Source: Clostridia bacterium (lineage in GTDB: Bacteria; Bacillota; Clostridia; Christensenellales; Borkfalkiaceae). From it: a stretch of DNA of 64,000 nucleotides. Both the position numbers and the translations under genes were made by a program. This document shows, in pieces, positions 1 through 64,000 of the stretch (positions are counted from its first letter, which is position 1; the number at the start of each line of letters is the position of its first letter). The notes under the pieces were generated by a model. That model was not told the DNA's origin. It worked only from the letters and a program-made list of their open reading frames with translations, and ran no database searches. The stretch is taken from assembly GCA_021199295.1 (NCBI GenBank), contig JAJQII010000002.1:7756-71755 (forward strand). Reading direction: 5' to 3'.

Positions 1-540
1 GTAGTTTACCTTTTTAACGGGCGTGTAGATAGAATCTATGGGGATGTAATCCAAAAGCTCGGTGCGGGTATGGTCTGCGCCCTTATAGCCCCTGCCCCTG
101 CCTATGGTAATTTCCATATCTATCTTATAGCCTGCGTCTACGGTGCATATGTGCTGGTCGCCGTTTATAATTTCTATCTCGGCGTCCTGTTCTATATCGC
201 TTGCCTTTACGTCGGCAGGCCCTTCTTTGTAAAGATGAACTACTTTAACGTAATCTTTATCGGTTATCTTTGTCTTGATTGCGAGGCTTTTTAAGTTAAG
301 GATTATCTCGGTTACGTCTTCCTTAACGCCGGCAACAGCCGAAAATTCGTGCTTTACGCTGCCGTCTAAAAATCTTATTCCTTGTGCCGCTGCGCCGGGC
401 AAAGCGGACAAGAGGATTCTTCTAAGGCAGTTGCCTATTGTAAGACCGAAACCCTTTTCAAGCGGTTCTACTACGACCTTTGCGTAAGACTGGTCCTCGC
501 TTTCTTCCACTTCGATTTTGGGCATATCCATTTCGATCAT
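1..540 (-). CDS. rpoA: DNA-directed RNA polymerase alpha subunit, N-terminal 180 codons (3-prime end beyond window start)
   Basis: Own translation from ATG at 538-540: MIEMDMPKIEVEESEDQSYAKVVVEPLEKGFGLTIGNCLRRILLSALPGAA..., open to position 1. GGAGG lies upstream. It follows rpsD as in the alpha operon. Confidence 0.9.
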   Translation of the reverse strand, partial: MIEMDMPKIEVEESEDQSYAKVVVEPLEKGFGLTIGNCLRRILLSALPGAAAQGIRFLDGSVKHEFSAVAGVKEDVTEIILNLKSLAIKTKITDKDYVKVVHLYKEGPADVKASDIEQDAEIEIINGDQHICTVDAGYKIDMEITIGRGRGYKGADHTRTELLDYIPIDSIYTPVKKVNY

Positions 541-561
541 ATTGCTACCTCCTTAACTATA

Positions 562-1185
562 TTACTTGGAGTAAAGTTCGACAATCATATGCTCTGCGAT
601 CTGGCTGTCGATATCCTCTCTTGCGGGCAATTCAAGAATCTTTCCTTCAAGTTTTTCGTTATTAAATTCCAGCCACTTGGGTGTTGTACCGGGCTTTGCT
701 GATTTTAATTCCGTAAAGAACTTATTGCCCTCTTTGCCTTCTTTAACGGCGATAACGTCGCCTTTCTTCACGATGTAAGAGGGGATATTGACCTTTTTAC
801 CGTTTACGGTAAAGTGGCCGTGATTTACAAGCTGCCTTGCCTGTGCGCGGGAAACGCCTATTCCCATACGGTATATAACGTTGTCAAGCCTTCTTTCAAG
901 AAGGGAGAGCATGTTTTCACCCGTGATGCCCTTCATTCTGTCGGCTTTTTCGTAATATTCATGGAACTGGCCTTCCTGTACGCCGTATATCCTTTTAACC
1001 TTCTGCTTTTCGCGAAGCTGCTGGCCGTATTCGGATACCTTCTTGCGGGATACGCCGTGCTGGCCGGGAGCTACGGGCCTTTTTTCGAACGGGCACTTGC
1101 CTGTATAACATTTGTCGCCCTTTAAAAAGAGCTTTCCGCCTTCCCTTCTGCAAAGGCGGCACTTTGCTTCTCTGTAAGTTGCCAT
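562..1185 (-). CDS. rpsD: 30S ribosomal protein S4
   Basis: 207 aa, [32 protein letters not shown]... with S4 domain; operon position. Confidence 0.97.
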
Positions 1186-1205
1186 ATTTTTCTTCTACTC
1201 CTTGA

Positions 1206-1604
1206 TTAAACTCTGCGGCGTTTAGGGGGTCTGCACCCGTTATGAGGTATAGGCGATACATCGGATATAAGGGTAATTTCTACGTCGCATGCGGCGATAG
1301 CCCTTATTGCCGATTCCCTGCCTGCGCCCGGACCTTTTACATAAACTTCCACCGAGCGGAGTCCGTGTTCCTTTGCTGCCTTTACCGCTGCTTCACATGC
1401 CATCTGTGCGGCGAACGGCGTTCCCTTTCTGCTGCCCTTATAATTTAAGCTGCCTGCCGACGACCATGCTATGGTGTTGCCCTGCATATCTGTTACCGTT
1501 ACAAGAGTGTTGTTGAAGGACGCCTGAATGTGAACCTGGCCTTTATCAACTTTTTTAAGCTCTTTGCGCTTTCTCGAAACCGCAGCTCTTTTTGCTGTTG
1601 CCAT
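1206..1604 (-). CDS. rpsK: 30S ribosomal protein S11
   Basis: 132 aa with [11 protein letters not shown] and [11 protein letters not shown] signatures; operon position. Confidence 0.97.
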
Positions 1605-1625
1605 TTAAATTAAGTCCTCCTTCAA

Positions 1626-2000
1626 TTACTTAGCGCCCTTCTTTTTGGCGACTGTACGGCGAGGGCCTTTCCTTGTCCTCGCGTTTCTTTTGGTTGACTG
1701 TCCGCGTACGGGAAGTCCCTTTCTGTGTCTTATGCCGCGATAGCAGCCTATTTCCATAAGTCTCTTGATATTGAGCGATACTTCTGTACGAAGTTCACCT
1801 TCAACCCTTACGTTGTGGTCAATATATTCCCTGAGTTTGGATACAGCCTGTTCGTCTAAATCCTTTACGCGGGTGTCGGGGTCTATGCCCGTTGCCGCAA
1901 GAATCTGCTGGGACGTCTTTAAACCTATACCGTAAATGTAGGTAAGGCCGATTTCTATCCTCTTTTCTCTGGGTAAATCTACACCGGCAATACGTGCCAT
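1626..2000 (-). CDS. rpsM: 30S ribosomal protein S13
   Basis: 124 aa, [26 protein letters not shown]... Confidence 0.97.
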
Positions 2001-2196
2001 ACGATTTGATTCCTCCGTTAAATTTCGTAAATTTTGGTGTTGTTATATGAACCGTGCAAATACTCCCCCGTTTTGGAATGAGTTCGGGGAATATCTGTAC
2101 GAGATTATTTTTACATTCAGAGCGCAAAACGCCTTAAAACAAGGCATAGCGCCTGAGAAAATAAGGCTTTCCTGCGTGCTTATAAAAGGCGCACAA

Positions 2197-2313
2197 TCAG
2201 CCCTGGCGCTGTTTATGGCTCTTGTTCTTAGAGCAGATTACCATAACTTTGCCGTTTCTTTTAATTATCTTGCACTTGTCGCACATAGGCTTTACTGAAG
2301 GTCTTACTTTCAT
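2197..2313 (-). CDS. rpmJ: 50S ribosomal protein L36 (Cys3His zinc form)
   Basis: Too short for the ORF track. Own translation [38 protein letters not shown], with GAGGAG upstream. Confidence 0.93.
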
Positions 2314-2338
2314 TTTAAAATTCTCCTCAAAACATATT

Positions 2339-2499
2339 CACGCAATTCTTTTTTTATTGCTGTAAAAAAATAATTGCACGATTTTATACTCTTGCCTCCC
2401 CTGCAAGGGGAGGAATTAAAGGTGGGGTTTTCCCTTTTGGTAATACTAACTAACCCCTTCGCCACTTCGTGGCCCTCTTCCCCTTTCAGGGGACGCAAG
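2339..2499. repeat. Repeat cluster in the infA-rpmJ spacer: partial element-X hairpin H1 (2339-2380), module M2 (2391-2432), module M3 (2452-2499)
   Basis: H1 matches 10497-10538. M2 CTTGCCTCCCCTGCAAGGGGAGGAATTAAAGG recurs inverted at 22614-22655. M3 AACCCCTTCGCCACTTCGTGGCCCTCTTCCCCTTTCAGGGGACGCAAG recurs at 40841-40888 and inverted at 30921-30965. Confidence 0.9.
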
Positions 2500-2613
2500 A
2501 ACACGAACAAAGCAGTCTACTCCTACTTATTATCAGCATAAATAGTCACTGTCTTTGCAGTCTGGTTATCGCGCAACTATTGCTGCGCTGCTTTTAGCAC
2601 ATATGTGCGGAAG

Positions 2614-2835
2614 TTACGATTTACTGCGCCAGGTTATTCTGCCGCGCTTCAGGTCGTAAGGACTCATTTCTATCTTTACAGTATCGCCTTCGATAATGCG
2701 TATATAGTTCATCCTCAATTTTCCTGAAATGTAAGCGTCTATAACATGGCCGTTTGACAACTGAACTTTAAAGTTGGCGTTGGGCAGGCACTCTATTACC
2801 TTGCCTTCGGCTTCAATAAGGTCGTTCTTTGACAT
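2614..2835 (-). CDS. infA: translation initiation factor IF-1
   Basis: Track ORF 2614-2865 trimmed to ATG 2835 (GGAGGA 5 nt upstream). [26 protein letters not shown]..., S1-like fold family. Confidence 0.93.
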
Positions 2836-2848
2836 CGATTCCTCCGCT

Positions 2849-3154
2849 TCATTCTGCGTCCGCATCGGACGCCGTTGTTTGTGCTGCGTTATATTTTTTT
2901 AACGCCGAATATATCTCGCTGTCGAACACCCTTGCGCCTGCCGCAAGCTTATCGCCTATCGCATCTTCCCTTTCGGGCAGAATGTGAAGATGCTTTAAAC
3001 TCTTTTTCTTAGGCGCGGCAAGTTTTTTGCAATCGCCGTCGGATACAAGCACGTAGCCGTTCGCCAGCACTTCTTTTATAATATAATATTTGCCTGCGTC
3101 GCGCCCCTGCGTGCTTTTGCACACACCGCCGACAGCAACGTTGTTTTTTTTCAT
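2849..3154 (-). CDS. KOW-domain small RNA-binding protein (common map-infA spacer gene in Clostridia)
   Basis: Trimmed to ATG 3154 (GAGGA upstream). [29 protein letters not shown]... is KOW-like. The family call is from memory. Confidence 0.65.
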
Positions 3155-3173
3155 GAATGAGTCCTCACGCAAA

Positions 3174-3923
3174 TCACAGTGTGAGAATTTCCGTTCCTTC
3201 CGTTGTAATAAGCACCGTGTTTTCGTAATGGGCGGAAGGTTGCCCGTCGTTGGTGCGTATGGTCCAGCCGTCGGAGCGGTCCTGCCATACTTTGTACGTA
3301 CCCATGTTGATCATAGGTTCTATACAGATGGTCATTCCCGCCTTAAGGCGTATGCCCGTTCCCTTTTTGCCGTAGTTTGGTACGGCGGGATCTTCGTGCA
3401 TGTCTTTGCCTATGCCGTGCCCCGTGAGCGCCCTTACCACGCCGTAGCCGTGAGCCTCGGCATGGGTCTGTACGGCGTAACCAATATCGTAAAGGGGTGT
3501 GCCGTCGCGCAGACCTTCGAGCGCCTTAAAGAAACATTCTTCGGTAACTTTTACAAGTTTACGCTTTTCTTCAGAGACGTTGCCTATTAAAAACGTCCTT
3601 GCGGCGTCGCCGTTATAGCCGTTCTTTTCGGCGGTTATGTCTACGCTTACTATGTCGCCGTCTTTGATTATAATATTATCTGACGGTATGCCGTGGACAA
3701 CCACGTCGTTTATTGATACACAGCTTGACGCGGGGTAGCCCTCGTAGCCTAACTCGGAGGGGATAGCGCCGCATGACGTTATATACCTGTAAACGAGCTC
3801 GTCTACCTCTTTGGTGGTCATTCCAGCCTTGATGCGTTCGCCTACAAATTCAAGGGTTTCCTTTACTATCTTGCATGCCTCGCGCATCTTTTCAATTTCT
3901 TGCGCCGACTTTATATGAATCAT
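3174..3923 (-). CDS. map: type I methionine aminopeptidase
   Basis: MIHIKSAQEIEKMREACKIV...HGIGKDMHEDP...; trimmed to ATG 3923 because the track start 3938 is a TTG inside adk. Confidence 0.93.
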   Translation of the reverse strand: MIHIKSAQEIEKMREACKIVKETLEFVGERIKAGMTTKEVDELVYRYITSCGAIPSELGYEGYPASSCVSINDVVVHGIPSDNIIIKDGDIVSVDITAEKNGYNGDAARTFLIGNVSEEKRKLVKVTEECFFKALEGLRDGTPLYDIGYAVQTHAEAHGYGVVRALTGHGIGKDMHEDPAVPNYGKKGTGIRLKAGMTICIEPMINMGTYKVWQDRSDGWTIRTNDGQPSAHYENTVLITTEGTEILTL

Positions 3924-3924
3924 A

Positions 3925-4551
3925 TTACGCCTTGTCAAGTACCTTGCAGATCTGTGCGAAAACTTCGTCGGGCGAACCCTCGCCGCTCACTACCGTTACC
4001 AGCTTGCCCTGCTTTTCGTAATAGTCTATCAAAGGGGCTGTCTGGGTGCGGTAAGTATCCAGACGCGCCTGCACCGTTTCGGGATTGTCGTCTGCCCTCT
4101 GGTAAAGGGGCTGGCCGCATTTGGCGCATGTCGTTACGCCGTTAAGCGTGGATACATGGTAGCTTTCGCCGCAGCTGCATACCCGCCTGCCACATATCCT
4201 GTCCATAAGCAGGGAAAACTCTACCGAGATGTTTATGCACAAATCTATATGCGCAAAGCCGTCGAGCTTTTCCGCCTGGAACAGATTGCGGGGGAAGCCG
4301 TCGAGCATATAGCCCTTTGCGGCGTCCTCCCAGGTAAGTCTGTCCTTTACTATGTCGCAGGTAACCTCGTCGGGGACGAGCTTGCCAGCGTCGATATAAC
4401 TTTTGGCGAGCTTGCCTATCGGCGTGCCGCCCTTTATATTAGCCCTGAATATATCGCCCGTGGAGATATGCAAGAGACCGTATTTCTGCTCGATCTTGCT
4501 TGCCTGAGTTCCCTTTCCCGCGCCCGGAGCGCCTAAAAGCACAATGTTCAT
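3925..4551 (-). CDS. adk: adenylate kinase (Cys4 zinc lid)
   Basis: MNIVLLGAPGAGKGTQ P-loop; lid CGRRVCSCG...CAKCG. Confidence 0.96.
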   Translation of the reverse strand: MNIVLLGAPGAGKGTQASKIEQKYGLLHISTGDIFRANIKGGTPIGKLAKSYIDAGKLVPDEVTCDIVKDRLTWEDAAKGYMLDGFPRNLFQAEKLDGFAHIDLCINISVEFSLLMDRICGRRVCSCGESYHVSTLNGVTTCAKCGQPLYQRADDNPETVQARLDTYRTQTAPLIDYYEKQGKLVTVVSGEGSPDEVFAQICKVLDKA

Positions 4552-4612
4552 TTTTAATCCCCCTTTCGTCGATATATTTTAAGTTACTTTGTTTTATTTG
4601 GGCTTAACAGCC

Positions 4613-4710
4613 CCTAATCGTTGCATAGATACAAGCAAGACACTTTATCACACATATCTATGCAGTGTTTGGTTAGCAGTCCTAATCGTTGCATAGATAC
4701 AAGCAAGACA
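4613..4710. repeat. 30-bp direct repeat pair in the secY-adk spacer
   Basis: CCTAATCGTTGCATAGATACAAGCAAGACA at 4613-4642 and again at 4681-4710. The intervening ATATCTATGCA is the reverse complement of TGCATAGATAT in the first copy. Confidence 0.9.
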
Positions 4711-4807
4711 AGGAGGGCGCGTATTCCCCGACGGGAGTTTACTTAGCGGTAAATGACCGAGGGGAAACGTAAGCCTGACACCGTATTGCGCAGTATATAT
4801 GCGGCGA

Positions 4808-6172
4808 TTATTTTAAGAAGCCTTTGTAGTTCTTCATCATAAGCTGCGACTGCAACTGCTTCTCCAGCTCAAGCGCAACGGAAACTACGATAAGTATACC
4901 TGTTGTTGAGAACACGCTTAAGAGCGACGTATCCGTGGTTATATCGAGTGCCGTTAATACTATGCCCAGTATAGAGGGCACAAACGCTACGAGCGTTAAG
5001 TAAATTGCGCCGAACAGCGTAATTCTGTTGGAAATCTTTCTTAAGTAGTCGGCAGTAGGTTTGCCAGGGCGTATACCCTGTATAAATCCGCCGTTCTGCT
5101 GTATGGTCTTGGATACGTCTTCGGGATTGAACTGCATCGACGAATAGAAGAACGAGAACGCGAATATAAGAATACAGAGCGCCACCATATATATCAGCTG
5201 GCCGTACCAATAGGGCGACGAGCCTGAGAACCAGTTTGTCACGCCCGTTTCAAATGCCGAGTCGGGCCAGAACAGGCTGGCAAGCATAGAGGGGAAACTT
5301 ATAATCGCAAACGCGAATATAAGGGGCATAACGCCGCCGCCCGCTATCCTTATGGGGATTACAGACGACTGTCCGCCGTACATTCTTCTGCCTTTGACCT
5401 GTTTTGCGTACTGTACGGGTATCCTGCGTTCGGAGAGGTCTACCGCAACGATTGCGGCAAACTCTAATACCGTAAGAATTACAAATCCCAGAAGTACCCA
5501 TAAAGCGTTGAGATCGCCGCCGAAGAGTTCTTCGAATTTTTCTACTATGGTGATACCTGCGGTAGAAATGATACCTACGAAGATTATAAGCGATATGCCG
5601 TTGCCTACGCCGTATTCTGTTATGCGTTCGCCGATGAACATTACGAGCATCGCGCCCGCGGTGTATACGACTACAAGGAATATGCCTGCGAGCCATGTCG
5701 CAACGGTATCAGACCATATGCCGCTTGTACCGCCGCCGAACATTACGGTGTTTATCGCGCCGTCTGTGCCTGCGGCAATATTAACTATAATGCCTATAGC
5801 CTGTGCTATGGCAAGAGCTATAGTCACGTACCTTGTTATCTGCGATATCTTTCTTCTGCCTTCCTCGCCCTGCTTTGAAAGGCGCTCTAACGCGGGAATA
5901 CCTACGGTTAAAAGCTGTATGATAATCGTCGCGTTGATGTAAGGACTTATGCCGAGAGCAAAGAGCGTCGCGTTAGACAGCGAATCGCCCGTTATCGAAG
6001 ATAAAAGTTCCAGGAACGAATAGCTTTTTATCGCGCTGGAAAATACCGACGAGTTAATACCGGGTACGGGGATATAGCACCCCAAACGGAAAACCAGCAA
6101 AAGAATAAGAGTTATCCATATCTTTCTGCGGATTTCCTTTACTTTAAAACAATTTTTTATTGTTTCAAACAT
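4808..6172 (-). CDS. secY: preprotein translocase subunit SecY
   Basis: 454 aa, multi-TM, MFETIKNCFKVKEIRRKIWITLILL...; operon position. Confidence 0.97.
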   Translation of the reverse strand: MFETIKNCFKVKEIRRKIWITLILLLVFRLGCYIPVPGINSSVFSSAIKSYSFLELLSSITGDSLSNATLFALGISPYINATIIIQLLTVGIPALERLSKQGEEGRRKISQITRYVTIALAIAQAIGIIVNIAAGTDGAINTVMFGGGTSGIWSDTVATWLAGIFLVVVYTAGAMLVMFIGERITEYGVGNGISLIIFVGIISTAGITIVEKFEELFGGDLNALWVLLGFVILTVLEFAAIVAVDLSERRIPVQYAKQVKGRRMYGGQSSVIPIRIAGGGVMPLIFAFAIISFPSMLASLFWPDSAFETGVTNWFSGSSPYWYGQLIYMVALCILIFAFSFFYSSMQFNPEDVSKTIQQNGGFIQGIRPGKPTADYLRKISNRITLFGAIYLTLVAFVPSILGIVLTALDITTDTSLLSVFSTTGILIVVSVALELEKQLQSQLMMKNYKGFLK

Positions 6173-6225
6173 GTTGGACTCCTTTCACGGCAACATATGT
6201 GCCGCAGAATGAATTAATGGAGAAC

Positions 6226-6684
6226 TTATTCCGCTGCGCCCTCAACTTCTGCCGTGCCGCCTGCTTTTTCTATAGCAGCCTTGGCAGCTTCAGAAAACTT
6301 TGCAGCCTTTACGGTAAGGGCAACGTTTATTTCGCCGTCGCCGAGTACTTTAAGACCGGAATTGTTCTTGACAAATTTTGCAAGTTTATTTGAAACAACA
6401 TAATCGTAATCGACTACCGTTCCTGCGGGTACGCTTGCAAGCTGCGAAAGGTTAATTATAACGTAGCTTGTAGCCCACTTGTTGTGGAAACCGCGCTTGG
6501 GAATTCTTCTTGCAATAGGCATCTGACCGCCTTCGAAACCGGGGCGTACGCCGCCGCCCGAACGCGCCCACTGGCCTTTATGACCTTTGCCGCTCGTCTT
6601 GCCCGTGCCTGAGCCTATGCCCCTGCCGAGCCTTTTGGGAGCGGTTTTAGAACCCTCTGCGGGGGATAACGTATCTATTCTCAT
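6226..6684 (-). CDS. rplO: 50S ribosomal protein L15
   Basis: 152 aa, Gly/Lys-rich N-terminus GRGIGSGTGKTSGKGHKGQ. Confidence 0.96.
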   Translation of the reverse strand: MRIDTLSPAEGSKTAPKRLGRGIGSGTGKTSGKGHKGQWARSGGGVRPGFEGGQMPIARRIPKRGFHNKWATSYVIINLSQLASVPAGTVVDYDYVVSNKLAKFVKNNSGLKVLGDGEINVALTVKAAKFSEAAKAAIEKAGGTAEVEGAAE

Positions 6685-6694
6685 AACTTACTCC

Positions 6695-6868
6695 TTAAAC
6701 CTTTTCTACCTTTAAAAGATACTCCACCTTCTTTATCTGCCCCATAATCGCGGGGTTTTCTTCGAAAGTGTTGGTAGAACGGATTTTCTTGAGGCCGAGC
6801 GCAGCAACGGTAGCCTTTACAGACTTAACCTCGTTGCTCGGACTTTTTATCAAAGTTACCTTTATCAT
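6695..6868 (-). CDS. rpmD: 50S ribosomal protein L30
   Basis: Not in the ORF track (57 aa). Own translation MIKVTLIKSPSNEVKSVKATVAALGLKKIRSTNTFEENPAIMGQIKKVEYLLKVEKV. Confidence 0.9.
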   Translation of the reverse strand: MIKVTLIKSPSNEVKSVKATVAALGLKKIRSTNTFEENPAIMGQIKKVEYLLKVEKV

Positions 6869-6883
6869 TTTGCAGTCCTCCGT

Positions 6884-7420
6884 TTAGCCCAAAATCTCTT
6901 CTACGGTCTTGCCGCGTGCGGCTGCAACCTGTTCTGCGTTTTTAAGGTGTTTAAGGCCTTCTACAGCCGCCTTTACGCAGTTTATGGAGTTGTTAGTGCC
7001 GTGTGACTTGGTACGTATATCCTTAATGCCAGCCGCTTCCATAACGGCACGTACAGGGCCGCCTGCGATAACGCCAGTACCTTCGGCAGCGGGCATCATC
7101 AGAACTTTGCCCCTGCCGTACACGCCAATGATGCCGTGGGGGATAGAAGTCTCTTTAAGGTTTACCTTGAACATGCTCTTTTTAGCCTGTGCGGTAGCTT
7201 TTTCTATTGCTTCGGGAACTTCTTTGGCCTTGCCCATTCCGTATCCTATGCTGCCCTTGCCGTCGCCTACAACGACGAACGCCGCAAAGCGCATATTCCT
7301 GCCGCCTTTGACGGTCTTGGATACCCTGTTGACCTGTATGAGCTTTTTAACGAGGCCGTCGTCTTCAGCTCTCTTGAATCTTGATTCCCTTCTTGCAGAT
7401 CTTTCTTTCTTTTCTTCCAT
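6884..7420 (-). CDS. rpsE: 30S ribosomal protein S5
   Basis: 178 aa, ...[25 protein letters not shown]... Confidence 0.96.
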
Positions 7421-7431
7421 TTCCGCGCTCC

Positions 7432-7800
7432 TTAAAATTCAAGTCCGGCTTCCCTTGCGCCGTCGGCAACAGCCTGCACCCTTCCGGTGTACAGGTAGCC
7501 GCCCCTGTCGAATACAACTGTCTTGATGCCCTTTTCCAAGGCCCTTTCAGCCGCAACTTTGCCTACAAGTTTAGCAGCTTCCGTCTTGGTGAGATCGGCA
7601 ACCTGTGCCTTTATCTCTTTTTCTACCGTAGACGCGGAAACTAACGTAACGCCTTTTACGTCGTCGATCACCTGAACGTAGATGTGGTTAAGGCTTCTGT
7701 ACACGTCGAAACGGGGAGTTTCTGCCGTGCCGGAAATCTTTTTCCTTACGCGCTCATGGCGGCGCTTGCGTTCGGTGTTTTTGTCTATCATATTAATCAT
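7432..7800 (-). CDS. rplR: 50S ribosomal protein L18
   Basis: 122 aa, ...[15 protein letters not shown]...[12 protein letters not shown] motif region. Confidence 0.95.
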
Positions 7801-7890
7801 TTTAATTCTCCTTCGGGCAACCAGCCTTTTAAAAGGCTTTTCCTTCTGCCGTAAGATTAACCCGCTTATATATTGCGGTTACGACAGAAA

Positions 7891-8439
7891 TTACTTCTTG
7901 CCCTTACCTCCCGTCTTGCCTTCTTTGCGTTCGATTACTTCGTCGCTGTAAGCGATGCCGTAGCCGTGGTAAGGTTCGGGAACTCTTATGCCGCGTATAT
8001 CTGCGGCAACCTGGCCTACAAGCGCCTTGTCTATGCCCGAAACAACTATTTCGTTAGCTGCGGGGCACTCGAGCTTGATGCCTGCGGGTTCGGCAAAATC
8101 TACGGGGTGGGAATAGCCTACGTTAAGAACAACCTTGTTGCCCTGCTTTGCTACCTTCCAGCCTACGCCGTTTACCTTGAGTTTTTTGGTATAACCTTCG
8201 GATACGCCTACTACCATGTTGTGGATAAGCGCCCTGTAAAGTCCGTGCTTTGCGTCGAGGGTGGCTGTGTCGTGCATCTTTTCTACAAGCACTTCGTTGC
8301 CTTCTACCTTAACGTTGATATCGCCGTTTATTTCTTGGGTAAGGACGCCCTTTGCACCCTTAACCGTAACTACAGAACCATCGAAGCTGACAGTTACGCC
8401 TGCGGGGAGGGTTATGGGTAATTTACCTATTCTTGACAT
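7891..8439 (-). CDS. rplF: 50S ribosomal protein L6
   Basis: 182 aa, MSRIGKLPITLPAGVTVSFDGSVVTVKG... Confidence 0.96.
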   Translation of the reverse strand: MSRIGKLPITLPAGVTVSFDGSVVTVKGAKGVLTQEINGDINVKVEGNEVLVEKMHDTATLDAKHGLYRALIHNMVVGVSEGYTKKLKVNGVGWKVAKQGNKVVLNVGYSHPVDFAEPAGIKLECPAANEIVVSGIDKALVGQVAADIRGIRVPEPYHGYGIAYSDEVIERKEGKTGGKGKK

Positions 8440-8451
8440 AACTATACCTCC

Positions 8452-8844
8452 TTACCAGATGTAGCAGAGCACTTCGCCGCCTACGTTTTCGGCCTTTGCC
8501 TGCTTATTGGTCATAATACCCTTGTTGGTGGATATTATGGCGATGCCCATTCCGTTCATAACCCTGGGCATATTTTCCACGTCGGTATAAAGGCGCAGAC
8601 CGGGTTTTGAAGCCCTTCTGAGAGCGTTTATAACAGACTGGTTTTTGTTGATGTACTTTAAGGTTATAACGAGCTTGCCGTTATAGCCGTCTTCTACCAG
8701 CTTTACGTCAGATACATAGCCTTCTGCAAGCATTATATCTGCGATTGCTTTTTTCATATTGGAGGAGGGAATTTCCACCGTTTCTTTTTTTACCATAATC
8801 GCGTTTCTGATGCGCGTGAGCATATCTGCTATGGGATCGGTCAT
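8452..8844 (-). CDS. rpsH: 30S ribosomal protein S8
   Basis: 130 aa, MTDPIADMLTRIRNA... Confidence 0.96.
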   Translation of the reverse strand: MTDPIADMLTRIRNAIMVKKETVEIPSSNMKKAIADIMLAEGYVSDVKLVEDGYNGKLVITLKYINKNQSVINALRRASKPGLRLYTDVENMPRVMNGMGIAIISTNKGIMTNKQAKAENVGGEVLCYIW

Positions 8845-8859
8845 CTCTTTTTTACCTCC

Positions 8860-9045
8860 TTACCAGCTCGACTTCTTTACGCCGGGGATTTCACCCTTGT
8901 AGGCGAGTTCCCTGAAGCATATACGGCAAACACCGTATTTGCGCAGGACGGCGTGGGGCCTGCCGCAGATAGAACATCTGGTATAAGCCCTTGTTGAGTA
9001 TTTTGCAGGCCTTTGCTGCTTATTTATCATTGACTTTTTTGCCAT
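8860..9045 (-). CDS. rpsZ: 30S ribosomal protein S14, type Z (zinc form)
   Basis: 61 aa with CSICGRP...CRICFRE. Confidence 0.95.
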
Positions 9046-9057
9046 ACCTTTATCTCC

Positions 9058-9615
9058 TTATCTTTTAAAGGGCATTCCCATAGCCCTTAAAAGCTCTCTT
9101 GCTTCTTCGTCGGTCTTTGCGGTAGTTACGAAGCACACGTCCATGCCGCGTATCTTTTCTACCTGGTCGTACTGTATTTCGGGGAAGATAAGCTGTTCTT
9201 TAAGCCCCATGCAGTAGTTGCCCCTGCCGTCGAAGCTGTCTGTAGGAACGCCGCGGAAGTCGCGCACGCGGGGAAGGGCGATAGATACGAGCTTGTCGTA
9301 GAAATCGTACATCCTTTTGCCGCGGAGCGTTACTTTGATACCGACGGTCATGCCCTCGCGGACTTTGAAGTTCGCAACGGACTTTTTAGCCTTTGTTAAA
9401 ATAGGCTGCTGGCCGGTGATCTGCTTGATCTCGTTCTGCGTGGTCTGTATGGACTTCGCGTTGTCCTTTATGTCGCCAAGACCGGTGTTGATTACTATCT
9501 TTACCAGCTTGGGCACTTGCATTACGTTGGTATAGCCAAATTTTTTGGTGAGGTAAGGTACAACTTCCTCGGCATACTGTTTAGCCACTCTGCTCTTATA
9601 TTCTTTTTCTGCCAT
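9058..9615 (-). CDS. rplE: 50S ribosomal protein L5
   Basis: 185 aa; operon position and L5 core. Confidence 0.96.
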
Positions 9616-9627
9616 ATCCGTTCACCT

Positions 9628-10047
9628 TTAACCTTCAACCTTTTCTTCTGAAGCGGCTTCTGCCTTTGCAGCGCGTTTTCTGGTACGCTTTTTAGGCTCT
9701 TCCTTGACAGCCGCCTTGCCCTTCTTGCCTGCGTAAGCGGTGTCGAGAACCGCCCCGCACTTGCCGCATACGCGCACGCGCTTGCCGTCTGCCATGCCGC
9801 TCTTTACCCTTGTTGCCTTGTCGCAAGCGGGGCAGACTACCATTACGTTAGAAACGTCTATAGCGCCCTCTACGTCTACTATCTTGGAAACGTCGTTGCC
9901 GCGCTTTGCTTTCTGCGTTTTATGCTGTATGTTGACGCCCTGTACGGTTACCTTTCCTGTTTTGGGAGAAGTAGCAATTACCTTGCCCTGCTTGCCCGCA
10001 TACTTACCGGTGATAACCAGAACATTATCATTCAATTTTACGTTCAT
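9628..10047 (-). CDS. rplX: 50S ribosomal protein L24, long form with CxxC...CxxC knuckle and Lys-rich tail
   Basis: 139 aa. KOW N-terminus MNVKLNDNVLVITGKYAGKQGKV, then VCPACDKATRVKSGMADGKRVRVCGKCG and a ~35-aa K/A/E tail. Confidence 0.93.
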   Translation of the reverse strand: MNVKLNDNVLVITGKYAGKQGKVIATSPKTGKVTVQGVNIQHKTQKAKRGNDVSKIVDVEGAIDVSNVMVVCPACDKATRVKSGMADGKRVRVCGKCGAVLDTAYAGKKGKAAVKEEPKKRTRKRAAKAEAASEEKVEG

Positions 10048-10064
10048 AGCTTAATTACCTCTCC

Positions 10065-10433
10065 TTAAAGAACTTCGGGAGCAAGGGAAATTATCTTCAT
10101 ATAGTTCTTTTCCCTGAGTTCCCTTGCGATCGGTCCAAAAATACGAGTGCCCTTGGGCTCTTTATTCTGGCCTATAATAACCGCCGCGTTGTCGTCGAAT
10201 CTGATATATGTGCCGTCGTCGCGCCTTATACCCTTTGTGGTACGCACGATAACAGCCTTAACTACTTCGCCTTTCTTTACGCCGCCGCCGGGGGTTGCCG
10301 TTTTAACCGAGCACACGATTACGTCGCCTATATTGCCCGTTTTACGGAAACTTCCGCCCAGCACCTTTATGCACATAAGCTCTTTAGCGCCGCTGTTGTC
10401 TGCAGCTTTGAGCCTTGTCTGGGGTTGTATCAT
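10065..10433 (-). CDS. rplN: 50S ribosomal protein L14
   Basis: 122 aa, [28 protein letters not shown]... Confidence 0.97.
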
Positions 10434-10496
10434 ATAAATTCTCCTTGATTTATGATTAAATACCTACAACAACTTTTGCAGAGGACTGTGTTCTGC

Positions 10497-10639
10497 TCAC
10501 GCAATTCTTTTTTATTGCTGTAAAAAAACAATTGCCGTGACTTTTCGGGGACAACCATTCTTACGAATGTTATTTCCCCGCTTTTTCGTATTTTTCAGGG
10601 CGTACCATTAATATAATACGAAAAATTCACCCTTTTACC
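10497..10639 (-). repeat. Element X copy 1 (~145-nt triple hairpin) in the rpsQ-rplN spacer
   Basis: Aligns along its whole length with 20506-20660 and with the reverse complement of 31077-31234. Hairpins are H1 10497-10538 and H3 arms 10581-10591 / 10614-10624. Confidence 0.9.
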
Positions 10640-10794
10640 CTGAGCTGCAAGTAGGTTGCAGCAAATATGGGCGCTCAGGCACAGCAAAGCCGCACCTTCG
10701 CCCTGTTTATTATTTTAAACATATAGGGCGTCTGCGGAGAGCAGATTGTTTTATTTTTATCAGTCGTGCAAGCGATTGTTTTGGGAAAAGGTTA

Positions 10795-11052
10795 TTATTT
10801 AGCCTTTTCTATTATTTCTGCCACCCTCCAGTTTTTATCTTTGGAGAGCTTTCTTGTTTCTACTATTCTGACCTTGTCACCTATGCCGCACTCGTTATTT
10901 TCGTCGTGGGCCTTGAACTTCGTGGTCTTTGTTATAGTCTTTTTATACAGGGGATGCTTGCTCTTTTCGGTAATGGCTACGACAACCGTCTTATCCATTT
11001 TATCTGAAACTACAAGCCCGACTCTTTCTTTCCTGAGCGATGTCCTTTCCAT
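10795..11052 (-). CDS. rpsQ: 30S ribosomal protein S17
   Basis: 85 aa, ...[16 protein letters not shown]... Confidence 0.96.
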
Positions 11053-11063
11053 AAATAATCTCC

Positions 11064-11258
11064 TTAACCCTTAAGCTGCCTTTGGCGTATAACGGTGTTT
11101 ACCCTTGCGATATCCTTTTTAACAAGGTTTATCTGCATGGGATTGTCAAGCTGGCCGCTCGCATGGCGGAAACGAAGATTGAACAGCTCGGTTTTAAGCT
11201 CTTTCAGCCTTGCGTCGAGTTCCGCATCGGTCAAATTTACTATTTCTTTAGCTTTCAT
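11064..11258 (-). CDS. rpmC: 50S ribosomal protein L29
   Basis: Trimmed to ATG 11258: [30 protein letters not shown]...; short overlap with the rplP end. Confidence 0.92.
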
Positions 11259-11691
11259 TCGCTTCACCGCCTTCGGCTGATACCGCCTCTTTCTTGACAA
11301 ACTTGCACTTTATGGGAAGTTTGTGGCTCGCAAGGCGCATTGCCTCCCTTGCCGTTTCTTCGGAAACACCCGCCATTTCGAACATAACCCTGCCGGGTTT
11401 AACTACTGCCACCCAGTATTCTACAGCGCCTTTACCACTGCCCATACGGGTTTCGGCAGGCTTCTTGGTTATGGGCTTATGGGGGAATATATCTATCCAG
11501 ACTTTACCGCCACGCTTGATGAACCTGGTCATTGCGATACGGGCAGCTTCTATCTGGTTGGAAGTTATCCATGCACACTCTTCAGCGACAAGGCCATATT
11601 CGCCGTATGCGACTACGTTGCCCTTCTGCGCACGGCCCTTCATTCTGCCGCGGTGCTGTCTTCTTCTTTTAACTCTCTTGGGGATTAACAT
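11248..11691 (-). CDS. rplP: 50S ribosomal protein L16
   Basis: 147 aa, [19 protein letters not shown]... Confidence 0.97.
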
Positions 11692-11692
11692 T

Positions 11693-12364
11693 TTACTCTT
11701 CGCCTCCGTCTGAGATCATGAGCTTTCTTGAACCCGAAAGCACTTCGCCCTTGTATATCCAGCATTTTACGCCGAGTACGCCGAACGTGGTGTGGGCCTC
11801 TGCAAAGCCGTAGTCGATATCCGCGCGGATAGTCTGAAGGGGAATAGAACCGTCGTGGTAGCTTTCGCTGCCTGCGATTTCCCTGCCGTCAAGCCTGCCG
11901 CTTACGGTGATTTTAACACCCTTTACGCCCGTCTTGGAAACTTTGGATATCTGTTGCTTTACAGCCCTTCTGTAAGATACACGCTTTTCGAGCTGTGCGG
12001 CTACCGCCTCGGCTACGAGCTGTGCATCCTGATCTACTTTATCTATCTTTTTAACGTTGATTATTACTGCCTTGCCCTTGGTGAGCTTAGTAAGAGATTT
12101 TTTAATAACCTCTACTTCAGCGCCCTGCTTGCCGATAAGAACGCCAGGACGGCCCGTGTAGATGCTTACTTCTACCTTGTTTGCCGCCCTAACGATGGTT
12201 ATCTTGCTTATGGCTGCTTCGTAATACTTCTTTTTAAGGAATTTACGGATTTCGTTGTCTTCTTTTATATATTTAGAGAAATCCTTTTTATCGGCGTACC
12301 ACTGGGTATCCCACGCGTCTATAACGCCTACTCTTAAACCATGAGGATTAACTTTCTGTCCCAT
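11693..12364 (-). CDS. rpsC: 30S ribosomal protein S3
   Basis: 223 aa, [15 protein letters not shown]... Confidence 0.97.
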
Positions 12365-12376
12365 ACTTAACTCTCC

Positions 12377-12766
12377 TTAAATATTCTTCGCGTCAAGGAT
12401 AACGGTGATGTGGCTCGTTCTCTTTAAGATTGCCCTGCCGCGTCCCTTGGAAACGGGCTGCATTCTCTTAAGGTGAGGGCCGCCGTCAGCAAATGCCTCG
12501 GCTACGAAAAGGTCGCCCCTGTCCATGCCGTTGTTGTGTTCTGCGTTTGCTGCCGCCGAAAGAAGAACTTTTTTAACGTCTTCTGAACCGCCCTTGGTGC
12601 AATAGGTAAGTATGGCCTCGGCTTCTTCAACGCTCTTGCCCCTTATAAGAGCAAGAACCGTCCTGACCTTGTAGGGGGAAATTCTTACATATTTTGCCGT
12701 AGCATAGGGACGTTTGTCCTTGGTTGCGGCAATCTTTTCAACTTTTTTATTCATGTTGCTTGCCAT
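12377..12766 (-). CDS. rplV: 50S ribosomal protein L22
   Basis: 129 aa; operon position, ...ARYVRISPYKVR... Confidence 0.95.
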   Translation of the reverse strand: MASNMNKKVEKIAATKDKRPYATAKYVRISPYKVRTVLALIRGKSVEEAEAILTYCTKGGSEDVKKVLLSAAANAEHNNGMDRGDLFVAEAFADGGPHLKRMQPVSKGRGRAILKRTSHITVILDAKNI

Positions 12767-12777
12767 AATCTTTCTCC

Positions 12778-13050
12778 TTACTTCTTGGTCGTCTTAGCCG
12801 CGTGACCTTTGAATGTACGTGTGGGAGCAAACTCACCGAGCTTGCAGCCAACCATATCTTCGGTTATATACACGGGAACGTGCTTCCTGCCGTCGTACAC
12901 CGCTATGGTGTGCCCGACCATCTGGGGGAATATTGTGCTTGCCCTGGACCATGTTTTTAAAACTTTCTTTTCGCCAGACTCGTTCATCGCCTCTATGCGG
13001 GACATGAGACGGGCTTCGACGTAAGGTCCTTTTTTAACGCTTCTCGACAT
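12778..13050 (-). CDS. rpsS: 30S ribosomal protein S19
   Basis: 90 aa, [12 protein letters not shown]... Confidence 0.97.
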
Positions 13051-13063
13051 TTTCTATTCCTCC

Positions 13064-13891
13064 TTAATTTATTCTCTTTAATATGAACTTGGAAGAAGTG
13101 TTCTTCTTCTTTCTTGTCTTGTAACCCAAAGCAGGCTTGCCCCAAGGGGTCATAGGGCCTGCATGGCCGACAGGGCTCTTGCCTTCGCCGCCGCCGTGAG
13201 GGTGGTCGTTAGGGTTCATGACAGAACCGCGGACGGTGGGCTTGATGCCGAGGTGTCTTGTTTTACCCGCTTTGCCGAGGTGGACGATCTCGTGTTCGAG
13301 GTTGCCTACCTGGCCTATGGTTGCCCTGCATTTAACGGGGATAAGCCTCATTTCGCCTGAAGGCATTTTGATGGTAGCGTAAGCGCCTTCCTTTGCCATT
13401 ATCTGTGCGGATATGCCTGCGGCGCGGGCTATCTGAGCGCCCCTGCCGGGTTTCATCTCTATGGCGTGTACGACTGTACCTACGGGGATATCTTCGAGGG
13501 CGAGCGTGTTGCCTGCCTTGATATCAGCGCCCTTGCCAGAAAGCACCTTGTCGCCTACGTTTAAGCCTACGGGCGCGAGGATGTACCTCTTTTCGCCGTC
13601 TGCGTAAACCAAAAGCGCGATATGCGCCGAACGGTTGGGATCGTACTGGATGCTCTTTACCGTTGCGGGTACGCCGTCTTTATTGCGTTTGAAATCTATA
13701 ATTCTGTACTTGGTTTTGTTGCCGCCGCCAATGTGACGCACGGTAATCCTGCCCATGTTGTTTCTGCCGCCGGTCTTGCGCTTGTCGTGCAGGAGGCTTC
13801 TTTCGGGTTTGTCGCCCGTCAGCTCGCTGTAAGTGCTTACCGTCATAAAACGGCGTGCAGGCGAAGTGGGCTTATATCTCTTGATTGCCAT
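13064..13891 (-). CDS. rplB: 50S ribosomal protein L2
   Basis: 275 aa, [18 protein letters not shown]... Confidence 0.97.
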
Positions 13892-13905
13892 TTATACTTC
13901 CTCCT

Positions 13906-14196
13906 TTATGACAATGAGTTGAAGAACTCTATCGCTTTGGAATCGGCTTTAAGCTGTACTACAGCCTTTTTGTAGTCGGGGGTGTAGCCCTCGTTCCTGC
14001 CCATTCTCTTAAGTTTGCCTTTGCAGTTTATGGTGTTCACGCTTTGTACTTTAACGCCGAACAGCTTTTCTACTGCCATTTTGATTTCGGTCTTATTCGC
14101 CGACTTTTTAACGATGAAGGTGTACTTCTTGTCGGCTATACCGTCGTAGCCCTTTTCTGTAAGCAGGGGCTTTATGATGATATCTTCAGCGAACAT
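13906..14196 (-). CDS. rplW: 50S ribosomal protein L23
   Basis: 96 aa; operon position. Confidence 0.94.
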
Positions 14197-14822
14197 TATT
14201 TACCGTAGACCTCCTCGATTACTTTTACCGCCTCTTTGGTAAGAACTACTTTGCTGTTTGCAACCACTTCGTATGTGGATATCTGCGCCACGGGAAGGGT
14301 GGTAAGTTTTTGTATGTTCTGTGCCGCGCGGATTACTTTTATATCGTCGTTATCCATTACGACAACGGCAGATTTGTCAAGACCTAACGCCTTCTGGAAG
14401 GCTACCATCTCTTTGGTTTTGCCGTTTTCAACCGAAAGGCTTTCGACTACGATAAGCTCGCCGTCGGTAACCTTTTTGGAAAGGGCAGATACAAGCGCGG
14501 CAGCTTTTGCCTTCTTGTTCATGTCCTTGGAGTAGTCACGGCTCTTGGGTGCGAACACAACGCCGCCCTTTACCCACTGGGGAGCTCTTATAGAGCCCTG
14601 GCGGGCATTGCCTGTGCCCTTCTGCCTCCAGGGTTTGCGTCCGCCGCCCCTTACTTCTGTACGGGTGAGGGTGGATTTTGTTCCCTGCCTGTCGTTTGCA
14701 AGGCGGGTTACTACCGCCTGGTGTATAAGCGCTTCGTTGTATTCAGCGCCGAACACTGCTTCGCTCAATTCTATGTTGCCGGCTTCAGTGCCGTCCATTT
14801 TATATACTTTTACGCTGGGCAT
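14196..14822 (-). CDS. rplD: 50S ribosomal protein L4
   Basis: 208 aa, ...[20 protein letters not shown]... Confidence 0.96.
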
Positions 14823-14836
14823 TTCTCTCGTCCTCC

Positions 14837-15466
14837 TTATTTAACGGTGTCGTTAATAGTTACGACGCTGCCCTCGGGTCCGGGAACTGAACCCTTTATC
14901 AGAATGCAATTTCTTGCAACGTCTACTCTCACGATTTCAAGGTTCTGAATGGTAACGTTTTCCACGCCGTACTGTCCGGGAAGGCGCTTGTTCTTGAATA
15001 CCCTTGAAGGGGAGCTGTTAGCGCCCATTGAGCCGGGCTCTCTGTGAACAGGGCCTACGCCGTGCGTTTCCTTCAGCCTGTGCTGATTCCATCTTTTGAT
15101 TACGCCTGAAAAGCCGTGGCCCTTGGATACGCCGTGAACGTCTACCTTGTCGCCTGCAGCGAACACGTCGGCTTTAATTTCGCCGCCCACGCTGTAAGAA
15201 GAAAGGTCGTCCAGCCTGAATTCCTTGAGCACTTTGCAGGGCTTTACGCCTGCCTTTTTGAACTGCCCGAGCTGGGGTTTGTTAAGGCTCTTCTCGTCCG
15301 TTTCGTCAAAACCGAGTTTTAAAGCGGCATAGCCGTCCTTTTCAACAGTTTTGATTTGCACTACGGGGCAAGGGCCTGCTTCGATTACGGTTACAGGTAT
15401 TACCTTGCCTTCTGCCGTGAAGATCTGGGTCATACCAGCTTTACGGCCGATGATTGCTTTATTCAT
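14837..15466 (-). CDS. rplC: 50S ribosomal protein L3
   Basis: 209 aa, [16 protein letters not shown]... Confidence 0.96.
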
Positions 15467-15594
15467 TGATAAAGTTCCTCCGATTTATTTATTGAAAATA
15501 CCTCGCCTTTACGTCCCGCCGTAAAGATCTACGTCGACTTAAAGGTGTAGAGTATTTGCTTGCTTATTAATTATATATTATATGGTAATGGCAA

Positions 15595-15894
15595 TTACAG
15601 CTTGATTTTGATATCAACGCCTGCGGGAAGATGGACGGTGTCCAGAAGTTTCGCGTTGGGCGTGTAGATATCTATTATCCTTTTGTATGTGCGCTGTTCA
15701 AACTGCTCGCGGCTGTCCTTATATTTGTGGGGGCAGCGAAGGATGGTAACTATCTCCCTTTCGGTGGGAAGGGGTATAGGCCCTGATATTTTAGCGCCGC
15801 TCTTTTTCATTGTTTCCACGATGCGCGAAGCCGCAAGGTCCACAAGTTCGTGGTCGTAAGCTGCAAGTTTGATTCTTATTTTTTGTCCTGCCAT
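15595..15894 (-). CDS. rpsJ: 30S ribosomal protein S10
   Basis: Trimmed to ATG 15894 (AAGGAG upstream): [20 protein letters not shown]... Confidence 0.95.
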
Positions 15895-15972
15895 GTTAAT
15901 TCTCCTTTTTATACTAACAACAGATTGATTTTGAAAACGTGTCAACGTTACCGTGTGTATCGCGATTTTCCC

Positions 15973-16000
15973 AATAAAAAAACACCATACTTATGGCGCA
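15973..16000 (-). terminator. leader hairpin plus U-tract (candidate attenuator) about 80 nt upstream of rpsJ
   Basis: Minus-strand RNA GCGCCAUA-AGU-AUGGUGU followed by UUUUUUAUU. It lies between the promoter at 16142-16170 and the rpsJ start. Confidence 0.55.
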
Positions 16001-16141
16001 CAAAGGGGAAAGCCACGGTTAGTCGCCGGGGTCTCGCCCCGACATTTGTCAGCGGAAATTATCTGTCCCGTCGGCTTTAAGACGGGTTTTGCAGTAACTT
16101 TACGCCTCTTCCCATACGCACTTTTTTAAACACGCTTAGCT

Positions 16142-16170
16142 ATTATATAATACGCGAAATTTAAAGTCAA
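16142..16170 (-). promoter_or_regulatory. sigma-A-type promoter of the S10 operon
   Basis: Minus strand reads TTGACT, a 17-nt spacer, then TATAAT. This implies a ~240-nt leader. Confidence 0.8.
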
Positions 16171-16340
16171 GCGTTTGAAAGCACTTTTTTGAGTGTTTTC
16201 GGCTGTTTTTTGCCCGATTTTGCCCCGTTTTCGCGATATTTTTATCCATTATCCAAAAGCGCCTGCAATACCCGCCGCAATACCCCATATATTGACAAAA
16301 TTCGGCAAAACTTTCAATATTTTGTGTGAGCGCCACACAC

Positions 16341-16366
16341 AAAAAAATGCCGCCTTACGGCGGCTG
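16341..16366 (-). terminator. rho-independent terminator after the ABC/membrane-protein operon
   Basis: Minus strand GCCGCC-GTAA-GGCGGC followed by TTTTTTT. Confidence 0.8.
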
Positions 16367-16501
16367 GAAGAACTATTTTGCAAAAATTTTTATCTATTAT
16401 ATTTTCTTATACCCCTTTCAAAGTCAGCTTATAACAAAAATTTTGTTAAAAACTAACACTTTTAGCGGCTAAAAGGGCTCTATGAAAAAAATTTCATAAA
16501 A

Positions 16502-17443
16502 TTATTTTTCCGTGGCTATATCGCCCGCCTGGGGCACGGGCTGCCCTTCTTCCCCTTCCCCTTCGGAGTCAAGCTCGAAAAGGAATGCCAGATCCTGGAG
16601 CAGTTCCTGTTCCGTCTGGGTGAAGTCAGTCTTTTTAACACTGTAGTAATTTCTTTTAGCCCTTTCTTTTGCAAGGCGTTCCTCTTCCATTTTAAGGCGG
16701 CGTTTGCGCTCCTTTTCAGAAATGGTTTCGTTGCTTATCCCGAGTTTTTTTAGTTTGACAAGGGAAAGTATGCCCAGGATTACCACTACCAGCAGAAGCG
16801 CCGTGCATACAGCCTTTATTATCGATTCGAAAATCATAGAAAAGGGCATATCTGAAAGCATAGAGCTTAAATCGCCGCCTCCGCCTGGCGCTTCGGCAAC
16901 AGTGCTGTCGCCTGAACTGCGCATCAGGCTTTGTTCCGACTGGAAAAGCCAGCGTACTCCCGTCATACAAGAACCTGCGTCCTTTAATATGTTCTCCACG
17001 CGAAACCATATCATCATACCCGAATTTTTAAGGGCTGACGATATCTCGGAGCTTGACATGCCGTCAAAATCGCTGGACTGCGTATAAGACGAAACCTGGC
17101 TTACAATTATGCACACGGCGGTAAGCAGTATTATCATTATGCTTAAAATGCTGTCGGTCTTGGGGAAACGCGTCTGCAAGTCCTTTTTAAGCCCCGCGTT
17201 GTAAGAACGTTCGAGCGAATTGGTTATAACCAGCAATACCACCCATGCCGCCATTACGGCTATAAGAAGGGGCGAACACATAAAATAAACTATAGGTATT
17301 GCCGCGATAAGGCATATTTTTATTATTTTATACACCTTTAGCGGCATTATGGGCTTACGGTTTTTATTCCTGCTTATGCCCATCTCGTCTTCGCGTTCCA
17401 TGCGCCGCAAGCGCTTGCGTTCACTATTTTTCATCAGTCGCAC
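16502..17443 (-). CDS. hypothetical membrane protein (about 4 TM, charged termini), coupled to the upstream ABC gene
   Basis: 313 aa; hydrophobic segments in the translation; 10-nt overlap with the end of ORF 17434-19341; no family recognised. Confidence 0.6.
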   Translation of the reverse strand: MRLMKNSERKRLRRMEREDEMGISRNKNRKPIMPLKVYKIIKICLIAAIPIVYFMCSPLLIAVMAAWVVLLVITNSLERSYNAGLKKDLQTRFPKTDSILSIMIILLTAVCIIVSQVSSYTQSSDFDGMSSSEISSALKNSGMMIWFRVENILKDAGSCMTGVRWLFQSEQSLMRSSGDSTVAEAPGGGGDLSSMLSDMPFSMIFESIIKAVCTALLLVVVILGILSLVKLKKLGISNETISEKERKRRLKMEEERLAKERAKRNYYSVKKTDFTQTEQELLQDLAFLFELDSEGEGEEGQPVPQAGDIATEK

Positions 17444-19341
17444 CTCAACGCTTCGGCGGGATCTTGCCGCGACGCCTGCATTGCCGGCATAAGCCCCGAC
17501 GCCACGCTGATAACCACGCTTACCGCAAAACCTATAAGATAGACAAGCACGTTATACGCTATTATAGTGCCTGATAAATAGCTTGACATTACCACGTTTG
17601 CCACAATGCTTATAAACAGGCTGACCATCACCGCCAGCAGTCCCGCCACACCGCCCGTTATGGCGGATTCAGTTATAAACAGCCTTGTGACGTCTTTCCG
17701 CCTTCCGCCAACGGCACGCAGTATGCCTATCTCCTTCGTCCTTTCTATCACGTTTATATACGTCACTATAAATATCATTATGGCAGAGACTACGAGCGAT
17801 ATGCAGGCAAAACCCGTAAGCACCATTGTGGCAAGATCTATATATTCGAGCATAGTTTCCACAGTTTCGTCGTCGCGCGAAACGGAATAACCCAGATCCT
17901 CTATAGTCTCTTTAACCGACGTTATGTAAGAAGTATCTTCCACGTACACATATAAGACATTCACGCGGTAAATTTTATTCGCAGCCAGATATAAGTTGCG
18001 CATAGCCGACATTGTCACGTACGCGCAGGGATAATCGGCATAATCGGTTGAATCCTCGTACACCCCGCTTATCGTGAACGTAGTGGACGCACCCGAGAAA
18101 ATTATATCTATTTCCGTTCCTATAAGTTCCCCTGCAGAAGTTATATCGTTTGAATAGAGATTCCTGGCAAACGAAGCGCTTATAATAATCTCGGAATCGC
18201 TTTCGCATTTGCCGCCCGCGGAATAGGTAAGGCTCAACGCATCGTACGTAGAGTTAAGCATAAGTATGTAACCAGTGTCGCCGCCGTAATCGTATGTGGA
18301 ATTAAGCCGCATATATAAGCCTTTTACCACGTAATCCACGCCCGAAATGCTTTCAAATTCTTCCACCACGCTGTCCGAGTCGGTAAAATACGTGGAAGTG
18401 CGTACCTGAAGCTGCAGCGTGTTCATAGAGTCGGCAAGCGTCGTGTTTACGTAATTGGTAAGTCCGCTGCTCAGACAAAATACTAAAATTACCGCCACTA
18501 TGCCTATAGACATGCCGATAGATACCAGTATATTGCGCCTGAGCGCCTGCTTGATATTGGAAAGAGCCAGCCGCGTGATATCAGAAAACTTTATGTCTTT
18601 AGTGCGAAGCACGGCAAGTTTTTCAAACTTTTTATTGGAATCGTAGTTGTGCACGTCTGACTTTACCACGCCGTCGTCTATGCTTATTATACGGCTGCAC
18701 TCGTTTGCGACTTTCTGCGAATGAGTGACAACTATTACAAGCCTGCCTGAATCTGCTATCTTTTTAAGTATCTTCATCACGTGGTCGGCAGATTCTTTGT
18801 CGAGCGCACCCGTAGGCTCGTCGGCAAGTATTATCGCGGGCGCGTTTGCCAGCGCACGCGCTATAGAAACCCTTTGCCTTTGCCCGCCCGAAAGCTGGTT
18901 CGGCAGTTTATCGGCATACTCCCCCAGCCCCATCTGCTTTAACAACGCCCTTGCCCGCTTTTTGCGCTTATCGTGCGGTATATCGTTCATCGTCATTGCT
19001 ATTTCCACGTTTTCGGCAATAGTCATATGATTTATGAGATTGTAGTTCTGGAAAATCATTCCCACCGTGCTTTTACGGTAATCGTCGAGCTGCTTCTCGT
19101 CGTAGTCTTTAAAAAACTCGTCTTCTAAAACTATGCTGCCCGTATAGTCGTTATCCAGCCCGCCAAGGATATTCATAAGGGTAGATTTGCCGCAGCCCGA
19201 TTCACCGAGAATGGCGACAAGTTCTCCCCGTTTAAATTCAACGTTGATGCCCTTTAGTACTTCCTGATAGTCGTTTTTTGATACACGGTAACTCTTTTTC
19301 AAGTTTGCAATGCGTAAAAAGCCATAAAAATTCCCTTTCAC
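17434..19341 (-). CDS. MacB/FtsX-type ABC transporter, fused ATPase and permease
   Basis: 635 aa. Walker [10 protein letters not shown], signature [15 protein letters not shown], Walker [13 protein letters not shown]-terminal FtsX-like TM bundle. The start is a GTG. Confidence 0.9.
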
Positions 19342-19436
19342 TTTAAAAAATATCTTCTTATGACTAATTTTTCTAATTTAAATGTAGCTTAAAATAATGA
19401 TAAAAACGCAAACATTTACGCAAATATCACCCCTTT

Positions 19437-19461
19437 TTCACACGAATTGTGAAACATTATA
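19437..19461 (-). promoter_or_regulatory. candidate -10 (TATAAT) with adjacent operator-like palindrome upstream of the ABC operon
   Basis: Minus strand TATAAT at 19456-19461 with a weak -35. The inverted repeat TCACA-N5-TGTGA at 19437-19454 lies immediately downstream. Confidence 0.4.
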
Positions 19462-19510
19462 CAAAAAATTATCCCTGTTGCACATAAGGACAACCGAGGG
19501 GAATTTAAAC

Positions 19511-19534
19511 AAAAAAAGCCCGACAATGTCGGGC
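19511..19534 (-). terminator. rho-independent terminator after the COG0523-like gene
   Basis: Minus strand GCCCGAC-ATT-GTCGGGC followed by TTTTTTT. Confidence 0.85.
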
Positions 19535-19543
19535 GAATGTGTA

Positions 19544-20491
19544 TCAATAAAATGTAGCAACTTCCTGTTCGGGGGGATCGGCGCGTTCCACGCTTTCGGC
19601 TATAAGCACAGGGCCTTTATCGCGGTACACGGAATTGTATTCGAAAGCCACTTTTGCCGTTATGGTAAGCCAGTCCTTTGTCTTTATTCCCTGCAAAAGA
19701 TTACCCACCTTTACGGCAAAACCGTCGTAAGCTATATCCGCCTCGCAGCAGGTCATAATATATCTGCCAAGGACTATATACCCCGCGGGTACTTTTTTGC
19801 TCACCGCCGCCATACCCTTAAACTTTACCGTCTTGCCGACATACTCATCCATCTTTTCGGCTATATCGCGGTAGAACAGGGCAAAATCCACGTCCTCGAT
19901 TTCCACAACGGGGGCGTTTACGTCAAACGGAAGAGGGTCTTCTATCTCGTCATATTCCACTTTGCCCCCTATATATTCGTAAACTATGTCAGAGCGGCGG
20001 GATATCCCGCGGACTACTTTGTGGAACTCCATCTTGTCGTATTCGCCCTTGAAGCGGTTGAACACTACCATCTGCGTCATCTGTATTTTATCGTAGACGA
20101 GCTGGCGCATATTCTGGTTGTAACTTGCAAAGGTGTTCGCATCGAAGAAGGTCATCATCTGGTTTATAACCCAGCATTCGGGCATGGCGTCGAAAAACTG
20201 CTGGAGCATCCACGTTCCGTTAAATTCCACGATAACGCGCTGTGCGCGGTGCTTTACGGTAAGCGCAAGCATGTTTTCGGCGGTAAGCTGCGTAACGTCG
20301 TCCAGAGTTTCTATGGCGACGTTTTTCACCTTGAATTTAGAGGGTTCGTATTCCACTTCCCCTTCCTCGCAGATAAGGAGCATGGTACGCTCGCCGCTTT
20401 CCATACGGGGATCTTCTAAAGTTTCCTGTATAAATTGAGTTTTGCCCGACTCTAAAAAGCCGAGGAATAAATAAACACTTACGTCTTGCAT
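19544..20491 (-). CDS. CobW/COG0523-like P-loop domain fused to a DUF1980/TIGR03943-like C-terminal domain
   Basis: 315 aa. N-terminus VYLFLGFLESGKTQF...LLICEEGEVEY is CobW-like. The C-terminus GRYIMTCCEADIAYDGF resembles the MTCCAADA motif of the TIGR03943 family (from memory). Confidence 0.7.
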   Translation of the reverse strand: MQDVSVYLFLGFLESGKTQFIQETLEDPRMESGERTMLLICEEGEVEYEPSKFKVKNVAIETLDDVTQLTAENMLALTVKHRAQRVIVEFNGTWMLQQFFDAMPECWVINQMMTFFDANTFASYNQNMRQLVYDKIQMTQMVVFNRFKGEYDKMEFHKVVRGISRRSDIVYEYIGGKVEYDEIEDPLPFDVNAPVVEIEDVDFALFYRDIAEKMDEYVGKTVKFKGMAAVSKKVPAGYIVLGRYIMTCCEADIAYDGFAVKVGNLLQGIKTKDWLTITAKVAFEYNSVYRDKGPVLIAESVERADPPEQEVATFY

Positions 20492-20505
20492 AAACTAACC
20501 GTGTT

Positions 20506-20720
20506 CACGCAAATCTTTACGGTTTGCTGCCCGTAAACATTTGCCGTGATTTTCAGGAAACAACCAATCTTCGTTTCACTTCGATTGTTATTTTCCCTCT
20601 TTTTTGTATTTTTTAAGGGCGTACGTATTATATAATACAAAAAATTCACCCTTTTACCTTAATACTTCGGGGTTTTGGGCATAACGCAGTGACGCCCAAA
20701 ACTCATTATTTGTTTTAGAA
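20506..20720 (-). repeat. Element X copy 2 plus a 60-nt extension shared with copy 3
   Basis: H1 is 20506-20548; the core runs to 20660. The extension TTAATACTTCGGGGTTTTGGGCATAACGCAGTGACGCCCAAAACTCATTATT matches the reverse complement of 31021-31076. Confidence 0.9.
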
Positions 20721-20785
20721 TTAACCGCAAATGTGCGTATTCTTTTGCCTTCACCCTTTGAGGGGACGCCTTACAAGTGGCACAA

Positions 20786-21102
20786 TGGTAGCTGAAAGAT
20801 ATCCAGCTTAGATTGCCACGCCGCCAAAAGCGGCTCGCAATGACACACACCCTTGCCTCCCTTGTAAGGACGAGCCAATATTATTCCAAACAGTGTGGTA
20901 CACTGTTTGGATTGGCGAGATGAGCAAACGCATAAGTAAGGCGTTTGCGGCGACCGAGACGGCGGGTAAATACCTAACCGCCGTTGAGACGGAATTAAAG
21001 GAGGGGTTTTCAGATAATATAGAATGTAATGGAAACAGCCTTCTTGCGTCATATTATCTGAAACATAATATAATGCGGTGCGCAAAGTGTCGCTTACGTA
21101 CA
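20786..21102. repeat. Repeat cluster between the two COG0523 genes: S unit (20786-20845), perfect hairpins, M2 fragment, Q module (about 21044-21102)
   Basis: TGGTAGCTGAAAG-N-GCTTAGATTGCCACG-hairpin-CTCGCAATGACA; CCAAACAGTGT-GGT-ACACTGTTTGG at 20887-20911. Confidence 0.85.
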
Positions 21103-21113
21103 CAATGACATTA

Positions 21114-22196
21114 TTACACACCGAAAAGTTCGGAAAGTTCCTCTTTGTCTATCTTGCTGCCTATTACGCACAGCCTGCCCGTGTAGGCGGCACAGCCGTC
21201 ACGCACTTCGGGCTCGCCAGGGACGTAGTCAAAGTGAAGCCAGCCGCCCTCTTTACCCTTTACTATCCCCTTTGCACGGAGCACAGTACCGTACTGCACT
21301 GAATTGGTAAGGGCAGACAGCGCCGCAGTAAGTTCTTCTTTGGTAAAGCTCTTTGCCGTCTCAACACCCCAGCTTTCAAATATTTCGTCGGCATGGTGGT
21401 GATGGTGTTCATGTTCGTGTTCGTGGTCGTGGTCATGGTCATGATGATGGCATCCGCATTCCTCGTCATGGTCGTGATGGTGTTCATGCTCGTGCTCATG
21501 TTCATGTTCGTGTTCATGTTCATGCTCTTCGTCATCATCGTGGTGATGGTGGTGATGCTCGTGGCAGTGTTCCTTAAGTTCAGCAAGCATATCCGAAAGG
21601 GTGTCGCTGTGTTCCATGGCGGCAAGTATCTCTTTGCCGTCAAGCTCCTGCCAGGGGGTTGTAACAAGGGTAGCCTTGGCATTGTGCTCGCGCACGAGCT
21701 GGGCAGCCTTGGCAAGTTTTTCTTCCCCCGCCACGTCGGCATGGCTGAAGATTATGCAGTTTGCAGTTTCTATCTGGTCGTTGAAGAACTCACCGAAGTT
21801 CTTCATATACATTTTGCACTTTGCCGCATCCACTACCGCAGTATACGTGTTAATAGTGCAGTCGGGCAATTCGGCACTGTATACCGCCCTGATAACGTCG
21901 GAAAGTTTGCCCACGCCGGACGGCTCGATAAGAATCCTGTCGGGCTTGTACTCGTTGTAAACTTTGTTGAGGGCTTTGGCGAAATCACCCACAAGCGAGC
22001 AGCATATGCAGCCCGAGTTGAGCTCGTTTATCTTTATGCCCGCTTCGGCAAGAAAGCCTCCGTCTATGCCGATATCGCCGAACTCGTTTTCTATTAACAC
22101 GAGTTTTTCGCCCGCGTAAGCCTCTTTAATCAGCTTTTTGATAAGCGTGGTCTTGCCAGCGCCTAAAAATCCCGAAAAAATATCGATTTTTGTCAT
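21114..22196 (-). CDS. COG0523 (CobW/ZigA/YeiR-type) metallochaperone GTPase with a long His-rich insert
   Basis: 360 aa with FSGFLGAGKTTLIKKL, ENEFGDIGID, CICCS and a ~75-aa HEHEHEHEH/HDHDH tract. Confidence 0.9.
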   Translation of the reverse strand: MTKIDIFSGFLGAGKTTLIKKLIKEAYAGEKLVLIENEFGDIGIDGGFLAEAGIKINELNSGCICCSLVGDFAKALNKVYNEYKPDRILIEPSGVGKLSDVIRAVYSAELPDCTINTYTAVVDAAKCKMYMKNFGEFFNDQIETANCIIFSHADVAGEEKLAKAAQLVREHNAKATLVTTPWQELDGKEILAAMEHSDTLSDMLAELKEHCHEHHHHHHDDDEEHEHEHEHEHEHEHEHHHDHDEECGCHHHDHDHDHEHEHEHHHHHADEIFESWGVETAKSFTKEELTAALSALTNSVQYGTVLRAKGIVKGKEGGWLHFDYVPGEPEVRDGCAAYTGRLCVIGSKIDKEELSELFGV

Positions 22197-22232
22197 ACAA
22201 AAAAAATACCTTCTTTTACTTCATTCTACCTT

Positions 22233-22261
22233 ATTATATAACCTGATTTTTAAAAATGCAA
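22233..22261 (-). promoter_or_regulatory. sigma-A-type promoter of the His-rich COG0523 gene
   Basis: Minus strand TTGCAT, a 17-nt spacer, then TATAAT, about 35 nt upstream of the ATG. Confidence 0.75.
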
Positions 22262-22340
22262 ACATTCCGCTTTAAAGTTTGTAATATATAGGGTAAATCT
22301 TACAGGCGGTTTTTGTTTGGGAAAGGTCTATGCGGTCGAA

Positions 22341-22700
22341 TGGTAGCTGAAAGTTTACGTGCTTAGATTGCCGCGCTGCGCTCGCAATGACAAGTAACTT
22401 AGAGGCTTTGTAAAAGCCGTGGCAATCTAAACCCAACGTTTATCAGCTACCATAACCACCTTTTTAATAAGTGTAGAATTGTTAGAATAAACGTATCATT
22501 TTTAAACAACTAATCTGCCGTCCTGCCTGCTGGTCGCGCGTCCGCGCGGGATTGCCACGGGGTAGACCCCCTCGCAATGACATATTATTGTGTACCGTTA
22601 GCCTTATAATCTGAAAACCCCTCCTTTAATTCCTCCCCTCTCAGGGGAGGCAAGGGGACATGTCATTGCGAGGCTTTGTAAAAGCCGTGGCAATCTAAGT
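22341..22700. repeat. Repeat cluster: S units (22341-22392 forward, 22402-22453 and 22661-22700 reverse), L module (22455-22582), M2 inverted
   Basis: Direct comparison with clusters at 26 kb, 28 kb, 30.7 kb, 61.6 kb and 63.1 kb. Confidence 0.9.
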
Positions 22701-22790
22701 CCAATGTTTTCCATTTATCCCCCACCGCTTTTGGAGCTTGTTAATTACGGCATATTACGGGGGTAATTACAAAATACTCTTAAAGTTGAA

Positions 22791-22820
22791 GGGCGGACCG
22801 CACGCAGTCCGCCCTTTTTA
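22791..22820. terminator. GC-rich hairpin with the T-tract on the plus strand, just past the 3-prime end of the DUF2188 gene
   Basis: GGGCGGAC-CGCACGCA-GTCCGCCC followed by TTTTT on the plus strand. The minus-strand side is only moderately U-rich. Confidence 0.6.
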
Positions 22821-22846
22821 ATCTTTGGTTTTTTGCACGGGTAAAA

Positions 22847-23551
22847 TTATTTGCCCGACTTTTTCTTGTAGTTCAAACGGCGGAATGTGCCGTCCTCTTT
22901 ATGTATCATTATGCCCGCTTCCTGCCTTTGGGCAAGCACTTTGGCATATTCTATTGCCTCTGCCTGGGTATTGAAAAGTTTTATAGCCTTAGCTCCGTTA
23001 TTAAACTTGACCTGCCACTTGCCGTCTGCCTTGCGCTTGGTTATGTGGTAAACTTTGGCGCTCTTTTTCTTTTCTTCGGGCGATTCGTCCTTTTCAGCAG
23101 AGTCCTCTTTAACTTCCTCTGCAGGTTCAGGCTCTTTTGCAGGCTTCACCTCTTTCACGGGTTCAGCTTTCTTTTCAGCCTTGGGTTTTTCTTCCTTTTT
23201 AACGGGCTCTTTCACTTCTTCCTCTTTTACAGGCTCGGGCTCTTTTTCAGGCTCAGCCTCTATTACGGGTTCGGGTTCTTTTTCGGGTTCAGGCTCTTTT
23301 ACCGAAGTATCCTCTTTTACAGCCTCAGGCTCTTTTTCGGTTACAGGCTCAGGCTCTGCTTTAGCTTGTTCTTCAGGCTCTTTTGCCGCAGGCTGTGCTT
23401 TTGCAGCCTTTTTAGCCCTATTGATTTTAGCGCATACTACGGCTATAACTATTATAAGTATAACCACTACCACGGCAAGGACTATCCATGCCCATACGGG
23501 TATGCCGTTCCATTCGCCTGTCAAGAAACTTGAAATCGAAAGCAGATTCAT
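22847..23551 (-). CDS. membrane-anchored protein with an E/K/P-rich repeat linker and a C-terminal DUF2188-like domain
   Basis: 234 aa. N-terminal TM, KEPEPV-type repeats, C-terminus KVYHITKRKADGKWQVKFNNGAKAIKLFNTQAEAIEYAKVLAQRQEAGIMIHKEDG. Confidence 0.75.
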   Translation of the reverse strand: MNLLSISSFLTGEWNGIPVWAWIVLAVVVVILIIVIAVVCAKINRAKKAAKAQPAAKEPEEQAKAEPEPVTEKEPEAVKEDTSVKEPEPEKEPEPVIEAEPEKEPEPVKEEEVKEPVKKEEKPKAEKKAEPVKEVKPAKEPEPAEEVKEDSAEKDESPEEKKKSAKVYHITKRKADGKWQVKFNNGAKAIKLFNTQAEAIEYAKVLAQRQEAGIMIHKEDGTFRRLNYKKKSGK

Positions 23552-23669
23552 AAACTCACCTAACTATTGTTTTATACTTTAATTATACTTAAACGAGCGA
23601 AATTGTCAAGCATAATGTAAAAAATCGGTCTTTTATTGTACCTTTCGCCATGTAACCGCATACGCTGAA

Positions 23670-25712
23670 TTACTTCAGGAGCGCCTGCAATACGGTGTCG
23701 GGGGCTTGCTCGTAACGTTCGAAACTTTCCACGAATTTGCCCCTGCCCTGCGTAAGCGAGCGGAGCGCCGTGGCGTAAGTAAGAAGTTCTGATTTGGGAG
23801 CTTCCGCCGTGATAACCTGCATATCATCCTGCGCGTCCATGCCTATTATCCTGCCGCGGCGTTTATTCAAGTCGCCCAGCACGTCGCCGAGGTACTGTTC
23901 GGGCACGCCTATACGCAGTTTTGAATAGGGCTCTAACAATACGGGTTTGGCATTCTTTATGCCCTCTTTAAACGCAATTTCAGCCGCCGCTTTGAATGCC
24001 GCTTCCGAGCTGTCCACGTCGTGGTAGCTGCCGTCGGTAAGCACCGCCCTTACCCTTATCACGGGATATCCCGCGAGTACGCCGTGGGGCAGGCACTCAA
24101 TAAGCCCCTTCTCTACAGCGGGTATATACTGCTTGGGCACAGAGCCGCCCACAACTTCTTCGGCAAACTCAAAATTACTTTCACACGGCTCGAAGCGTAC
24201 TTTGCAGTGACCGTACTGCCCGTGGCCGCCCGACTGCTTTTTATACTTGCCCTCGGCAAGCGACGTGCCAAGAATAGTCTCTTTATAGTTTATCGCGGGC
24301 GTTCTTAAGTCGGCGTCCGCGCCGAATTTGGATTTAAGTTTCTTGTTTATAATGTCAAGGTGTACTTCGCCCTGGCCGCCTATAAGCGTTTCGCCCGTGT
24401 CCTGCTCTTTTGTTACGGTAAAGGACTTATCCTCTTCCATAAGGCGGGAAAGACCGGAGAATACCTTGTCTTCTGTGCCCTTGACTTTGGCATATACCGC
24501 CATATAAAGCACAGGACGGGGGAAAAGTATGGGGTCGAATTTTATGGGCGTGCTGTCGGCGCAGAGGGTGTCGCCCGTATTGGTGTTGGCAAGTTTGGAT
24601 ACCGCGCCTATGTCACCCGCCTCCAGTTCAGAAATAGCTTCCTGCTTTTTACCCTTTACCGAGTAAATGGCGTTGATGCGTTCTGCCTGCCCCGTGGTGG
24701 CGTTGAGCACTGTCATACCCGATTTTAAAACGCCCCTGCATACCCTTATGTAGTTCATTTTGCCCACGAACGGGTCTACCGCCGTTTTGAATACCTGGGC
24801 GGCGAAGGGCTGTGCGGCATCGCACTCCACGCTTATAACCTCGTCTTTTAAGATATCGGTGGCGAGAAGGTCGCGGCGTTCTGCCGCTTCGGGCATATAC
24901 TTGACAATCTCATTCATAAGGTTGATAACGCCCCTGTTCTGCAGGGCGCTGCCAGCCATTACGGGTATAACGTTTATATTGAGAATACCCTTCCTTATGC
25001 CGTGTATAATTTCGTCGCGGTCGAGTTCGCCCGTTTCAAAGTATTTTTCTAAAAGCACGTCGTCGTTCTCGGCAGCTGTCTCGGTGAGCGAAAGAACCAT
25101 TTCGTTTACTTCGTCTTGCTTGTCTTCGGGAATGGGTATATCTTCAGGACCTGAACCCGTAAAGCGGAACGCCTTGCCAGTGAGGGCGTTTATAACGCCC
25201 GTCATCTTACTGCCTTCTATTATAGGAATTTGGATAGGGGCTATCTTGCCGTGATATTTTTCCTGCAAAGCGGCGACAGTTGCGTTATAGTCGGCGTTAT
25301 CCTTATCCATGCCGTTTATAAAAATTACCATGGGCTTGCTGTTTTTAAGGCATGCCGTAATTGCCTTTTCAGCGCCGACGGTAACCGAACCGTTAGCGCC
25401 CATAACTACCAGCGCCCCGCCGCAGGCTCGCATCGCCTGGTTAAACTCGCCCTCGAAGTCGTAGAACCCGGGAACGTCTATAATATTTATCTTGGTTTCT
25501 TTCCATATAGTATTGGCAACGGAGAGGGAAACGGACATTTTACGCGCTATTTCCTGTTCGTCGAAGTCGCTTACGGTAGTCCCGTTTTCCACCTTGCCCA
25601 TGCGGTCTATAGCTCCGCCGTTGAATAAAATTGCCTCGCACAGCGTGGTTTTACCCTCGCCGCTGTGACCTATAATTGCGATATTGCGGATGTTTTTTGC
25701 TTTGATACTCAT
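23670..25712 (-). CDS. elongation factor G family GTPase (paralog, located outside a str operon)
   Basis: 680 aa, AIIGHSGEGKTTLCEAILF..., with DVPGFYDF and EF-G domains II-V by length. Confidence 0.9.
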   Translation of the reverse strand: MSIKAKNIRNIAIIGHSGEGKTTLCEAILFNGGAIDRMGKVENGTTVSDFDEQEIARKMSVSLSVANTIWKETKINIIDVPGFYDFEGEFNQAMRACGGALVVMGANGSVTVGAEKAITACLKNSKPMVIFINGMDKDNADYNATVAALQEKYHGKIAPIQIPIIEGSKMTGVINALTGKAFRFTGSGPEDIPIPEDKQDEVNEMVLSLTETAAENDDVLLEKYFETGELDRDEIIHGIRKGILNINVIPVMAGSALQNRGVINLMNEIVKYMPEAAERRDLLATDILKDEVISVECDAAQPFAAQVFKTAVDPFVGKMNYIRVCRGVLKSGMTVLNATTGQAERINAIYSVKGKKQEAISELEAGDIGAVSKLANTNTGDTLCADSTPIKFDPILFPRPVLYMAVYAKVKGTEDKVFSGLSRLMEEDKSFTVTKEQDTGETLIGGQGEVHLDIINKKLKSKFGADADLRTPAINYKETILGTSLAEGKYKKQSGGHGQYGHCKVRFEPCESNFEFAEEVVGGSVPKQYIPAVEKGLIECLPHGVLAGYPVIRVRAVLTDGSYHDVDSSEAAFKAAAEIAFKEGIKNAKPVLLEPYSKLRIGVPEQYLGDVLGDLNKRRGRIIGMDAQDDMQVITAEAPKSELLTYATALRSLTQGRGKFVESFERYEQAPDTVLQALLK

Positions 25713-25862
25713 AAATTTAAACCCTTATCATAATATTTGAACAGCGTAATATGCCGCACATACTATAATTATACAGTATTTTGGCAAAAAATCAATACCC
25801 AAATGAAAAATTTATGCTTGATTGCACAAATAATACACAGATTAATGAAATGGGTGCAACCA

Positions 25863-26270
25863 TGTCATTTCGAGCGGAACGTAGTGTAGTCGAGAAATCT
25901 CCTGCCTTCAGCGTTCTGCTGCCGTGCAACTTTAGTTGCGATGCCTTATCACCGCTTATAAGCGGCACATAACTACTTGTCATTGCGTGCGAGGGCGTAG
26001 CCCGACACTCTGCGTACCTTATTGTAAAATGTTTCAGATTATAAGGCGCAGATGCTTTGTAAAAGCCGTGGCAATCTAAGCCCATCGCCTTTCAGCTACC
26101 ATACCACCTTATTAATAGGTGTAGAATTATTAGGAAGTAACGTATTATTCTTAAATAACTAATCTACCGTCGTGCCTGCTGTTCGCGCGTCCGCGCGGGA
26201 TTGCCACGGGGTAGACCCCCTCGCAATGACATACGCGTTTCTGCCGCTTATTAGTATGCGCAATGACAAG
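25863..26270. repeat. Repeat cluster: GTCAT-hairpin (25864-25900), N module, S unit carrying a nested Q module (25988-26053), L module (26101-26231)
   Basis: Module-by-module identity with the other clusters. Confidence 0.9.
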
Positions 26271-26287
26271 TAAGCTTTCCTTGCAAG

Positions 26288-26314
26288 AAAAAAGCCTTCC
26301 CGAAAAGGGAAGGC
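26288..26314 (-). terminator. rho-independent terminator after the SDR gene
   Basis: Minus strand GCCTTCCC-TTTTC-GGGAAGGC followed by TTTTTT. Confidence 0.85.
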
Positions 26315-26331
26315 AATATGTAACATCAAAT

Positions 26332-27087
26332 TTACCTGCCGAGCCAGCCGCCGTCTACAGCTATAGTAAAGCCGTTTACGTAGTCAGAAGCCGAGGATGC
26401 AAGGAACACCGCAGCACCCTCTAAGTCGGCGGGAGTGCCCCACCTGCCTGCAGGTATGCGGGCAAGAATATCGGCGGAACGGTCTTCGTCCTGGCGGAGC
26501 GCCTGCGTGTTATTGGTTGCCATATATCCCGGGGCTATGCCGTTAATATTTATGCCATACTTAGCCCACTCGTTGGAAAGCGTCATCGTAACGCCCTTTA
26601 TTGCCGACTTAGAAGCCGTATAAGAAGGCACTCTTATGCCGCCCTGGTAAGAGAGCATAGATGCGATATTTATTATCTTGCCGCCGCTCTGCTGTTTTAA
26701 GAACTGCTGTGCAACCGCTTGCGTCAAGAAGAACACCGTCTTTAAGTTTACGTTCATAACGCTGTCCCAGTTCTCTTCTGAAAACTCTATAGAATCCTGC
26801 CTCTTGATTATGCCTGCGTTATTTACCAGAATATCAATGCGGCCGTATTTTGCAAGGGTTTCGTTTATAACCTTGGGGATAACGTCGCAGGACGAAAGGT
26901 CTGCTATTACGTTGTAGAAATTTTCATCGCCGAGCATCTCTGCCGTTTCGGTGCTGGGGCGGCGGGAAACGCCCACTACTTTTGCGCCCGCTTCCACGTA
27001 CGCGCGGCAGATACCCTGGCCGAGCCCCGTGTTGCTGCCCGTAACAATAGCTACTTTGCCTGCAAGGCTGAATTGATCCAAAATCAT
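26332..27087 (-). CDS. short-chain dehydrogenase, 2-dehydro-3-deoxy-D-gluconate 5-dehydrogenase/KduD-like
   Basis: 251 aa, GKVAIVTGSNTGLGQG, YTASKSAIKG catalytic motif. Confidence 0.85.
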   Translation of the reverse strand: MILDQFSLAGKVAIVTGSNTGLGQGICRAYVEAGAKVVGVSRRPSTETAEMLGDENFYNVIADLSSCDVIPKVINETLAKYGRIDILVNNAGIIKRQDSIEFSEENWDSVMNVNLKTVFFLTQAVAQQFLKQQSGGKIINIASMLSYQGGIRVPSYTASKSAIKGVTMTLSNEWAKYGININGIAPGYMATNNTQALRQDEDRSADILARIPAGRWGTPADLEGAAVFLASSASDYVNGFTIAVDGGWLGR

Positions 27088-27199
27088 TTTATAATTGCCT
27101 CCTTAATCACACAATATTTAATCTACCATATATTACCACGTTTTGGCGGTAATTTCAAGGGGGAAAACAAAAAATATCGCCTTCCCCCTAAAATTTTTG

Positions 27200-28054
27200 T
27201 CACTTGTCAAAACTTAATTTGCCGCCTGCGGGGATTTTATAGACCTTGCCGCGTATCTCTAACCACACGTCGGCATGCGAAGGGTTGTATACGCTTTCGC
27301 CGTCGTAGGAAAACACAAGGCTTTCGTAACACTTTACGTAATCGTAAATTTCCCCGTTGGTTGCGTACCATATGTCCGCCCTGCCGCCTGCCCGACGGGC
27401 AAAATTTTCCATTAAATCCCAGTTATTATTGTCGTCGAACTCAAAGGAATGTCCCCATACGTAGAACAGCCAGGGCTCGCGAGCCTTTACCGAATCGGAA
27501 GGCTTGCCGCCTAAAAACTTATCCGCAAGGGCGGAAAAACAATCTTCGGTATGGTGGCAGGTGGGGTTTAACCTCAGCCAGTCTTTGGGAATTTCAAAGG
27601 TGTGGGTTGACTTTGTAGTACGGGCATATACCACGCCCAATGAACGCAGAACGTTTACAATGTCGTCGTTAAAGTCGCCGTAAGCGTACGCCATTCCGTT
27701 TACTATCCTATTGTACTTGCTCTCCATATACGCACGGTTATCCGAAACCTCTTTTGCCGCCATATGCAGGGGAACTCTTGTCATAAATATATGTCTTGCC
27801 CCGTGCAGAGCAACTTCCTGACCGCTTTGGGCGAATGTACGGAAAGATTCTTCCTCGCCCATATGCCCGTGCCACTCGCCCTCTATATCAAAAAGGTCGC
27901 TGTTGAGGTTAAAAGTACCCTTAAGGGCATATTTATTGAACAGTTCTACCAGTCTTTTGTCGGCCTTCACGCCGTCGTCGTAGCTGAACGTAAGCGCCTT
28001 TTCCTTTCCTTCAGGGAAGCGCATATACCTTTCTTTATACATCTGGATAAACAT
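27200..28054 (-). CDS. polysaccharide deacetylase (NodB-homology) family protein
   Basis: 284 aa, FSYDDGV...HGARH... motifs. Confidence 0.75.
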   Translation of the reverse strand: MFIQMYKERYMRFPEGKEKALTFSYDDGVKADKRLVELFNKYALKGTFNLNSDLFDIEGEWHGHMGEEESFRTFAQSGQEVALHGARHIFMTRVPLHMAAKEVSDNRAYMESKYNRIVNGMAYAYGDFNDDIVNVLRSLGVVYARTTKSTHTFEIPKDWLRLNPTCHHTEDCFSALADKFLGGKPSDSVKAREPWLFYVWGHSFEFDDNNNWDLMENFARRAGGRADIWYATNGEIYDYVKCYESLVFSYDGESVYNPSHADVWLEIRGKVYKIPAGGKLSFDK

Positions 28055-28143
28055 AGAAACACCTCGTTTCTCGTGAATTTATTTTTCGGGTTGCACTGTT
28101 TGTTTTATTTCATTTACCATTATTATAACGGCACATAACCTCC

Positions 28144-28529
28144 TGTCATTGCGAGGGGCTCTACCCCGTGGCAATCTCGCGTGCGAGCGATAGCGACACT
28201 CTGCACACCAATTATAAAAGACTTCAGATAATAAGGTGCAGATAACTCGCGAACAGCAGGCTGGACGACAGATTAGTTGTTTAAAAATAATACGTTTATT
28301 CTTATCAATCTTCGCCTTATAAAAAGGTGATATGATAACTGAAAGGCGTTTTTGCTTGGCTTTCCGCGAGCCGCAACATTCTGTTGCTCTCGCGAGATCC
28401 TCACGTCGTGCCTTACGGCACTCCTCAGGATGACGTAGTATACTGTCGTTTGCCAGCGGTGGTATGATAGCCGAAAAACAATAGGCTTAGATTACCACGT
28501 CGCAAATAAATTTACTCCTCGCAATGACA
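28144..28529. repeat. Repeat cluster: inverted L module with nested Q (28182-28245), P module (28326-28437), S unit (to 28529)
   Basis: Same module order as the reverse complements of 61563-61853 and 63095-63338, circularly permuted. Confidence 0.9.
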
Positions 28530-28574
28530 TAATCCCTTGCCGCACTGTAAAAACGCAGACGGACTATAAAACTT

Positions 28575-30035
28575 TTACCTTCTCAATTTTTTGCTGCGCT
28601 TATAGGGCGAATACTGCAATTTCTTGCCCTTGGATGTAAACTGCCTTGCAACGCCCTTTATACGGTCACGCACGTCTTCAGGCAAAAGCCCCGACGCTTT
28701 TTTCCACCTGCCCGTCAAAAGCCTTGCCATAAACAGTACCGAACGCACAACCCAGTCCGAGCACATTGCTATCCAGTAGCCGAACGCGCCGAGCTGCAAG
28801 CCCACAACCTCGCTTGTCAAAAGCCAGCACAACCCCACCCTTACAATAAGCATAGAGCCCACGGCACAGTACATTACGTACTTCACGTCTGACGATGCCT
28901 TAAGCACGGCGGGGGAAGTAAATGACAACGGGTATGTTATAAACTGGAATGTAAGGCAGAAATACAGGCACTTAAGCGCTATCTCGTTGGCAACCTCTGA
29001 ATAGTTATACACGGGCACAACCCAGTGGCATATGCCCATAATCAAGCCCACGGCGCACGCGTTTGCGATATAGCATATAAGGAACATCTTTCGTATATAA
29101 TACTTGGTCTGGTCCACGTCGCCCGTGCCGATCGCCTGCCCCACTACCGTAAGGCAAGAGGTGTTTACGCCGCCTCCCACGACAGAGGCTATATTGTTAA
29201 GCTGCTTGGCCATCGTGTTAGCGTTAGCCTCGTAGTTGATGCCATTGGGATATGCGGCATCGTAAGTCGTGTAGCAGCTTGCGTTTACAAACGAGCTTGT
29301 CATAAGTTTGCCTAACTGGAAAAGGCAGCTCTCTATACCGCTGGGTATGGCTATAATAAGAATGTGCTTTACCATCTTCCAGTCAAAGCGGAACTTTTCA
29401 AATATATTTATATGGACTAAAAATCTCTTTCTTGTGATAAGAAACAGCACGTAGCACGCGGGCACTACGCGGGATATGAGCGTTGCCACCGCCGCGCCTG
29501 CCACGCCCCATTTAAACACGTACATAAACAGCGTGTTAAGAACAAGGTTTACGACAAGGCTCAAGCCCGCACTGACCATTGTAACCATGCTCTTGCGCTG
29601 TGCCCTTAACAGGGCGGCGCACACGTTAAACAATCCTATAAACGGGAAGGATGCCGCCGTAATGTAAAAATATGTCTGCTGGTAGCCGAATACCTCGTCG
29701 GTAACTCCGCCGAAGAACAGCTTTAAAAGGGGATAGTTCAGGGCCAAACATAAAAGGCAGATAGTCACCGAGGCTATAAACACTATGACAACCACGTGCT
29801 TTGCGCTTTTATTTGCCTCCTCTATCTTTTTAGCCCCTAAATATTGGCTGGTTATAATAACGCCGCCCGTAGCGAACGCCGAAAAGAGCTGTATTATAAG
29901 ATTATTTATATCGTCTACGTTGCCCACGGCATTGCCGGCATTGGCGTCTATCCAGCTGGAAACCATCATAGAGTCGAACATACCCAGCGAAGTAGAGAAG
30001 ATAGATTCCACCACTATAGGCAAAATGAGCCACAA
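28575..30035 (-). CDS. MATE family efflux transporter (true start probably upstream, near 30104)
   Basis: 486 aa, 12-TM pattern. The track start is a TTG. The frame stays open to 30104 with GGAGGTG at about 30110 and only ATT codons there. Confidence 0.85.
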   Translation of the reverse strand: MWLILPIVVESIFSTSLGMFDSMMVSSWIDANAGNAVGNVDDINNLIIQLFSAFATGGVIITSQYLGAKKIEEANKSAKHVVVIVFIASVTICLLCLALNYPLLKLFFGGVTDEVFGYQQTYFYITAASFPFIGLFNVCAALLRAQRKSMVTMVSAGLSLVVNLVLNTLFMYVFKWGVAGAAVATLISRVVPACYVLFLITRKRFLVHINIFEKFRFDWKMVKHILIIAIPSGIESCLFQLGKLMTSSFVNASCYTTYDAAYPNGINYEANANTMAKQLNNIASVVGGGVNTSCLTVVGQAIGTGDVDQTKYYIRKMFLICYIANACAVGLIMGICHWVVPVYNYSEVANEIALKCLYFCLTFQFITYPLSFTSPAVLKASSDVKYVMYCAVGSMLIVRVGLCWLLTSEVVGLQLGAFGYWIAMCSDWVVRSVLFMARLLTGRWKKASGLLPEDVRDRIKGVARQFTSKGKKLQYSPYKRSKKLRR

Positions 30036-30343
30036 AAGCTGTTTGCCCGTGAACAGCGTGTATTTTTTCCGTTTTACCGTATTTGCCTGCGCCTGCGTAA
30101 TAATTCACCTCCGCCACTGTTTGCCGCTTATAAATCAGCTGTGTAACATTATAAACTTTTTTAAATTATTGTCAACGGCGTGAAGCCCTTAAAACCATAA
30201 AAATTTATTACCGCACCGCAGGCAAAACCCGCCGCAAAAAATTTTTTTGCTTTAGATGTAAATTTTATAAAAACGGTGTTGACTTAAAATTTTAAAGTGT
30301 TATAATACGCATTGGAAAAAGACAGGTGTCACTTTTCTTCATT

Positions 30344-30965
30344 GTGGTCGAATTATAGCTGAATGTTCACTTCGCTTAGATTGCCACGGCTTTTACAAAG
30401 CCTCGCAATGACACACTTAAGCGGCAGAAACTTACCTGTCATTGTATGTGGGTAATAACGATAACTGAAAGGCGTTTTTGCTTGGCTTTCCGCGAGCCGC
30501 TTACGCTCTTAGTGCGCGAGCGTAAGCGACACTCTGCGCACCTTATTATAAAAAAATCTATAATGTGGCGCAGATATCCTCACGTCACGCTACGCTCTTT
30601 CATCTCGCATACGCGAGGGCAGCGCTGACGCTCTGTCATTGTTCCATATTAAACGGTACACAACAATCTGTCATTGCGTGCGAGCGATAGCGACACTCTA
30701 AGCACCTTATTGTAAAAGATTTCGATAATAAGGCTTAGATGGGCTCTACCCCGTGGCAATCCCGCGCGGACGCGCGACCAGCAGGCAGGACGGCAGATTA
30801 GTTGTTTAAAAATAATACGTTACTTTCTAATAGCTCTTCGCCTTGTATGCGGTGATGACGATAGCTGAATGTTCACATCGCTTAGATTGCCACGCTTCGC
30901 TCGCAATGACACAACTCTTGTGTCCCCTGTAATGGGAAGAGAGCCGCTTGCGGCGAAGGGGTTTA
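30344..30965. repeat. Repeat cluster in the MATE/yitT divergent spacer: S units (30344-30413, about 30850-30912), P with nested Q (30512-30575), Q (30679-30740), inverted L, inverted M3
   Basis: Module identity with the other clusters. Confidence 0.9.
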
Positions 30966-30975
30966 ATAATAAAAC

Positions 30976-31237
30976 CAAATATTTACGGGCAGCAACTGAA
31001 AAACAAATTCACGAGAAATTAAAACTAATAATGAGTTTTGGGCGTCACTGCGTTATACTCAAAACCCCTAAGTATTAAGGTAAAAGATTGAATTTTGCGC
31101 ATTATACAATCCGTACGCTAAAACAAAATGCGCAAAAGAAAGAAAAAACATTCGCAGGTACAAAGTTCCGAGAATGGTTTGTCTTTTAGAGTCGTGAATT
31201 TGTTTTTCAGCAGCAATTGAAAAACAAATTCACGAGA
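30976..31237 (+). repeat. Element X copy 3 (core 31077-31234, extension 31021-31076) flanked by a ~27-bp direct repeat and a chimeric half-hairpin
   Basis: GCAGCAACTGAAAAACAAATTCACGAGAA at 30990-31018 and GCAGCAATTGAAAAACAAATTCACGAGAA at 31209-31237. Confidence 0.85.
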
Positions 31238-31259
31238 ACAAAATTATAAAGGTAATTAT

Positions 31260-32183
31260 ATGAATAAGAAGAAAGTTGCAAACATTATAATCAGGCATCT
31301 TATAGCCACTTGCGGCTGTGCCCTTTACGCTTTGGGCGTGGAGCTCTTTTTAAGCCCTAATAACCTTGCCTCGAGCGGCATTACAGGTATAGGCTTAATA
31401 CTTGAAAATTACGGCATTTTATCTACAGGCTACTGGATTATTATCTTCAATATCCCCCTGTTTGTTCTGGGATTTGTATTCCTCGGCAAAGGGCTTATGG
31501 TATCCACAATCTACTCTACCGTAATTTCCTCGCTGTTTATGGAACTCTTTTCCTTCCTCTTCGGCGGCAGCTGCCTCGACATCCTGCCCCTTACAAGCAA
31601 CTCGCTTATCGCAGCCGTTGCCGCAGGTATTTTGTTCGGCCTTGGGCTGGGGCTTGTTTTCAGGGCACATTCCTCCACAGGCGGCACGGATATCATAGTA
31701 AAGATACTGCGCAAGAAATTCAGATACCTTGAAACGGGCGAGATTGCCTTTGCCGTAAACGTTATTATAGTAACGCTCGGCGCTATATTTATACAGACCA
31801 CCGAACTTGTTGCAGAAATGACTCAGGTAGAAAGGTGGATTTACTCGGTAATATCGCTCGCCACCGAAACGTTTACCTTCGACTACGTTTTATACGGCAG
31901 CAACTCGGCAAAGCTCGTCTACATAATACCCGGCGGCTGCGACGTGGAAACCATGTGCAGACACATAATGACCGAGGTAAACACGGGTGCGACATTTTTA
32001 AACGGCAAAGGCGCGTACACGAATACGGACAAGGAAGTTATAATGTGCGTATGCAGGAAAGCCGCCTTCCCCAAACTTAAAGATATCGTAAAGAAAGAAG
32101 ACCCCAAAGCCTTTATGATAGTCACTTCGGCAAAGGATATTTACGGCGTGGGCTACCAGGACCCCAATGCCGACGAACTATAA
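31260..32183 (+). CDS. YitT family membrane protein (DUF2179 C-terminal domain)
   Basis: 307 aa, 5-6 TM, C-terminal FPKLKDIVKKEDPKAFMIV. Confidence 0.8.
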   Translation: MNKKKVANIIIRHLIATCGCALYALGVELFLSPNNLASSGITGIGLILENYGILSTGYWIIIFNIPLFVLGFVFLGKGLMVSTIYSTVISSLFMELFSFLFGGSCLDILPLTSNSLIAAVAAGILFGLGLGLVFRAHSSTGGTDIIVKILRKKFRYLETGEIAFAVNVIIVTLGAIFIQTTELVAEMTQVERWIYSVISLATETFTFDYVLYGSNSAKLVYIIPGGCDVETMCRHIMTEVNTGATFLNGKGAYTNTDKEVIMCVCRKAAFPKLKDIVKKEDPKAFMIVTSAKDIYGVGYQDPNADEL

Positions 32184-32244
32184 TCTGGTATTGATAAATT
32201 ATCTTATTTTGGTTATTTTAATAATATCAACATAACTTTATAAT

Positions 32245-32276
32245 GTACCTCATAAAACAAGTGAGGTACATTTTTT
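32245..32276 (+). promoter_or_regulatory. terminator-like hairpin that sequesters the pdxS Shine-Dalgarno
   Basis: GTACCTCA-N9-TGAGGTAC followed by TTTTTT, then ATG at 32277. The only GAGG upstream of pdxS lies in the 3-prime arm. Confidence 0.5.
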
Positions 32277-33161
32277 ATGGAAAAATTTCTGCAGGAACGC
32301 TGGGAACTCAACAAAAACCTTGCCCAGATGCTCAAGGGCGGGGTTATTATGGACGTAACCACACCCGAACAGGCTAAAATTGCCGAAGATGCAGGCGCTT
32401 GCGCCGTAATGGCACTCGAACGCATACCCGCCGATATACGCGCGGCAGGCGGCGTGTCGCGTATGTCAGACCCTAAAATGATTAAAGGCATACAGCAAGC
32501 CGTCTCTATCCCCGTAATGGCTAAATGCCGCATAGGTCACTTTGCCGAAGCACAGATTTTGCAGGCGATAGATATAGATTACATAGACGAATCGGAAGTA
32601 CTTTCCCCCGCCGACGATATACACCATATAGACAAGCGCAAGTTCGCCGTGCCCTTCGTCTGCGGCGCTAAAGATCTGGGCGAGGCGCTGAGGAGAATTA
32701 ACGAAGGCGCTTCCATGATACGCACTAAGGGCGAACCCGGGACGGGCGACGTTGTACAGGCGGTAAGGCATATGCGGGCGATGAACGCCGAAATACGCAG
32801 GCTTGTATCTATGTCGGGCGACGAGGTATACGAGGCGGCAAAAAGACTGCAAGTGCCGTACGACCTTGCCCTTTACGTACACGAAAACGGCAGGCTGCCC
32901 GTGGTAAACTTTGCGGCAGGCGGCATAGCTACCCCCGCCGACGCCTCGCTGATGATGCAACTGGGCGCTGAGGGCGTGTTCGTAGGCAGCGGCATTTTTA
33001 AATCGGGCAACCCCGCCAAACGCGCGAGGGCCATCGTACAGGCGGTGACAAACTACGCCGATGCCAAACTTATTGCCGAACTTTCAGAAGATTTGAGCGA
33101 AACCATGGTAGGTATTAACGAACAGGAAATAGCCCTTCTTATGGCGGAGCGCGGCAAATAA
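32277..33161 (+). CDS. pdxS: pyridoxal 5-prime-phosphate synthase, lyase subunit
   Basis: 294 aa, ...[38 protein letters not shown]... Confidence 0.97.
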
Positions 33162-33733
33162 TGGTAATCGGCGTGCTGTGCCTGCAAGGGGCTTTTTACG
33201 AACACAGGAAAATGTTCAATAGTTTAGGCATATCCACCGTCGAATTGCGCAAAGCAAGCGATCTGGACAAGCCTTTTGACGGGCTCGTTATCCCAGGCGG
33301 GGAGTCTACCGTGATGGGTAAGCTTTTAAACGAGCTGGGCATGGCTGAAAGGCTTAAAGGCATGATACAAGGCGGCTTGCCCGTCTACGGAACATGCGCG
33401 GGGCTCATACTTCTGGCAAAAAAGATAACCAACGACAGCAGAAAGGGGCTTGCCACTATGGATATTTCGGCAGAGCGCAACGCCTACGGCAGACAGCTTG
33501 GCAGCTTTGCCACCGACACGCGTTTTAAGGGCATAGGAACTATCCCCGCCGTATTTATACGCGCACCGTATATTACCGAAGTGTGGGGCGATACCGAGGT
33601 GCTTGCCGAGGCAGACGGCAAAATAGTAGCCGCCCGCGAGAATAATCAGCTGGTAACGGCTTTCCACCCCGAACTTACCGACGATTTACGCATACACGAA
33701 TATTTTATAAATATGGTAAAACACCATACATAA
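33161..33733 (+). CDS. pdxT: pyridoxal 5-prime-phosphate synthase, glutaminase subunit
   Basis: 190 aa, ...GTCAGLILLAK..., ...FHPEL...; overlaps the pdxS stop. Confidence 0.96.
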   Translation: MVIGVLCLQGAFYEHRKMFNSLGISTVELRKASDLDKPFDGLVIPGGESTVMGKLLNELGMAERLKGMIQGGLPVYGTCAGLILLAKKITNDSRKGLATMDISAERNAYGRQLGSFATDTRFKGIGTIPAVFIRAPYITEVWGDTEVLAEADGKIVAARENNQLVTAFHPELTDDLRIHEYFINMVKHHT

Positions 33734-33820
33734 GGCATTATTTACGGCAAATTACAAAGTAAATCCAGGCGGCGGCAAATTTTGCCGCCGCTTGGATACA
33801 GTATAAAAAAGCGGGAAAAC

Positions 33821-34312
33821 ACGATAGCATTACTTAGATTGCCACGGTGGGGAGGGTAAAGCCCATCTAAGCCATATTACCCGAAAAACCCCTTCGCCAC
33901 AAGTGGCGAAGGGGTTTACAAGGGCAACGCCCTTGTCATCTTGAGCGAAGTCTGAAAGACGTAGTCGAAAGATCTCCTACCTTAAGTGCTCGATTGTCGT
34001 GCAACGCTGGTTGCAATGCGCTACCACCGCTTTAAAGGTCATAATGATAACTGAATGCCGCCGTAATTAGTCGGTCGCGAGCCGCAACTATCGTTGCTCT
34101 CGCGGGATTCTTCGACTCCGCTCAGAATGACGGAAAAGCGACCACTCCCCCCTCGTCATCCTGAGGAACGCGTAGCGTGACGTGAGGATATCTGCGCCAC
34201 ATTATCTGAAACCTTTTACAATAGGGTGCGCAGAGTGTCGCTACGCTCGCACGCTAAGAGCGAAGCGGCTCGCGGAAAGCCAAGCAAAAACGCCTTTCAG
34301 CTACCGTTAGAC
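33821..34312. repeat. Repeat cluster downstream of pdxT: partial S, M3-like perfect hairpin, GTCAT-hairpins (33935-33975, 34104-34131 reverse, 34155-34192), N, Q (34189-34252), inverted P
   Basis: Module identity with the other clusters. Confidence 0.9.
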
Positions 34313-34317
34313 CACAT

Positions 34318-34347
34318 TAAAAAAGCGGGAAACATTCCCGCTTTTTT
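34318..34347. terminator. bidirectional rho-independent terminator
   Basis: AAAAAA-GCGGGAA-ACA-TTCCCGC-TTTTTT, about 90 nt downstream of tRNA-Arg on the minus strand. Confidence 0.8.
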
Positions 34348-34433
34348 GGTTCTGCGCGGATTTAGTAAGGAGGCGCAGCCGACGGATTAGCGATTGCTAA
34401 CCGTAGGCTCAATCGCGTCACCGCGGAAATTTT

Positions 34434-34509
34434 TGGTGCGTCCGCCGAGGCTCGAACTCGGAACGAGAGCGTCGGAGGCTCTTGTTTTATCCAATTAGAC
34501 TACGGGCGC
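34434..34509 (-). tRNA. tRNA-Arg (anticodon CCG), CCA encoded
   Basis: Hand-folded 76 nt. Acceptor GCGCCCG/CGGACGC (C4-A69 mismatch), anticodon arm AGAGC-CUCCGAC-GCUCU, T arm CCGAG-UUCGAGC-CUCGG, D stem with one C-A mismatch. Confidence 0.8.
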
Positions 34510-34512
34510 ATG

Positions 34513-34689
34513 TCACCTATATCTGTTCTCTTCTTCGCTGTAAATAAATCCCGCCGCATTCAGCCGCCCGTTAATTAAGGCATATTCCCAGCCCAATTGG
34601 CTGCATAGCTCTTCTACGGAAGGGCAGCCGTCACGCAGCTTCATATTGACTATCGACAGCAAAATAAAATCATCTTCGGGCAGTTCCAC
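34513..34689 (-). CDS. DUF4250-like small protein
   Basis: Not in the ORF track (58 aa, GTG start after GGGGAGA). Own translation VELPEDDFILLSIVNMKLRDGCPSVEELCSQLGWEYALINGRLNAAGFIYSEEENRYR. Confidence 0.7.
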   Translation of the reverse strand: MELPEDDFILLSIVNMKLRDGCPSVEELCSQLGWEYALINGRLNAAGFIYSEEENRYR

Positions 34690-34758
34690 TTATCTCCCCC
34701 AAACCATAGCCCTGTTTCGGGCATTGCTAAAAATTATTATAGCACACCCGTGTGCGCT

Positions 34759-34786
34759 TTGCAATTGATTTTTTTTGTGTTATACT
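34759..34786 (+). promoter_or_regulatory. sigma-A-type promoter of mnmA
   Basis: TTGCAA, a 16-nt spacer, then TATACT, about 30 nt upstream of the ATG. Confidence 0.65.
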
Positions 34787-34816
34787 GATTAAAACAAACT
34801 TTTAAGGTACACGGCA

Positions 34817-35890
34817 ATGAAAAAATCGGTAGTAGTCGGCATGAGCGGCGGCGTAGACAGCTCGGTTGCCGCTTTAATTTTAAAACAGCAGGGTTACGAC
34901 GTAACGGGGCTGTTTATGCAAAACTGGGAAGAAAACGACGATTCGGGCGCATGCACTGCAGAGAGCGACTTCGCCGACGTAAGGCGGGTATGCGGCATGC
35001 TCGATATCCCCTACTACACCGTAAATTTTGCAAAGCAATACTACGACCGCGTGTTCACTTACTTTTTAGCCGAATACAAAGCAGGCAGAACGCCCAACCC
35101 TGACGTGCTGTGCAACAGGGAAATCAAATTCGGCCCTTTCCGCGAATATGCCGCAACGCTCGGGGCGGACTATATCGCCACGGGGCACTATTGCGGCATT
35201 GAACATTGCGGCGGCAGACACCGCCTGCTCAAAGCCAAAGACGCGGGCAAAGACCAGACCTACTTTTTAAACCAGGTAAGGGAAAGCCAGCTTGCAAACG
35301 TACTCTTTCCTCTCGCAAATTTAGATAAAAAAGAGGTACGCGCCATTGCCGAGCAAAACGAGCTTGCCACCGCCGAAAAGAAGGACAGCACGGGCATTTG
35401 CTTTATCGGCGAAAGAAACTTCCGTAAATTTTTGCAAAATTATCTGCCCGCGCAAAACGGCGAGATACGCACGCTGAACGGCAAAACCGTGGGCGAGCAT
35501 ATCGGGCTTATGTATTATACTATAGGGCAGCGAAAGGGGCTCAACCTTGGCGGTACTCGCGGCGAAGAAGGCAGATGGTTTGTGGTAAAAAAGGACTTGC
35601 AGAACAATATACTCTACGTTTCCCACGGCGACGAAACGCCCCTGTATTCGGCGGCATGCACGGCGACAGAACTCAATTTTATAGGTTTTGAACCGCCTGC
35701 GGCGTTTGAATGCACGGCGAAATTCCGTTACCGCCAGCCCGAACAAAAAGTTTGGGTAAAAATCGAGGGCGGCAAGATGCAGATTGAATTTTCCGAACGC
35801 CAGCGTGCCGTAACCGAAGGGCAATATGCCGTGCTTTACCTTGGCAGCCAATGCCTCGGCGGCGGCGTGATTGACACGGTAGTATATTGA
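34817..35890 (+). CDS. mnmA: tRNA 2-thiouridine(34) synthase
   Basis: 357 aa, VVVGMSGGVDSSVAA PP-loop, ...DQTYFL... Confidence 0.96.
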   Translation: MKKSVVVGMSGGVDSSVAALILKQQGYDVTGLFMQNWEENDDSGACTAESDFADVRRVCGMLDIPYYTVNFAKQYYDRVFTYFLAEYKAGRTPNPDVLCNREIKFGPFREYAATLGADYIATGHYCGIEHCGGRHRLLKAKDAGKDQTYFLNQVRESQLANVLFPLANLDKKEVRAIAEQNELATAEKKDSTGICFIGERNFRKFLQNYLPAQNGEIRTLNGKTVGEHIGLMYYTIGQRKGLNLGGTRGEEGRWFVVKKDLQNNILYVSHGDETPLYSAACTATELNFIGFEPPAAFECTAKFRYRQPEQKVWVKIEGGKMQIEFSERQRAVTEGQYAVLYLGSQCLGGGVIDTVVY

Positions 35891-36165
35891 AACTAACGCC
35901 GCCGAGGCATAAGGGTATCCCGAAAAAGATTTGCCTGCAAAGGTTTTTCGGGAAGAGGAACAGAAATTGAAGTAATATTGCCGCCAGTCTGAAAGGCTGG
36001 CGGCTTTGAACGTAAATTTCTGTGACGAGGCGGCGGCGTGATTGACACGGTAATATATTGAAACTAATGCCGCCGAGGCATTAGGGGAAAGCTATTAAAG
36101 CGGTAATATGATAGCTGAAAAGCGTTTTTGCTTGGCTTTCCGCGAGCCGCTTCGCTCTTAGCGTG
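35858..36165. repeat. 53-bp duplication of the mnmA 3-prime end (35858-35910 and 36029-36081) bracketing a 118-bp hairpin-rich insert, followed by a truncated P module (36103-36165)
   Basis: The two 53-mers differ at 2 positions. The first copy contains the mnmA stop codon. Confidence 0.9.
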
Positions 36166-36221
36166 CGAGGGCTTTATTGCAAACGGTAATCGTTGCAATC
36201 AGATAAAAAACACCATTTTAC

Positions 36222-36252
36222 TAAAACAGCCTTCCCGAAAACGGGAAGGCTG
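36222..36252 (-). terminator. terminator after the orphan 565-aa gene
   Basis: CAGCCTTCCCG-TTTT-CGGGAAGGCTG followed by TTTT on the minus strand. Confidence 0.7.
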
Positions 36253-36312
36253 TTCTGATACGTAATTTTCAAAATAATACAATTAACCAATCCGTGTGCA
36301 AATTAAAGGCTA

Positions 36313-38010
36313 TCATAAATCAGACTTTTCAGCCACGTTCTTCTTTTCACGGGTTTGCTCTTGCGAAGCCGTAATATCAGCAACCTTTTTCTTGGGGGCA
36401 GTGCCTAATACCTGGCCGGATATTTCGTTTTGCTTTTCTTTGTTTGCCTCACTTAATTTTACTCGGTTAGTTCCTGTGGCAGCGGGCGCAGCTTTTGCCT
36501 GTTCAGCCTGCTGGGCTTCACGCTTTGCCTTGTTTGCCTCATATTCGCGCCTGTCCATTTCTTCACGCTCAATCTTGGCTTCCTCGGATCTCTTGTGATC
36601 TTCTATAACTGCCTGCTTAGCGCGTTCATTATCAACCCGTTCACGCCGCTTAGCCTCAGCCGTTTGCTGCCTGACGATCTGCTTTACGTCGCTGGAAAGT
36701 TTGTTTATGTAAGCTTTCTGCTGCCTCTGTTCGAGTTTTAACTGGTTTTTGCGTTCAGTTTCTGCCGCCTTCTGGCGGGCTTTCTGTTCCCTGTCAACCT
36801 TTTTATAGTTTGCCTGAACTTCTCTGAGTTCAGCCCTTATCTTATTCTTTTCCGCCCTGTTGGCAGCCTGTCTTATCCTGTCTTTGTAGCCGTTGACTAC
36901 CTGCTTACGCTTTTCCGATTCGGCTTTCTTTTCTTGCTTCAGGTAAATTTTATGCTTCTTTTCAGCCTCTTTCCTTGCCTTTTCCGTAATCTTTTGCGCG
37001 AGCTTTGCCGCCTTTAAATCGGCAGGGCCTACCACGTGCTTTATATTGTTTTTATCCTTTGCGAAGTTGGCGTGGGCAATGGGAATGGTCTCAACGTTGC
37101 ACTTCCCCTTGCCGTCCATCGTAAATTTTGTAAACTCAACGATCTTTCTACTCGCTATAGCGTCAACTATAGCGCTTTTGGCTTTCTTAAGATTTTCTTC
37201 GTCGAGTTTCTTGTCGCCCGTCTCGCGGTAATCGATATTGTGACCGTCTATGCTGAAGCAGTTGATAAAATGCTTATAGTCGGCGTTTACGTCAGGGTTG
37301 CCCATGCAGCTTTCAGCCTGCAGGTTACCTAAAAGCTCATCAAATGCCCTTGTCCTCCCTTCAGGACCATGCCCCACATATCCCTTTTTAGTCATGTCGT
37401 ACATAGGCGACTTTGTCTCGTCGCCAAAGGTAATCATACGGGGTTCTTCGGGTTCTTTGAGCCCTACGTTATAGGTATTTTCCTTTGTAACGAGGAAATC
37501 AGGGCGAGTGACATACCCCTTTTCCACGTCGTACGCGGCGGTGTCAAACCAAAGACTATCCTTTCGCAGATTGGCGTCACGGTATGCCTTGTACTGCATT
37601 ACCCATTCAATATAATTAGGATCTTCAGTGGATTCCCTGCCGTTCACTCTTCTTTCCGCCCTGTATTCACTGGAGGTAAGATAATCCTCTACATTTTTGG
37701 TAAAATCTTCAACAACAGGCCGTAACGCCCTATAATTTACTTCCTCGGGCAACCTTATGCCGCCTGCAAGGAAATAATCGTATTCATCCTTAACATCCTC
37801 TTTGTAAACGGCATTGTCAAGCCTTTGATTATAGTGTTCTTCAAAACCGTTTTTTACGAGAGTTTCCCGTATCTTTCTATATACGATATTTCTTAAAGGT
37901 TCAGCATAATCGCTGGGAGCAGACAGATCTTTGCTCATAGCCTTTATAACGTCCTTAGATATTCTGTCCGTTACTTGGTCTAAAAGACTACTCGAATTTT
38001 CACCAGGCAT
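36313..38010 (-). CDS. hypothetical protein: ~330-aa unrecognised N-terminal domain plus ~230-aa K/E/R/Q-rich coiled-coil tail
   Basis: 565-aa uninterrupted ORF with GGAGGA upstream. No signal peptide, TM segment or catalytic motif that I recognise. Confidence 0.7.
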   Translation of the reverse strand: MPGENSSSLLDQVTDRISKDVIKAMSKDLSAPSDYAEPLRNIVYRKIRETLVKNGFEEHYNQRLDNAVYKEDVKDEYDYFLAGGIRLPEEVNYRALRPVVEDFTKNVEDYLTSSEYRAERRVNGRESTEDPNYIEWVMQYKAYRDANLRKDSLWFDTAAYDVEKGYVTRPDFLVTKENTYNVGLKEPEEPRMITFGDETKSPMYDMTKKGYVGHGPEGRTRAFDELLGNLQAESCMGNPDVNADYKHFINCFSIDGHNIDYRETGDKKLDEENLKKAKSAIVDAIASRKIVEFTKFTMDGKGKCNVETIPIAHANFAKDKNNIKHVVGPADLKAAKLAQKITEKARKEAEKKHKIYLKQEKKAESEKRKQVVNGYKDRIRQAANRAEKNKIRAELREVQANYKKVDREQKARQKAAETERKNQLKLEQRQQKAYINKLSSDVKQIVRQQTAEAKRRERVDNERAKQAVIEDHKRSEEAKIEREEMDRREYEANKAKREAQQAEQAKAAPAATGTNRVKLSEANKEKQNEISGQVLGTAPKKKVADITASQEQTREKKNVAEKSDL

Positions 38011-38315
38011 AATTAAATCCTCCTGTTATCAGGTATTATTATCTTAATAAACGCAACACCGCATAGATAGTGAGCAAAAATACTTATATGGAGCGTTGCC
38101 GTATTCCATATAATTTTACGAAAAAAATGGCTATCCGTTACACCGTAAAAATATTTTACGGCAGACGGCTTTAATGCGGTGGCGTGGTAATCCAAGTAAC
38201 TTATTATACAGATATCATTCAACCTGTACTAATAAAGCGGTGATATGGTAGCCGCTACAATATTGCACAATAGTAACAAAAAACGAAAAGTTTTTTCACA
38301 AACCTGAATTTTGTA

Positions 38316-38345
38316 TTGACTTTACCATTATAAAAATGGTATACT
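38316..38345 (+). promoter_or_regulatory. candidate promoter of the SGNH lipoprotein gene
   Basis: TTGACT, an 18-nt spacer ending TGG, then TATACT. Confidence 0.55.
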
Positions 38346-38538
38346 TTTACCGACGAAATTTTTGTCGCAAAAAAAAGCAGAAAATACGGCGAAAACTACA
38401 AAAAATTATTCAATTTCCCGCCCCTGATTCGTGGTCAGGAAACGTATACTTTTTTTAGAATTTTCCCGTCTTTCACCTGCTTACGGCTTAAAAATATTTC
38501 CGTTAAGGCGGTTTTGTTGCGGCAAAAGGGGAGAATTT

Positions 38539-40413
38539 ATGCAAAAAATAAAAAAACTGCTTGTAGCCTTTGTTTCGTTCTGCATGGCGCTGTGCATGGT
38601 CTTCGCAGCAGCCTGCAACAGCGTAACAATAAACAACTCTAACAATTCAGGCAGTTCCGAGAGTTCAAGCAGCTCTGAAAGTTCGAGCAGTTCCAGTTCA
38701 GAGAGTTCGAGCAGTTCCAGCTCAAGCAGCAATTCGGAAAGCAGTTCAGTAAACGACCAGACGGGCTCTACAGGCGGCAACGAAAATACCAACGACGAGG
38801 AAGAAGAAGACTACACACTTACTTCCACCACCGTTTACTTTGTAGGCGACAGCACTGTATGCCAATTTTCTGATACTTATTACCTGCCCCGTTACGGCTA
38901 CGGCACTCAGTTTGCAAATTACGTAGACACAGACTATGTATCAGTGGTAAATTTAGCCCTTTCGGGCAGAAGTTCCCTTAGCTTCACCACAGAAACTAAC
39001 TACAACGTTTTATGGGACGGCGGCACGAATACAAACACTAAAGAAACGGTAAAAGCTATAGGCAAGGGCGACTATCTTATAATAGGTTTCGGCCATAACG
39101 ATGAAAAAACTGATGCTGATAGATATACTGCTCCCACGCTTGACGCTGTAGATACAGCAGGCTCTTTCCAGAATATACTCTACTATAAATACATAAAATT
39201 AGCCTTGGATGCAGGCGCTACCCCCATTTTATGTACACCCATAGTACGTTATAGCTCAAGCGGAACATATACAGGAAATTCCATTCACGTCACAAGTAAC
39301 GGCGACTATGCCGCATGTATATGCGACCTTGCGGAAGATAAAGGCATTACCTGCGTGGACCTTACGACAATAACAAAAACACTGTATGAAACACTCCAGG
39401 AAGACGCGCAGTGGTTTCATGCCTTTTCTAAAGCAGACTTAGCCTCTGACGGCGATGAGCAAGTGAGAGAAATAACAAGTACAACTAACACAACCGTCTC
39501 GGTTGTTCCCAGTGGCATTGATACCACACATATAAATATGTACGGCGCAAAGATGATTTCTTACCAGATAGCTACCGCCCTTCGCACCGCAAGGAAGACT
39601 TGCAACCTCGGCTATTATGTTAAATCTGATATATCCGAGCCCACAATAGCTAACGACCTTGAAGCCGCTTATAATACGTCTTATAAATATAGGGCTTACG
39701 AGTCGCCTAACCTGAGTAGCCTTACATCAGTCGGATCAGTAACCGACTCGCAGGATAATACCACCGAATACAAATTATATGAAACAGTATTTGGCAATGT
39801 AGGCGGATCAGATAAGATTGCTAACTATACCATTTCAGCCGATAACGAAAACGGAACATATACCATATCCAATCTGGGCACAATAAGCGGTAAAATAGCT
39901 TCCAGTTCTGATACGGTTGCCGGAGTATTTACACAAATCGATATTACAAAAACATTTACCGCAAGCGTTAAAGCAAAAGTTACCGGTATATCTTCTGATT
40001 TAGCAGATTCGACGCCTTCACAAGCAGCATACGGCTTAATGCTTAGAGATGATATGTATATTAACACTTCAGATTCTGGCATTTCAAGCAACTATGTAAC
40101 AGCAGGACTCATAGACCAAGCCAACGGCAATGTAATTTTCAGCAGGGAAAACGATACCCTTACTAAAGGTTCAAAAACCTCCGCAATGGCTGTTGGTGAC
40201 GAATATACGCTCTCTATAACTGGCGGCGGACAGATATTTACCGTAACTGTAACAACCTCCTCTGGTTACTCGTATGCACAAGATTACACCGACTTCTCAT
40301 TTACCGCAACAGATACAAATTACGTATATCTCTGTATGTTTGCTGTAAGAGGTTTGGCAGTTGAATTCAGCGATTTCACATTTGCTATTACTGGCGATGC
40401 TGAAAGCGCATAA
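38539..40413 (+). CDS. lipoprotein: poly-Ser linker, SGNH/GDSL hydrolase (rhamnogalacturonan acetylesterase-like) and a C-terminal beta-sandwich-like domain
   Basis: Trimmed to ATG 38539 (GGGGAG upstream). Lipobox FAAAC. Block I VYFVGDSTVC, GFGHNDE, and block V DTTHIN. Confidence 0.8.
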   Translation: MQKIKKLLVAFVSFCMALCMVFAAACNSVTINNSNNSGSSESSSSSESSSSSSSESSSSSSSSSNSESSSVNDQTGSTGGNENTNDEEEEDYTLTSTTVYFVGDSTVCQFSDTYYLPRYGYGTQFANYVDTDYVSVVNLALSGRSSLSFTTETNYNVLWDGGTNTNTKETVKAIGKGDYLIIGFGHNDEKTDADRYTAPTLDAVDTAGSFQNILYYKYIKLALDAGATPILCTPIVRYSSSGTYTGNSIHVTSNGDYAACICDLAEDKGITCVDLTTITKTLYETLQEDAQWFHAFSKADLASDGDEQVREITSTTNTTVSVVPSGIDTTHINMYGAKMISYQIATALRTARKTCNLGYYVKSDISEPTIANDLEAAYNTSYKYRAYESPNLSSLTSVGSVTDSQDNTTEYKLYETVFGNVGGSDKIANYTISADNENGTYTISNLGTISGKIASSSDTVAGVFTQIDITKTFTASVKAKVTGISSDLADSTPSQAAYGLMLRDDMYINTSDSGISSNYVTAGLIDQANGNVIFSRENDTLTKGSKTSAMAVGDEYTLSITGGGQIFTVTVTTSSGYSYAQDYTDFSFTATDTNYVYLCMFAVRGLAVEFSDFTFAITGDAESA

Positions 40414-40550
40414 GATTATCAAGGCTTAAGTATATTGCAAGCTATAAAATTCAGGCTATAACGCAAGCTATAAGTTTACATAATAAAAACAATAGCCCCG
40501 TGAATATAGCCAAATTAACCTTATCCAAAGGTTTAAAAAACACACAAAAA

Positions 40551-40577
40551 GCAGACGGCAAAACCGTCTGCTTTTTA
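40551..40577 (+). terminator. rho-independent terminator
   Basis: GCAGACGG-CAAAA-CCGTCTGC followed by TTTTT. Confidence 0.85.
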
Positions 40578-40624
40578 AATTGCAACAAATGATACTACCT
40601 CATTCTAGCCTTTCACTTAAAACG

Positions 40625-41038
40625 GTGGTATGATAGCTGAAAAGCGTTTTTGCTTGGCTTTCCGCGAGCCGCTTCGCTCTTAGCGTGCGAGGGCGTAGCC
40701 CGACACTCTGCGCACCTTATTGTAAAGGTTTCAAATTATAATGCACAGATAGCCTCACGTCACGCTTCGCTCTTTCATCTCGCATACGCGAGGGCAGCGC
40801 TAACGCTCGCGCAGGATGACAAGGGCTGCGCTCATGTAAACCCCTTCGCCACTTCGTGGCCCTCTTCCCCTCTCAGGGGACGCAAGGGCTGTCATCTCGA
40901 CCGAAGTGGAGAGATCTCCAATCAGTAGCGTTCATTGTACCTACCCCTTATCTTCCCATGCAAGGGGAAAATACCAAAAGGTGGTATGATAGCTGAAAGT
41001 TATCCAGCTTAGATTGCCACGCTGCGCTCGCAATGACA
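40625..41038. repeat. Repeat cluster: P with nested Q (40685-40750), M3 (40841-40888), GTCAT-hairpin (40891-40917), S unit (to 41038)
   Basis: Module identity with the other clusters. Confidence 0.9.
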
Positions 41039-41079
41039 TATCCCGTTAAACACACCATTCCCCCGCAAGTATGGGGCAA

Positions 41080-42099
41080 TCAACTGGCTTGCTTTATTTT
41101 CTTTTTGCCTGAAGACGCCTTTAATTCCTGCTTTACCTCGTCGCACGCCTCGTTAAATTCCTCTTCCGTTTCGGTAATTTCCACGCCGTCGAGAATGTTC
41201 TGCAATTTGTACTCATAATTTAAATACTTTATCGTCTGGAAACCTATCACGGCGGTAAGCGTTCCGTTGGCAAGCCCCTGCACCGAGCTATCCACCAGCA
41301 CGGATATAGCAGAGCCCAAGAGGGGTATACCCTTTGCCGCGTCACCTATGGTATGGGCGACTCCCTGCCCTATCTTGGCGCTGCCGAGCCCGTAGGCAAC
41401 CAGCGAATTATGCACAACCTTTGCAAATATTTTTACTAGCTTTGCATCTGACGGACGGAAGCCATACAAAAACACGATATCCTTTACCATCTGCAAATTA
41501 AGCACGGCGACCATGGCGGCGTCTGCCGCACTGCTCTGTGATACAGCCGAATACATACCGCTTTTAACGGCATTTTTAACTATAATAGAACGGGCGGACG
41601 ACTTTACCGAATGGGTATAAAGTTCGGTAAGGCAACGCTTTATCCCCTCTTCGTCGCCCGTTACAAGGCATGCCGCCATTTCCTGCACCGTCTTGTCGTC
41701 GTACCAGCCCACGCCGTCTACCGTGGCATTCACTTCCACCATCTTTGCGGCAATATTTTTACGTACCTGCCTGTTGTGCTTTTGCGCCTCGCGTGCCGTC
41801 TGCGAGTTTACGTTAGTCTGGAAGTAGTCCGACTTGATTATCTTTACCAAAGGCACTACAAACAGAAGTATGTAAACGACAACGCACACCACTGAAACAG
41901 CTATGCCCGCGTACAGGTTGATATCGTAAACTTTTAAAGCCACTAAAAACAGGCAGGTGAAAAGGAACACGCCTATGACTGTGGCAATCAGCCTGAGTAC
42001 TGCAGAGGCATGTTTTACGTTCTGCCTTTTCACGTATTTTTCTTCGTATTCGTAGATGGTCATTTTGCCCTCTGGCTGACCTGAATTTTTCTCATTCAT
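41080..42099 (-). CDS. membrane protein, DUF697/YcjF-like
   Basis: 339 aa, 2 N-terminal TM segments. AVSQSSAADAAMVAVLNLQMVKDIVFLYG resembles the DUF697 core (from memory). Confidence 0.55.
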   Translation of the reverse strand: MNEKNSGQPEGKMTIYEYEEKYVKRQNVKHASAVLRLIATVIGVFLFTCLFLVALKVYDINLYAGIAVSVVCVVVYILLFVVPLVKIIKSDYFQTNVNSQTAREAQKHNRQVRKNIAAKMVEVNATVDGVGWYDDKTVQEMAACLVTGDEEGIKRCLTELYTHSVKSSARSIIVKNAVKSGMYSAVSQSSAADAAMVAVLNLQMVKDIVFLYGFRPSDAKLVKIFAKVVHNSLVAYGLGSAKIGQGVAHTIGDAAKGIPLLGSAISVLVDSSVQGLANGTLTAVIGFQTIKYLNYEYKLQNILDGVEITETEEEFNEACDEVKQELKASSGKKKIKQAS

Positions 42100-42109
42100 A
42101 AGTTACACC

Positions 42110-42913
42110 TTACAAATCTATGGAATATTTATACAGTTCTGACTTGGTAACGCCCCTGTCTTTGGCGGCACGCTTTACCGCCTCTTTCTTGTCGTACCCT
42201 TCGTCCATATACGCCCTTATATGCTGTTCGGGGGAAAGGCTGTTTAAGGGGTTGTCCGCCGCCTGTTCGCCGCCGATAATCAGCACATATTCGCCCCTCT
42301 TTTCGCCTTCAAGCCCCTGCGCAAGCGTAAAATGGACGACTTCTTCGTGAATTTTTGTAATCTCTCTTACGGCACACGCTGGTCTGTCGCCGAACACTGC
42401 ATACATATCGGCAATGTAGCGGTCTACGTCCTGCGGGGCGGCATGGAAGCACATGGTAATATCCAGCCCCTTGTATCGCTGTAAAAGTTTTTGCCTTTCA
42501 CCCTGCTTGTCGGGCAAAAAGCCCAGAAAGGCAAATCTGTCCGCGGGCATTGCTGAAAGCACCAGGGCAGACAAAAAGGCGTTCGCCCCGGGGATTATAG
42601 TGTACGGCACGCCCCTTTCAGTAAGCGTACGGCAGACGATATTCCCGGGGTCTGATATTACGGGCATACCCGCGTCAGAGATTACGGCAACCTGTTTGCC
42701 CCCCGAATATGCCTCAACTATTTTATCCGCAGCCTCTTTTTCGTTGAATTTATGGCAGCTTAAAAGGGGCTTTTTTATCTCGTACGCGTTGAGAAGTTTG
42801 AGTGAATGGCGGGTATCCTCGCAAAAAATGACGTCCGCGCCCCGTAAAACCTCTAAAGCCCTGAGCGATATATCTTTTAAATTGCCTATAGGTGTTGCCA
42901 CAAAGTATACCAT
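42110..42913 (-). CDS. rsmI: 16S rRNA (cytidine1402-2-prime-O)-methyltransferase
   Basis: 267 aa, MVYFVATPIGNLKDISLRALEVLRGADVIFCEDTRHS... Confidence 0.93.
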   Translation of the reverse strand: MVYFVATPIGNLKDISLRALEVLRGADVIFCEDTRHSLKLLNAYEIKKPLLSCHKFNEKEAADKIVEAYSGGKQVAVISDAGMPVISDPGNIVCRTLTERGVPYTIIPGANAFLSALVLSAMPADRFAFLGFLPDKQGERQKLLQRYKGLDITMCFHAAPQDVDRYIADMYAVFGDRPACAVREITKIHEEVVHFTLAQGLEGEKRGEYVLIIGGEQAADNPLNSLSPEQHIRAYMDEGYDKKEAVKRAAKDRGVTKSELYKYSIDL

Positions 42914-42986
42914 TTTTTAATTACCCCCGACATATGGCGTGATTAATTGTTTATTTTATTGCCTCTTTGCTTTTTATAAGGACGAA

Positions 42987-43046
42987 TGGCAGCTGAAAGT
43001 CGTCCGGCTTAGATTGCCACGCAAACTACGTTTGCTCGCAATGACA
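42987..43046 (+). repeat. solitary S unit
   Basis: TGGCAGCTGAAAGTCGTCCGGCTTAGATTGCCACGCAAACTACGTTTGCTCGCAATGACA. Confidence 0.9.
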
Positions 43047-43106
43047 TACTACTTATTTATCATTATGTACAAATAAACGGCAGTAACCTATTTGTCATAC
43101 ACATTA

Positions 43107-43796
43107 TCACACCGTGCTGCCTGTGTTTATTACGGGCGGCAGCACGTCCACGCCCTCTTTGCCGCCTTTTACCGCCTCTGCCATAACAAGGTAAGGTTTT
43201 GCGCCCTGCCTGCCGCATACAAACTGCAAGCGCTTGGGCTCTAACCCATTAACTTTTAAAAGGTAAATTAGCTCTGCCACCCTGTCTGCCCTGTTTATAA
43301 CCGCAAACCTTCCGCCGAATTTAAGCACCCTTGCGGCGGCAAGCACAATCTCTTTAAGCGTTACAGTAATTTCTTTGCGGCACACCGCCTTTTCGTAAGA
43401 TAAATTTTCAAACCCGCCCTTTTCGTAAGGAGGATTGCACAGCACAAGCGAGAATTTACCGTTGTACTCCGTGCCGATATCCTGCACCTTGCAGCACACC
43501 GCCGAAACGTTTTCAAACCCGTTATAAAGGACGGTACGCGCCGACATATCCGAAAGGTTTTGCTGCATCTCGAAAAGCGTGACATTCTTTATATGCGTGT
43601 TAAGGCAAAGAAAATGAAGCCCCACTATGCCCGATCCAGCGCAAAAATCGGCGACGACGTCGTTCTTTTTACCCTTGACAAAGCGCGACAGCATTATACT
43701 GTCTGAAGTAAAGCGGTAAAGGTTTGTGTTTTGTATTATCTTTTTGTCGGCGAAAAGTTCTTCCAAGACCTCGCCTTCTTTAAGCTCTGCCTGCAT
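43107..43796 (-). CDS. class I SAM-dependent methyltransferase, TrmN6/YfiC-like (NPPY)
   Basis: Trimmed to ATG 43796 because the track TTG start lies inside the upstream terminator hairpin. DFCAGSGIVGL and LCNPPYEKGG motifs. Confidence 0.8.
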   Translation of the reverse strand: MQAELKEGEVLEELFADKKIIQNTNLYRFTSDSIMLSRFVKGKKNDVVADFCAGSGIVGLHFLCLNTHIKNVTLFEMQQNLSDMSARTVLYNGFENVSAVCCKVQDIGTEYNGKFSLVLCNPPYEKGGFENLSYEKAVCRKEITVTLKEIVLAAARVLKFGGRFAVINRADRVAELIYLLKVNGLEPKRLQFVCGRQGAKPYLVMAEAVKGGKEGVDVLPPVINTGSTV

Positions 43797-43842
43797 ACAC
43801 CTATTATAACTTAAAATATCCCCCGCGTAAACTTTTTTAAAG

Positions 43843-43873
43843 CAAAAAACAAAGCGGAACAATTACGTTCCGC
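43843..43873 (-). terminator. terminator after the ferredoxin gene
   Basis: Minus strand GCGGAAC-GTAATT-GTTCCGC followed by TTTGTTTTTT. Confidence 0.8.
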
Positions 43874-43895
43874 CTTGCCGTGTTATTATATGTGA

Positions 43896-44066
43896 TTATT
43901 CTGCAGCGATAGCGCCTGTAGGGCAGCCTTCTTCACATGCACCGCAGTCAATGCAAACATCGGGATCTACCTGATATTTTGTGTCGCCTGCTGATATCGC
44001 GGATACGGGGCAGGTAGCTTCACATGCACCGCACATTACGCATTCGTCAGAAATTACGTGTGCCAT
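43896..44066 (-). CDS. 2x[4Fe-4S] ferredoxin
   Basis: Not in the ORF track (56 aa). Own translation MAHVISDECVMCGACEATCPVSAISAGDTKYQVDPDVCIDCGACEEGCPTGAIAAE, with GGAGGTG upstream. Confidence 0.9.
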   Translation of the reverse strand: MAHVISDECVMCGACEATCPVSAISAGDTKYQVDPDVCIDCGACEEGCPTGAIAAE

Positions 44067-44242
44067 ATTGCACCTCCAAAATAGTTTACGCCTTTAAGCG
44101 TATATATTATATCACACCTTTTTGCCGTTGTAAAGGGGTAAAGACAAAAATTTTTACAAAAATAGCCGCAAAAAGAGCTTTATTTTATTCACTTAGGTTT
44201 ATTTTGAAAAATACTTCCTGCCAAGCAGATAGGAGATAACCT

Positions 44243-45109
44243 TTAGTCGAGAAGTTTTTTTACCTCTTCGTCAAGCTCCTCGTCTTTTTCAGGCTTGCCG
44301 TGTTTTTTGAACTTGATATCGTCCACGCTGAAATCGCGGTAAATCATGGCGTCGCCCTTTACTATCTTTACCTTGACTTCCATTTTAAGCATATTTATGT
44401 TTACCGCCGTGCCCACGCCTTCGGGGGTAGAAACCTCGCTGCCAAGTTTGGGCATCTGTTTGTAAGCCTCGGCATAGTAATCGTTTTCGTATGCAAGGCA
44501 ACACATAAGCCTGCCGCACAGCCCCGATATCTTAGAGGGATTGAGCGAAAGCCCCTGGTTTTTTGCCATTTTTATGGATACCTTTTTAAAATCGGGCATA
44601 CAGCTTGCGCAGCAGCACACCCTGCCGCAAGGGCCTAACCCGCCTACCATCTTGGCTTCGTCGCGGATGCCTATCTGGCGCAATTCTATCCTTATGCGGA
44701 ACACCGAGGAAAGGTCTTTTACCAGCTCGCGGAAGTCTACCCTGCCGTCGGCGGTAAAGTAAAAGAGTACCTTAGTGCCGTCGAAAGTAAATTCGCAGTC
44801 CACCAGCTTCATATCCAGCCCGCGGGCGGCAATTTTCTCCTGCGCTATCTTCATCGCGCCCTCGCGTTTTTCCTCGTTGCGGCGGACGGTCTCCCTGTCT
44901 TTGTCGGTAGCAAGGCGCAAAACGGGTTTTAAGGGTGCTACAAGTTCTTCCTCGGGCACTTCCCTTTCCTCTATGGCGACGGTGGCGTACTCTATGCCTC
45001 GCGCCGTCTCTACTATTACGCCGTCGCCCTCTTTAAAATTGCCGTTGCCTGGCGCGAAGTAATAAGTCTTGCCGCAATCTTTAAATTTTACTCCTATAAT
45101 CTTTGCCAT
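44243..45109 (-). CDS. ricT: PSP1-domain protein YaaT/RicT
   Basis: 288 aa, MAKIIGVKFKDCGKTYYFAPG..., Cys cluster CGRVCCCASC...CGRLMCCL. Confidence 0.9.
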   Translation of the reverse strand: MAKIIGVKFKDCGKTYYFAPGNGNFKEGDGVIVETARGIEYATVAIEEREVPEEELVAPLKPVLRLATDKDRETVRRNEEKREGAMKIAQEKIAARGLDMKLVDCEFTFDGTKVLFYFTADGRVDFRELVKDLSSVFRIRIELRQIGIRDEAKMVGGLGPCGRVCCCASCMPDFKKVSIKMAKNQGLSLNPSKISGLCGRLMCCLAYENDYYAEAYKQMPKLGSEVSTPEGVGTAVNINMLKMEVKVKIVKGDAMIYRDFSVDDIKFKKHGKPEKDEELDEEVKKLLD

Positions 45110-46029
45110 CTCTCATTCTCCTGTATAACGTCTAACATGACGCTGTATAAAAGGGCGGAAAAATACGCGTTGAACTTAAGGTCGGTCTGCGAAGCGCCGT
45201 AGCGCTGGGCTGCGTATAACAGCGTGCGCCCGTCCCACACGGCAGCGATTTTTTTGCCGTCGGCATCTGCCACGCCCGTGACGCTGCCCTTTAACGCTGT
45301 AAAAAAGAGTCTTTCCGCCTCTGCCATAATCTGTTTTTTGTACTTGCTGTCGGCGTACTTTGCCGAAAGCGCCCCCGCCTTTTCGCGGGTATCCGCCGTG
45401 CAAAGCTCCATTGCCGCAGTATTGATTTCGCCGAACGCGCCGCCCGCAAGCGACTGTGCCGCCCCGAGTATGCCGCCGCAGCTTTCGGCTGCCCTTTTGT
45501 TGTAAGCGCCGCCTGCGTTTTCCCGCTCTAACGCGGCGTAAATCTGCTGCGCCGTAAAGGGCGGTATTTCAAGCATATGCACGCGCGAAATTACCGTGGG
45601 CAGCACTGGCGCGGTGCTTTGCGTGCCAAGGAGAAAATATATGCCTTGGGGCGGTTCTTCCAGCACTTTTAAAAGTTTGTTCTGCACTATTGCCGAACAC
45701 TCCTCAAATCCGCTTATAACATACAGTTTTATGTTGCTCTCGGTAGGTTTTAACGCGCTGTCGCTTATAAGGTCGCTTACGGCATCCACCGTGAACTTTT
45801 TATCATTCTGCGGATAGATTTTACAGTCGGGGCAGCTTTCGCGGTCTATCCTTCCGCTTAAACTATCACCCTCTTTACAGCCGAAAATAACTTTGGCAAA
45901 AATTTTGAGCGCCGCACGCATATTAGCGCCGTCGGCAAAATGAAGCATATACGCGTGGGCAAGCCTGCCGTCCGCCGCTTCGCCGCATAAAATTTTGTAA
46001 GCCGCAGTGCTTTTTACCAGCTGTTCCAA
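45094..46029 (-). CDS. holB: DNA polymerase III delta-prime subunit
   Basis: 311 aa; ...LAHAYML..., ...NKLLKVLEEPP... clamp-loader motifs; tmk-holB-yaaT synteny. Confidence 0.88.
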   Translation of the reverse strand: MEQLVKSTAAYKILCGEAADGRLAHAYMLHFADGANMRAALKIFAKVIFGCKEGDSLSGRIDRESCPDCKIYPQNDKKFTVDAVSDLISDSALKPTESNIKLYVISGFEECSAIVQNKLLKVLEEPPQGIYFLLGTQSTAPVLPTVISRVHMLEIPPFTAQQIYAALERENAGGAYNKRAAESCGGILGAAQSLAGGAFGEINTAAMELCTADTREKAGALSAKYADSKYKKQIMAEAERLFFTALKGSVTGVADADGKKIAAVWDGRTLLYAAQRYGASQTDLKFNAYFSALLYSVMLDVIQENERWQRL

Positions 46030-46051
46030 AGCAAATCTCCTTACCGCTTTA

Positions 46052-46672
46052 TTATATTATGCCCTTTTCCTTAAGCAATTTATAAATAATCTCCGACGTT
46101 TCGTACTTAGTCCCGCCGCATTGCACCCGCACTATGCGCGGATATCTTTCGGCAAGGCTTAAATAACCTTCGTAAACTTTATTGTGAAAGGCAAGCCCCT
46201 CGCGCTCCATCCTGTCGTTTAAATCAGCGCCGTGCTTGCGGTCGAACGCCGCCTTGGGGCTTATATCCAGAAACAACGTTAAATCGGGCGGAAACTGCTC
46301 CAAGGCGCAGGCGTTTATGTCGGCTACAAATTCCATCCCCAGCCCGCGTGCGCAGCCCTGGTAGGCAAAAGAAGAATCGACGTATCTGTCGCAGAGCACC
46401 AGCATACCCTTGTCCAAGGCAGGTTTTACAATCTCGGTAAGGTGCTGTATACGCGCCGCCGCGTACAACAGAGCCTCGCACTCGTCGCACATGGCCGAAT
46501 TATTTTTATTTAAAATTACCGTACGGATCTGTTCAGCAACGTCGCTGCCGCCAGGTTCGCGCGTGACTATGTGGCAAATACCCTCTTTTGTAAGCCGTTC
46601 TGAAAGCAGGCGTATCTGCGTGCTTTTGCCCGAGCCCTCGCAGCCCTCGAACGTGATAAATTTACCCTTCAT
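46052..46672 (-). CDS. tmk: thymidylate kinase
   Basis: 206 aa, FITFEGCEGSGKSTQ, ...CDRYVDSS... Confidence 0.95.
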   Translation of the reverse strand: MKGKFITFEGCEGSGKSTQIRLLSERLTKEGICHIVTREPGGSDVAEQIRTVILNKNNSAMCDECEALLYAAARIQHLTEIVKPALDKGMLVLCDRYVDSSFAYQGCARGLGMEFVADINACALEQFPPDLTLFLDISPKAAFDRKHGADLNDRMEREGLAFHNKVYEGYLSLAERYPRIVRVQCGGTKYETSEIIYKLLKEKGII

Positions 46673-48009
46673 AATTTAACAACCTTTATCTTTCCATTCT
46701 CTAAACCAAAGCAGTGGTCAGCCCCAGCCAAGGCGCTGATAACAGCTGTGGTTATCCTCTCGCCAGCGGCAACCACGGGGATACACGGGGGCGAAACGCC
46801 CGCGTTAGCCGCGCACACCCTGCCAAGGCTTTCTTCCAACTCAATATACTCGCAGGGGGCGTTCACGGCGTTAAGGTAGCCATAATTTCCCCTGTCCTCT
46901 TCTGGCAGAAACTTCGGGGAAAAGCATCCGCGCACGTCCTGCCTTTGCGATATTTCTTCCAACGCCGATACAAGGCGGCAAAGCGAGGCTTCGTCCGTCA
47001 TGGGCGACAGATAAAAAAGTATGTATCTGCCGTCGTTAAATTCGGCATATATGCTCTTCTTTTCCAGATATTGGCAGGCGGCGGCACTGTCTATACCAGC
47101 GTAAAAGACGTCCACGGCAAGCTTTGTCCAGTCGTCCGAGGGGTACACTTTATAGCCGCTATTTTCTATTCTTTTGCGCACGTCTGCCTGCATAAGCATA
47201 ACCTGCGCAATCTTTTGCCTGTTTTCATCGCAGTACTTTACCGAATATTCCACCGACGCCATTATGGGAAAACTGGGCGACGAAGTACGGAATATGCTTA
47301 AACCTTCTTCCAGCCTGTCGGCAAGGGTAAGGTCGTTTAAATGCACTATAGCGCCCTGCGTAAGCGCCGGCATAGATTTATGCACTCCGTCTACCCACAT
47401 ATCGGCGTACGCGCCCGCGTAGCCCTGTCCGCCATCGCAAAAGGCGAGATGCCCGCCGTGAGCGCCGTCGGCAATAAGAAGTTTACCGCATTTCTTTAAT
47501 ATCTCGCGGTATTGCTTTAAAGGCACTATATTGCCGTAGTAATCGGGCGAGGTTATCATAAGCCCCGAAATGCTTTCGTCGGCACATATCAGCCGTTCAA
47601 TCTGTTCGGGAGAGGGCGGGAGCATTACGCCGCCGCGTTCGCCGCCCTGCACTATCACGGGCTCTAAACCGAGAATGGCGCAGGCATTCCACACGCTTTT
47701 ATGGCTGTTGCGGGGTACTATTATTTTACCGCCCCGCCCCTTTGCCGCGTAAAGCATAGCCATTACGCCACTTGTAGAACCGTCGGTAGTAATGTACGAA
47801 CGCTTTGCACCTACTATATCGGCTATATCGCGCTGGGCGCAAGCTATCGCGCCAGTAGGCGACGACAAGTCGTCCGTACAGGAAAGCTCGGTAGTGTCGG
47901 TCAGCGCAACGGGGAACGTGCGGCAGTAGCCGCTCTCGTTTTTATGCCCCGGGGTGTGAAAGCTGACGTTATTGTTTGCGGAAATAATCTCTAATATATG
48001 GCAGTGCAT
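46669..48009 (-). CDS. Orn/Lys/Arg decarboxylase-family PLP enzyme (YaaO-like)
   Basis: 446 aa, ...FHTPGHK..., ...VHKSMPALTQG... (PLP lysine); synteny upstream of tmk. Confidence 0.85.
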   Translation of the reverse strand: MHCHILEIISANNNVSFHTPGHKNESGYCRTFPVALTDTTELSCTDDLSSPTGAIACAQRDIADIVGAKRSYITTDGSTSGVMAMLYAAKGRGGKIIVPRNSHKSVWNACAILGLEPVIVQGGERGGVMLPPSPEQIERLICADESISGLMITSPDYYGNIVPLKQYREILKKCGKLLIADGAHGGHLAFCDGGQGYAGAYADMWVDGVHKSMPALTQGAIVHLNDLTLADRLEEGLSIFRTSSPSFPIMASVEYSVKYCDENRQKIAQVMLMQADVRKRIENSGYKVYPSDDWTKLAVDVFYAGIDSAAACQYLEKKSIYAEFNDGRYILFYLSPMTDEASLCRLVSALEEISQRQDVRGCFSPKFLPEEDRGNYGYLNAVNAPCEYIELEESLGRVCAANAGVSPPCIPVVAAGERITTAVISALAGADHCFGLENGKIKVVKL

Positions 48010-48049
48010 CTTTAATAAAGGGCGCGACGGTTATCGCGCCCGTTAAATG

Positions 48050-49564
48050 TTATTTTTTAGGCTTCATTGTGGGGAACAATATTACGTCCCTTATGGTAGC
48101 GCTGTCGGTAAGCAGCATTACGAGCCTGTCCACGCCCATACCTAAACCGCCCGTGGGGGGAAGCCCGTATTCAAGGGCAGCCAGAAAGTCTTCGTCTACC
48201 TGCGCGTTGCAGCCGGGCTCTTGCGCCCTCTTTTCCTTTACCTGCTTTACAAAGCGTTCGCGCTGGTCTATGGGATCGTTGAGTTCAGAAAAGGCGTTGC
48301 CGAATTCGTGGCCGCATATAAAGTATTCAAACCTTTCGGTAAACGCAGTATCTGTAGGCTTGCGCTTCGCGAGAGGGGAATTTTCCACAGGATAATCGTA
48401 AATTATAGTGGGCTGCACGAGCTTGTCTTCGACAAACGCGTCAAAGAGCGCTATAAGCACATGCCCCTTGGTAGCCCTTTCGCCCTCTTCCACTTCCACG
48501 GCTAAATTTTTAGCGCATTCGCGGGCGGCGGCGTCGTCTGCCCAGCTGTCGAAGTCTGCCCCGCAGTACTCCTTTACTGCCTGCTTCATGGTAAGGCGCT
48601 TCCAGGGGGAGGCAAGGTCTATTTCCGTTCCCTGGTAGGTTATCACGCCGCTTCCGCACACGTTTTTGGCGATCGTGCGGTACATATCCTCTATAAGATC
48701 CATCATGCCGAAGTAATCGGTGTACGCCTCGTACATTTCAACGGTGGTAAATTCGGGATTGTGGAAAGCGTCCATACCCTCGTTGCGGAATATCCTGCCC
48801 ACCTCGTAGACCTTTTCCAGACCGCCGACTATAAGGCGCTTAAGGTACAGCTCGGTCTCTATGCGGAGGTACATATCTATGTCAAGGGCGTTGTGCTTTG
48901 TTTTAAAGGGGCGGGCGGCAGCGCCGATTTCGAAGGTGGTTAAAACGGGGGTATCCACTTCGAGATATCCGCGCCCGTCAAGATAGCTGCGTATTTCGCG
49001 GATAATGCGCGAACGCATGATAAAGGTATTTTTTACCTCGGGATTGACTATTAAGTCAAGGTCGCGCTGGCGGTATTTTATATCCATATTGGTGAGCCCG
49101 TGCTGCTTTTCGGGCAGGGGGCGCAGAGATTTAGAGAGCATCTCTATATGGTTGCAATGGATAGAAATTTCGCCCGTCTGCGTTTTGAACACAGTGCCGC
49201 GTACGCCTATTATGTCGCCGATATCGTAGTCCTTTTTATAAGCTATATAGTCGGCTTCGCCCACTTCGTCGCGTTTTACGTAAATCTGTATAAGCCCTTC
49301 GCGGTCGGAAAGGTGGGAAAAGGAAGCCTTACCCATAATGCGCCTTGACATAAGCCTGCCCGCGAGCGAAACCTCTTTGCCCTCCATACCGTCAAAATTT
49401 TCTTTGACTGTAAGGGAGTTCGCCGTTACGGTATACTTGGTCTTTTCGTAGGGGTTGTTGCCTTCGGATACAAGCTTGGCAAGTTTTTCCCTGCGTACCT
49501 GTGCCTGCTCGGCAAGCCTTTGGGTTTCTTCCTCTTCACTTAAAATTGCGTTATTCTCGTCCAT
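48050..49564 (-). CDS. lysS: lysine--tRNA ligase (class II)
   Basis: Trimmed to ATG 49564 (the track start 49582 is a TTG abutting the greA stop). ...FRNEGMDAFHNPEFT..., ...GLGMGVDRLVMLL... Confidence 0.95.
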   Translation of the reverse strand: MDENNAILSEEEETQRLAEQAQVRREKLAKLVSEGNNPYEKTKYTVTANSLTVKENFDGMEGKEVSLAGRLMSRRIMGKASFSHLSDREGLIQIYVKRDEVGEADYIAYKKDYDIGDIIGVRGTVFKTQTGEISIHCNHIEMLSKSLRPLPEKQHGLTNMDIKYRQRDLDLIVNPEVKNTFIMRSRIIREIRSYLDGRGYLEVDTPVLTTFEIGAAARPFKTKHNALDIDMYLRIETELYLKRLIVGGLEKVYEVGRIFRNEGMDAFHNPEFTTVEMYEAYTDYFGMMDLIEDMYRTIAKNVCGSGVITYQGTEIDLASPWKRLTMKQAVKEYCGADFDSWADDAAARECAKNLAVEVEEGERATKGHVLIALFDAFVEDKLVQPTIIYDYPVENSPLAKRKPTDTAFTERFEYFICGHEFGNAFSELNDPIDQRERFVKQVKEKRAQEPGCNAQVDEDFLAALEYGLPPTGGLGMGVDRLVMLLTDSATIRDVILFPTMKPKK

Positions 49565-49582
49565 AATTATTCCCGTATGCAA

Positions 49583-50056
49583 TCAGTCGATTTTTATTAT
49601 TTTAAGCTGGTAGCTCGAGCCGTCGGGGCAGGGTACGGTTACGACATCGCCCGTCTTGTGCCTCATAAGGGCAGCACCCACGGGGGATTCGCTGGATATT
49701 TTGCCGTTCATTACGTCAACGTCGGTAACGCTGGTTATAATGTAGGTATCCCTGTCGCCGAACTCGGCGTCTTCTACCGTCACTTTGCTGTTTAAATGTA
49801 CATAAGTGTTGTCGGTAATTTCAGTAACTATCTTTGCATTCTTTATCTGATATTCGAGCTGCTCTATCTTGCCTTCGTTAGAACGCTGTTCTTCACGCGC
49901 CGCGTCGTATTCAGCGTTTTCAGAAAGATCGCCGTGGCTGCGGGCTTCGGCTATACGCTCTATAATCTGCGGACGTTTAGTCATTACGAGATATTCCTTT
50001 TCCTTTACCAAATCATCGTAATTCTTTTGCGTCATTTCAAAAATCTGATCTGCCAT
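49583..50056 (-). CDS. greA: transcription elongation factor GreA
   Basis: 157 aa, ...ARSHGDLSENAEYDAAREEQ... Confidence 0.96.
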   Translation of the reverse strand: MADQIFEMTQKNYDDLVKEKEYLVMTKRPQIIERIAEARSHGDLSENAEYDAAREEQRSNEGKIEQLEYQIKNAKIVTEITDNTYVHLNSKVTVEDAEFGDRDTYIITSVTDVDVMNGKISSESPVGAALMRHKTGDVVTVPCPDGSSYQLKIIKID

Positions 50057-50155
50057 TTTAAACCTCTTTGCGCTTGCCAGAATTTTATCGGCAAGACGTA
50101 ATAAATTAGTGTGACTCCGCCTTAAAGGGAATCACACTTTTGCCTTTATATTTCT

Positions 50156-50184
50156 ATTATATATTTTGTTTGCCGATTTGTCAA
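50156..50184 (-). promoter_or_regulatory. consensus sigma-A promoter of greA-lysS
   Basis: Minus strand TTGACA, a 17-nt spacer, then TATAAT. A leader hairpin GTGTGA...TCACAC follows at about 50111-50137. Confidence 0.85.
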
Positions 50185-50238
50185 CCGCATAAGGGGCATA
50201 CACGGCAAAATATATCCCCGTTTGCAAGCTGCCTGCAC

Positions 50239-50976
50239 TTATTTTTTGAATACAAACAGGTATTCGTGCGCAAGCAATAAAAAGTTATACTTAACACTAT
50301 TCGTCTTCCAGAAACCCGTCGCTTTACAGTTATGCTGCTGCTTTATTATGATTTCTTTTGTTTTGAACCCTGCAAGTTCAAACAGCCGCATTGTTTCAAA
50401 AGCCAAAGGCTGCACCATCCCGTTTTTTCTGGTATCACCCATCAGAACTGCACAGAATTTATCTTTTTTCAGAACACGGTAAAATTCGTCTGCCACTTTG
50501 CCCATTTCGGCAAGAAACGGCTTCATGGATAATAATGACAAGTCGCCTTCTATGCCGTCGCTGTAATTTATAATATTCGCATACGGCGGGTGCGTACAAA
50601 TAAGATCTACACTTTCTTTATCCAGCGGTAATTGCCTTGCATCGCCCTGTAAAATGGATATATCTACGCCCGAATCATATTCAAAGGCACATTTTTTTAC
50701 AGAGAGATCTACCGCCAACGGGTTTATATCTATACCTATAAAATTTCTGCCGGTGAGCTTAGCTTCTACCGCCGTTGTTCCGCCACCGACAAAAGAATCC
50801 AATACGGTATCCCCTTCCGACGAATAACGTAAAATAACGTTGCGCGGTATATAAGGCGACCAGTTACCGCGATATTTTGCGTCATGCGTAGCCCACCTGC
50901 CACGCACAGGAAAGTCCCATACCGTGGTACTTTCTAGTTCAAAATTTTCAGGCTGTAAAGGTATCTTCTTTGCCAT
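50239..50976 (-). CDS. DNA (N6-adenine or N4-cytosine) methyltransferase, second MTase of the R-M island
   Basis: 245 aa. AdoMet motif VLDSFVGGGTT and catalytic CTHPPY; 1-nt gap from the upstream nuclease gene. Confidence 0.85.
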   Translation of the reverse strand: MAKKIPLQPENFELESTTVWDFPVRGRWATHDAKYRGNWSPYIPRNVILRYSSEGDTVLDSFVGGGTTAVEAKLTGRNFIGIDINPLAVDLSVKKCAFEYDSGVDISILQGDARQLPLDKESVDLICTHPPYANIINYSDGIEGDLSLLSMKPFLAEMGKVADEFYRVLKKDKFCAVLMGDTRKNGMVQPLAFETMRLFELAGFKTKEIIIKQQHNCKATGFWKTNSVKYNFLLLAHEYLFVFKK

Positions 50977-50977
50977 A

Positions 50978-51517
50978 TCAGTCGGTTACCAATTCTGGCG
51001 GTACGGGTAAACCCAATTTTGTAAGCGGAATATACTCAAAATAATAATCACAATCAACGGAATGTATATAGTCTAACACATCTTTATATTTGGGATCTTT
51101 GAACCAATCGTCGAGCAAATATATGTACTTGACGTCGATATTAGCCGGCGACATAAGCTTTTTATACTGCTTTTTCTTAAAATCACATGTCTGGAGTTTT
51201 TCATCAACCGATCCGGCTACCTGCTGATGCTTACACTCTATAATATGCAAAATATTATTTGACAATACATATATGCTATCGTCAGGATAGAGCTGTTTTG
51301 AAATATAGTCTTCCCAGTTTATATTCAGTTCCTTCAGAAATATATTATAAAATGCGTGTTTTTTAAATACCCTTGCCACAAGTTCGTTGTCGTAAAACAC
51401 TTTATCGGTCTCTACTGCATAATGAGGCTGTTTCGCAAGAAACGTAGCTAAATCAACTTCGCCTTCGAACACAAGTCCCGTTCGCGTGTTTCCTCCGCCT
51501 TTTCCGTTTTTTATCAT
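50978..51517 (-). CDS. small PD-(D/E)XK nuclease, putative type II restriction endonuclease
   Basis: 179 aa. YPDD...HIIECKHQ matches D...ExK. It sits between two MTase genes in one tight operon. Confidence 0.7.
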   Translation of the reverse strand: MIKNGKGGGNTRTGLVFEGEVDLATFLAKQPHYAVETDKVFYDNELVARVFKKHAFYNIFLKELNINWEDYISKQLYPDDSIYVLSNNILHIIECKHQQVAGSVDEKLQTCDFKKKQYKKLMSPANIDVKYIYLLDDWFKDPKYKDVLDYIHSVDCDYYFEYIPLTKLGLPVPPELVTD

Positions 51518-51527
51518 AATAACTCCT

Positions 51528-52595
51528 TTAATTGTGTATCAAAAGTTCACTTATTTTTCCGCGGGAATTGCCTTTACTGTTTACCGAACGCGCCGCATAA
51601 ATTCTTTCTATTTTGTAGTTGCTGTACAAATCATCAAAAAAATTATCTTCCTTGTTGGTATTTTTAGGATCAGAATTGCTTAAAACAAATTTTGCACCCT
51701 TGCCGTTAATTCGGTCTACATACTCCGCAAGGCGGCGCTGTTCGTTATCATCAAAAGCGTCTATGTTATAAGAAGTAAAACCCGATGTCTGCGAAATAGG
51801 GCGGTACGGCGGATCAATATACACGAAAGTATTTTCATCTATAAATTTCTCTGAAAGGGTATAATCGCCGCAAACGATTTCTACATTTTGTAACGCCGAC
51901 GATAAATTTATAAGATTAGCTTCGTCGCATATAGTGGGATTTTTATACGCCCCCATAGGTACGTTAAACTGCCCCTTTTTATTAACGCGGTAAAGCCCGT
52001 TAAAGCAAGTCTTGTTCAAAAAAATAAACTGGGCAGCTTTTACCACCGACGCACTACCGTTAAGTTGAACACTGTTAAATTTATCACGGACGGAATAATA
52101 GTAAAATTTTCTGCCGTTTTCATCCATAGGCAAAAATGATAGCTGCATTTCAGTAAGTTTGCTTATAAGCGGCTTTACGTCTGATTTTATCACATTGTAG
52201 GCATTAATAAGTTCCGCATTTGAATCGCTTACGTAAAAACTTTCAAAATTGTATTTAGAAAGCAAATCAAAGGCGAGCGCACCGCCGCCAACCATTGGCT
52301 CGGCATATTTTGTAATAACTTTGCCGCTATCAGAAAAAATATACTTTTCTATTTCGTCTGTAACCTGCGATTTACCGCCAGCCCATTTAACAAACGGCTT
52401 TATCGCAATTTTTTTTAATTTTTCGTTTTTTATTGTCCTTTTATCTACGGGCTTTTGTGCCGTGCTCGGAATTATCCACATGTTGCCGACCATCATTGCA
52501 CCGTCTATACGCTTTTCGCCACATAAAACAGAAACGCGCCTTGGCGATATATCCCACTTTTCAGCAGCTTCTTTTGCAGAAATAAAACTTAACAT
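51528..52595 (-). CDS. Dam-family (alpha-class) N6-adenine DNA methyltransferase with an N-terminal HTH domain
   Basis: Trimmed to ATG 52595 (AGGTGA upstream). FVKWAGGKSQ, AEPMVGGGA, YIDPPY. The N-terminus ISAKEAAEKWDISPRRVSVLCGEKRIDG is excisionase/MerR-type HTH-like. Confidence 0.88.
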   Translation of the reverse strand: MLSFISAKEAAEKWDISPRRVSVLCGEKRIDGAMMVGNMWIIPSTAQKPVDKRTIKNEKLKKIAIKPFVKWAGGKSQVTDEIEKYIFSDSGKVITKYAEPMVGGGALAFDLLSKYNFESFYVSDSNAELINAYNVIKSDVKPLISKLTEMQLSFLPMDENGRKFYYYSVRDKFNSVQLNGSASVVKAAQFIFLNKTCFNGLYRVNKKGQFNVPMGAYKNPTICDEANLINLSSALQNVEIVCGDYTLSEKFIDENTFVYIDPPYRPISQTSGFTSYNIDAFDDNEQRRLAEYVDRINGKGAKFVLSNSDPKNTNKEDNFFDDLYSNYKIERIYAARSVNSKGNSRGKISELLIHN

Positions 52596-52677
52596 ATTTT
52601 CACCTGAATATATTATATTCGAGAATGCGAATAAAAGCAAGTAAATTCTTGTTCAATTTAATAATATTATACACATT

Positions 52678-52702
52678 AAAAAAGCGCAGCCGACTGCTGC
52701 GC
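52678..52702 (-). terminator. terminator after the aminotransferase gene
   Basis: Minus strand GCGCAGC-AGTCG-GCTGCGC followed by TTTTTT. Confidence 0.85.
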
Positions 52703-52709
52703 TTTAATT

Positions 52710-53882
52710 TTACTTTTTAAGCGAATGGGCAAACGCCGTTATGCGGTCTATCGCCTCGGAAAGCTGAGCCATGCTCGTTGCATAAGAACAGCGCACGTGC
52801 CACTTGCCCGCCTCGCCGAACGCCGAACCGGGGACTACCGCCACTTTGTATTCTTCTAAAAGGCGGGTGGCGAACTCCTCGCCGTCCAGCCCCGACGACT
52901 GCACGCAGGGAAACACGTAAAACGCCCCCTTGGGGCTGAAGCAGGAAAGCCCTAACGCGTTGAAAGAGTTTACCATAAACCTACCCCTGCGGTCGTATTC
53001 TTCCCGCATTTCTTCCACTACGGCAAAATTATCAGCAAAACCCTCTACCAGAGCACCGTTCGCCGCGTGCTGGCTTACACGGGGCGCACACATTATGGCG
53101 TACTGGTGTATCTTGAACATAGCGTCGTCTATGGCGGCGGGGGCGCACACGTAACCCACGCGCCAGCCCGTCATGGCAAACGCCTTGGAAAAACCATTGA
53201 TAAGTACCGTTCGTTCGGACATATCCCCGATCGAAGCTATAGAAACGTGGTTGCCCACATAGGTAAGTTCGGCGTAAATCTCGTCAGAAATTACAAGCAG
53301 GTCGTGCTTTTTTATTACGGGAATAATAGCCTCGAGCTGTTCCCTCGTCATTATAGCGCCCGTGGGGTTGTTGGGGTAGGCTAAAATTATAGCCTTGGTC
53401 TTAGAGGTGCAGGCGCTCTCTATAAGCTCGGGCGTTACTATAAACTCATTTTCCGCCTTGCAGTTTAATGCCACAGGAGTGCCGTCGGCAAGGGAAACCA
53501 TGGGCGCGTAAGACACGTAGCAGGGCGATGGCACTAATATCTCGTCGCCCGGCTCGCATATGGCCCTGAAAACAAGGTCTATCGCCTCGCTCGCGCCGAC
53601 GGTGATTATGGTGTGGTCGGGGGAATAGTTTACGTTAAAGCGTTCCTTAAGATACCTGCACACGTTTGCACGCAGCTCAGGCAGCCCCCTGTTGCCCGTG
53701 TACTGGGTAAGCCCCTTCTTCACCGAACGGATGGCAGTATCGCGTATGCTCCACGGCGTTATAAAGTCGGGCTCGCCCACGCCGAGGGAGATAGCGTCCT
53801 TCATTTCGGCGACGATATCAAAAAATTTTCTTATTCCGCTGGGCTTAAGCTCGCCCGCGCGTTTATTTACAAAATCTCTCAT
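52710..53882 (-). CDS. pyridoxal-phosphate-dependent aminotransferase (class I, AspC-like)
   Basis: 390 aa, ...NPTG..., ...NGFSKAFAMTGWRVGY... Confidence 0.9.
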   Translation of the reverse strand: MRDFVNKRAGELKPSGIRKFFDIVAEMKDAISLGVGEPDFITPWSIRDTAIRSVKKGLTQYTGNRGLPELRANVCRYLKERFNVNYSPDHTIITVGASEAIDLVFRAICEPGDEILVPSPCYVSYAPMVSLADGTPVALNCKAENEFIVTPELIESACTSKTKAIILAYPNNPTGAIMTREQLEAIIPVIKKHDLLVISDEIYAELTYVGNHVSIASIGDMSERTVLINGFSKAFAMTGWRVGYVCAPAAIDDAMFKIHQYAIMCAPRVSQHAANGALVEGFADNFAVVEEMREEYDRRGRFMVNSFNALGLSCFSPKGAFYVFPCVQSSGLDGEEFATRLLEEYKVAVVPGSAFGEAGKWHVRCSYATSMAQLSEAIDRITAFAHSLKK

Positions 53883-53886
53883 ATTT

Positions 53887-54381
53887 TTATGGCTGGTAGC
53901 TCAGCCTGCCGTTGCTGTTTTCTATTTCAGTCATGTTAGCGCCTTCCACCTTGTACTTCTTTAAAATAAAGTGTGTAGCCGTGGAAAGCACGTTGTCGTA
54001 CGTGGATATACACTCCGAAACAAAACGGCTTACGTCTTTAAGCGACGAACTGTGCACGATAACCGCCAGATCGTAAGCACCGCTCATAAGATAGAGCGTT
54101 TTAACCTGGGGATATGCCGCAATCTCTTCGGCTATACGGTCGAAGCCGCTGCCGCGCTGGGGCGTGACTTTTACCTCGATAAGCGCCTCCACGCTGTCGT
54201 CTTCTATACAGTCGCTGTTTACTATCGCGCCGTATTTTACGATAATGCCGCGGGCTTCAAGCGATTTAATGGTCTTTTCCACCTCGCCTTCGGTAACGCC
54301 TAGCATAACCGCCATCTTTGCTGGGGTACGGCGGGAATCTTCGGTTACAAGGGCAATAATATCTTTTTCGAGCTTTTCCAT
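53887..54381 (-). CDS. Lrp/AsnC family transcriptional regulator
   Basis: Trimmed to ATG 54381 (AGGGAG upstream). MEKLEKDIIALVTEDSRRTPAKMAVMLGVTEGEVEKTIKSLEARGII... Confidence 0.85.
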   Translation of the reverse strand: MEKLEKDIIALVTEDSRRTPAKMAVMLGVTEGEVEKTIKSLEARGIIVKYGAIVNSDCIEDDSVEALIEVKVTPQRGSGFDRIAEEIAAYPQVKTLYLMSGAYDLAVIVHSSSLKDVSRFVSECISTYDNVLSTATHFILKKYKVEGANMTEIENSNGRLSYQP

Positions 54382-54561
54382 AGAAATCTCCCTTACGGCA
54401 GAAGTCCTGCCGAATGTCAACTTATTTAATATATAATAGTCTTTTACAAATAAAATGTCAAGTGTTGGGACAGTGTTGCAAACTTTGGCAAAAATCTTAC
54501 GTAAACGCTTGCGCAAACTGTTTATTTGGGTTAAAATAATTTAAACACGCGGGGTGGATAA

Positions 54562-54822
54562 ATGTTTAAAATCTGGGCGAGAATAGAAAAGGAACATAAA
54601 ATAGTAAAGCAGATAACCTACGAAAGCGACCGTAAATTCGCATGGGGCGAGTTTTTTAACTACCTTGCGGACATCTGCGAGGAACTCGACTGTGCCACGC
54701 CCATACTTTTAAAGACGCATATATTCAGTTACGCCAAATTCAACAGGGTGCGTTTTCTTCCGCGTGACTTTGCCGAAACGGTGAATTTTGACTACCTTGT
54801 TCTTGAAAATATAGTTTTATAA
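54562..54822 (+). CDS. hypothetical protein (86 aa)
   Basis: ORF with a terminator immediately downstream; no family recognised. Confidence 0.5.
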   Translation: MFKIWARIEKEHKIVKQITYESDRKFAWGEFFNYLADICEELDCATPILLKTHIFSYAKFNRVRFLPRDFAETVNFDYLVLENIVL

Positions 54823-54827
54823 ATGCA

Positions 54828-54872
54828 AAAACGGCTGGAGCGTTACCGCGACAGCCGTTTTATTTTTTTTGC
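54828..54872. terminator. bidirectional terminator between convergent small genes
   Basis: AACGGCTG-N14-CAGCCGTT flanked by an A-run and a T-run. Confidence 0.8.
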
Positions 54873-54888
54873 TTAAAAGCGCCCTGGA

Positions 54889-55056
54889 TTAAACAACGAT
54901 AAATACAATAAGGCACACTACTGCCGCTATAGCGGCAATTACGCCGAGAGTAGGCAAAAGGCAGCACATATGGCGGCGGGGAGGCGGTCTGTGATGCGGC
55001 CCGCCGTGCGGTCCGCCATGCGGGCCTCCGCCGTGAGGTCCTCCGGGTCCTGGCAT
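54889..55056 (-). CDS. 55-aa tail-anchored His/Gly/Pro-rich peptide
   Basis: Not in the ORF track. Own translation MPGPGGPHGGGPHGGPHGGPHHRPPPRRHMCCLLPTLGVIAAIAAVVCLIVFIVV. Strong RBS AAGGAGGGA 7 nt upstream. Confidence 0.6.
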   Translation of the reverse strand: MPGPGGPHGGGPHGGPHGGPHHRPPPRRHMCCLLPTLGVIAAIAAVVCLIVFIVV

Positions 55057-55177
55057 ATTATTTCCCTCCTTTTTTCAAAACATTTAGTGTATTATATTAT
55101 CGCATATTTTACTGTTAAAAGTCAATAGGTAAGGCAAATTTTATGCATAATGTATAAAAAGGAATACTTTATTCCGA

Positions 55178-55233
55178 AAGCTGAAGACAGCCCGACTTAG
55201 ATTGCCACGCCGCTAAAGCGGCTCGCAATGACA
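55178..55233 (+). repeat. solitary S unit
   Basis: AAGCTGAAGACAGCCCGACTTAGATTGCCACGCCGCTAAAGCGGCTCGCAATGACA. Confidence 0.9.
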
Positions 55234-55263
55234 AAAGATAGACTGGCGGCGGCTCAGAGTTCG

Positions 55264-55473
55264 TTACTTAATGCCGCGGTAAGGGCGGAAAGCGATAAGG
55301 GCATAGATATCGAACAGGGCGGCGACAAATCCGCAGGCAAGCACGGTGCGCACGGCGGTAATGTTGCCCAGGCACAAAAAGGCAAGCAGGTTAAAACCCG
55401 AAAAAGCGTACACGCCGCCGCAAAGACAGATAAAAATAAGTATGGCATTACACACGATAGCAGAAAGTCTCAT
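55264..55473 (-). CDS. possible 69-aa two-TM membrane peptide
   Basis: ATG-trimmed part of track ORF 55264-55512; hydrophobic; no clear RBS. Confidence 0.3.
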   Translation of the reverse strand: MRLSAIVCNAILIFICLCGGVYAFSGFNLLAFLCLGNITAVRTVLACGFVAALFDIYALIAFRPYRGIK

Positions 55474-55531
55474 ACAGTAAATATGTGCAGTTGCCCCCGT
55501 AATATGCCTCAACTAACGCGTATTTTTAAAA

Positions 55532-56446
55532 CTAAATATTCTCTATTTTTATTGATACTCCCGTGCCTGCATCCTGGTACATTACCCAGTAGCCGCCGTC
55601 TTCTACGGGTATGTAACTAGCCATTCCCTTAAGGCTTGGCGGGGGCGTCTTGCTGTTTTTAGACGGCACGCCGTAACATATACAGCGGGGAGAACTATCC
55701 ATATAAATGACGCCGAAAACGTAAAACTTACCCTTACCGTAACTTATTTTAGCCCAGCGCGAGCCCTCTATCAGCCTTTCGAGCCCCTCCTCGCGGGGAT
55801 ATGTAGCGAATATCCGCTCAATTTCAGGTTTCATCCTCTGGTAAAACCCGATATCCCGCGCAAGCGGCACAGGCTCTGCCTTATCCGCCTCTAATCCTTC
55901 CTGCGGCTCTTGGCGTACGCCGCCAGTATCCTCATCTTCTGCGCCGCCTGCCTCTTTTTGTTCTTCCTCTTTATTTTCGCATAAAGGGCTGCCGCCCTCA
56001 TCGCCGACGGTGTCGCCTTGCCTTTCATAATAATTTTCCTCTGCTATAGCCTCGTCATCGTAGGCGCTCCCTGCCCTCTCATCCCTTTCCACGGCACGCC
56101 GCGCATAATCCGCCGCAAAGCCGTAATCGCCACATATTGCCGTGGCAATTAAGCTTACCTCGCCCTTCAGCACAAAGCAGACGGCAGCCGCGAACCCGAA
56201 AGAAGTATCCACCTCGCTCTCCCCTTCGAAGCCCTCTTCGCCGAAAATTTCCTCGTTAGCCCCGTCGGACAACGCGACTATGTACCGCCCTTCGGAAAGG
56301 GGCGCGAAGTTTATAAACGTCACCCCCACGCGCAAAAAATTACCGTATCTTTCTGCCTTAACAAGTCCTGAAAGAGTTGCGCCGTCCGACGAAAACCCGC
56401 TTTTAGTTGCCTTAATAACCGCTATGTTTTTGGTATATCCTGCCAC
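55532..56446 (-). CDS. conserved hypothetical protein with an acidic central linker
   Basis: 304-aa ORF; C-terminal ...GKFYVFGVIYMDSSPRCICYGVP...GYWVMYQDAGTG; no family name recalled. Confidence 0.6.
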   Translation of the reverse strand: MAGYTKNIAVIKATKSGFSSDGATLSGLVKAERYGNFLRVGVTFINFAPLSEGRYIVALSDGANEEIFGEEGFEGESEVDTSFGFAAAVCFVLKGEVSLIATAICGDYGFAADYARRAVERDERAGSAYDDEAIAEENYYERQGDTVGDEGGSPLCENKEEEQKEAGGAEDEDTGGVRQEPQEGLEADKAEPVPLARDIGFYQRMKPEIERIFATYPREEGLERLIEGSRWAKISYGKGKFYVFGVIYMDSSPRCICYGVPSKNSKTPPPSLKGMASYIPVEDGGYWVMYQDAGTGVSIKIENI

Positions 56447-56607
56447 CTTTGAACCCGCCCGTTATAAAATTACGCTTTATTACATAATATATTTGCGCGG
56501 GCGCAATAATTTGCGGTTTTTTGCCTGAATATAAAATTGTTTGGCGTTTAACAAAAAATGTTACTCTTTACCGCATATATCCATAACAAAAAAGTTACAA
56601 AAAATAT

Positions 56608-56636
56608 TTGCTTTACGGCGAGTTTTGCCGTATAAT
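56608..56636 (+). promoter_or_regulatory. sigma-A-type promoter of pckG
   Basis: TTGCTT, a 17-nt spacer, then TATAAT, about 35 nt upstream of the RBS AAAGGAG. Confidence 0.75.
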
Positions 56637-56674
56637 TAATATGACACAAAATTTGATTTGAAAAGGAGTATAAT

Positions 56675-58495
56675 ATGGCACTTACAAAAAATCAAAAGAT
56701 TCTCTCTTTTGTAGAGGAAAGCGCCGACATCGGGCAGCCTGACTATATCGTTTGGATAGACGGCAGCCAGAAACAGATCGACGAGCTTAGACAAGAAGCT
56801 GTGTATTCCGGCGAACTTATTAAACTTAACGAAACTTTGCTGCCCGACTGCTACCTTCACCGCACAAAGGTGAACGACGTAGCCCGCGTGGAGGACAGAA
56901 CGTTTATATGTACACCCAAAAAAGAGGACGCAGGCCCTATAAACTACTGGATGGACCCCAAGGAAGCACACGAGCTTTGCAACGAGATTGCCCGCGGCAG
57001 CATGCACGGCAGGACAATGTACGTTATCCCCTATTCCATGGGCGTTGTAAATTCAGATTTCGCGCGTTACGGCATAGAAGTTACCGACAGCATTTACGTT
57101 GTTCTTAATATGTGCATAATGACGCGCGTAGGCAAAGACGTTCTGGAAGCTATCGGCAAGGACGGCGACTTTATAAAGGGCTTCCACGCAAAATGCAACG
57201 TAGAAGCTGACAAGAGATATATAATGCACTTCCCCGAAGAAAACGCCATTATTTCCGTAAACTCGGCTTACGGCGGCAACGTTCTTCTCGGTAAAAAGTG
57301 CTTTGCACTGCGTATTGCATCTTACCTCGGCAAAAACGAAGGCTGGATGGCAGAACATATGTTAATCCTCGGTGTTACCTATCCCGACGGCGAAAAGAAG
57401 TATGTGGCTGCTGCATTCCCCTCGGCTTGCGGCAAGACCAACCTTGCAATGCTCATTCCCCCCAAACATTACCTTGACAAAGGCTACAAGGTAGAGTGCG
57501 TGGGCGACGATATCGCCTGGATTCGCGTGGGCGAAGACGGAAGACTTTGGGCGGTAAACCCTGAAAACGGCTTCTTCGGCGTTGCCCCCGGCACGAACGA
57601 ACACTCCAACCCCAACGCCCTTGCCTCAACAAAGCGCGGCACTATATTTACCAACGTCGCTTTGAATACAGACGATATGACTGTATGGTGGGAAGGTCTC
57701 AACAAAAATTTACCTGAACATTGCATCGACTGGACGGGCAAACCCTGGGATGCCTCTAAGTTCGATAAAAAGGATAAATCGACATGCGCTGCACACCCCA
57801 ACTCGAGGTTTACAGCACCCGCCGAAAATTGCCCCTGCATCTCGCCCGAATTTAACAGCCCCAAGGGCGTTCCCCTGTCGGCTATAATATTCGGCGGCAG
57901 AAGGGCTACCACTACCCCCCTTGTTTACCAGTCAAGGGATTGGAATCACGGCGTGTTCGTAGGCAGCGCAATGTCTTCTGAAACTACCGCCGCCGCCACG
58001 GGCGCTGTAGGCGTGCTCCGCCACGACCCTATGGCTATGAAGCCCTTCGCAGGCTACCATATGGGCGATTACTTCCAGCATTGGATTGATATGGGCAAGG
58101 TTGTTAAAAATCCTCCCAAGATATTCAACGTAAACTGGTTCAGGCAGGATAAAGACGGCAACTTCATATGGCCCGGCTTCGGCGACAATATGCGCGTGCT
58201 CGACTGGATATTAAAGCGCTGCGAAGACAGCGTAGGCGCTAAAGAGACGGCTATCGGCTATGTTCCCAATGCGGAAGATATCGATATCAGCGAACTTGAC
58301 TACGAGATTGCCCCCGGACACAAGTTTGGCATCAAGGATCTTGAAAGCATCCTTGAAGTGGATGAAACCCGCTGGGCTGCCGAGGCAGAGGAGCTTGAAG
58401 GATACTATAACAACACTATCCAGAGCCGCATACCTAAGGAACTTTGGGATTGCCTTGCAACATTGAAATCAAACTGCGCGAAAGCTAAAAAATAA
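56675..58495 (+). CDS. pckG: phosphoenolpyruvate carboxykinase (GTP)
   Basis: 606 aa, ...FPSACGKTNLAML..., ...GDDIAW... kinase motifs. Confidence 0.95.
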   Translation: MALTKNQKILSFVEESADIGQPDYIVWIDGSQKQIDELRQEAVYSGELIKLNETLLPDCYLHRTKVNDVARVEDRTFICTPKKEDAGPINYWMDPKEAHELCNEIARGSMHGRTMYVIPYSMGVVNSDFARYGIEVTDSIYVVLNMCIMTRVGKDVLEAIGKDGDFIKGFHAKCNVEADKRYIMHFPEENAIISVNSAYGGNVLLGKKCFALRIASYLGKNEGWMAEHMLILGVTYPDGEKKYVAAAFPSACGKTNLAMLIPPKHYLDKGYKVECVGDDIAWIRVGEDGRLWAVNPENGFFGVAPGTNEHSNPNALASTKRGTIFTNVALNTDDMTVWWEGLNKNLPEHCIDWTGKPWDASKFDKKDKSTCAAHPNSRFTAPAENCPCISPEFNSPKGVPLSAIIFGGRRATTTPLVYQSRDWNHGVFVGSAMSSETTAAATGAVGVLRHDPMAMKPFAGYHMGDYFQHWIDMGKVVKNPPKIFNVNWFRQDKDGNFIWPGFGDNMRVLDWILKRCEDSVGAKETAIGYVPNAEDIDISELDYEIAPGHKFGIKDLESILEVDETRWAAEAEELEGYYNNTIQSRIPKELWDCLATLKSNCAKAKK

Positions 58496-58519
58496 TTTAG
58501 TATTAAGTAAAAAATGATA

Positions 58520-58553
58520 CCCCGCCGAGGCTGCAGCCTCGGCGGGGTATTCT
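58520..58553 (+). terminator. terminator after pckG
   Basis: CCCCGCCGAGGC-TGCA-GCCTCGGCGGGG, then TATTCT. Confidence 0.6.
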
Positions 58554-58574
58554 ATGATTGTATTGGAATTAGCT

Positions 58575-58667
58575 TGCCGTGCAACGTTAGTTGCAATGCG
58601 CTACCACCGCTTGCAAGCGGCACGCGCCTACCTGTCATTGCGAGGGGGTCTACCCCTCGCAATGACA
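58575..58667. repeat. N module plus a perfect 15-bp palindromic form of the core (58633-58667)
   Basis: TGTCATTGCGAGGGG-GTCTA-CCCCTCGCAATGACA. Confidence 0.9.
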
Positions 58668-58741
58668 TTTTGTTATGTATCGTTTAGTAATTGTCGCTAA
58701 GTACCATATTGTCAAACGTTTGTTCTTGGATTTTATAAAGT

Positions 58742-58769
58742 CCCCGCCGAGGCGGCTGCCTCGGCGGGG
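58742..58769. terminator. second copy of the same GC hairpin, 3-prime of the Big_2 lipoprotein gene
   Basis: CCCCGCCGAGGC-GGCT-GCCTCGGCGGGG. The arms are the same 12-nt sequence as the 58520 hairpin, with a different loop. Confidence 0.6.
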
Positions 58770-58804
58770 ACGTTTGTTTTATAACCCTTTAAAGGAAAAG
58801 TCTG

Positions 58805-61219
58805 TTATTCTGAGGCACTTGTTATAGTAACGCCGACATAGTAGAAGTTGATGCTTGCACTTGCACAAATATAATACGTTGTAGTTGACGAAACTGTTAC
58901 CGTATGAGATATTGTTTTAGCATCTGTTTGCGAAGATGACGAAGCGGAAACGAGTGCGCTACTTGTTGAGTCTGTTGCTGATGTAGCAATTAACGCACTT
59001 CTTGATTCATCAGCTTTATTCGAAGTAAATATAGCGTAAATAGTTACAGATTTACCCACATATGCAGACAAATCAATTTTATAATAAGCTCTTGAGGAAG
59101 TTGTCTTACCTCCAGTATTCATAGCATATGTATAAGAATTTCCCTCTACAGTTGCGGTAACATCATTATCCGAACTATCCTTTATAATTGATACAGTTTT
59201 TGTGTCTGTATAGTTTGCATAACTTATTATACCGTCAGAAGCTGTTGTCGATATAGTCCCGTCTTCAGCAAAGTAATATGTTGTGCTTGCCGCCATTGAA
59301 TAGCCCTGCAAAGCGGTGTCGCTGTAATTTACGGCGTAGGTCAACGAGCTGACAACATATACAGTAATACTTGCAGAAACAGTTGAATCTGACGTTGAAC
59401 TTATGGTAACGGTATATTCACCTGCGCTTATTGTCGACTCCACTGCTACGGTTATCTTACCATCAGTGATAGTAGCCGTCACGCCTGTGGTAACTGATGA
59501 GCCGTTTTGTGTTACGGCTGCACTGATGTCAGAAGTTGTAAGGTTAGTAAGCGTAAAGCAATCTGTTATATCTTTACTGCCGCCTATCAAAACATTCACA
59601 GAAGTAACTTCTGCCGTTATTTTAGGATCTGCCGATAACGTTAATGTTATAGAAGCTGTAAGAGAATCGCAAGTTGCCGTTACTGTAACTTCACCGGCTG
59701 TAACCATGCTAAGCGTGCTTCCGCTTATAGTTGCCACAGATGTATTAGAAGAACTCCATGTGATTGAAGAAGTGGGTACAGTTGTAGTGTTTGCTAAATA
59801 GGTCGTAAGATCTAATGTTCCGCCGTCCGTATATTCTACATTACCTGTAGTATCTGTAAGCGCCAAAGCGGCTGTTTTAGCTTCAATAGCAACAACCGTT
59901 GTTATATATCCGACATTAGCAGAAATATATGTCGTGCCTTCTGCAACACCGGTTACAACGCCTTCTGAACTTACTGTCGCAGCATCTGTATTGCTTGAAG
60001 CCCATGTTATTGTATCAGAAGTTCCTGTAGCGGTAAGTGTTGTTGTATAACCTACCGCGACTGTGCTGTCACCGCTTACTGAGAGGGTATTAGAAACACT
60101 GCCGCTTGCTACAGAAATCGTTCCGCCGATTGTTATGTTAATAGCGTAAATACGGAAACCGTTGCTTGTTGTTATGTATAATGTATCGTTAGAAATTACG
60201 CCTTCGTAATTAAGCTCAATAAGAGTACTTGCATAGCTGCTGTCTGTGGGAGTCGTATAAGACGCTATCTCGCCGCCCGCTGTTTTCAGCTGGGTACTTG
60301 CCAGTAATAAACTTCTTGCCGTAGCTTTTTCACCTGAAGGTGTCGCAACAACCGTAATGCTTATGTTCTGACTCTGATAATCTGAGAGATCTAAAGCAAA
60401 ATATCTATACCAAACACTGTTTGTAGTACTCGATTGACCTTTTGTATCCAAATATCCAGTATATGTTACTCCGTCAGAAGCCGTTATAGACGTTGCGGAA
60501 TAGGTATACTCATCGTTATCAACAGATCTGCCTGTCCAAGAAACTATGCCCGTTGTTGCCGTGCTGTCTGTCGTGTATGTACCGTCTTTATTGAAGTATA
60601 CAGTGCCGTTTGCATCACCTGCTACCTTAGTAGTACTCCCTGTTGTAGCATCCACTGTTTTAGTCGACCATAAAGTAGTACTGTCTGCATAATTACCAAA
60701 TACAACGTTATAAGATACGGGCTGTGTCACCGTCACAGCGTAAGCGGCTGACGTTACATCGCCGATAGACGCCGTTATATTAGCCGTACCCTCGGCAACG
60801 CCTGATACAACACCGTCGCTTACGGTTGCTTTGCTTGTATCGCTGGAAGCCCACGTAACTGTTGCCGTTGTAGAAGTCGAATTATCGCTATATGTAACCG
60901 TTGCCGTAAGTGTTATTGTAGAACCTACTGCCACAGTAGTATCGCCTGAAATTGCTATAGAAGAAACAGTTGCGGGTTCTGTCTCGGTTTCGTCGTCGTT
61001 GTTGCCTTCCGAATTATTGTTTGAACTTGAACTGCTGCTTGAGCTTGAGCTGCTGCTGGAACTCGAGCTGCTTGACGAATCGCTCGAACTCGTAGAACTG
61101 CTTGTGCTGGAGCTGCTGGAATTTTCTGTCTCGTCTGAGCTGCAGGCAAAGAATGCAGAGCCGCAGCCTACGCAAACTACACAGAGAAGAGCAACAAGCA
61201 GTTTTCTGAATTTACTCAT
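58805..61219 (-). CDS. surface lipoprotein: poly-Ser linker, several Big_2 (bacterial Ig-like) domains and two copies of an unrecognised ~150-aa domain
   Basis: 804 aa. Lipobox FFAC. Repeated ...VSSIAISGDTTVAVGSTITLTATV...ATVSDGVVSGVAEGTANITA... matches the Big_2 pattern. Confidence 0.8.
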   Translation of the reverse strand: MSKFRKLLVALLCVVCVGCGSAFFACSSDETENSSSSSTSSSTSSSDSSSSSSSSSSSSSSSSSSSNNNSEGNNDDETETEPATVSSIAISGDTTVAVGSTITLTATVTYSDNSTSTTATVTWASSDTSKATVSDGVVSGVAEGTANITASIGDVTSAAYAVTVTQPVSYNVVFGNYADSTTLWSTKTVDATTGSTTKVAGDANGTVYFNKDGTYTTDSTATTGIVSWTGRSVDNDEYTYSATSITASDGVTYTGYLDTKGQSSTTNSVWYRYFALDLSDYQSQNISITVVATPSGEKATARSLLLASTQLKTAGGEIASYTTPTDSSYASTLIELNYEGVISNDTLYITTSNGFRIYAINITIGGTISVASGSVSNTLSVSGDSTVAVGYTTTLTATGTSDTITWASSNTDAATVSSEGVVTGVAEGTTYISANVGYITTVVAIEAKTAALALTDTTGNVEYTDGGTLDLTTYLANTTTVPTSSITWSSSNTSVATISGSTLSMVTAGEVTVTATCDSLTASITLTLSADPKITAEVTSVNVLIGGSKDITDCFTLTNLTTSDISAAVTQNGSSVTTGVTATITDGKITVAVESTISAGEYTVTISSTSDSTVSASITVYVVSSLTYAVNYSDTALQGYSMAASTTYYFAEDGTISTTASDGIISYANYTDTKTVSIIKDSSDNDVTATVEGNSYTYAMNTGGKTTSSRAYYKIDLSAYVGKSVTIYAIFTSNKADESRSALIATSATDSTSSALVSASSSSQTDAKTISHTVTVSSTTTYYICASASINFYYVGVTITSASE

Positions 61220-61562
61220 AAATACTTATCCTCCCTTATTGAGTAAAAAATTTTATGCCTTAAACTTTACGCAAAAAAATAAAAAAGGAAGTGTTTTTAA
61301 TTGCTTAACGATTAGTTAAGCAATTACCCGCGGGTAAAAAATTTTTCTTAATTTTTTTCAGTGGTCTTTCCCTTATAATATTAACGCGCGAAATTCCAAG
61401 GCATACTGATTATAACACGTAAAAATGTAAAATGCAATACATTCCGCCAAAATTTTATAATAAAAAACAAAAAATGTTTGTTTATAACAAAAAATAAATT
61501 AGTTTTTTTGTCAAACATTTGTTTTAATTAAGGTATGGTCAAATAGCGAATATTATCATCAC

Positions 61563-61853
61563 CTTTCAGTCACCATATTACCTTATAACAAGGCGAAGAG
61601 TTATTAAAAAGTAACGTATTATTTTTAAACAACTAATCTGCCGTCTTGCCTGCTGGTCGCGCGTCCGCGCGGGATTGCCACGGGGTAGACCCCCTCGCAA
61701 TGACAGATAGGTTTCTGTCGTTTCTTGACTAAAGTGACCGCGCACCACGTCATCCTGAGGAGAGAGCAAAGCGAACGACGTGAGGATCTCGCGAGAGCGA
61801 AGCGGCTCGCGGAAAGCCAAGCACGACGCCTTTCAGCTACCATACCACCGCTT
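61563..61853 (-). repeat. Complete ~290-nt composite unit (P + core hairpin + L)
   Basis: Collinear with 63095-63338 and with 28144-28437. Confidence 0.9.
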
Positions 61854-61933
61854 TTATAATTTATGCGGTTAGCCTCTTGAAAGGGGGAATTTGATGATAA
61901 ATCAATATTCTACTTAAAGGAGGAAAAGCGCAT

Positions 61934-62041
61934 ATGACAAATTCTGATTTATTAGAATTGGCTATGCTGCTTGAGCAGTTAAAAGCCTTACTTGATAGAT
62001 TAAATATAGAGTACTTAGCTATAAAAATTGCAAAAAAATAA
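61934..62041 (+). CDS. 35-aa amphipathic-helix micro-ORF
   Basis: Own translation MTNSDLLELAMLLEQLKALLDRLNIEYLAIKIAKK; AAAGGAGG 8 nt upstream; AT-rich. Confidence 0.4.
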   Translation: MTNSDLLELAMLLEQLKALLDRLNIEYLAIKIAKK

Positions 62042-62175
62042 CCGCCACTAATTGGATTAAGCTGCGGCAGTTATTTAAGTAACACAAACGGCTAACCGTT
62101 TAAAGGTTATACCCTTGTTGTGATTTTATTATATAACATATTTTTTTACTTGTCAACTATCAAAAAATAATTTTT

Positions 62176-62202
62176 TGCCGTGCAACGTTAGTTGCAATGC
62201 GC
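62176..62202 (+). repeat. N module fragment
   Basis: TGCCGTGCAACGTTAGTTGCAATGCGC is identical to 58575-58601. Confidence 0.8.
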
Positions 62203-62213
62203 TTTTACCTGTA

Positions 62214-62241
62214 AGCCTTCCCCTCAAGGGGAAGGCTTTTC
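62214..62241. terminator. hairpin terminator between the micro-ORF and the queT 3-prime end
   Basis: AGCCTTCCCC-TCAA-GGGGAAGGCT followed by TTTT on the plus strand. Confidence 0.6.
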
Positions 62242-62259
62242 TAAGTCAATAAAACGCTG

Positions 62260-62886
62260 CTATTTTTCTTGTTCGTCGGGGGATATGTCGGGGGTAATTG
62301 GATTTTCTGCAGAATTTTTATTTCCTGCGGCGACGTGCACGGGCGAAGTAAACACGCTTACGCCCCTGTTCCTTAACCTTAACACGGCAAAGTAAAGGGG
62401 AATACCTAAAACGTAAATCCAAAGAGCCTCGTTTAAAATCATTACGCCGAACTCGTACCAATAAACGACGTCGGGAGTGCCTGCAAGAATCCACACCGCA
62501 GGCACGATAAAGGCATTTAAAAGAATGGGGAATATACCGCCGATAACCACTCGCAGCACGTTATTTTTTACGATTTTACCAGTCAAATAAGTAAGCGCTG
62601 CCGCTAAGAGTGTGGCAAGACTTCCAAGGAAAATATCGTAAACCCCGTAGCCCGAAAACAAATTCGCCAGAATACAGCCGACGTAAAGGGCGGGCACTGC
62701 CTCGGGGAAAAACAGCGGAAGCACGCAAAGCGCTTCGGCGGGGCGTACTTGCAGAGGGCCGTAGGCAAGCGAGCCAAGCGACCATGTAAGTACAGTGTAC
62801 AACGCGGCAATCACCCCGGCGCGGCACAGCATTTTTGCGTTCCAGCGGGAAAAATCGCCTGCGATTGACCTGAATAAATTATTCAT
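62260..62886 (-). CDS. queT: queuosine-precursor transporter QueT (ECF S component)
   Basis: Trimmed to ATG 62886. Multi-TM, ...VRPAEALCVLPLFFPEAVPALYVGCILANL...; preQ1 riboswitch upstream. Confidence 0.85.
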   Translation of the reverse strand: MNNLFRSIAGDFSRWNAKMLCRAGVIAALYTVLTWSLGSLAYGPLQVRPAEALCVLPLFFPEAVPALYVGCILANLFSGYGVYDIFLGSLATLLAAALTYLTGKIVKNNVLRVVIGGIFPILLNAFIVPAVWILAGTPDVVYWYEFGVMILNEALWIYVLGIPLYFAVLRLRNRGVSVFTSPVHVAAGNKNSAENPITPDISPDEQEK

Positions 62887-62911
62887 TTTGTTTGTTGCGG
62901 ATATTCGGCGC

Positions 62912-63006
62912 AAAATATAAGGGACGGCATAAAACCGTCCCTGGAATACTTATATCCGCATCTCCTTCGGTTTTTTTAAGGAAGTGTTGAGCCGAAAACC
63001 TTCCTG
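62912..63006 (-). promoter_or_regulatory. preQ1-I riboswitch (aptamer about 62961-63006) with a terminator expression platform (62912-62941)
   Basis: Minus strand AGGAAG-GUUUUCGGCUCAACA-CUUCCU-UAAAAAAACCGAAGG. Loop UUCGG can pair with tail CCGAA. Then GGGACGG-UUUUAUG-CCGUCCC followed by UUAUAUUUU. Confidence 0.7.
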
Positions 63007-63094
63007 TTTTGATATGGTTATGTTTTGGTGAGGTATTTAGAATATCCCAGCATCAGTCACTTATTATTTAAGGAACAATGTTATATAAATAAAC

Positions 63095-63338
63095 ATTATT
63101 ATTTTTAAATAACTAATCTACCGTCCTGCCTGCTGGTCGCGCGTCCGCGCGGGATTGCCACGGGGTAGAATCCCCTCGCAATGACAAAGTATTGTGTGCC
63201 GCTCCTTAGCAGGAACGACCGCTCTCCTCGTCATCCTGAGGAGAGAGCAAAGCGAACGACGTGAGGATCTCGCGAGAGCAACTTAAGTTGCGGCTCGCGG
63301 AAAGCCAAGTTGGACGATATTCAGCTACCATACCACCG
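63095..63338 (-). repeat. Second near-complete composite unit (P + core hairpin + L)
   Basis: Collinear with 61563-61853. Differences cluster in the inner hairpins. Confidence 0.9.
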
Positions 63339-63341
63339 CTT

Positions 63342-63369
63342 TAAAAGCCTTTCCCCTCAAGGGAAAGCT
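63342..63369 (-). terminator. terminator after jag/khpB
   Basis: Minus strand AGCTTTCCC-TTGAG-GGGAAAGGCT followed by TTTT. Confidence 0.65.
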
Positions 63370-63385
63370 CTTATATTGAAACTAG

Positions 63386-64000
63386 TTATTCTTCTTTATT
63401 GTCGTCTTTGGGTTCTTTATTTTCTTTGCCAGCGCCGCTGTTGCCTAAATAAGTGCCCAAATAGATTTCCTTCTTGCCGCGGGCAGGGCGGGAGCTTTGG
63501 TTTCTGCCGCCGCCACGGTAATTTCTGTCGCGGTTATCACGATTATCGCGATTATCGCGGTTATAGTCCTTCCTGTAACCGTCCTTTCTGTAGCCACGGT
63601 TTTCGCGGTTATACTCGCGATGCTCGCCTTCAGGTGCTTCTCCTTCGGATTTATCGCCGTACTCGCGGCGTTCGCCGTAGTGTTTGTCGCGGTTGAACTG
63701 TCTGCCGCCACGGGGACGTTTATCGTAAGGTTTTTTATAAGGCCTCTTTTCGAAAGGCTTTTCGTTGTTGGGTATTATTATAACCCTGCGCATGGGCTCT
63801 TTGCCCTCTGATACCGTCTTAACCTCGGTATTTTCAGCCAGAGCTGAATGGATAACGCGGCGTTCGTAGGGGCTCATAGGGTCAAGGGCAACGCGGTGGC
63901 AGCGTTCTACCGCCTTTTGTGCTTTAGCTACCGCTATAGCCTGCAGCTTTTGTTCACGCACCGAACGATAATTTTCGCAGTCTACCACTACCCTGCGGTA
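63386..64000 (-). CDS. khpB: Jag/KhpB R3H-domain RNA-binding protein, C-terminal part (5-prime end beyond the window) with a long low-complexity tail
   Basis: ...LDPMSPYERRVIHSAL... is the R3H motif. The frame is open to position 64000. About 130 aa of R/D/N/Y/G-rich tail follows the domain. Confidence 0.85.
   Translation of the reverse strand, partial: YRRVVVDCENYRSVREQKLQAIAVAKAQKAVERCHRVALDPMSPYERRVIHSALAENTEVKTVSEGKEPMRRVIIIPNNEKPFEKRPYKKPYDKRPRGGRQFNRDKHYGERREYGDKSEGEAPEGEHREYNRENRGYRKDGYRKDYNRDNRDNRDNRDRNYRGGGRNQSSRPARGKKEIYLGTYLGNSGAGKENKEPKDDNKEE

Follow-up and report, generated by a model that had tools for sequence, protein, structure and literature searches.

Probable REP-type palindromes with a conserved foot and a variable tip in mosaic intergenic arrays of a Clostridia bacterium

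The CGTC/TGTC-tagged REP superfamily has, according to the accessible text of Di Nocera, De Gregorio & Rocco (2013, BMC Genomics 14:522), no dedicated transposase. As given there, it takes in dRS3 of Neisseria (CGTC-1) and RPE-4 and RPE-6 of Rickettsia, its four families have uninterrupted stems of 8-9 bp and loops of 4-5 nt, and that portion of the text does not report it from Firmicutes, CPR, Chloroflexi, Planctomycetes or phages. In the NIME arrays, made up of dRS3 and RS elements, many families of repeat modules of 50-150 bp are set apart by dRS3, a short inverted repeat whose arms are conserved and whose centre varies (ATTCCC-N8-GGGAAT), and the arrays between genes vary in content and length across related genomes (Parkhill 2000; Bentley 2007). 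The NIME literature also describes dRS3 as the integration site of filamentous phages bearing their own transposase. The REP/BIME of Enterobacteria and the REPIN-RAYT systems of Pseudomonas have a GTAG tag, a lineage-specific sequence and a linked RAYT gene which is itself flanked by REPs. The integron attC site is a folded single-strand site with a conserved foot, conserved unpaired bases which identify the strand, and a 'variable terminal structure' whose length differs greatly from copy to copy.

The window, the whole stretch analysed here, is 64,000 nt of a Clostridia bacterium (Borkfalkiaceae) known from a MAG (GCA_021199295.1, contig JAJQII010000002.1, 7,756-71,755 forward). Self-BLAST found 4.8 kb of repeated DNA in it. 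Of the 24 spacers of at least 150 bp, 16 carry ∼4.3 kb of this. These mosaic repeats make up 35% of the intergenic bases counted and are confined to spacers (Table 1). The other 0.5 kb consists of tandem repeats within two genes and lies outside the network. A preliminary description had placed repeats at about 17 intergenic regions and the self-BLAST recovered the same coordinates; its wording that they fill most spacers is fair because two thirds of the longer spacers carry them, and the fragment it gave at 38.24 kb is a copy of the AAAGCGGTG.TATGGTAGC head. It had counted the core at least 18 times in both orientations. The 12-mer CTCGCAATGACA was found 19 times (≤1 mismatch, both strands; 13 plus, 6 minus), whereas dinucleotide-preserving shuffles averaged 0.24 and never exceeded 2. 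Alignments of the modules S, L, P and X showed them to be shuffled, truncated and nested, in agreement with the BIME/REP-like mosaic already proposed. Q was nested within P in three of seven P copies, and a 60-nt Q module sits inside the CGCGCG hairpin loop of the L copy at 28126-28350. The QueT-Jag cluster and the 61.6 kb cluster are 84% identical over 246 nt.

Table 1. Repeat clusters, modules and cores of the window (window positions).
Feature	Position	Strand	Detail
infA-rpmJ spacer cluster (ribosomal protein operon)	2338-2499		X end fragment, two M hairpins; self-BLAST
M hairpins, infA-rpmJ spacer	2391-2413, 2477-2499		CTTGC.TCCCCTG..GGGGA.G
X cassette copy, S17-L14 spacer	10494-10639	+	
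DUF1980-CobW spacer cluster	20502-21094		X, S, M-like hairpin, further short modules
Full X cassette, DUF1980-CobW spacer	20502-20732		92% identical to L122 16996-17181
S module, DUF1980-CobW spacer	20784-20848		folds as two hairpins, z = -2.9
Core, S type	20811-20844	+	outer stem ATTGC/GCAAT; tip ccgccaaaagcgg
CobW-DUF2188 spacer cluster	22329-22709		S, inverted S tail, L, M hairpin, inverted core
Core, S type	22366-22391	+	minimal tip ctgcg
Core, L type	22550-22581	+	tip gggtagacccc; CGCGCG hairpin just before
Core, CobW-DUF2188 spacer	22662-22695	-	tip gcttttacaaagc
EF-G-SDR spacer cluster	25863-26268		Q hairpin modules, inverted S tail, L module
Degenerate half-cores ending Q hairpin modules	25863-25874, 25978-25989	-	
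Core, L type, EF-G-SDR spacer	26199-26230	+	
Deacetylase-MatE spacer cluster	28126-28529		L (minus) with nested Q, short P, degenerate S
Core, L type, deacetylase-MatE spacer	28145-28176	-	
Core, P type	28396-28434	+	covarying outer stem ATCCT/AGGAT
Degenerate core	28490-28528	+	ATTAC/GCAAT, one stem mismatch
MatE/YitT spacer cluster, largest; divergent 1.2-kb spacer (30.0-31.3 kb)	30355-31238		S, P with nested Q, Q with half-core, inverted L, S, M-like hairpin, inverted X
Core, S type, MatE/YitT spacer	30379-30412	+	
Core, S type, MatE/YitT spacer	30885-30910	+	minimal tip cttcg
PdxT-tRNA-Arg spacer cluster, convergent	33763-34309		inverted P with nested Q, other modules
MnmA-36313..38010 spacer cluster, convergent	35858-36172		58-nt direct repeat pair, truncated P head
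Isolated S/P head fragment (AAAGCGGTGATATGGTAGC)	38231-38255	+	direct reading, compared with P alignment
GDSL-DUF697 spacer cluster, convergent	40617-41040		P with nested Q, M hairpin, S
Core, S type, GDSL-DUF697 spacer	41012-41037	+	
Lone S module	42970-43049	+	core 43012-43045
Lone S module	55179-55233	+	core 55200-55232
PEPCK-Big_2 spacer cluster, convergent	58517-58774		two terminator-like hairpins around modules and perfect palindrome
Perfect palindrome	58633-58667		TGTC-ATTGCGAGGGG-tcta-CCCCTCGCAAT-GACA
Cluster upstream of Big_2 gene (61.6 kb)	61557-61859		L and inverted P
L core, 61.6 kb cluster	61673-61704	+	
Inverted P core, 61.6 kb cluster	61749-61788	-	
29-nt module fragment	62175-62203	+	identical to 58574-58602
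QueT-Jag spacer cluster	63088-63357		L and inverted P
L core, QueT-Jag spacer	63153-63185	+	
Inverted P core, QueT-Jag spacer	63230-63269	-	

The repeat unit is an imperfect hairpin of ∼26-60 nt with a conserved foot of 22 nt and a freely variable self-complementary tip. Its two halves, G-AT-xyz-C(A/G)CG and then CTC-z'y'x'-AT-GAC(A), are separated by 3-38 nt of self-complementary sequence; the opposite strand reads TGTC-AT-TGCGAG…GCA-AT-C. The foot comprises an unpaired TGTC tag (less often CGTC), a 5-bp stem which always begins A-T, T-A, a conserved mismatch block (C.C / A-T / C.C) and a short C-rich tail. Searching for the general pattern GAT-xyz-NN-CG-N3-45-CNC-xyz'-ATGAC gave 17 matches in the window, with xyz complementary in 16, while 30 shuffles gave 0-1 matches and none that were complementary. 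The outer-stem triplets of the window were TGC/GCA and CCT/AGG; outside it CTT, CGC, TCC, TCT, TAC and CCC occurred. In 871 kb of other genomes the triplets were complementary in 241 of 265 core matches, and where they were unforced by the search 26 of 46 were complementary compared to 1 in 64 by chance. Among 110 distinct cores, 80.9% of cells were paired as opposed to 65.4% in shuffles (0 of 500 as high), double-change cells numbered 182 versus 76 in shuffles, and the covariation score was 0.38, with slid partners at ≤0.10. Compensatory change maintains the outer stem and the tip. The tip sequence differs in nearly every copy in the window, and 227 cores gave 168 distinct tips with a mean self-complementarity z of -2.9. 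Some tips are minimal, such as CTTCG, with an inner stem of just 2 bp, and single-strand folding was weak for several cores (z of -0.4 to -1.5 in four of the six sequences folded).

On these sequence features the core would be classed as a variant of the CGTC/TGTC-tagged REP type, likened through the features given in the accessible text of Di Nocera et al. and not through consensus sequences. As far as that text describes them, the two share the tag, the stem beginning A-T/T-A, the short unpaired C-rich tail, common head-to-head dimers with the tags outside, and an occurrence in many phyla with no associated transposase. The window core differs from the same description in its 5-bp stem, mismatch block and variable 3-38-nt inner hairpin. 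The perfect palindrome at 58633-58667 (DNA fold -19.3 kcal/mol, z = -9.5) is the copy nearest the canonical form, having the tag, the AT-first stem and a 4-nt loop. Given the tag, stem and tail, the earlier statement that no named family fits does not stand for the core. The preliminary description had named, as the outcome which would speak against it, a match to an already described family whose mobilising enzyme is known; a described superfamily was found to fit the core, but it is explicitly without a known enzyme. The overall reading in that description is partly supported.

The absence of a transposase, RAYT or recombinase from the window, also claimed beforehand, agreed with Pfam scans of 46 window ORFs, and no recurrent neighbour family lay beside the core among 852 ORFs of 120 bacterial loci.

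Orthologous spacers of relatives carry other modules or none. The S17-L14 spacer has an X cassette in the window and unrelated modules in the orthologous spacer of L122, while the infA-rpmJ spacer has an X fragment and M hairpins in the window and a full X in L122. The EF-G/DUF2188/CobW/DUF1980 spacers measure 118/651/623 bp in the window, 273/591/379 bp in L123 with different modules, and 175/227/170 bp in L124 with no modules. As no clean filled/empty site pair was found among the relatives compared, mobility is inferred from this turnover between species whose DNA sequences differ by 11-23%; none of the comparisons captured a transposition or recombination event to the exact nucleotide.

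The arrays resemble those of NIME/dRS3, and also E. coli BIMEs, in having conserved hairpins between many module families of 50-200 bp, and their dynamics between relatives are similar to those of NIME. The arms differ, being ATTGC.. or ATCCT.. in the window and ATTCCC in dRS3, and the window core has an interrupted stem, a longer tip and a Clostridia MAG as host. No link to surface-antigen genes or a filamentous phage integrase, as in NIME, was found here. The model proposed for NIME arrays, in which the cores would themselves be immobile and the arrays would grow and reshuffle only by recombination with incoming DNA, is consistent with the matching architecture and dynamics, with the phage integration at dRS3, with module bodies between cores which are heterogeneous and lineage-specific, and with the presence of the core on viral contigs. 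We nevertheless regard it as unlikely. In many unrelated genomes and phages, single cores stand on their own in short spacers within operons, suggesting that the core itself disperses, and nested modules are placed precisely in hairpin loops, which looks like insertion and not exchange. Furthermore, no recombinase was linked to the core in the 120 bacterial loci.

We consider it likely that the repeats are non-coding, non-autonomous REP-type DNA palindromes in BIME/NIME-like mosaic arrays, with module bodies (head, linker, Q hairpin, X cassette and others) strung between and around the cores. Like the REP/BIME of Enterobacteria and the REPINs of Pseudomonas they are extragenic and non-autonomous; the palindromes are imperfect, with both their mismatches and an unpaired tag conserved, and copies are found singly, as inverted doublets and in mosaic clusters. 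Unlike GTAG REPs they have a TGTC tag and a foot near-identical across phyla, and unlike REPIN-RAYT no linked RAYT was present in the window or the 120 loci. The hairpin may form in single-stranded DNA during replication or transcription, or as a cruciform, and the foot would be recognised by a protein which acts in trans and whose gene lies elsewhere. RAYT and GTAG REPs suggest, by analogy, a Y1/HUH transposase as a candidate, and dRS3 a DEDD/IS110-type or other site-specific recombinase. Such a protein would spread the element to further spacers by copying or recombination, with a preference for the loops of other hairpins, and recombination between cores might then reshuffle the arrays.

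The hairpins might instead act primarily as RNA (mRNA stabilisers, processing sites, attenuators, terminators or protein-binding motifs), with their spread being secondary. Copies do lie within transcribed spacers, including those of the ribosomal protein operon (2.3 and 10.5 kb), where the hairpin end of the X copy at 10494-10639 is 61 nt upstream of the start codon of rplN on the minus strand. The compensatory changes which preserve the stems would also be expected, cores at portal/scaffold/capsid gene junctions in one phage lineage are mostly in the same orientation, and E. coli REPs are reported, in the accessible part of PMC12306157, to influence mRNA and to be found in sRNAs. However, overall the orientation of the cores relative to neighbouring genes is unbiased (24:30 for viral and 15:10 for bacterial loci), the tip stems contain 435 Watson-Crick pairs with only 2 G.T and 9 A.C and so no wobble excess on either strand, and Rfam has no family for the repeats even at E ≤ 5. 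Together these three results favour a DNA-level element. Cores are also found in divergent promoter spacers, such as that at 30.0-31.3 kb, and as inverted dimers, and no T-run follows the hairpins. A primary role as RNA is distinctly unlikely.

The inverted dimers raise another reading, namely that dimers of ∼87 nt bounded by TGTCATTGCGAG...CTCGCAATGACA are ordinary MITEs, which arose from an IS by deletion and are mobilised by the DDE transposase of that IS. Perfect terminal inverted repeats of 11-12 bp ending 5'-TG...CA-3' are present in sixty distinct head-to-head dimers, and L copies are 90-97% identical to one another, as if from a recent burst. This reading is very improbable given that no consistent target-site duplications of 2-9 bp were found at either candidate boundary, that single cores and head-to-tail arrays are common, and that no transposase was present in the window or recurrent in 871 kb of bacterial and related loci. 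MITE inverted repeats do not have a variable tip or a covarying stem, and the same ends recur in at least 20 phyla. The core can also be compared with integron attC, to which it seems analogous in its conserved foot, unpaired bases and copy-specific tip length. Unlike attC it has no R'/R'' boxes (GTTRRRY / RYYYAAC), cassette ORFs or nearby integrase, and the elements lie outside one-directional cassette arrays.

The core, in contrast to the lineage-specific module bodies, recurs with hardly any change in viral (phage) contigs and across at least 20 bacterial phyla. Such constancy of the foot sets it apart from REPs linked to RAYT, which are lineage-specific, and could instead mean a conserved host factor or a role at the RNA level.

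The probable REP-type palindromes would have side effects, including short-read assembly breaks, false ORFs and locally new promoter-like sites. As had been claimed, the repeats yield false ORFs (55228-55620, 63310-63696 and 20771-21121, all without a Pfam match); the first begins at an ATG within ..GCAATGACA of the S module at 55179-55233. The inverted X cassette of the MatE/YitT spacer stops 22 nt before the YitT start codon. The ATGACA end of the core at 28145-28176 is followed 16 nt further on by a TATAAT box, and the two form a sigma-70-like site ∼70 nt ahead of the deacetylase gene start.

The short hairpin repeats that the preliminary description had placed in most intergenic spacers of the window were found where claimed. 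With at most one mismatch allowed, the 12-mer CTCGCAATGACA was counted 19 times (plus strand 13, minus strand 6) against a mean of 0.24 in shuffled sequence, and self-BLAST of the window gave 4.8 kb of repeated DNA. Of the 24 spacers of at least 150 bp, 16 hold repeats, about 4.3 kb in total and equal to 35% of the intergenic bases counted; the remaining self-BLAST repeats are tandem repeats within two genes. The gene map showed cores in tandem, convergent and divergent spacers alike. The ratio of core orientations, 13 plus to 6 minus, was not significant. Pfam scans of the 46 window ORFs revealed housekeeping genes and one restriction-modification island. As already described, no transposase or recombinase was present among them, and the ORFs overlying the repeats, previously regarded as false, had no Pfam match. 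The S10-spc-alpha ribosomal protein operon is in the Firmicutes order and jag is at the right end. An assignment to cyanobacterial repeats was rejected, HIP1 being absent and the operon order being of the Firmicutes type. A full-text literature search with core strings and the pseudo-peptide FARNDK returned primers and unrelated matches only.

A single core is common to all of the main modules. It reads G-AT-xyz-C(A/G)CG, an insert, then CTC-z'y'x'-AT-GAC(A), where xyz and x'y'z' are the triplets of the outer stem; on the opposite strand this becomes TGTC-AT-TGC-GAG ... CG(T/C)G-GCA-AT-C. The pattern matched 17 times in the window with complementary triplets in 16 cases, while 30 shuffles gave 0–1 matches, none of them complementary. 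The triplets were TGC/GCA in 13 cores (those of modules S and L) and CCT/AGG in three (those of module P), and 16 of 19 core ends were exactly TGTCATTGCGAG. In a typical core the 5-bp stem is followed by a conserved mismatch block and then by an inner hairpin of 3–38 nt. The insert varies from copy to copy and is self-complementary, for example ccgccaaaagcgg, gcttttacaaagc, caaactacgtttg or gggtagacccc, being reduced to just ctgcg or cttcg in minimal cores. Further outer-stem variants were seen in the collected loci (CGC, TCC, TCT, TAC and CCC, with CTT in the related genome L123). Where the triplets were not imposed by the search, they were complementary in 26 of 46 cores, compared with 1/64 by chance. 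In 110 distinct cores 80.9% of cells were paired versus 65.4% after shuffling, a value reached by none of 500 shuffles; double-change cells numbered 182 versus 76, and the covariation score was 0.38 versus at most 0.10 with slid partners. The tips are highly diverse, with 168 distinct sequences in 227 cores, and self-complementary (mean z = −2.9).

The modules are composite. S and P share the head GGTAGCTGAAAG..GCTT(A/G)G, itself a small hairpin, and alignment of copies resolved L into four parts, namely an S tail in inverted orientation, a linker rich in AT, a CGCGCG hairpin and the core. The 60-nt Q module is nested in the CGCGCG loop of the L copy at 28126–28350 and lies within the P hairpin in three of seven P copies. 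Loci of related genomes were found via homologous proteins and the contigs encoding them. The locus L122 (GCA_021205485.1) encodes an identical L14 protein and shares 80–89% DNA identity across the operon, and its modules in the S17-L14 and infA-rpmJ spacers differ from those of the window; the X cassette precedes rplN in the window and rpmJ in L122. For the syntenic spacers of EF-G/DUF2188/CobW/DUF1980, the lengths are 118/651/623 bp in the window, 273/591/379 bp in L123 (EF-G DNA identity 85%) and 175/227/170 bp in L124 (77% identity). Those of L123 hold other modules, with the core stems ATCTT and ATCCT, and modules are absent from those of L124. No clean pair of filled and empty sites was found among the relatives, so that mobility of the repeats is inferred from turnover and nesting.

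Beyond the genome, a scan of species-representative genomes with the pattern GATTGCCRCG-N4-30-CTCGCAATGACA gave at least 120 matches, and the core was present in at least 20 phyla among the matches listed. The carriers among these comprised Alpha-, Beta-, Gamma- and Deltaproteobacteria, Campylobacterota, Bacillota, Bacteroidota (including cultured Mucilaginibacter, Hymenobacter, Lacinutrix and Leeuwenhoekiella), Chloroflexota, Planctomycetota, Nitrospirota, many CPR lineages, Gastranaerophilales, Elusimicrobia, Fibrobacter, Leptospirales, Armatimonadota, Gemmatimonadota, Atribacterota, Zixibacteria, KSB1 and others, and IMG/VR viral contigs also matched. In viral contigs, head-to-tail arrays of cores were found directly upstream of a phage gene, each unit with a different tip and with a ribosome-binding site and gene start directly downstream. 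One phage lineage (24 viral loci between L127 and L241, e.g. L144, L182, L194 and L241) has portal-, scaffold- and capsid-like genes in common and carries cores at different structural-gene junctions in each member, mostly in one orientation to the operon. It is the core alone that is shared widely; outside close relatives the L linker and the bodies of P, Q and X had no match. An inverted partner often lies 20–30 nt from the core in the collected loci, and 60 distinct head-to-head dimers with the tags outside were collected (median 87 nt).

The repeats form a dense mosaic of the NIME/BIME kind. Its building unit is a variant of the CGTC/TGTC REP superfamily in which the stem is interrupted and the tip variable. 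According to Di Nocera 2013 (PMC3733652), members of this superfamily have a stem that 'almost invariably' begins with A-T, T-A, is 8–9 bp long and closes on a 4–5-nt loop, a short unpaired 3' tail of consensus CCA, and an arrangement mostly as head-to-head dimers without a transposase; they occur in five phyla and include dRS3 of Neisseria and RPE-4/6 of Rickettsia. The core shares the terminal unpaired tag, which is CGTC, TGTC or CCTC in the superfamily. Across all loci the tag was TGTC in 392 cases, CGTC in 55 and AGTC in 11, the TGTC count being partly imposed by the search pattern; in dimer partner copies, where the search imposes nothing, its 5' base was T in 51 and C in 8 of 60. The core also shares the A-T, T-A-first stem. 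Columns 2–26 (A-T) and 3–25 (T-A) were invariant in all 110 distinct cores, although the extraction pattern itself required both bases; independent support comes from variant cores noticed by eye (GTCATTCC.., GTCATTCT.., GTCATCCC.., GTCATCCT.. and GTCATCTT..), since all of these keep AT after the tag. The head-to-head dimers without a transposase gene are a further likeness. In contrast, the typical core lacks the uninterrupted 8–9-bp stem with a 4–5-nt loop. Only the palindrome at 58633–58667, the arms of which match perfectly (TGTC-ATTGCGAGGGG-tcta-CCCCTCGCAAT-GACA; DNA fold z = −9.5), has an 11-bp AT-first stem without interruption, closed by a 4-nt loop. The tail following ..GCAAT was CTC 187, CCG 81, CCC 48, CCA 46, CTT 42 and CTA 34 times, with the first C imposed by the search pattern; CCA thus occurs in part of the copies but not in most. 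PMC3733652 indicates that its search may have missed bulged or unusual forms, and no strings matching the core were found in its supplements.

The array also resembles the NIME of Neisseria, in which inverted repeats with a variable centre flank many families of 50–150-bp modules and vary between relatives. Bentley (PMC1797815) describes dRS3, ATTCCC-N8-GGGAAT, flanking more than 100 such families in arrays that differ between strains, and states that NIME were 'not observed in non-neisserial genomes'. The architecture and the dynamics between relatives are alike, but the inverted-repeat sequence differs and the window array is therefore a NIME analogue rather than a NIME. REPIN/RAYT systems, which have a GTAG tag at the foot of the hairpin and a single-copy RAYT gene flanked by REPs, do not describe the present repeats, as the tag is TGTC and GTAG was found only within the tip of L-type cores. 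Given that a 2025 survey (PMC12306157) reports relatively low similarity of REP motifs across genomes, identity of the foot across phyla was not expected.

Several observations bear on whether the core acts as DNA or as RNA. The stems of the tips contain 435 Watson-Crick pairs versus 2 G.T and 9 A.C, thus no wobble signature of a one-strand RNA structure is apparent. Core orientation relative to co-directional flanking genes was balanced in viral (24:30) and bacterial (15:10) loci. A bias with transcription had been suggested by a crude count of 31:20 and by the one phage lineage, but the stricter count was not significant. The repeats, which the preliminary description could not place in a named family, matched no Rfam family either: in gathering mode tRNA-Arg was the sole match in the whole window, and a permissive scan of 20.4–31.3 kb gave matches at chance level, which fell well short of the gathering scores. 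The GAG/GAA internal loop was also considered by eye as a hammerhead-like or k-turn-like structure, but these readings were dropped because the junction topology does not suit them and Rfam was silent. An asymmetric block (C.C, A-T, C.C on one strand) is conserved within the otherwise palindromic core, as would be expected if the site were single-stranded DNA that folds and is recognised by a protein.

An enzyme that might act on such a site was found neither in the window nor recurrently beside the core in the collected loci. When 852 ORFs of 120 bacterial loci were clustered, no protein family recurred next to the core, and in the viral loci the recurrent neighbour families were structural proteins of the one phage lineage, with no enzymes among them. 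A Y1 transposase was absent from the 46 window ORFs by Pfam and none recurred in the 120 loci. A MITE, that is, a terminal-inverted-repeat element moved by a DDE transposase, would account for the inverted termini of the dimers but is unlikely, as no consistent target-site duplication of 2–9 bp was present at either boundary in 60 dimers.

Small palindromic repeats take up much of the intergenic space in some bacteria. To our knowledge a mobilising enzyme is known for one branch only, the GTAG REPs with RAYT, and none for the CGTC/TGTC branch, of which the window holds an interrupted-stem, variable-tip form in the NIME-like mosaics of a Clostridia MAG. That the foot is nearly unchanged across viral contigs and at least 20 phyla implies a conserved reader. 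Tentatively, the ATTGC-type core (TGTC-ATTGCGAG ... CG(T/C/A)(G/A)GCAAT-C) could be a single hairpin element conserved across bacteria and carried by phages, with its invariant foot and hypervariable tip read by one widespread trans-acting machine, either an orphan single-strand-DNA transposase or recombinase or a universal host factor, though we regard this as doubtful. If it were so, the machine would best be looked for in genomes as dense as this one, the origin and movement of transposase-less CGTC REPs, a question open since 2013, would be answered, and NIME-type arrays would be general in bacteria and not Neisseria-specific. The invariant foot, covarying stem and free tip provide a precise search pattern for phyletic profiling and a defined biochemical substrate, and the window gives a precise handle on what reads or moves the conserved foot.

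Positions of individual features in the window and in compared loci
Feature	Locus	Position	Remarks
Module X copies	window	10494-10639, 20502-20732, 31020-31157 (inverted), 2338-2377	
Module X copy	L122 (related genome)	16985-17212	
Promoter-like sites	window	28122-28149, 30646-30674	minus strand; also downstream of other L-type cores
Second small hairpin, CTTGC(C/G)TCCCCTG-N2-6-GGGGA(G/A)G	window	2391-2413, 2477-2499, 22632-22654, 40864-40886	also in loci L195, L137, L200, L068 and L122
Viral head-to-tail arrays	L142	2669-2856, 5029-5103	3-5 cores, 37-42-nt period
Viral head-to-tail array	L156	8304-8491	3-5 cores, 37-42-nt period
Ends of short-read contigs L246, L247 and L001	window	2366, 22670, 26007, 58619	inside repeat clusters
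Low-GC (39%) island	window	50239-52640	N4/N6 DNA methylase, PD-(D/E)XK nuclease-like protein, D12-class adenine methylase; repeat-free
In-frame tandem repeats	window	21384-21563 (CobW gene), 23132-23409 (DUF2188 gene)	unrelated to intergenic network
Perfect 30-nt direct repeat pair	window	4613-4642 and 4681-4710	adk-secY spacer; unrelated to other modules

Practical effects of the repeats include broken short-read assemblies, false ORFs with recurrent pseudo-peptides and, possibly, promoter-like sites beside genes. Logan short-read contigs (SRR15221298) that are 100% identical to the window terminate within repeat clusters, thus the repeats break short-read assemblies of the same genome. The core end ..CGCAATGACA supplies a −35-like ATGACA, and L-type copies run on with ..TGTGCCG.. 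and a TATAAT-like box 16–17 nt further. One of these sites agrees with the consensus at 11 of 12 positions and precedes the start of the deacetylase gene (28054) by about 70 nt. Judged by these sequence matches, the repeats may therefore donate outward-facing promoters.

Module X has a constant end 10–60 nt upstream of a start codon, in constant orientation to that gene. In the window the genes concerned are rpmJ, rplN, the DUF1980 gene and yitT; in L122 the gene is rpmJ. The constant end is the hairpin CACGGCAATTG-T7-ACAGCAAT-A6-GAATTGCGTGA, and the perfect palindrome GTATTATATAATAC lies inside the module. There was no match to X in Rfam. X resembles a movable cassette that would serve as a 5'-UTR, operator or promoter.

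The GC skew is negative across the whole window and the minus strand carries most genes; this, combined with the ribosomal protein operon and the location of jag at the right end, suggests that the window sits just to one side of the replication origin. The low-GC island is probably a restriction-modification system, given its methylase, nuclease-like and adenine methylase genes. The CTTGC(C/G)TCCCCTG hairpin occurs both in the window mosaics and in unrelated viral and Oscillospiraceae loci, and so may be another widely distributed palindromic repeat.

Follow-up and report, generated by a model that had tools for sequence, protein, structure and literature searches.

The 64-kb stretch analysed here (the window) carries ordinary housekeeping genes; by a crude gene call, about one-fifth of it is non-coding, and its spacers reach 1.3 kb. 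Four of these spacers contain copies of a structured element, designated X, placed before rplN, a gene with weak CobW and DUF1980_C domains (the CobW-like gene), yitT and rpmJ (Table 1). A search of the window with a covariance model, R1, built from five copies, returned exactly three full copies (E 1e-33 to 1e-37, bit scores 155-174) and one copy reduced to the hairpin H1, with no further convincing match. The 19-mer GGTAAAAGGGTGAATTTTT, allowing up to three mismatches, occurs three times in the window versus 0.05 expected. Sequence comparison and model search thus bear out the three full copies and one partial copy listed in a preliminary description of this DNA, and the distances from H1 to the start codon reported there were right to within 1 nt.

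Each full copy has the same order on the gene-sense strand: hairpin H3, hairpin H2, hairpin H1 and then the start codon. The preliminary description, which had presented X as a triple hairpin of about 150 nt, holds for the core (H3-H2-H1) and for copy 1. Copies 2 and 3 run ∼60 nt further in the 5′ direction and include an extra hairpin, H0, so that the full unit, consisting of this 5′ extension plus the core, measures ∼215 nt, within an overall size range of ∼150-220 nt. The H0 stem covaries between copies (GGGC/GCCC, GGAC/GTCC and TGGC/GCCA), and on its 5′ side lies an AT-rich start (TAAAAYWAATAATG), itself preceded by a degenerate H1-like remnant. The 3′ end of the element is sharp, at YGTGA(A/G)C. 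H1 is an imperfect palindrome of 40-43 nt with the foot CACG(G)/YGTG, and is AT-rich in the window subfamily. The arrangement seen at copy 3, a truncated H1-like hairpin (H1′) followed by a full element, recurs at another locus (L003). The chimeric appearance of this H1′ suggested integration by recombination within the H1 loop, a candidate that was rejected on the absence of the predicted reciprocal hybrid at the right-hand H1.

Table 1. Copies of element X, their neighbouring genes and other repeats in the window.
Feature	Position	Strand	R1 match	Hairpins	Context
Copy 1, core only	10494-10643	-	10494-10643; 163 bits, E 8.6e-35	H3 10582-10625, H2 10546-10580, H1 10497-10540	rpsQ-rplN spacer; H1 end 64 nt from rplN ATG (10433)
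Copy 2, full length	20502-20721	-	20502-20662; 173.6 bits	H0 20672-20702, H3 20600-20644, H2 20555-20597, H1 20505-20549	H1 end 14 nt 5′ of ATG (20491) of CobW-like gene
Possible remnant, degenerate 3′ arm of an H1-like hairpin (CAAAAGAATACGCAC)	20733-20747	-			Directly 5′ of copy 2; weak evidence, from by-eye comparison with H1 of copy 1
Copy 3, full length	31017-31238	+	31075-31238; 154.7 bits	H0 31032-31061, H3 31093-31137, H2 31138-31186, H1 31191-31234	H1 end 25 nt 5′ of yitT ATG (31260)
H1′, truncated H1-like hairpin	30982-31015	+			Abuts copy 3 on its 5′ side; CAGCAA loop and copy-3-type 3′ arm retained
H1-only copy	2339-2380	-	2335-2445; 35.4 bits, E 3.5e-06		25 nt 5′ of rpmJ ATG (2313); different repeat family immediately upstream
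yitT promoter, sigma-70-type	30279-30306	+			TTGACT, 16-nt spacer, TATAAT; 11/12 matches; TG before second hexamer
Stack of other hairpin repeat families	30320-30981				Between yitT promoter and copy 3; families D5, D10, D13, D18, D19, I2-I5; motifs CTCGCAATGACA and GCTTAGATTGCCACG among others
rpmJ	2197-2313	-			
rplN	10065-10433	-			
CobW-like gene (CobW/DUF1980_C)	19544-20491	-			
yitT (YitT family)	31260-32183	+			
Other repeats, first half of window	20770-20870, 22320-22720, 25920-26250, 28120-28550, 30320-30980, 33900-34320				
Other repeats, second half of window	36095-36170, 40617-41040, 42970-43050, 58575-58685, 61557-61860, 63080-63350				

The fold of the element is well supported. 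Copies score folding z values of about -4.2 to -4.6 against shuffled sequence, and RNAalifold, run on five copies, recovered H3, H2 and H1 with compensatory changes at 20 of the 43 pairs. When the alignment was widened to 19 family members from both subfamilies (the second is described below), 95.8% of cells were paired, compared with 70% in shuffled controls and no more than 54% when the partners were slid against each other, and 33 of the 43 pairs changed on both sides. The earlier observation that three hairpins are maintained by compensatory changes therefore stands, as do the loop motifs, which read CAGCAA (H1) and GTACGC (H3) on the gene-sense strand. The bulge and the mismatch noted as common to copies 1 and 2 are a bulged G and a G.G mismatch on the sense strand, the latter present in four copies.

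Departures from Watson-Crick pairing carry information on the strand that folds. Across the 19 copies, which are related, so that the counts do not represent independent events, G.U cells outnumber A.C cells by 17 to 6 (nine of the G.U cells belonging to a single pair of the H1 foot, CACG/UGUG) and purine-purine mismatches outnumber pyrimidine-pyrimidine ones by 20 to 3. This asymmetry points to the strand reading 5′ extension-H3-H2-H1 as the one whose fold matters. The same preference is found in copies lying antisense to their neighbour genes, which would accord better with the element's own life cycle, through an intermediate of single-stranded DNA or RNA, than with selection on each host transcript. 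Between two genomes, the unpaired parts of the element show 90-100% identity, as against only ∼75% for the rest of the alignable spacer sequence, suggesting either selection at the sequence level or else recent spread.

X matches no RNA family in Rfam. Scanning the whole window against Rfam at the gathering threshold gave a tRNA only, and when two copies from the window and one from the distant subfamily were searched by E-value, only noise came back. The family nevertheless extends well beyond the window. The window RplN is identical to a Ribosomal_L14 protein of the public metagenome-assembled genome (MAG) GCA_021205485.1 (‘Clostridia bacterium AH.12_2'), which has at least three X copies; a literature search on this accession returned nothing relevant. 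An exact look-up of the RpmJ protein led to ten long contigs of related Clostridia in which R1 found distant relatives of X, and a pattern derived from these relatives yielded ten more loci in a metagenome scan. A first metagenome scan with a pattern of the window subfamily had given no match, viral contigs, scanned twice, produced only chance matches, and one match of the genome scan (L002) was likewise attributed to chance. Exact-protein look-ups with the window CobW-like and YitT proteins had no match.

The distant subfamily, represented by at least 14 copies in the related metagenome contigs, has the same layout as the window copies with different stems. H3 is formed by GGCGGCATT/AATGCCGCC or TGCCCCGATT/AATCGGGGCA, H2 by GAGAAAC/GTTTCTC, and H1 combines a constant foot (TCACGRAATTTTT...AAAAATTYGTGA) with an upper stem that is variable and always complementary. 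Its 5′ extension is conserved, ∼95 nt long and folds into two more hairpins, one of them with a GAAA, GCAA or GUGA loop on a covarying stem. Full-length members contain six helices, with compensatory changes at 29 of 54 pairs. Tandem copies occur (L019), as do copies split by other repeats (L009 1169-1288 and L017) and lone H1 hairpins. In the loci examined, each 5′ extension has its own core behind it. In many related genomes an H1-like hairpin with the foot CACGG...CGTGA lies ∼20-25 nt before rpmJ, and these rpmJ-proximal hairpins could serve a conserved local function. The idea that H1 is merely an insertion target outside the unit was considered and rejected: copies from the same metagenome have the core and a near-identical H1 in common (L016 7837 and 11168; L017 8617 and 9971 with L018).

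Two details of individual copies deserve mention. Two orthologous copies from different metagenomes (L020 2538-2577 and L024) agree almost completely in their flanks and exactly in the 3′ arm of H1. Their H1 5′ arms differ, that of L024 resembling the arm found in L022; this could stem from recombination inside the loop of H1 or from a chimeric assembly at a contig end. Separately, a small hairpin repeat, ACGNACANCGGGTNTCCGNTGTNCTATGAA, occupies the same position of the 5′ extension in two X copies of one contig (L017 4945-5112 and 8517-8600), a pattern suggestive of a sub-lineage with a nested insertion.

Gene neighbours were assigned from long open reading frames and then checked by eye. About ten independent loci place X in the sense direction upstream of a start codon (the four window loci, L003, L008/L018, two in L017, L019 and L023), about seven place it antisense (L004, L009, two in L016, L017 4823, L020/L024 and L021 1724), and two loci are ambiguous. 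The constant orientation reported in the preliminary description is thus true of the four window copies and does not extend to the family; it was an effect of small sample size. What does recur is the placement of one end, since the H1 end is usually the one closer to a coding sequence. It lies 11-25 nt before the start codon in most sense copies (14-64 nt in the window copies). Among six antisense loci, five have it 3-12 nt past the stop codon, and at the remaining one the coding sequence runs 13 nt into H1. At its opposite, 5′ end the element is often separated from the next gene by 100-330 nt, a space in which other repeats are often found. Random orientation and random distance to genes, together with transcriptomics showing no effect, had been named beforehand as the mark of a plain MITE-like repeat; we found orientation to be mixed, but the H1 end adjoins coding-sequence boundaries far more often than random insertion predicts. 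A replication-linked orientation bias, as in IS200/IS605 elements, was also considered and is not supported: the GC skew of the window runs one way, yet copy 3 points in the opposite direction to copies 1 and 2 and the H1-only copy.

The sites occupied by X are 5′ untranslated regions, spacers within operons and 3′ untranslated regions, so that the element would be transcribed passively with its neighbours. At three of the window copies the gap of 14-25 nt leaves no room for a promoter, and the gene must therefore be transcribed through the element. The neighbours themselves are unrelated housekeeping genes with no common function, among them rplN, yitT, a gltD-like gene and prfA.

Comparison of orthologous sites shows that X is variably present. 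The rpsQ-rplN spacer of GCA_021205485.1 matches that of the window at both edges, with unrelated repeats in the slot that X occupies in the window. Conversely, the infA-rpmJ spacer of that genome has a full copy (L005 17054-17214, 168 bits) where the window retains only the orthologous H1 beside a different repeat. Another NCBI Clostridia MAG encodes a protein with 100% identity to the window YitT, and X was absent upstream of yitT in three related assemblies whose YitT orthologues are 88%, 89% and 79% identical to the window protein.

The yitT locus also reveals how far the repeats have reshaped a leader. In two relatives (L028; L029 with the Logan contigs L030 and L031) a strong TTGACT/16-17 nt/TATAAT promoter lies ∼45-65 nt from the yitT ATG. 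The window promoter aligns base for base with both of these, and its distance from the ATG is 953 nt, with ∼900 nt of stacked repeats in between, X being the one nearest the gene. With the promoter so far behind the stacked repeats, X belongs to a greatly expanded 5′ untranslated region of yitT, and it appears dispensable for yitT expression in the relatives. In one of these relatives (L029 2960-2975; also L030 and L031) the 11-mer GTAAAAGGGTG, which is the start of the X core (GGTAAAAGGGTGAAT), is found directly 5′ of the yitT -35 box at a site without X; this could be chance, roughly 0.03-0.1 occurrences being expected, or a remnant.

These observations establish X as a real and previously uncatalogued family, absent from Rfam, that has multiplied in an uncultured lineage of Clostridia in which several hairpin repeat families crowd the intergenic spacers. 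We consider it likely that X is a non-coding, modular, non-autonomous interspersed repeat that is co-transcribed within untranslated regions. It fits best among the small structured interspersed repeats, a known kind of element of which it forms a new family, rather than among leaders or riboswitches. The preliminary description had weighed a cis-acting leader or control RNA against a mobile element under orientation selection. By position the window copies are leaders; a dedicated role in regulating rplN, rpmJ, yitT or the CobW-like gene is argued against by leaders that lack X in relatives and by neighbours that are unrelated. Mobility is the better fit, given presence and absence at orthologous sites, tandem, nested and H1-only copies and the division into subfamilies, although the orientation rule attached to it does not hold for the family as a whole.

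Terminal inverted repeats were not found: the sequence at the 5′ end (ATTYTAAAATAAT...) does not recur in inverted form at the 3′ end (...AAAATTYGTGARC), H1 being the only palindrome. No direct repeat indicative of a target-site duplication was seen flanking the copies, and no empty site differing from a filled one by X alone was recovered among the loci compared. The 5′ flanks often consist of the ends of other repeats (GTGARC or AATGACA), with no strict target tetranucleotide emerging. Among 30 window proteins none showed a transposase domain, and no TnpA or TnpB gene was seen in the window. As no transposase, terminal inverted repeats or target duplication were found, mobility is deduced only from orthologous presence and absence and from copy number, and X would be a non-autonomous repeat spread by a separate system. 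Its fold may be needed for propagation through a single strand, or for X to be tolerated or useful within mRNA. H1, for instance, could act as a stable hairpin protecting the 5′ end of the downstream message or, when inverted, the 3′ end of the upstream one; with stable H1 hairpins sitting beside ribosome-binding sites and stop codons, such protection of mRNA ends may be incidental or may come from later recruitment by the host.

Several known repeat systems share parts of this description, those nearest in behaviour being BOX elements, bcr1-type repeats, REP/BIME mosaics and hairpin-ended non-autonomous derivatives of IS200/IS605. The bcr1 and related repeats of the Bacillus cereus group are, like X, Firmicute repeats of ∼150 nt with a compensated secondary structure, variable between strains and transcribed with their neighbours; bcr1 has a defined target-site duplication, whereas none was found for X. 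As in classical MITEs, X is short, non-coding, multicopy and present or absent at orthologous sites, but it has no terminal inverted repeats. Non-autonomous derivatives of IS200/IS605 elements resemble it in having no terminal inverted repeats, no obvious target duplication, a sharp end, bulged imperfect hairpins on one strand and a tendency to insert immediately behind the ends of other elements. They differ in that no TnpA or TnpB was seen in the window, X has no clear 5′ target tetranucleotide and its orientation in the window does not follow replication. X would thus be compatible with single-strand transposition of the IS200/IS605 type, its strand asymmetry, sharp 3′ end and missing inverted repeats not being specific to that family. 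A dedicated cis-regulatory leader, on the other hand, would hardly be absent before yitT in three relatives and before rplN in one, nor be shared among unrelated genes, and only the H1 before rpmJ is widely kept.

Two further systems are comparable by behaviour. BOX elements of Streptococcus pneumoniae are modular repeats of boxA, boxB and boxC whose terminal inverted repeats pair with each other. They are similar to X in being short and non-coding, in combining hairpin modules in various ways and in their intergenic location, often within untranslated regions and co-transcribed, as well as in their tight fold, the absence of a coherent class of neighbour genes and the lack of a transposase of their own (PMC3049150). 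Unlike BOX, X lacks pairing terminal inverted repeats and has a sharp H1 end, a strand preference and sites at coding boundaries. A REP is one GC-rich palindrome, 20-40 bp long, that carries an unpaired GTAG or CGTC tag; REPs and BIMEs have been described, as X is here, as intergenic palindromic hairpins arranged in repeat mosaics, many of them just after coding regions and probably transcribed (PMC3733652). X differs from REPs in forming a unit of 150-215 nt with four to six hairpins, in lacking a GTAG or CGTC tag and in the H1 foot CACG(G)...YGTG.

A related possibility, compatible with the repeat reading but to our mind rather unlikely, is that X has been domesticated as a cis-acting RNA module, a repeat that spreads but is kept for its effects on RNA stability or processing. 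In sense copies, H1 before the ribosome-binding site would shield the 5′ end of the downstream message or mark a processing site; inverted after a stop codon, it would be a 3′-end stabiliser or weak terminator. The clustering of the H1 end at short distances before starts and after stops in both orientations argues for this, together with the retention of H1-like hairpins before rpmJ in many genomes, a defined folding strand and the strong conservation of loops and linkers between genomes. However, orthologous genes in relatives manage without X, and the strand preference persists in antisense copies, whose host transcript would carry the other strand. Nor is the placement of the H1 end explained by antisense H1 working as a canonical terminator. 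Downstream of H1 in the antisense direction comes ATTTTGAG or a sequence like it, with no more than 3-4 T; X yielded no terminator call in either orientation, none was called at the element in L016 and L017, and in L004 a separate canonical terminator lies beyond the antisense copy. Some effect of X on RNA stability or processing is nonetheless compatible with these data.

The terminator in L004 forms part of a compact arrangement before prfA (6307-6444), in which a terminator hairpin (6307-6330) and T run are followed by a strong promoter, TTGACA/18-nt spacer/TATACT; the -10 box of this promoter stops 7 nt short of the prfA ATG, suggesting that the prfA mRNA is leaderless.

A bolder extension of the repeat reading, which we hold to be less probable still, would make X and the repeats stacked with it a new class of strand-specific mobile elements. 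These would move through a folded single strand of DNA or RNA, seek out the borders of coding sequences or the ends of other repeats, and lengthen untranslated regions to as much as a kilobase, which the host would then employ as modules of RNA stability or processing.

Readings in which X is a site or a gene of its own fare much worse. It is very improbable that X acts as a DNA site, either a palindromic operator such as a Zur-type box or an attC-like recombination site. H1 is a 40-bp imperfect palindrome near start codons, two of the four window genes (rpmJ and the CobW-like gene) are of a kind often controlled by zinc, and the conserved bulge and mismatch recall the extrahelical bases of attC sites. 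A Zur-type operator is rejected because the stems covary, whereas an operator would keep its sequence, and because the other neighbours, including rplN, yitT, the gltD-like gene, prfA and many more, are unrelated. As to attC, the core motifs RYYYAAC/GTTRRRY are absent from H1, the window offers no integron context, and the mismatch asymmetry points to a single-stranded form.

We give equally little credence to X as independently transcribed, trans-acting small RNA genes, a reading that its length of ∼215 nt, several covarying hairpins, the GNRA-capped hairpins of the distant subfamily and a defined strand would invite, since no consistent sigma-70-type promoter or terminator was found within or beside X (the conserved TATAAT of the H3 loop lies just 11 nt from the nearest -35-like hexamer, GTGAAT or TTGAAT, and was not called as a promoter), sense copies end 11-25 nt from starts and antisense ones overlap 3′ untranslated regions.

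Reading X as a dispersed repeat has a practical consequence. With unusually clean covariation over four to six hairpins and no Rfam entry, X could easily pass for a riboswitch or leader RNA when genomes are screened comparatively, and recognising it as a repeat prevents that misassignment. The yitT 5′ untranslated region has grown from ∼60 to ∼950 nt by repeat stacking, and the infA-rpmJ spacers of the related contigs (L006-L015) measure 130-1088 nt, where tens of nucleotides are usual. The lineage thus offers a natural system for studying how essential operons tolerate or exploit long structured inserts, and it raises the question of what mobilises repeats that have neither inverted ends nor a visible target duplication and yet are strand-biased.

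X is one of many hairpin repeat families in the window. Members of the other families lie in either orientation, often one stacked upon another, and carry motifs such as CTCGCAATGACA, GCTTAGATTGCCACG and GCTGAAAG. In a related contig (L009 413-1500) we observed a tandem duplication of ∼430 nt in which both units end in the same H1 hairpin (1013-1052 and 1444-1483). Short-read contigs of the relatives, L028 among them, can end at or near repeats, most clearly a Logan contig (L033) that starts within ∼50 nt of the repeat upstream of rpmJ, and less clearly L025, at 14637-14682, where the stretch retrieved ends; MAGs of this lineage therefore probably under-represent the repeats.

Some features of the window outside the repeats were also recorded. 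Upstream of the CobW-like gene, at 21114-22196 (- strand), lies a CobW-family GTPase whose long His-rich stretch is specified by imperfect repeats rich in CAT/CAC (21384-21563), and from this adjacency the two probably form a metal-chaperone pair. A DUF2188 protein is encoded at 22847-23551 (- strand), its N-terminal part by ∼15 tandem units of 18 nt (23108-23409). Two DNA methyltransferase genes, one an N6_N4_Mtase fragment and the other a D12-class N6-adenine methylase, are found at 50239-52595 (- strand), where the GC content of the window is lowest (39%); they lie ∼0.7 kb apart and may be the remnant of a restriction-modification island.

Follow-up and report, generated by a model that had tools for sequence, protein, structure and literature searches.

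The window analysed here comprises 64,000 nt of an uncultured Clostridia bacterium MAG (assembly GCA_021199295.1, contig JAJQII010000002.1, positions 7,756-71,755 of the forward strand), and its intergenic regions carry repeated hairpins of a common design. Each unit has an unpaired (C/T)GTC tag at its foot, a 5-bp basal helix in which AT+NNN pairs with N'N'N'+AT, a purine-rich internal loop with GAG opposite GTG, GAA or GCG, an apical hairpin of free, hypervariable sequence, and a 3' tail that reads C(T/C) in the window and CCA(G) in most other genomes seen. A search of the window for GTCATNNNGAS retrieved 25 matches against 1.13 expected (100 shuffles, maximum 4), all but one of them intergenic (24/25). 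The exact reverse complement of AT+NNN follows within 70 nt downstream in 24 of the 25 copies, against a background of 0.085, and the seven distinct NNN values each have a complementary partner. The exception, a TGC-type hairpin at 28490..28529 (minus strand), has a 3' arm reading GTAAT and so a single G.T pair on the GTCAT strand in place of the exact complement. The shared architecture with co-varying basal triplets described in the first-pass annotation is thereby borne out, with its wording that the triplets are always complementary holding for every copy save this one; the range it gave, 25864-40917, is too narrow for a family that spans 20811 to 63269.

Among the TGC-type hairpins, the copy at 20811..20845 (minus), TGTC-ATTGC-GAG-(CCGC TTTTG GCGG)-CGTG-GCAAT-C, has a predicted DNA fold of -9.7 kcal/mol (z -2.9) and lies within a U-H1-T unit at about 20774-20870. 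The copy at 22366..22392 (minus) has a short apical segment (GAGCGCAGCGCG), that at 22550..22582 (minus) has an apical GGGG TCTA CCCC and is joined to C/E modules, and that at 22661..22695 (plus) has an apical GCTTT GTA AAAGC and a fold z of -3.5. Several copies form the arms of composites. The composite 25978-26231 has as its left arm the hairpin at 25978..26075 (plus), where a 66-nt M3 module (core 26004-26018) stands directly after GTCATTGCG, and as its right arm 26199..26231 (minus). In the composite 30669-30911, the hairpin at 30669..30761 (plus) carries M3 (core 30692-30706) at the same position as in 25978, except in the other arm, and its partner at 30885..30911 (minus) has a minimal apical segment, GAGCGAAGCGTG. 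The hairpin at 28144..28176 (plus) is the left arm of the composite 28144-28435 and adjoins a CGCG hairpin with an M3 insert (core 28195-28209). Further TGC-type copies lie at 30379..30413 (minus), at 41012..41038 (minus; the right end of a mosaic block, 40614-41060), at 43012..43046 (minus; fold z -3.0) within an inserted block of some 160 bp at the 3' terminus of the MTS methyltransferase gene, and at 55200..55233 (minus), and a perfect 35-nt palindrome with two TGC heads (TGTCATTGCGAGGGGG TCT ACCCCCTCGCAATGACA; no strand assigned) at 58633..58667 folds with -19.3 kcal/mol and z -10.6. The last two, at 61673..61705 and 63153..63186 (both minus), each stand head-to-head with a CCT-type copy, the former across a 42-nt spacer.

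The other stem variants comprise TTC/GAA at 25863..25899 (plus; core GAGCGGA...GTCGA, fold no better than shuffles), CTT/AAG at 33934..33974 (plus), CTC/GAG at 40890..40916 (plus; GAC replacing GAG), TCT/AGA at 34106..34132 (minus; CGTC tag and CC tail) and five copies with CCT/AGG stems. The TCT copy is head-to-head with the CCT copy at 34154..34190 (plus), directly after which comes a reversed M3 (core 34225-34239). The remaining CCT copies are at 28396..28435 (minus; CGTC tag, fold z -2.6, alternative pairing ACGTC/GACGT), at 61748..61788 and 63229..63269 (both plus, each followed by a B hairpin and a T module), and at 40751..40821 (minus), where the hairpin is broken after GTCATCCTG by a different insert of 41 nt. 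The cited TGC copy at 22661, the CCT copies at 34154 and 28396, and the TTC, CTT, CTC and TCT copies were all found where the earlier annotation had placed them, as were inner palindromes of the kind it reported (GGGG-TCTA-CCCC, CCGC-TTTTG-GCGG, GCTTT-GTA-AAAGC, CAAAC-GTA-GTTTG and ACGC-GTA-GCGT); the CCT copies at 61748 and 63229, which it called inverted, are in fact on the plus strand in the same orientation as 34154. Its six stem variants are present, and to them the search adds a seventh NNN, TAC/GTA at 49979..50023 (plus), which lies inside greA, has tag A, tail T and no apical hairpin, and is most likely the single chance match expected, outside the hairpin family. The predicted folding of the non-TGC variants is indistinguishable from that of shuffles (z -0.9 to +1.2), and the case for them is one of covariation, not of folding energy. 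Marginal predicted stability in several variants counts against a REP-type reading.

Nearly every hairpin copy of the window lies within a mosaic of 0.2-1.2 kb in which hairpins are joined to modules that we call U, T, B, C/E, M3 and P. There are 15 sites for the T module (core TTCAGCTAYCAT) and seven each for the B hairpin (GGCTCGCGGAAAGCCAAG) and the M3 core; these accessory modules were detected in the window lineage only, and their order is shuffled from array to array. The block 40614..41060, for instance, reads T(rev)-B-M3-interrupted CCT hairpin-P-CTC hairpin-T(rev)-TGC hairpin. Inverted pairs are common (34106/34154, 61673/61748 and 63153/63229). M3 is an independent, position-specific secondary insertion within the hairpins: it enters directly after GTCATNNNG, whichever arm of an otherwise equal composite it occupies, and is also found inside a TCT hairpin of a relative, L242.

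L242 is syntenic with the window, and its MnmA is 87% identical. The intergenic region between the GDSL and DUF697 genes measures 87 bp in L242 and 666 bp in the window, and that between the TP-methylase and MTS genes measures 6 bp and 193 bp, so that the inserted block at MTS, about 160 bp long, faces a 6-bp gap. The mosaic block 40614-41060 is missing in L242, and the Fer4 to PSP1 region conversely holds a TCT hairpin block in L242 and none in the window. The presence and absence of hairpin blocks at orthologous sites indicate that they turn over as DNA, L242 being too diverged for a precise empty-site/filled-site junction or target duplication to be defined. The mosaics resemble the repeat arrays known as BIMEs in E. 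coli and NIMEs in Neisseria.

The same design, with other complementary triplets, occurs in hundreds of unrelated public contigs. Beyond the Clostridia (the window and L242), it is found in Thermodesulfovibrionales (L122), in plasmids of Novosphingobium, Methylosinus, Methylobacterium, Legionella, Aulosira, Calothrix and Fischerella, in more than 240 IMG/VR contigs and in gut phage records; the Novosphingobium plasmid pSA1 has at least 40 hairpins. For a cross-genome test of covariation, matches were collected without conditioning on the 3' half. In viral contigs, an exact complement directly followed GTCAT-VNN-GAGCGNAGCGA in 65 of 138 matches, against about 0.4 expected, with seven NNN types (CCT, CCC, GCT, ACT, GTT, CGC and CAT). 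The covariation score was 0.273 against 0.151 +/- 0.014 in shuffles, was reached by none of 500 shuffles, and was lower in all slid registers. Exact complements depended on the tag base, with T at 31/50, C at 8/39, G at 0/12 and A at 0/3. In the apical segments, 33 of 80 unique TGC-type sequences formed all four outer pairs, where shuffling the partners gave 2.6%, and these comprised 16 different arms. The excess of complementary triplets and the covariation bear out the observation of the first-pass annotation, and its interpretation is partly supported: the covariation of both helices implies that base pairing within one strand is important. Among copies of a repeat, however, covariation is in part a product of the propagation of a few palindromic masters and not of selection acting separately at every site. 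The GTCAT strand is the better folder for 187 of the 202 unique hairpins, an effect of its purine-rich internal loop; G.T counts (41 vs 31) give no clear strand signal.

The window hairpins are real and co-varying, but the class is one already described. Di Nocera, De Gregorio and Rocco (2013, BMC Genomics 14:522, PMC3733652) defined CGTC-tagged REPs, in families CGTC-1 to CGTC-4, by an unpaired C/TGTC tag, a stem opening with A-T/T-A, a short tail and the occurrence of inverted dimers, and counted Neisseria dRS3 and Rickettsia RPE-4/6 among the superfamily. The window units share the unpaired 5' tag (CGTC, often TGTC), the stem start of A-T then T-A, the short unpaired 3' tail, numerous intergenic copies, inverted dimers, several stem subfamilies per genome and the lack of an adjoining transposase gene. 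The CGTC-3 peptide VIAGLDPAIH, moreover, back-translates to a hairpin with an ATTGC/GCAAT base, as in the window. The published stem is an uninterrupted 8-9 bp with a loop of 4-5 nt, whereas that of the window is two-tiered, its 5-bp base being separated by a conserved GAG/GNR internal loop from an apical hairpin that is 9-40 nt long and free in sequence; this misfit counts against the assignment. Clostridia belong to a phylum not listed in PMC3733652, the design also occurs in Nitrospirota and Cyanobacteria, and clustering, rare for the CGTC families (PMC3733652), embraces nearly every window copy.

In Neisseria, dRS3 is CGTC-1, and this CGTC-type hairpin punctuates intergenic arrays of 50-150 bp modules (Bentley et al. 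2007, PMC1797815) that, as here, vary in length between related genomes and host secondary insertions in the hairpin. However, the dRS3 sequence (ATTCCC N8 GGGAAT) differs, NIME arrays were stated to be absent outside Neisseria (PMC1797815), and modules U, T, B, C/E, M3 and P are lineage-specific and unrelated to those of NIMEs. RPE-4 and RPE-6, classed as CGTC-4 and CGTC-1 (PMC3733652), are likewise small palindromes inserting at gene ends and in intergenic DNA, but they often lie in-frame inside genes, have perfect stems and occur in Alphaproteobacteria. The GTAG REPs and REPINs of the E. coli REP/BIME and Pseudomonas systems also place an unpaired conserved tetranucleotide under an imperfect hairpin, and they too have stems that covary and copies in inverted pairs. 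The BIMEs of E. coli are mosaics of this general type, and some GTAG REPs share an apical GAGCG-N-AGCG mini-hairpin with window-type hairpins. Their tag is GT[AG]G instead of (C/T)GTC, and they flank their own gene for a REP-associated tyrosine transposase (RAYT) at every RAYT inspected, in contrast to the CGTC type, which has no linked RAYT.

We therefore consider the hairpins to be probably REP-type extragenic palindromes of the CGTC-tagged superfamily, that is, short non-coding intergenic repeats, and the units appear to be non-autonomous mobile DNA. The GTCAT strand would fold when single-stranded, and a trans-acting nuclease or transposase reading the structure and the tag would cut and re-join it. 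The protein would make its contacts with the GAG loop, with the A-T/T-A pairs at the foot of the stem and with the tag, which does not vary, pairing being the sole requirement on the co-varying triplet and the apical stem. The best candidate for this enzyme, a tentative one, is a HUH (Y1) single-strand transposase outside the RAYT clade of the E. coli type. The 64-kb window contains no transposase or nuclease candidate, and clustering of ORFs from 238 hairpin-bearing loci returned only phage or gene-transfer-agent (GTA) structural genes.

If the mobilising enzyme were instead a canonical RAYT, the tag would be read as GTAG is by the E. coli RayT, and the inverted pairs, which are frequent in the window, would be the mobile unit (REPINs). 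The Neisseria REPIN ATTCCCGCGCAGGCGGGAATC (dRS3/CGTC-1) has been linked to a Group 2 RAYT, with REPIN decay reported where a frameshift has disrupted that gene (Bertels and Rainey, bioRxiv 10.1101/2021.07.10.451892). In N. gonorrhoeae the RAYT has a CGTC-1 dimer 130-230 bp upstream of it, and the GAGCG-N-AGCG mini-hairpin is shared by the GTAG REPs beside RAYT genes. Nevertheless, the repeats that directly flank the Neisseria RAYT in inverted orientation are of the GTAG type (GTAGGTCGGAT...) and not of the CGTC type. GTAG/GTGG palindromes occur at 43 of 45 diverse metagenomic RAYT loci (184 matches), where stray CGTC hairpins give nine matches, none flanking symmetrically, and GTAG-type flanks also occur at L175 and at four plasmid-borne RAYT genes; the RAYT genes inspected with such flanks are those of L175, N. 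gonorrhoeae, Kovacikia, Chloroflexota, Gloeocapsa and the 43 metagenomic loci. pSA1 yields no RAYT match despite its wealth of hairpins, no transposase adjoins CGTC repeats according to Di Nocera et al. (PMC3733652), and the tag is not GT[AG]G. We regard this route as unlikely.

Somewhat less likely still is that the hairpins serve chiefly as landing pads or recombination sites instead of being transposons, with site-specific recombinases (e.g., of the IS110/Piv type) or other small elements recognising them. IS110-family elements are known to target REPs. Successive insertion and recombination events at the hairpins would then enlarge the mosaics, a mechanism put forward for the dRS3/NIME arrays of Neisseria, where dRS3 is the integration site of Nf prophage via a phage-encoded recombinase and NIME arrays are recombination substrates (PMC1797815). 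The shuffling of modules between arrays fits, as does the entry of M3 and another insert at one position in different hairpins of both genomes. However, a recombinase or IS is absent from the window and L242, no exact junction rule was obtained, and the spread to hundreds of copies in many phyla is left unaccounted for.

The first-pass annotation had left open whether the units act as structured RNA or as single-stranded DNA hairpins. A structured RNA family, acting in cis (as an mRNA stabiliser, attenuator or protein-binding site) or as small RNAs, would owe its covariation to selection on RNA folding, and the covariation in both helices, the stronger folding of the GTCAT strand, the G.U-compatible pair at 28490-28529 and the 12 to 2 bias of the window's TGC-type copies towards the strand of flanking genes are all consistent with it; many REPs are transcribed, as Di Nocera et al. 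argued (PMC3733652). In the window as a whole, orientation relative to flanking genes is about 10 to 5-6. Across the 238 unrelated loci, however, 182 hairpins between co-directional ORFs split into 87 sense and 95 antisense, and this lack of a link between orientation and transcription speaks against a cis-regulatory RNA. There are also inverted dimers and a perfect palindrome of two heads, copies are gained and lost between relatives, promoters or T-tracts are not consistent, Rfam gave no match at gathering or E-value thresholds, and copies lie in intergenic DNA of phages, plasmids and chromosomes in many phyla. The association with one gene family that the annotation had suggested looking for was not found. 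The RNA option is disfavoured, and we consider it improbable; a protein-read DNA hairpin, the accepted view for related GTAG REPs, fits better. Chance or ordinary intrinsic terminators may explain the greA match (1/25) and would suit the variants whose folds are no better than shuffles, but as an account of the family this is refuted by the excess of matches (25 vs 1.1), their complementarity (24/25 vs 8.5%) and the cross-genome covariation, and, with no T run after the hairpins and true terminators present as separate hairpins in the same intergenic regions, we give it almost no weight.

As REP-type repeats, the window hairpins add to the described CGTC REPs a two-tier stem, a Clostridia host and an embedding in mosaics with lineage-specific modules. 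Promoter creation, 3'-end remodelling and mRNA stabilisation at neighbouring genes may be consequences of their presence, not the repeats' raison d'etre.

In the 64-kb window GTCATNNNGAS has 25 matches, where dinucleotide-preserving shuffles predict 1.13 (maximum 4), and in 24 of the 25 the exact reverse complement of AT plus the variable triplet NNN lies within 70 nt (background probability 0.085). When the matches were printed with their downstream sequence, the architecture described in the first-pass annotation (GTC, AT plus NNN, GAG or GAC, an inner segment, N'N'N' plus AT, and CT or CC) was plainly visible. That annotation had also called the stem triplets always complementary, which holds except for the copy at 28490-28529, where GTAAT replaces GCAAT and leaves one G.T pair. 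Named by the triplet on the GTCAT strand, the types are TGC (17, counting both arms of a palindrome at 58633 as two matches), CCT (4), and TTC, CTT, TCT, CTC and TAC (1 each). The TAC match, at 49979, lies inside greA, is preceded by A, has T as its tail and lacks an inner hairpin; with about one chance match expected, we treated it as noise.

The true copies are all intergenic, 24 in about 11.5 kb of intergenic DNA, and they carry one of two tags, TGTC in the TGC, TTC, CTT and CTC types and CGTC in the CCT and TCT types. Every copy has the stem base GTC-AT...AT-C, GAG is replaced once by GAC, and the tail is C followed by T or C (CTA, CCC, CTC). GTCAT itself occurs 38 times in the same 11.5 kb versus 53 times in 52.5 kb of coding DNA, and the ribosomal-protein operon in the first 16 kb contains no hairpin copy. 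The family spans 20811 to 63269, a wider range than the 25864-40917 first given for it. Inverted pairs are frequent, with head-to-head arrangements at 22550/22661, 34106/34154, 61673/61748 and 63153/63229 and a double-head palindrome at 58633 (DNA fold -19.3 kcal/mol). Among the CCT copies first listed as inverted (28395, 61750 and 63226), those at 61748 and 63229 are in fact on the plus strand. Folded as DNA, TGC copies form a two-tier hairpin of -7.6 to -9.7 kcal/mol (z about -3), in which a 5-bp basal helix and an apical hairpin of variable length are separated by a purine-rich internal loop of 3x3 (or 2x3) nt. For the TTC, CTT, TCT, CTC and some CCT copies, the predicted folds do not improve on those of shuffles, so their support comes from covariation, not energy.

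To follow the pairing beyond the window, we searched IMG/VR contigs with patterns in which NNN was unconstrained. Anchoring both halves (GTCATNNNGAGCGNAGCGNNNNNATC) gave at least 120 loci, and among the 160 matches listed 151 were complementary, 148 of them TGC/GCA. A second pattern, in which the 5' half and loop were fixed and the first N was not T (GTCATVNNGAGCGNAGCGA), gave 138 matches, 65 of which were immediately followed by the exact complement where about 0.4 would be expected by chance. These 65 comprise CCT (40), CCC (10), GCT (6), ACT (4), GTT (2), CGC (2) and CAT (1), and the remaining matches resemble what a 15-base pattern would yield as background. In a gap-free alignment of 104 unique sequences, the covariation score of the five-pair helix was 0.273, which none of 500 shuffles reached (0.151 +/- 0.014); cells changed on both sides numbered 52 versus 22.7 +/- 3.7, and sliding the register lowered the score in every case. 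Exact complements in other genomes were found with T (31/50) or C (8/39) before GTC and never with G (0/12) or A (0/3), so the tag is (C/T)GTC. The apical stem varies in the same manner: with the basal helix held at TGC, all four outer positions were paired in 33 of 80 unique segments, versus 2.6% with shuffled partners, and the fully paired segments have 16 different apical arms. The first-pass annotation had proposed abandoning its reading should non-complementary NNN/N'N'N' combinations prove as common as complementary ones or covariation be absent; the triplets, the helix score and the apical stems all came out the other way.

Pairing therefore appears to matter in both helices, which bears out one part of the original interpretation of a folded nucleic acid, either a structured RNA or a single-stranded DNA hairpin. 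The RNA side of that interpretation fared worse, given the orientation of the hairpins and their gain and loss between related genomes. Among hairpins between co-directional ORFs at 238 unrelated loci, 87 were sense and 95 antisense (p = 0.6). Within the window, most TGC copies lie on the minus strand (12 to 2, or 12 to 5 with interrupted copies included), and this is the gene strand and probably the leading strand; because their CCT partners face the opposite way, the bias reflects the orientation of composite elements. Of 202 unique hairpins, 187 have a better fold on the GTCAT strand than on the complementary one, owing to the purine-rich internal loop on that strand (GAG opposite GAA, GTG or GCG). 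G.T pairs differ little by strand (41 versus 31), and counts of G.T against A.C pairs gave no decisive result on RNA versus DNA or on the active strand. The functional form is likely the single-stranded GTCAT strand.

A search against Rfam 15 returned nothing overlapping the hairpins, either at gathering score or at E <= 5, and a tRNA-Arg was the only hit in the window to reach gathering score. A sub-threshold L20 leader match at 40537-40661 on the minus strand (31 bits, where the gathering score is 58.7; E 0.02), which overlaps a terminator and two repeat modules (T and B, described below), is probably spurious. Intrinsic termination does not fit, as the sequence after the hairpins is CTAAGC, CCCGCG or CTCC, with no T run, and the terminator-like sites in hairpin-bearing intergenic regions are other, separate hairpins. 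Hammerhead (CTGAGGA...GAC) and kink-turn (GAG/GTG) readings were set aside by eye, their conserved cores not fitting.

Direct evidence of turnover comes from a relative (GCA_021205485.1, contig JAJPXK010000123; locus L242) whose MnmA is 87% identical and which is fully syntenic from YitT to LysS. The relative carries the same hairpin family, at different places, and orthologous intergenic regions differ by whole blocks. The GDSL to DUF697 interval is 87 bp in the relative and 666 bp in the window, with the terminator downstream of the GDSL gene kept in both; the TP-methylase to MTS interval is 6 bp versus 193 bp; and between Fer4 and PSP1 the relative has a block of about 110 bp, with a TCT hairpin and the repeat module P, that is absent from the window. 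In the MTS methyltransferase gene (43107-43862, minus strand; adjoining region 42914-43106), a repeat block about 160 bp long was inserted at the final codons relative to L242, giving the window protein a new C-terminus (...NTGSTV*) and leaving a remnant of the old end (...ITPYVGGN*) downstream of the insert. Taken together, the block turnover, the lack of orientation bias and the better folding of one strand indicate DNA repeats that come and go rather than gene-specific RNA elements. The feature first noticed is real and correctly described, and its meaning had been broadly correctly read.

The surrounding genes are housekeeping genes (the ribosomal operon, SecY, MacB, CobW, EF-G, SDR, MatE, YitT, PdxS/T, MnmA, LysS, GreA, PEPCK and others), the uL2 protein being closest to those of Bacillus, Listeria and Staphylococcus, and no transposase or recombinase gene was found in the 64 kb. 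A low-GC block at 50239-52640 (0.39 versus about 0.47) encodes an N6/N4 DNA methylase, a PD-(D/E)XK nuclease and a Dam-type methylase and is probably an acquired restriction-modification island. Two coding tandem repeats, at 21384-21563 and 23108-23410, correspond to a histidine-rich stretch in a CobW-family GTPase gene and an 18-nt periodic repeat in a DUF2188 protein gene.

The window architecture matches that of the CGTC-tagged superfamily of REPs (small intergenic palindromes) that Di Nocera, De Gregorio and Rocco established (BMC Genomics 2013; PMC3733652), so that the class is one already described. Shared features are an unpaired 5' CGTC, with TGTC or CCTC allowed (TGTC and CGTC in the window), first stem pairs A-T and T-A, and many dispersed intergenic copies with inverted dimers, which predominate in the published families. 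In that work, subfamilies with alternative complementary stem residues coexist, tails are short and mostly CCA, and the superfamily takes in Neisseria dRS3 as well as Rickettsia RPE-4 and RPE-6. From its supplement, the CGTC-1 peptide VIPAKAGI corresponds to GTCATTCCCGCGAAAGCGGGAATC and the CGTC-3 peptide VIAGLDPAIH to GTCATTGCCGGGCTTGACCCGGCAATCCAT, the latter with the ATTGC/GCAAT base of the window TGC type. The published stem, however, is continuous, with 8-9 bp and a loop of 4-5 nt, whereas the window stem is two-tier; the 2013 authors themselves remark that their search may have missed bulged forms. The tail consensus is CCA there and C(T/C) in the window, while copies in other genomes mostly end in CCAG or CTC. 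The window hairpins also differ in lying in clustered mosaics, whereas clustering was called rare in the CGTC families, and in their Clostridia host; the 2013 paper names five host phyla, and its text mentions neither Firmicutes nor Clostridia.

We sought a short TGC form, CGTCATTGCGAGCG(N)AGCGAAGCAATCCAG, in named organisms and found it in at least 40 places, in inverted pairs, on Novosphingobium resinovorum plasmid pSA1, as well as on plasmids of Methylosinus, Methylobacterium, Legionella, Aulosira, Calothrix and Fischerella, in a Thermodesulfovibrionales MAG and in human-gut phage records. Literature searches with literal 11-mers returned primers and unrelated matches only.

In its arrangement the window resembles neisserial intergenic mosaic elements (NIMEs), in which dRS3, a prophage integration site, alternates with RS modules of 50-150 bp in arrays that vary between strains and are said to be absent outside Neisseria (PMC1797815). 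In both, other modules alternate with a CGTC-type hairpin and the arrays vary in length; the likeness lies in the way the arrays operate and does not amount to membership, and the 20-bp dRS3 sequence (ATTCCC N8 GGGAAT) is absent from the window. REPINs, which go with a single-copy gene for a REP-associated tyrosine transposase (RAYT) that has the same repeats on its flanks, differ in their tag, GT[AG]G rather than (C/T)GTC. Miniature elements of the IS200/IS605-derived PATE type have left and right subterminal hairpins on one strand, insert 3' of a fixed tetra- or pentanucleotide and have related tnpA/tnpB genes in the genome; the window composites are bounded by inverted hairpins, and neither gene is present in the window.

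From 20 kb onward, intergenic regions are unusually long (0.2-1.2 kb) and consist of mosaics of recurring modules. TGC hairpins are preceded by the U module (AACGGCACAnAAC-N5) and followed by the T module (CTAAGC-N9-TTTCAGCTAYCATACCACC, 15 sites), or else run on into a CGCGCG hairpin and a conserved segment of 45 nt (C/E); after CCT and TCT hairpins come the B hairpin (CGCGAGAGC...GCGGCTCGCG GAAAGCCAAG, 7 sites) and, next to it, T. Inverted hairpins with their tags outward form the ends of three composites of 240-290 nt (25978-26231, 28144-28435 and 30669-30911). The reverse complement of T resembles an extended -10 element (TGnTATGAT), but its hexamer is too variable between copies for a promoter. 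At 28122-28149 (minus strand), the reverse complement of a TGTCAT head and its upstream U gives a near-consensus sigma-70 promoter (ATGACA, 16 nt, TATAAT; 11/12) that points away from the hairpin; this is the only near-consensus copy, such sites being weaker at the other head-plus-U copies.

A further module of 66 nt, M3, with the core GACACTCTGCGCACC, occurs at 7 sites in the window, including 25988-26052, 28181-28250, 30679-30740, 34191-34255 (minus strand) and 40680-40750, and in the relative at L242 1350-1460, 1530-1650 and 4965-5030. It is itself a long hairpin made of TGCGAG, a small covarying hairpin, the core, an AT-rich loop and GGYGCAGAT. In both genomes M3 breaks into hairpins at one fixed place, directly after GTCATTGCG; it occupies one arm in the composite at 25978 and the opposite arm in that at 30669, and also sits in a CGCG hairpin loop at 28176. 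In the CCT hairpin at 40751-40821 this place is taken by a different insert, of 41 nt. Alignment defined no exact insertion junctions for M3 or for whole units.

Complete hairpins are often preceded by one to four head-only units, each made of GTCATNNNG(AG) and a C/T-rich spacer of 11-13 nt and recurring every 22-24 nt; these have no matching 3' arm and are not nested insertions. They occur in unrelated contigs (L020 5990-6080, L099 10790-10900, L097 660-830, L171 880-1330 and L213 890-1040) and in the window at 21109 and 26267 (minus strand) and 30438, 30635 and 43094 (plus strand).

BLAST of the composite mosaics against plasmid and phage records gave no match beyond the 30-nt hairpin itself, and a pattern for the junction of T with the TGC-type hairpin H1 gave one coincidental hit (a Thermodesulfovibrionales MAG) in 185,579 species-representative genomes, the window's genome not being among them. 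The mosaics are therefore lineage-specific, while the hairpin is not.

As to what might move these repeats, GTAG REPs offer a precedent, in that E. coli RayT binds the REP in its folded form and recognises the unpaired GTAG (PMC6006769), and on this analogy a partner was sought. In our best account, a nuclease or transposase acting in trans and specific for single strands would read the tag, the A-T/T-A base and the GAG loop, and the rest of the hairpin would need only to pair. The most likely class is an HUH enzyme, a tentative assignment that we would hold at somewhat less than even confidence. We would rank a recombinase targeting the hairpins second and a purely host-level role third.

The canonical RAYT clade was considered as the mobiliser by tblastn of E. 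coli RayT on all the DNA collected and on plasmids and by a profile search on metagenomes. No RAYT (Y1 HUH) gene was found in the window, and clustering 4,613 ORFs from the 238 hairpin-bearing loci returned only phage or gene-transfer-agent structural families as recurrent partners. Those loci include one RAYT-like gene (L175), and the REPs on its flanks are GTAG-type. In Neisseria, where Bertels and Rainey (bioRxiv 10.1101/2021.07.10.451892) linked the REPIN ATTCCCGCGCAGGCGGGAATC to a Group 2 RAYT, we inspected two 2.17-Mb N. gonorrhoeae chromosomes filed as plasmids in PLSDB (NZ_CP119142.1 and NZ_CP119140.1; L247). Their frameshifted RAYT has inverted GTAG-type REPs (GTAGGTCGGAT...) immediately on both sides, and a dRS3 (CGTC-1) dimer lies 130-230 bp upstream. 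GTAG/GTGG palindromes likewise flank RAYT genes on Kovacikia, Chloroflexota and Gloeocapsa plasmids, a GTAG-tagged palindrome lies upstream only at a Methylomonas plasmid locus, and GTAG/GTGG palindromes are present at 43 of 45 diverse metagenomic RAYT loci, where CGTC hairpins are rare nearby and not symmetric. With GTAG-type rather than CGTC-type REPs around the sampled RAYTs, the canonical clade is not supported as the mobiliser, in agreement with the 2013 survey, which found no association of CGTC REPs with transposase genes.

GTAG REPs flanking RAYT genes (L289, L292 and other metagenomic loci) often carry an apical GAGCG-N-AGCG mini-hairpin, as CGTC hairpins do; one example is GTAG-GATGGGT-GAGCGTAGCGTT-ACCCATC. 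This likeness suggests that the two superfamilies may be related, and is a hint that their enzymes are akin or their origin shared.

A more specific proposal, which we regard as unlikely, is that in this Clostridia lineage CGTC hairpins would be both the ends and the preferred targets of nested miniature elements (U-H1-T units, inverted-hairpin composites, and M3 after GTCATNNNG) moved by an enzyme other than a canonical RAYT. If it were true, this mosaic-rich genome could reveal the missing mobilising activity of the "orphan" CGTC REPs and could also explain the head-only arrays with their 22-24 nt period in unrelated contigs.

On the practical side, hairpin repeats probably break short-read assemblies and yield spurious small ORFs, and annotators should mask them. 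The sole other public assembly found with this organism, Logan SRR15221298, is a short-read one, from which four contigs of 1.6-8.6 kb were recovered (L001, L240, L241 and L243); in the two cases detailed enough to judge, contig ends lie near genes bordering repeat-rich intergenic regions, consistent with the repeats breaking that assembly.

CGTC REPs are widespread: this analysis located them in Proteobacteria, Cyanobacteria, Nitrospirota, Clostridia and many phage-like contigs. New to the picture are a host phylum beyond the 2013 survey; NIME-like mosaics outside Neisseria with position-specific nested inserts; a two-tier stem that separates the positions probably read (tag, A-T/T-A base and GAG loop) from those that would need only to pair; and direct evidence of gain and loss between two related genomes, including a rewritten methyltransferase 3' end. 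To learn what copies CGTC REPs, one could usefully turn to a complete genome from this repeat-rich lineage.
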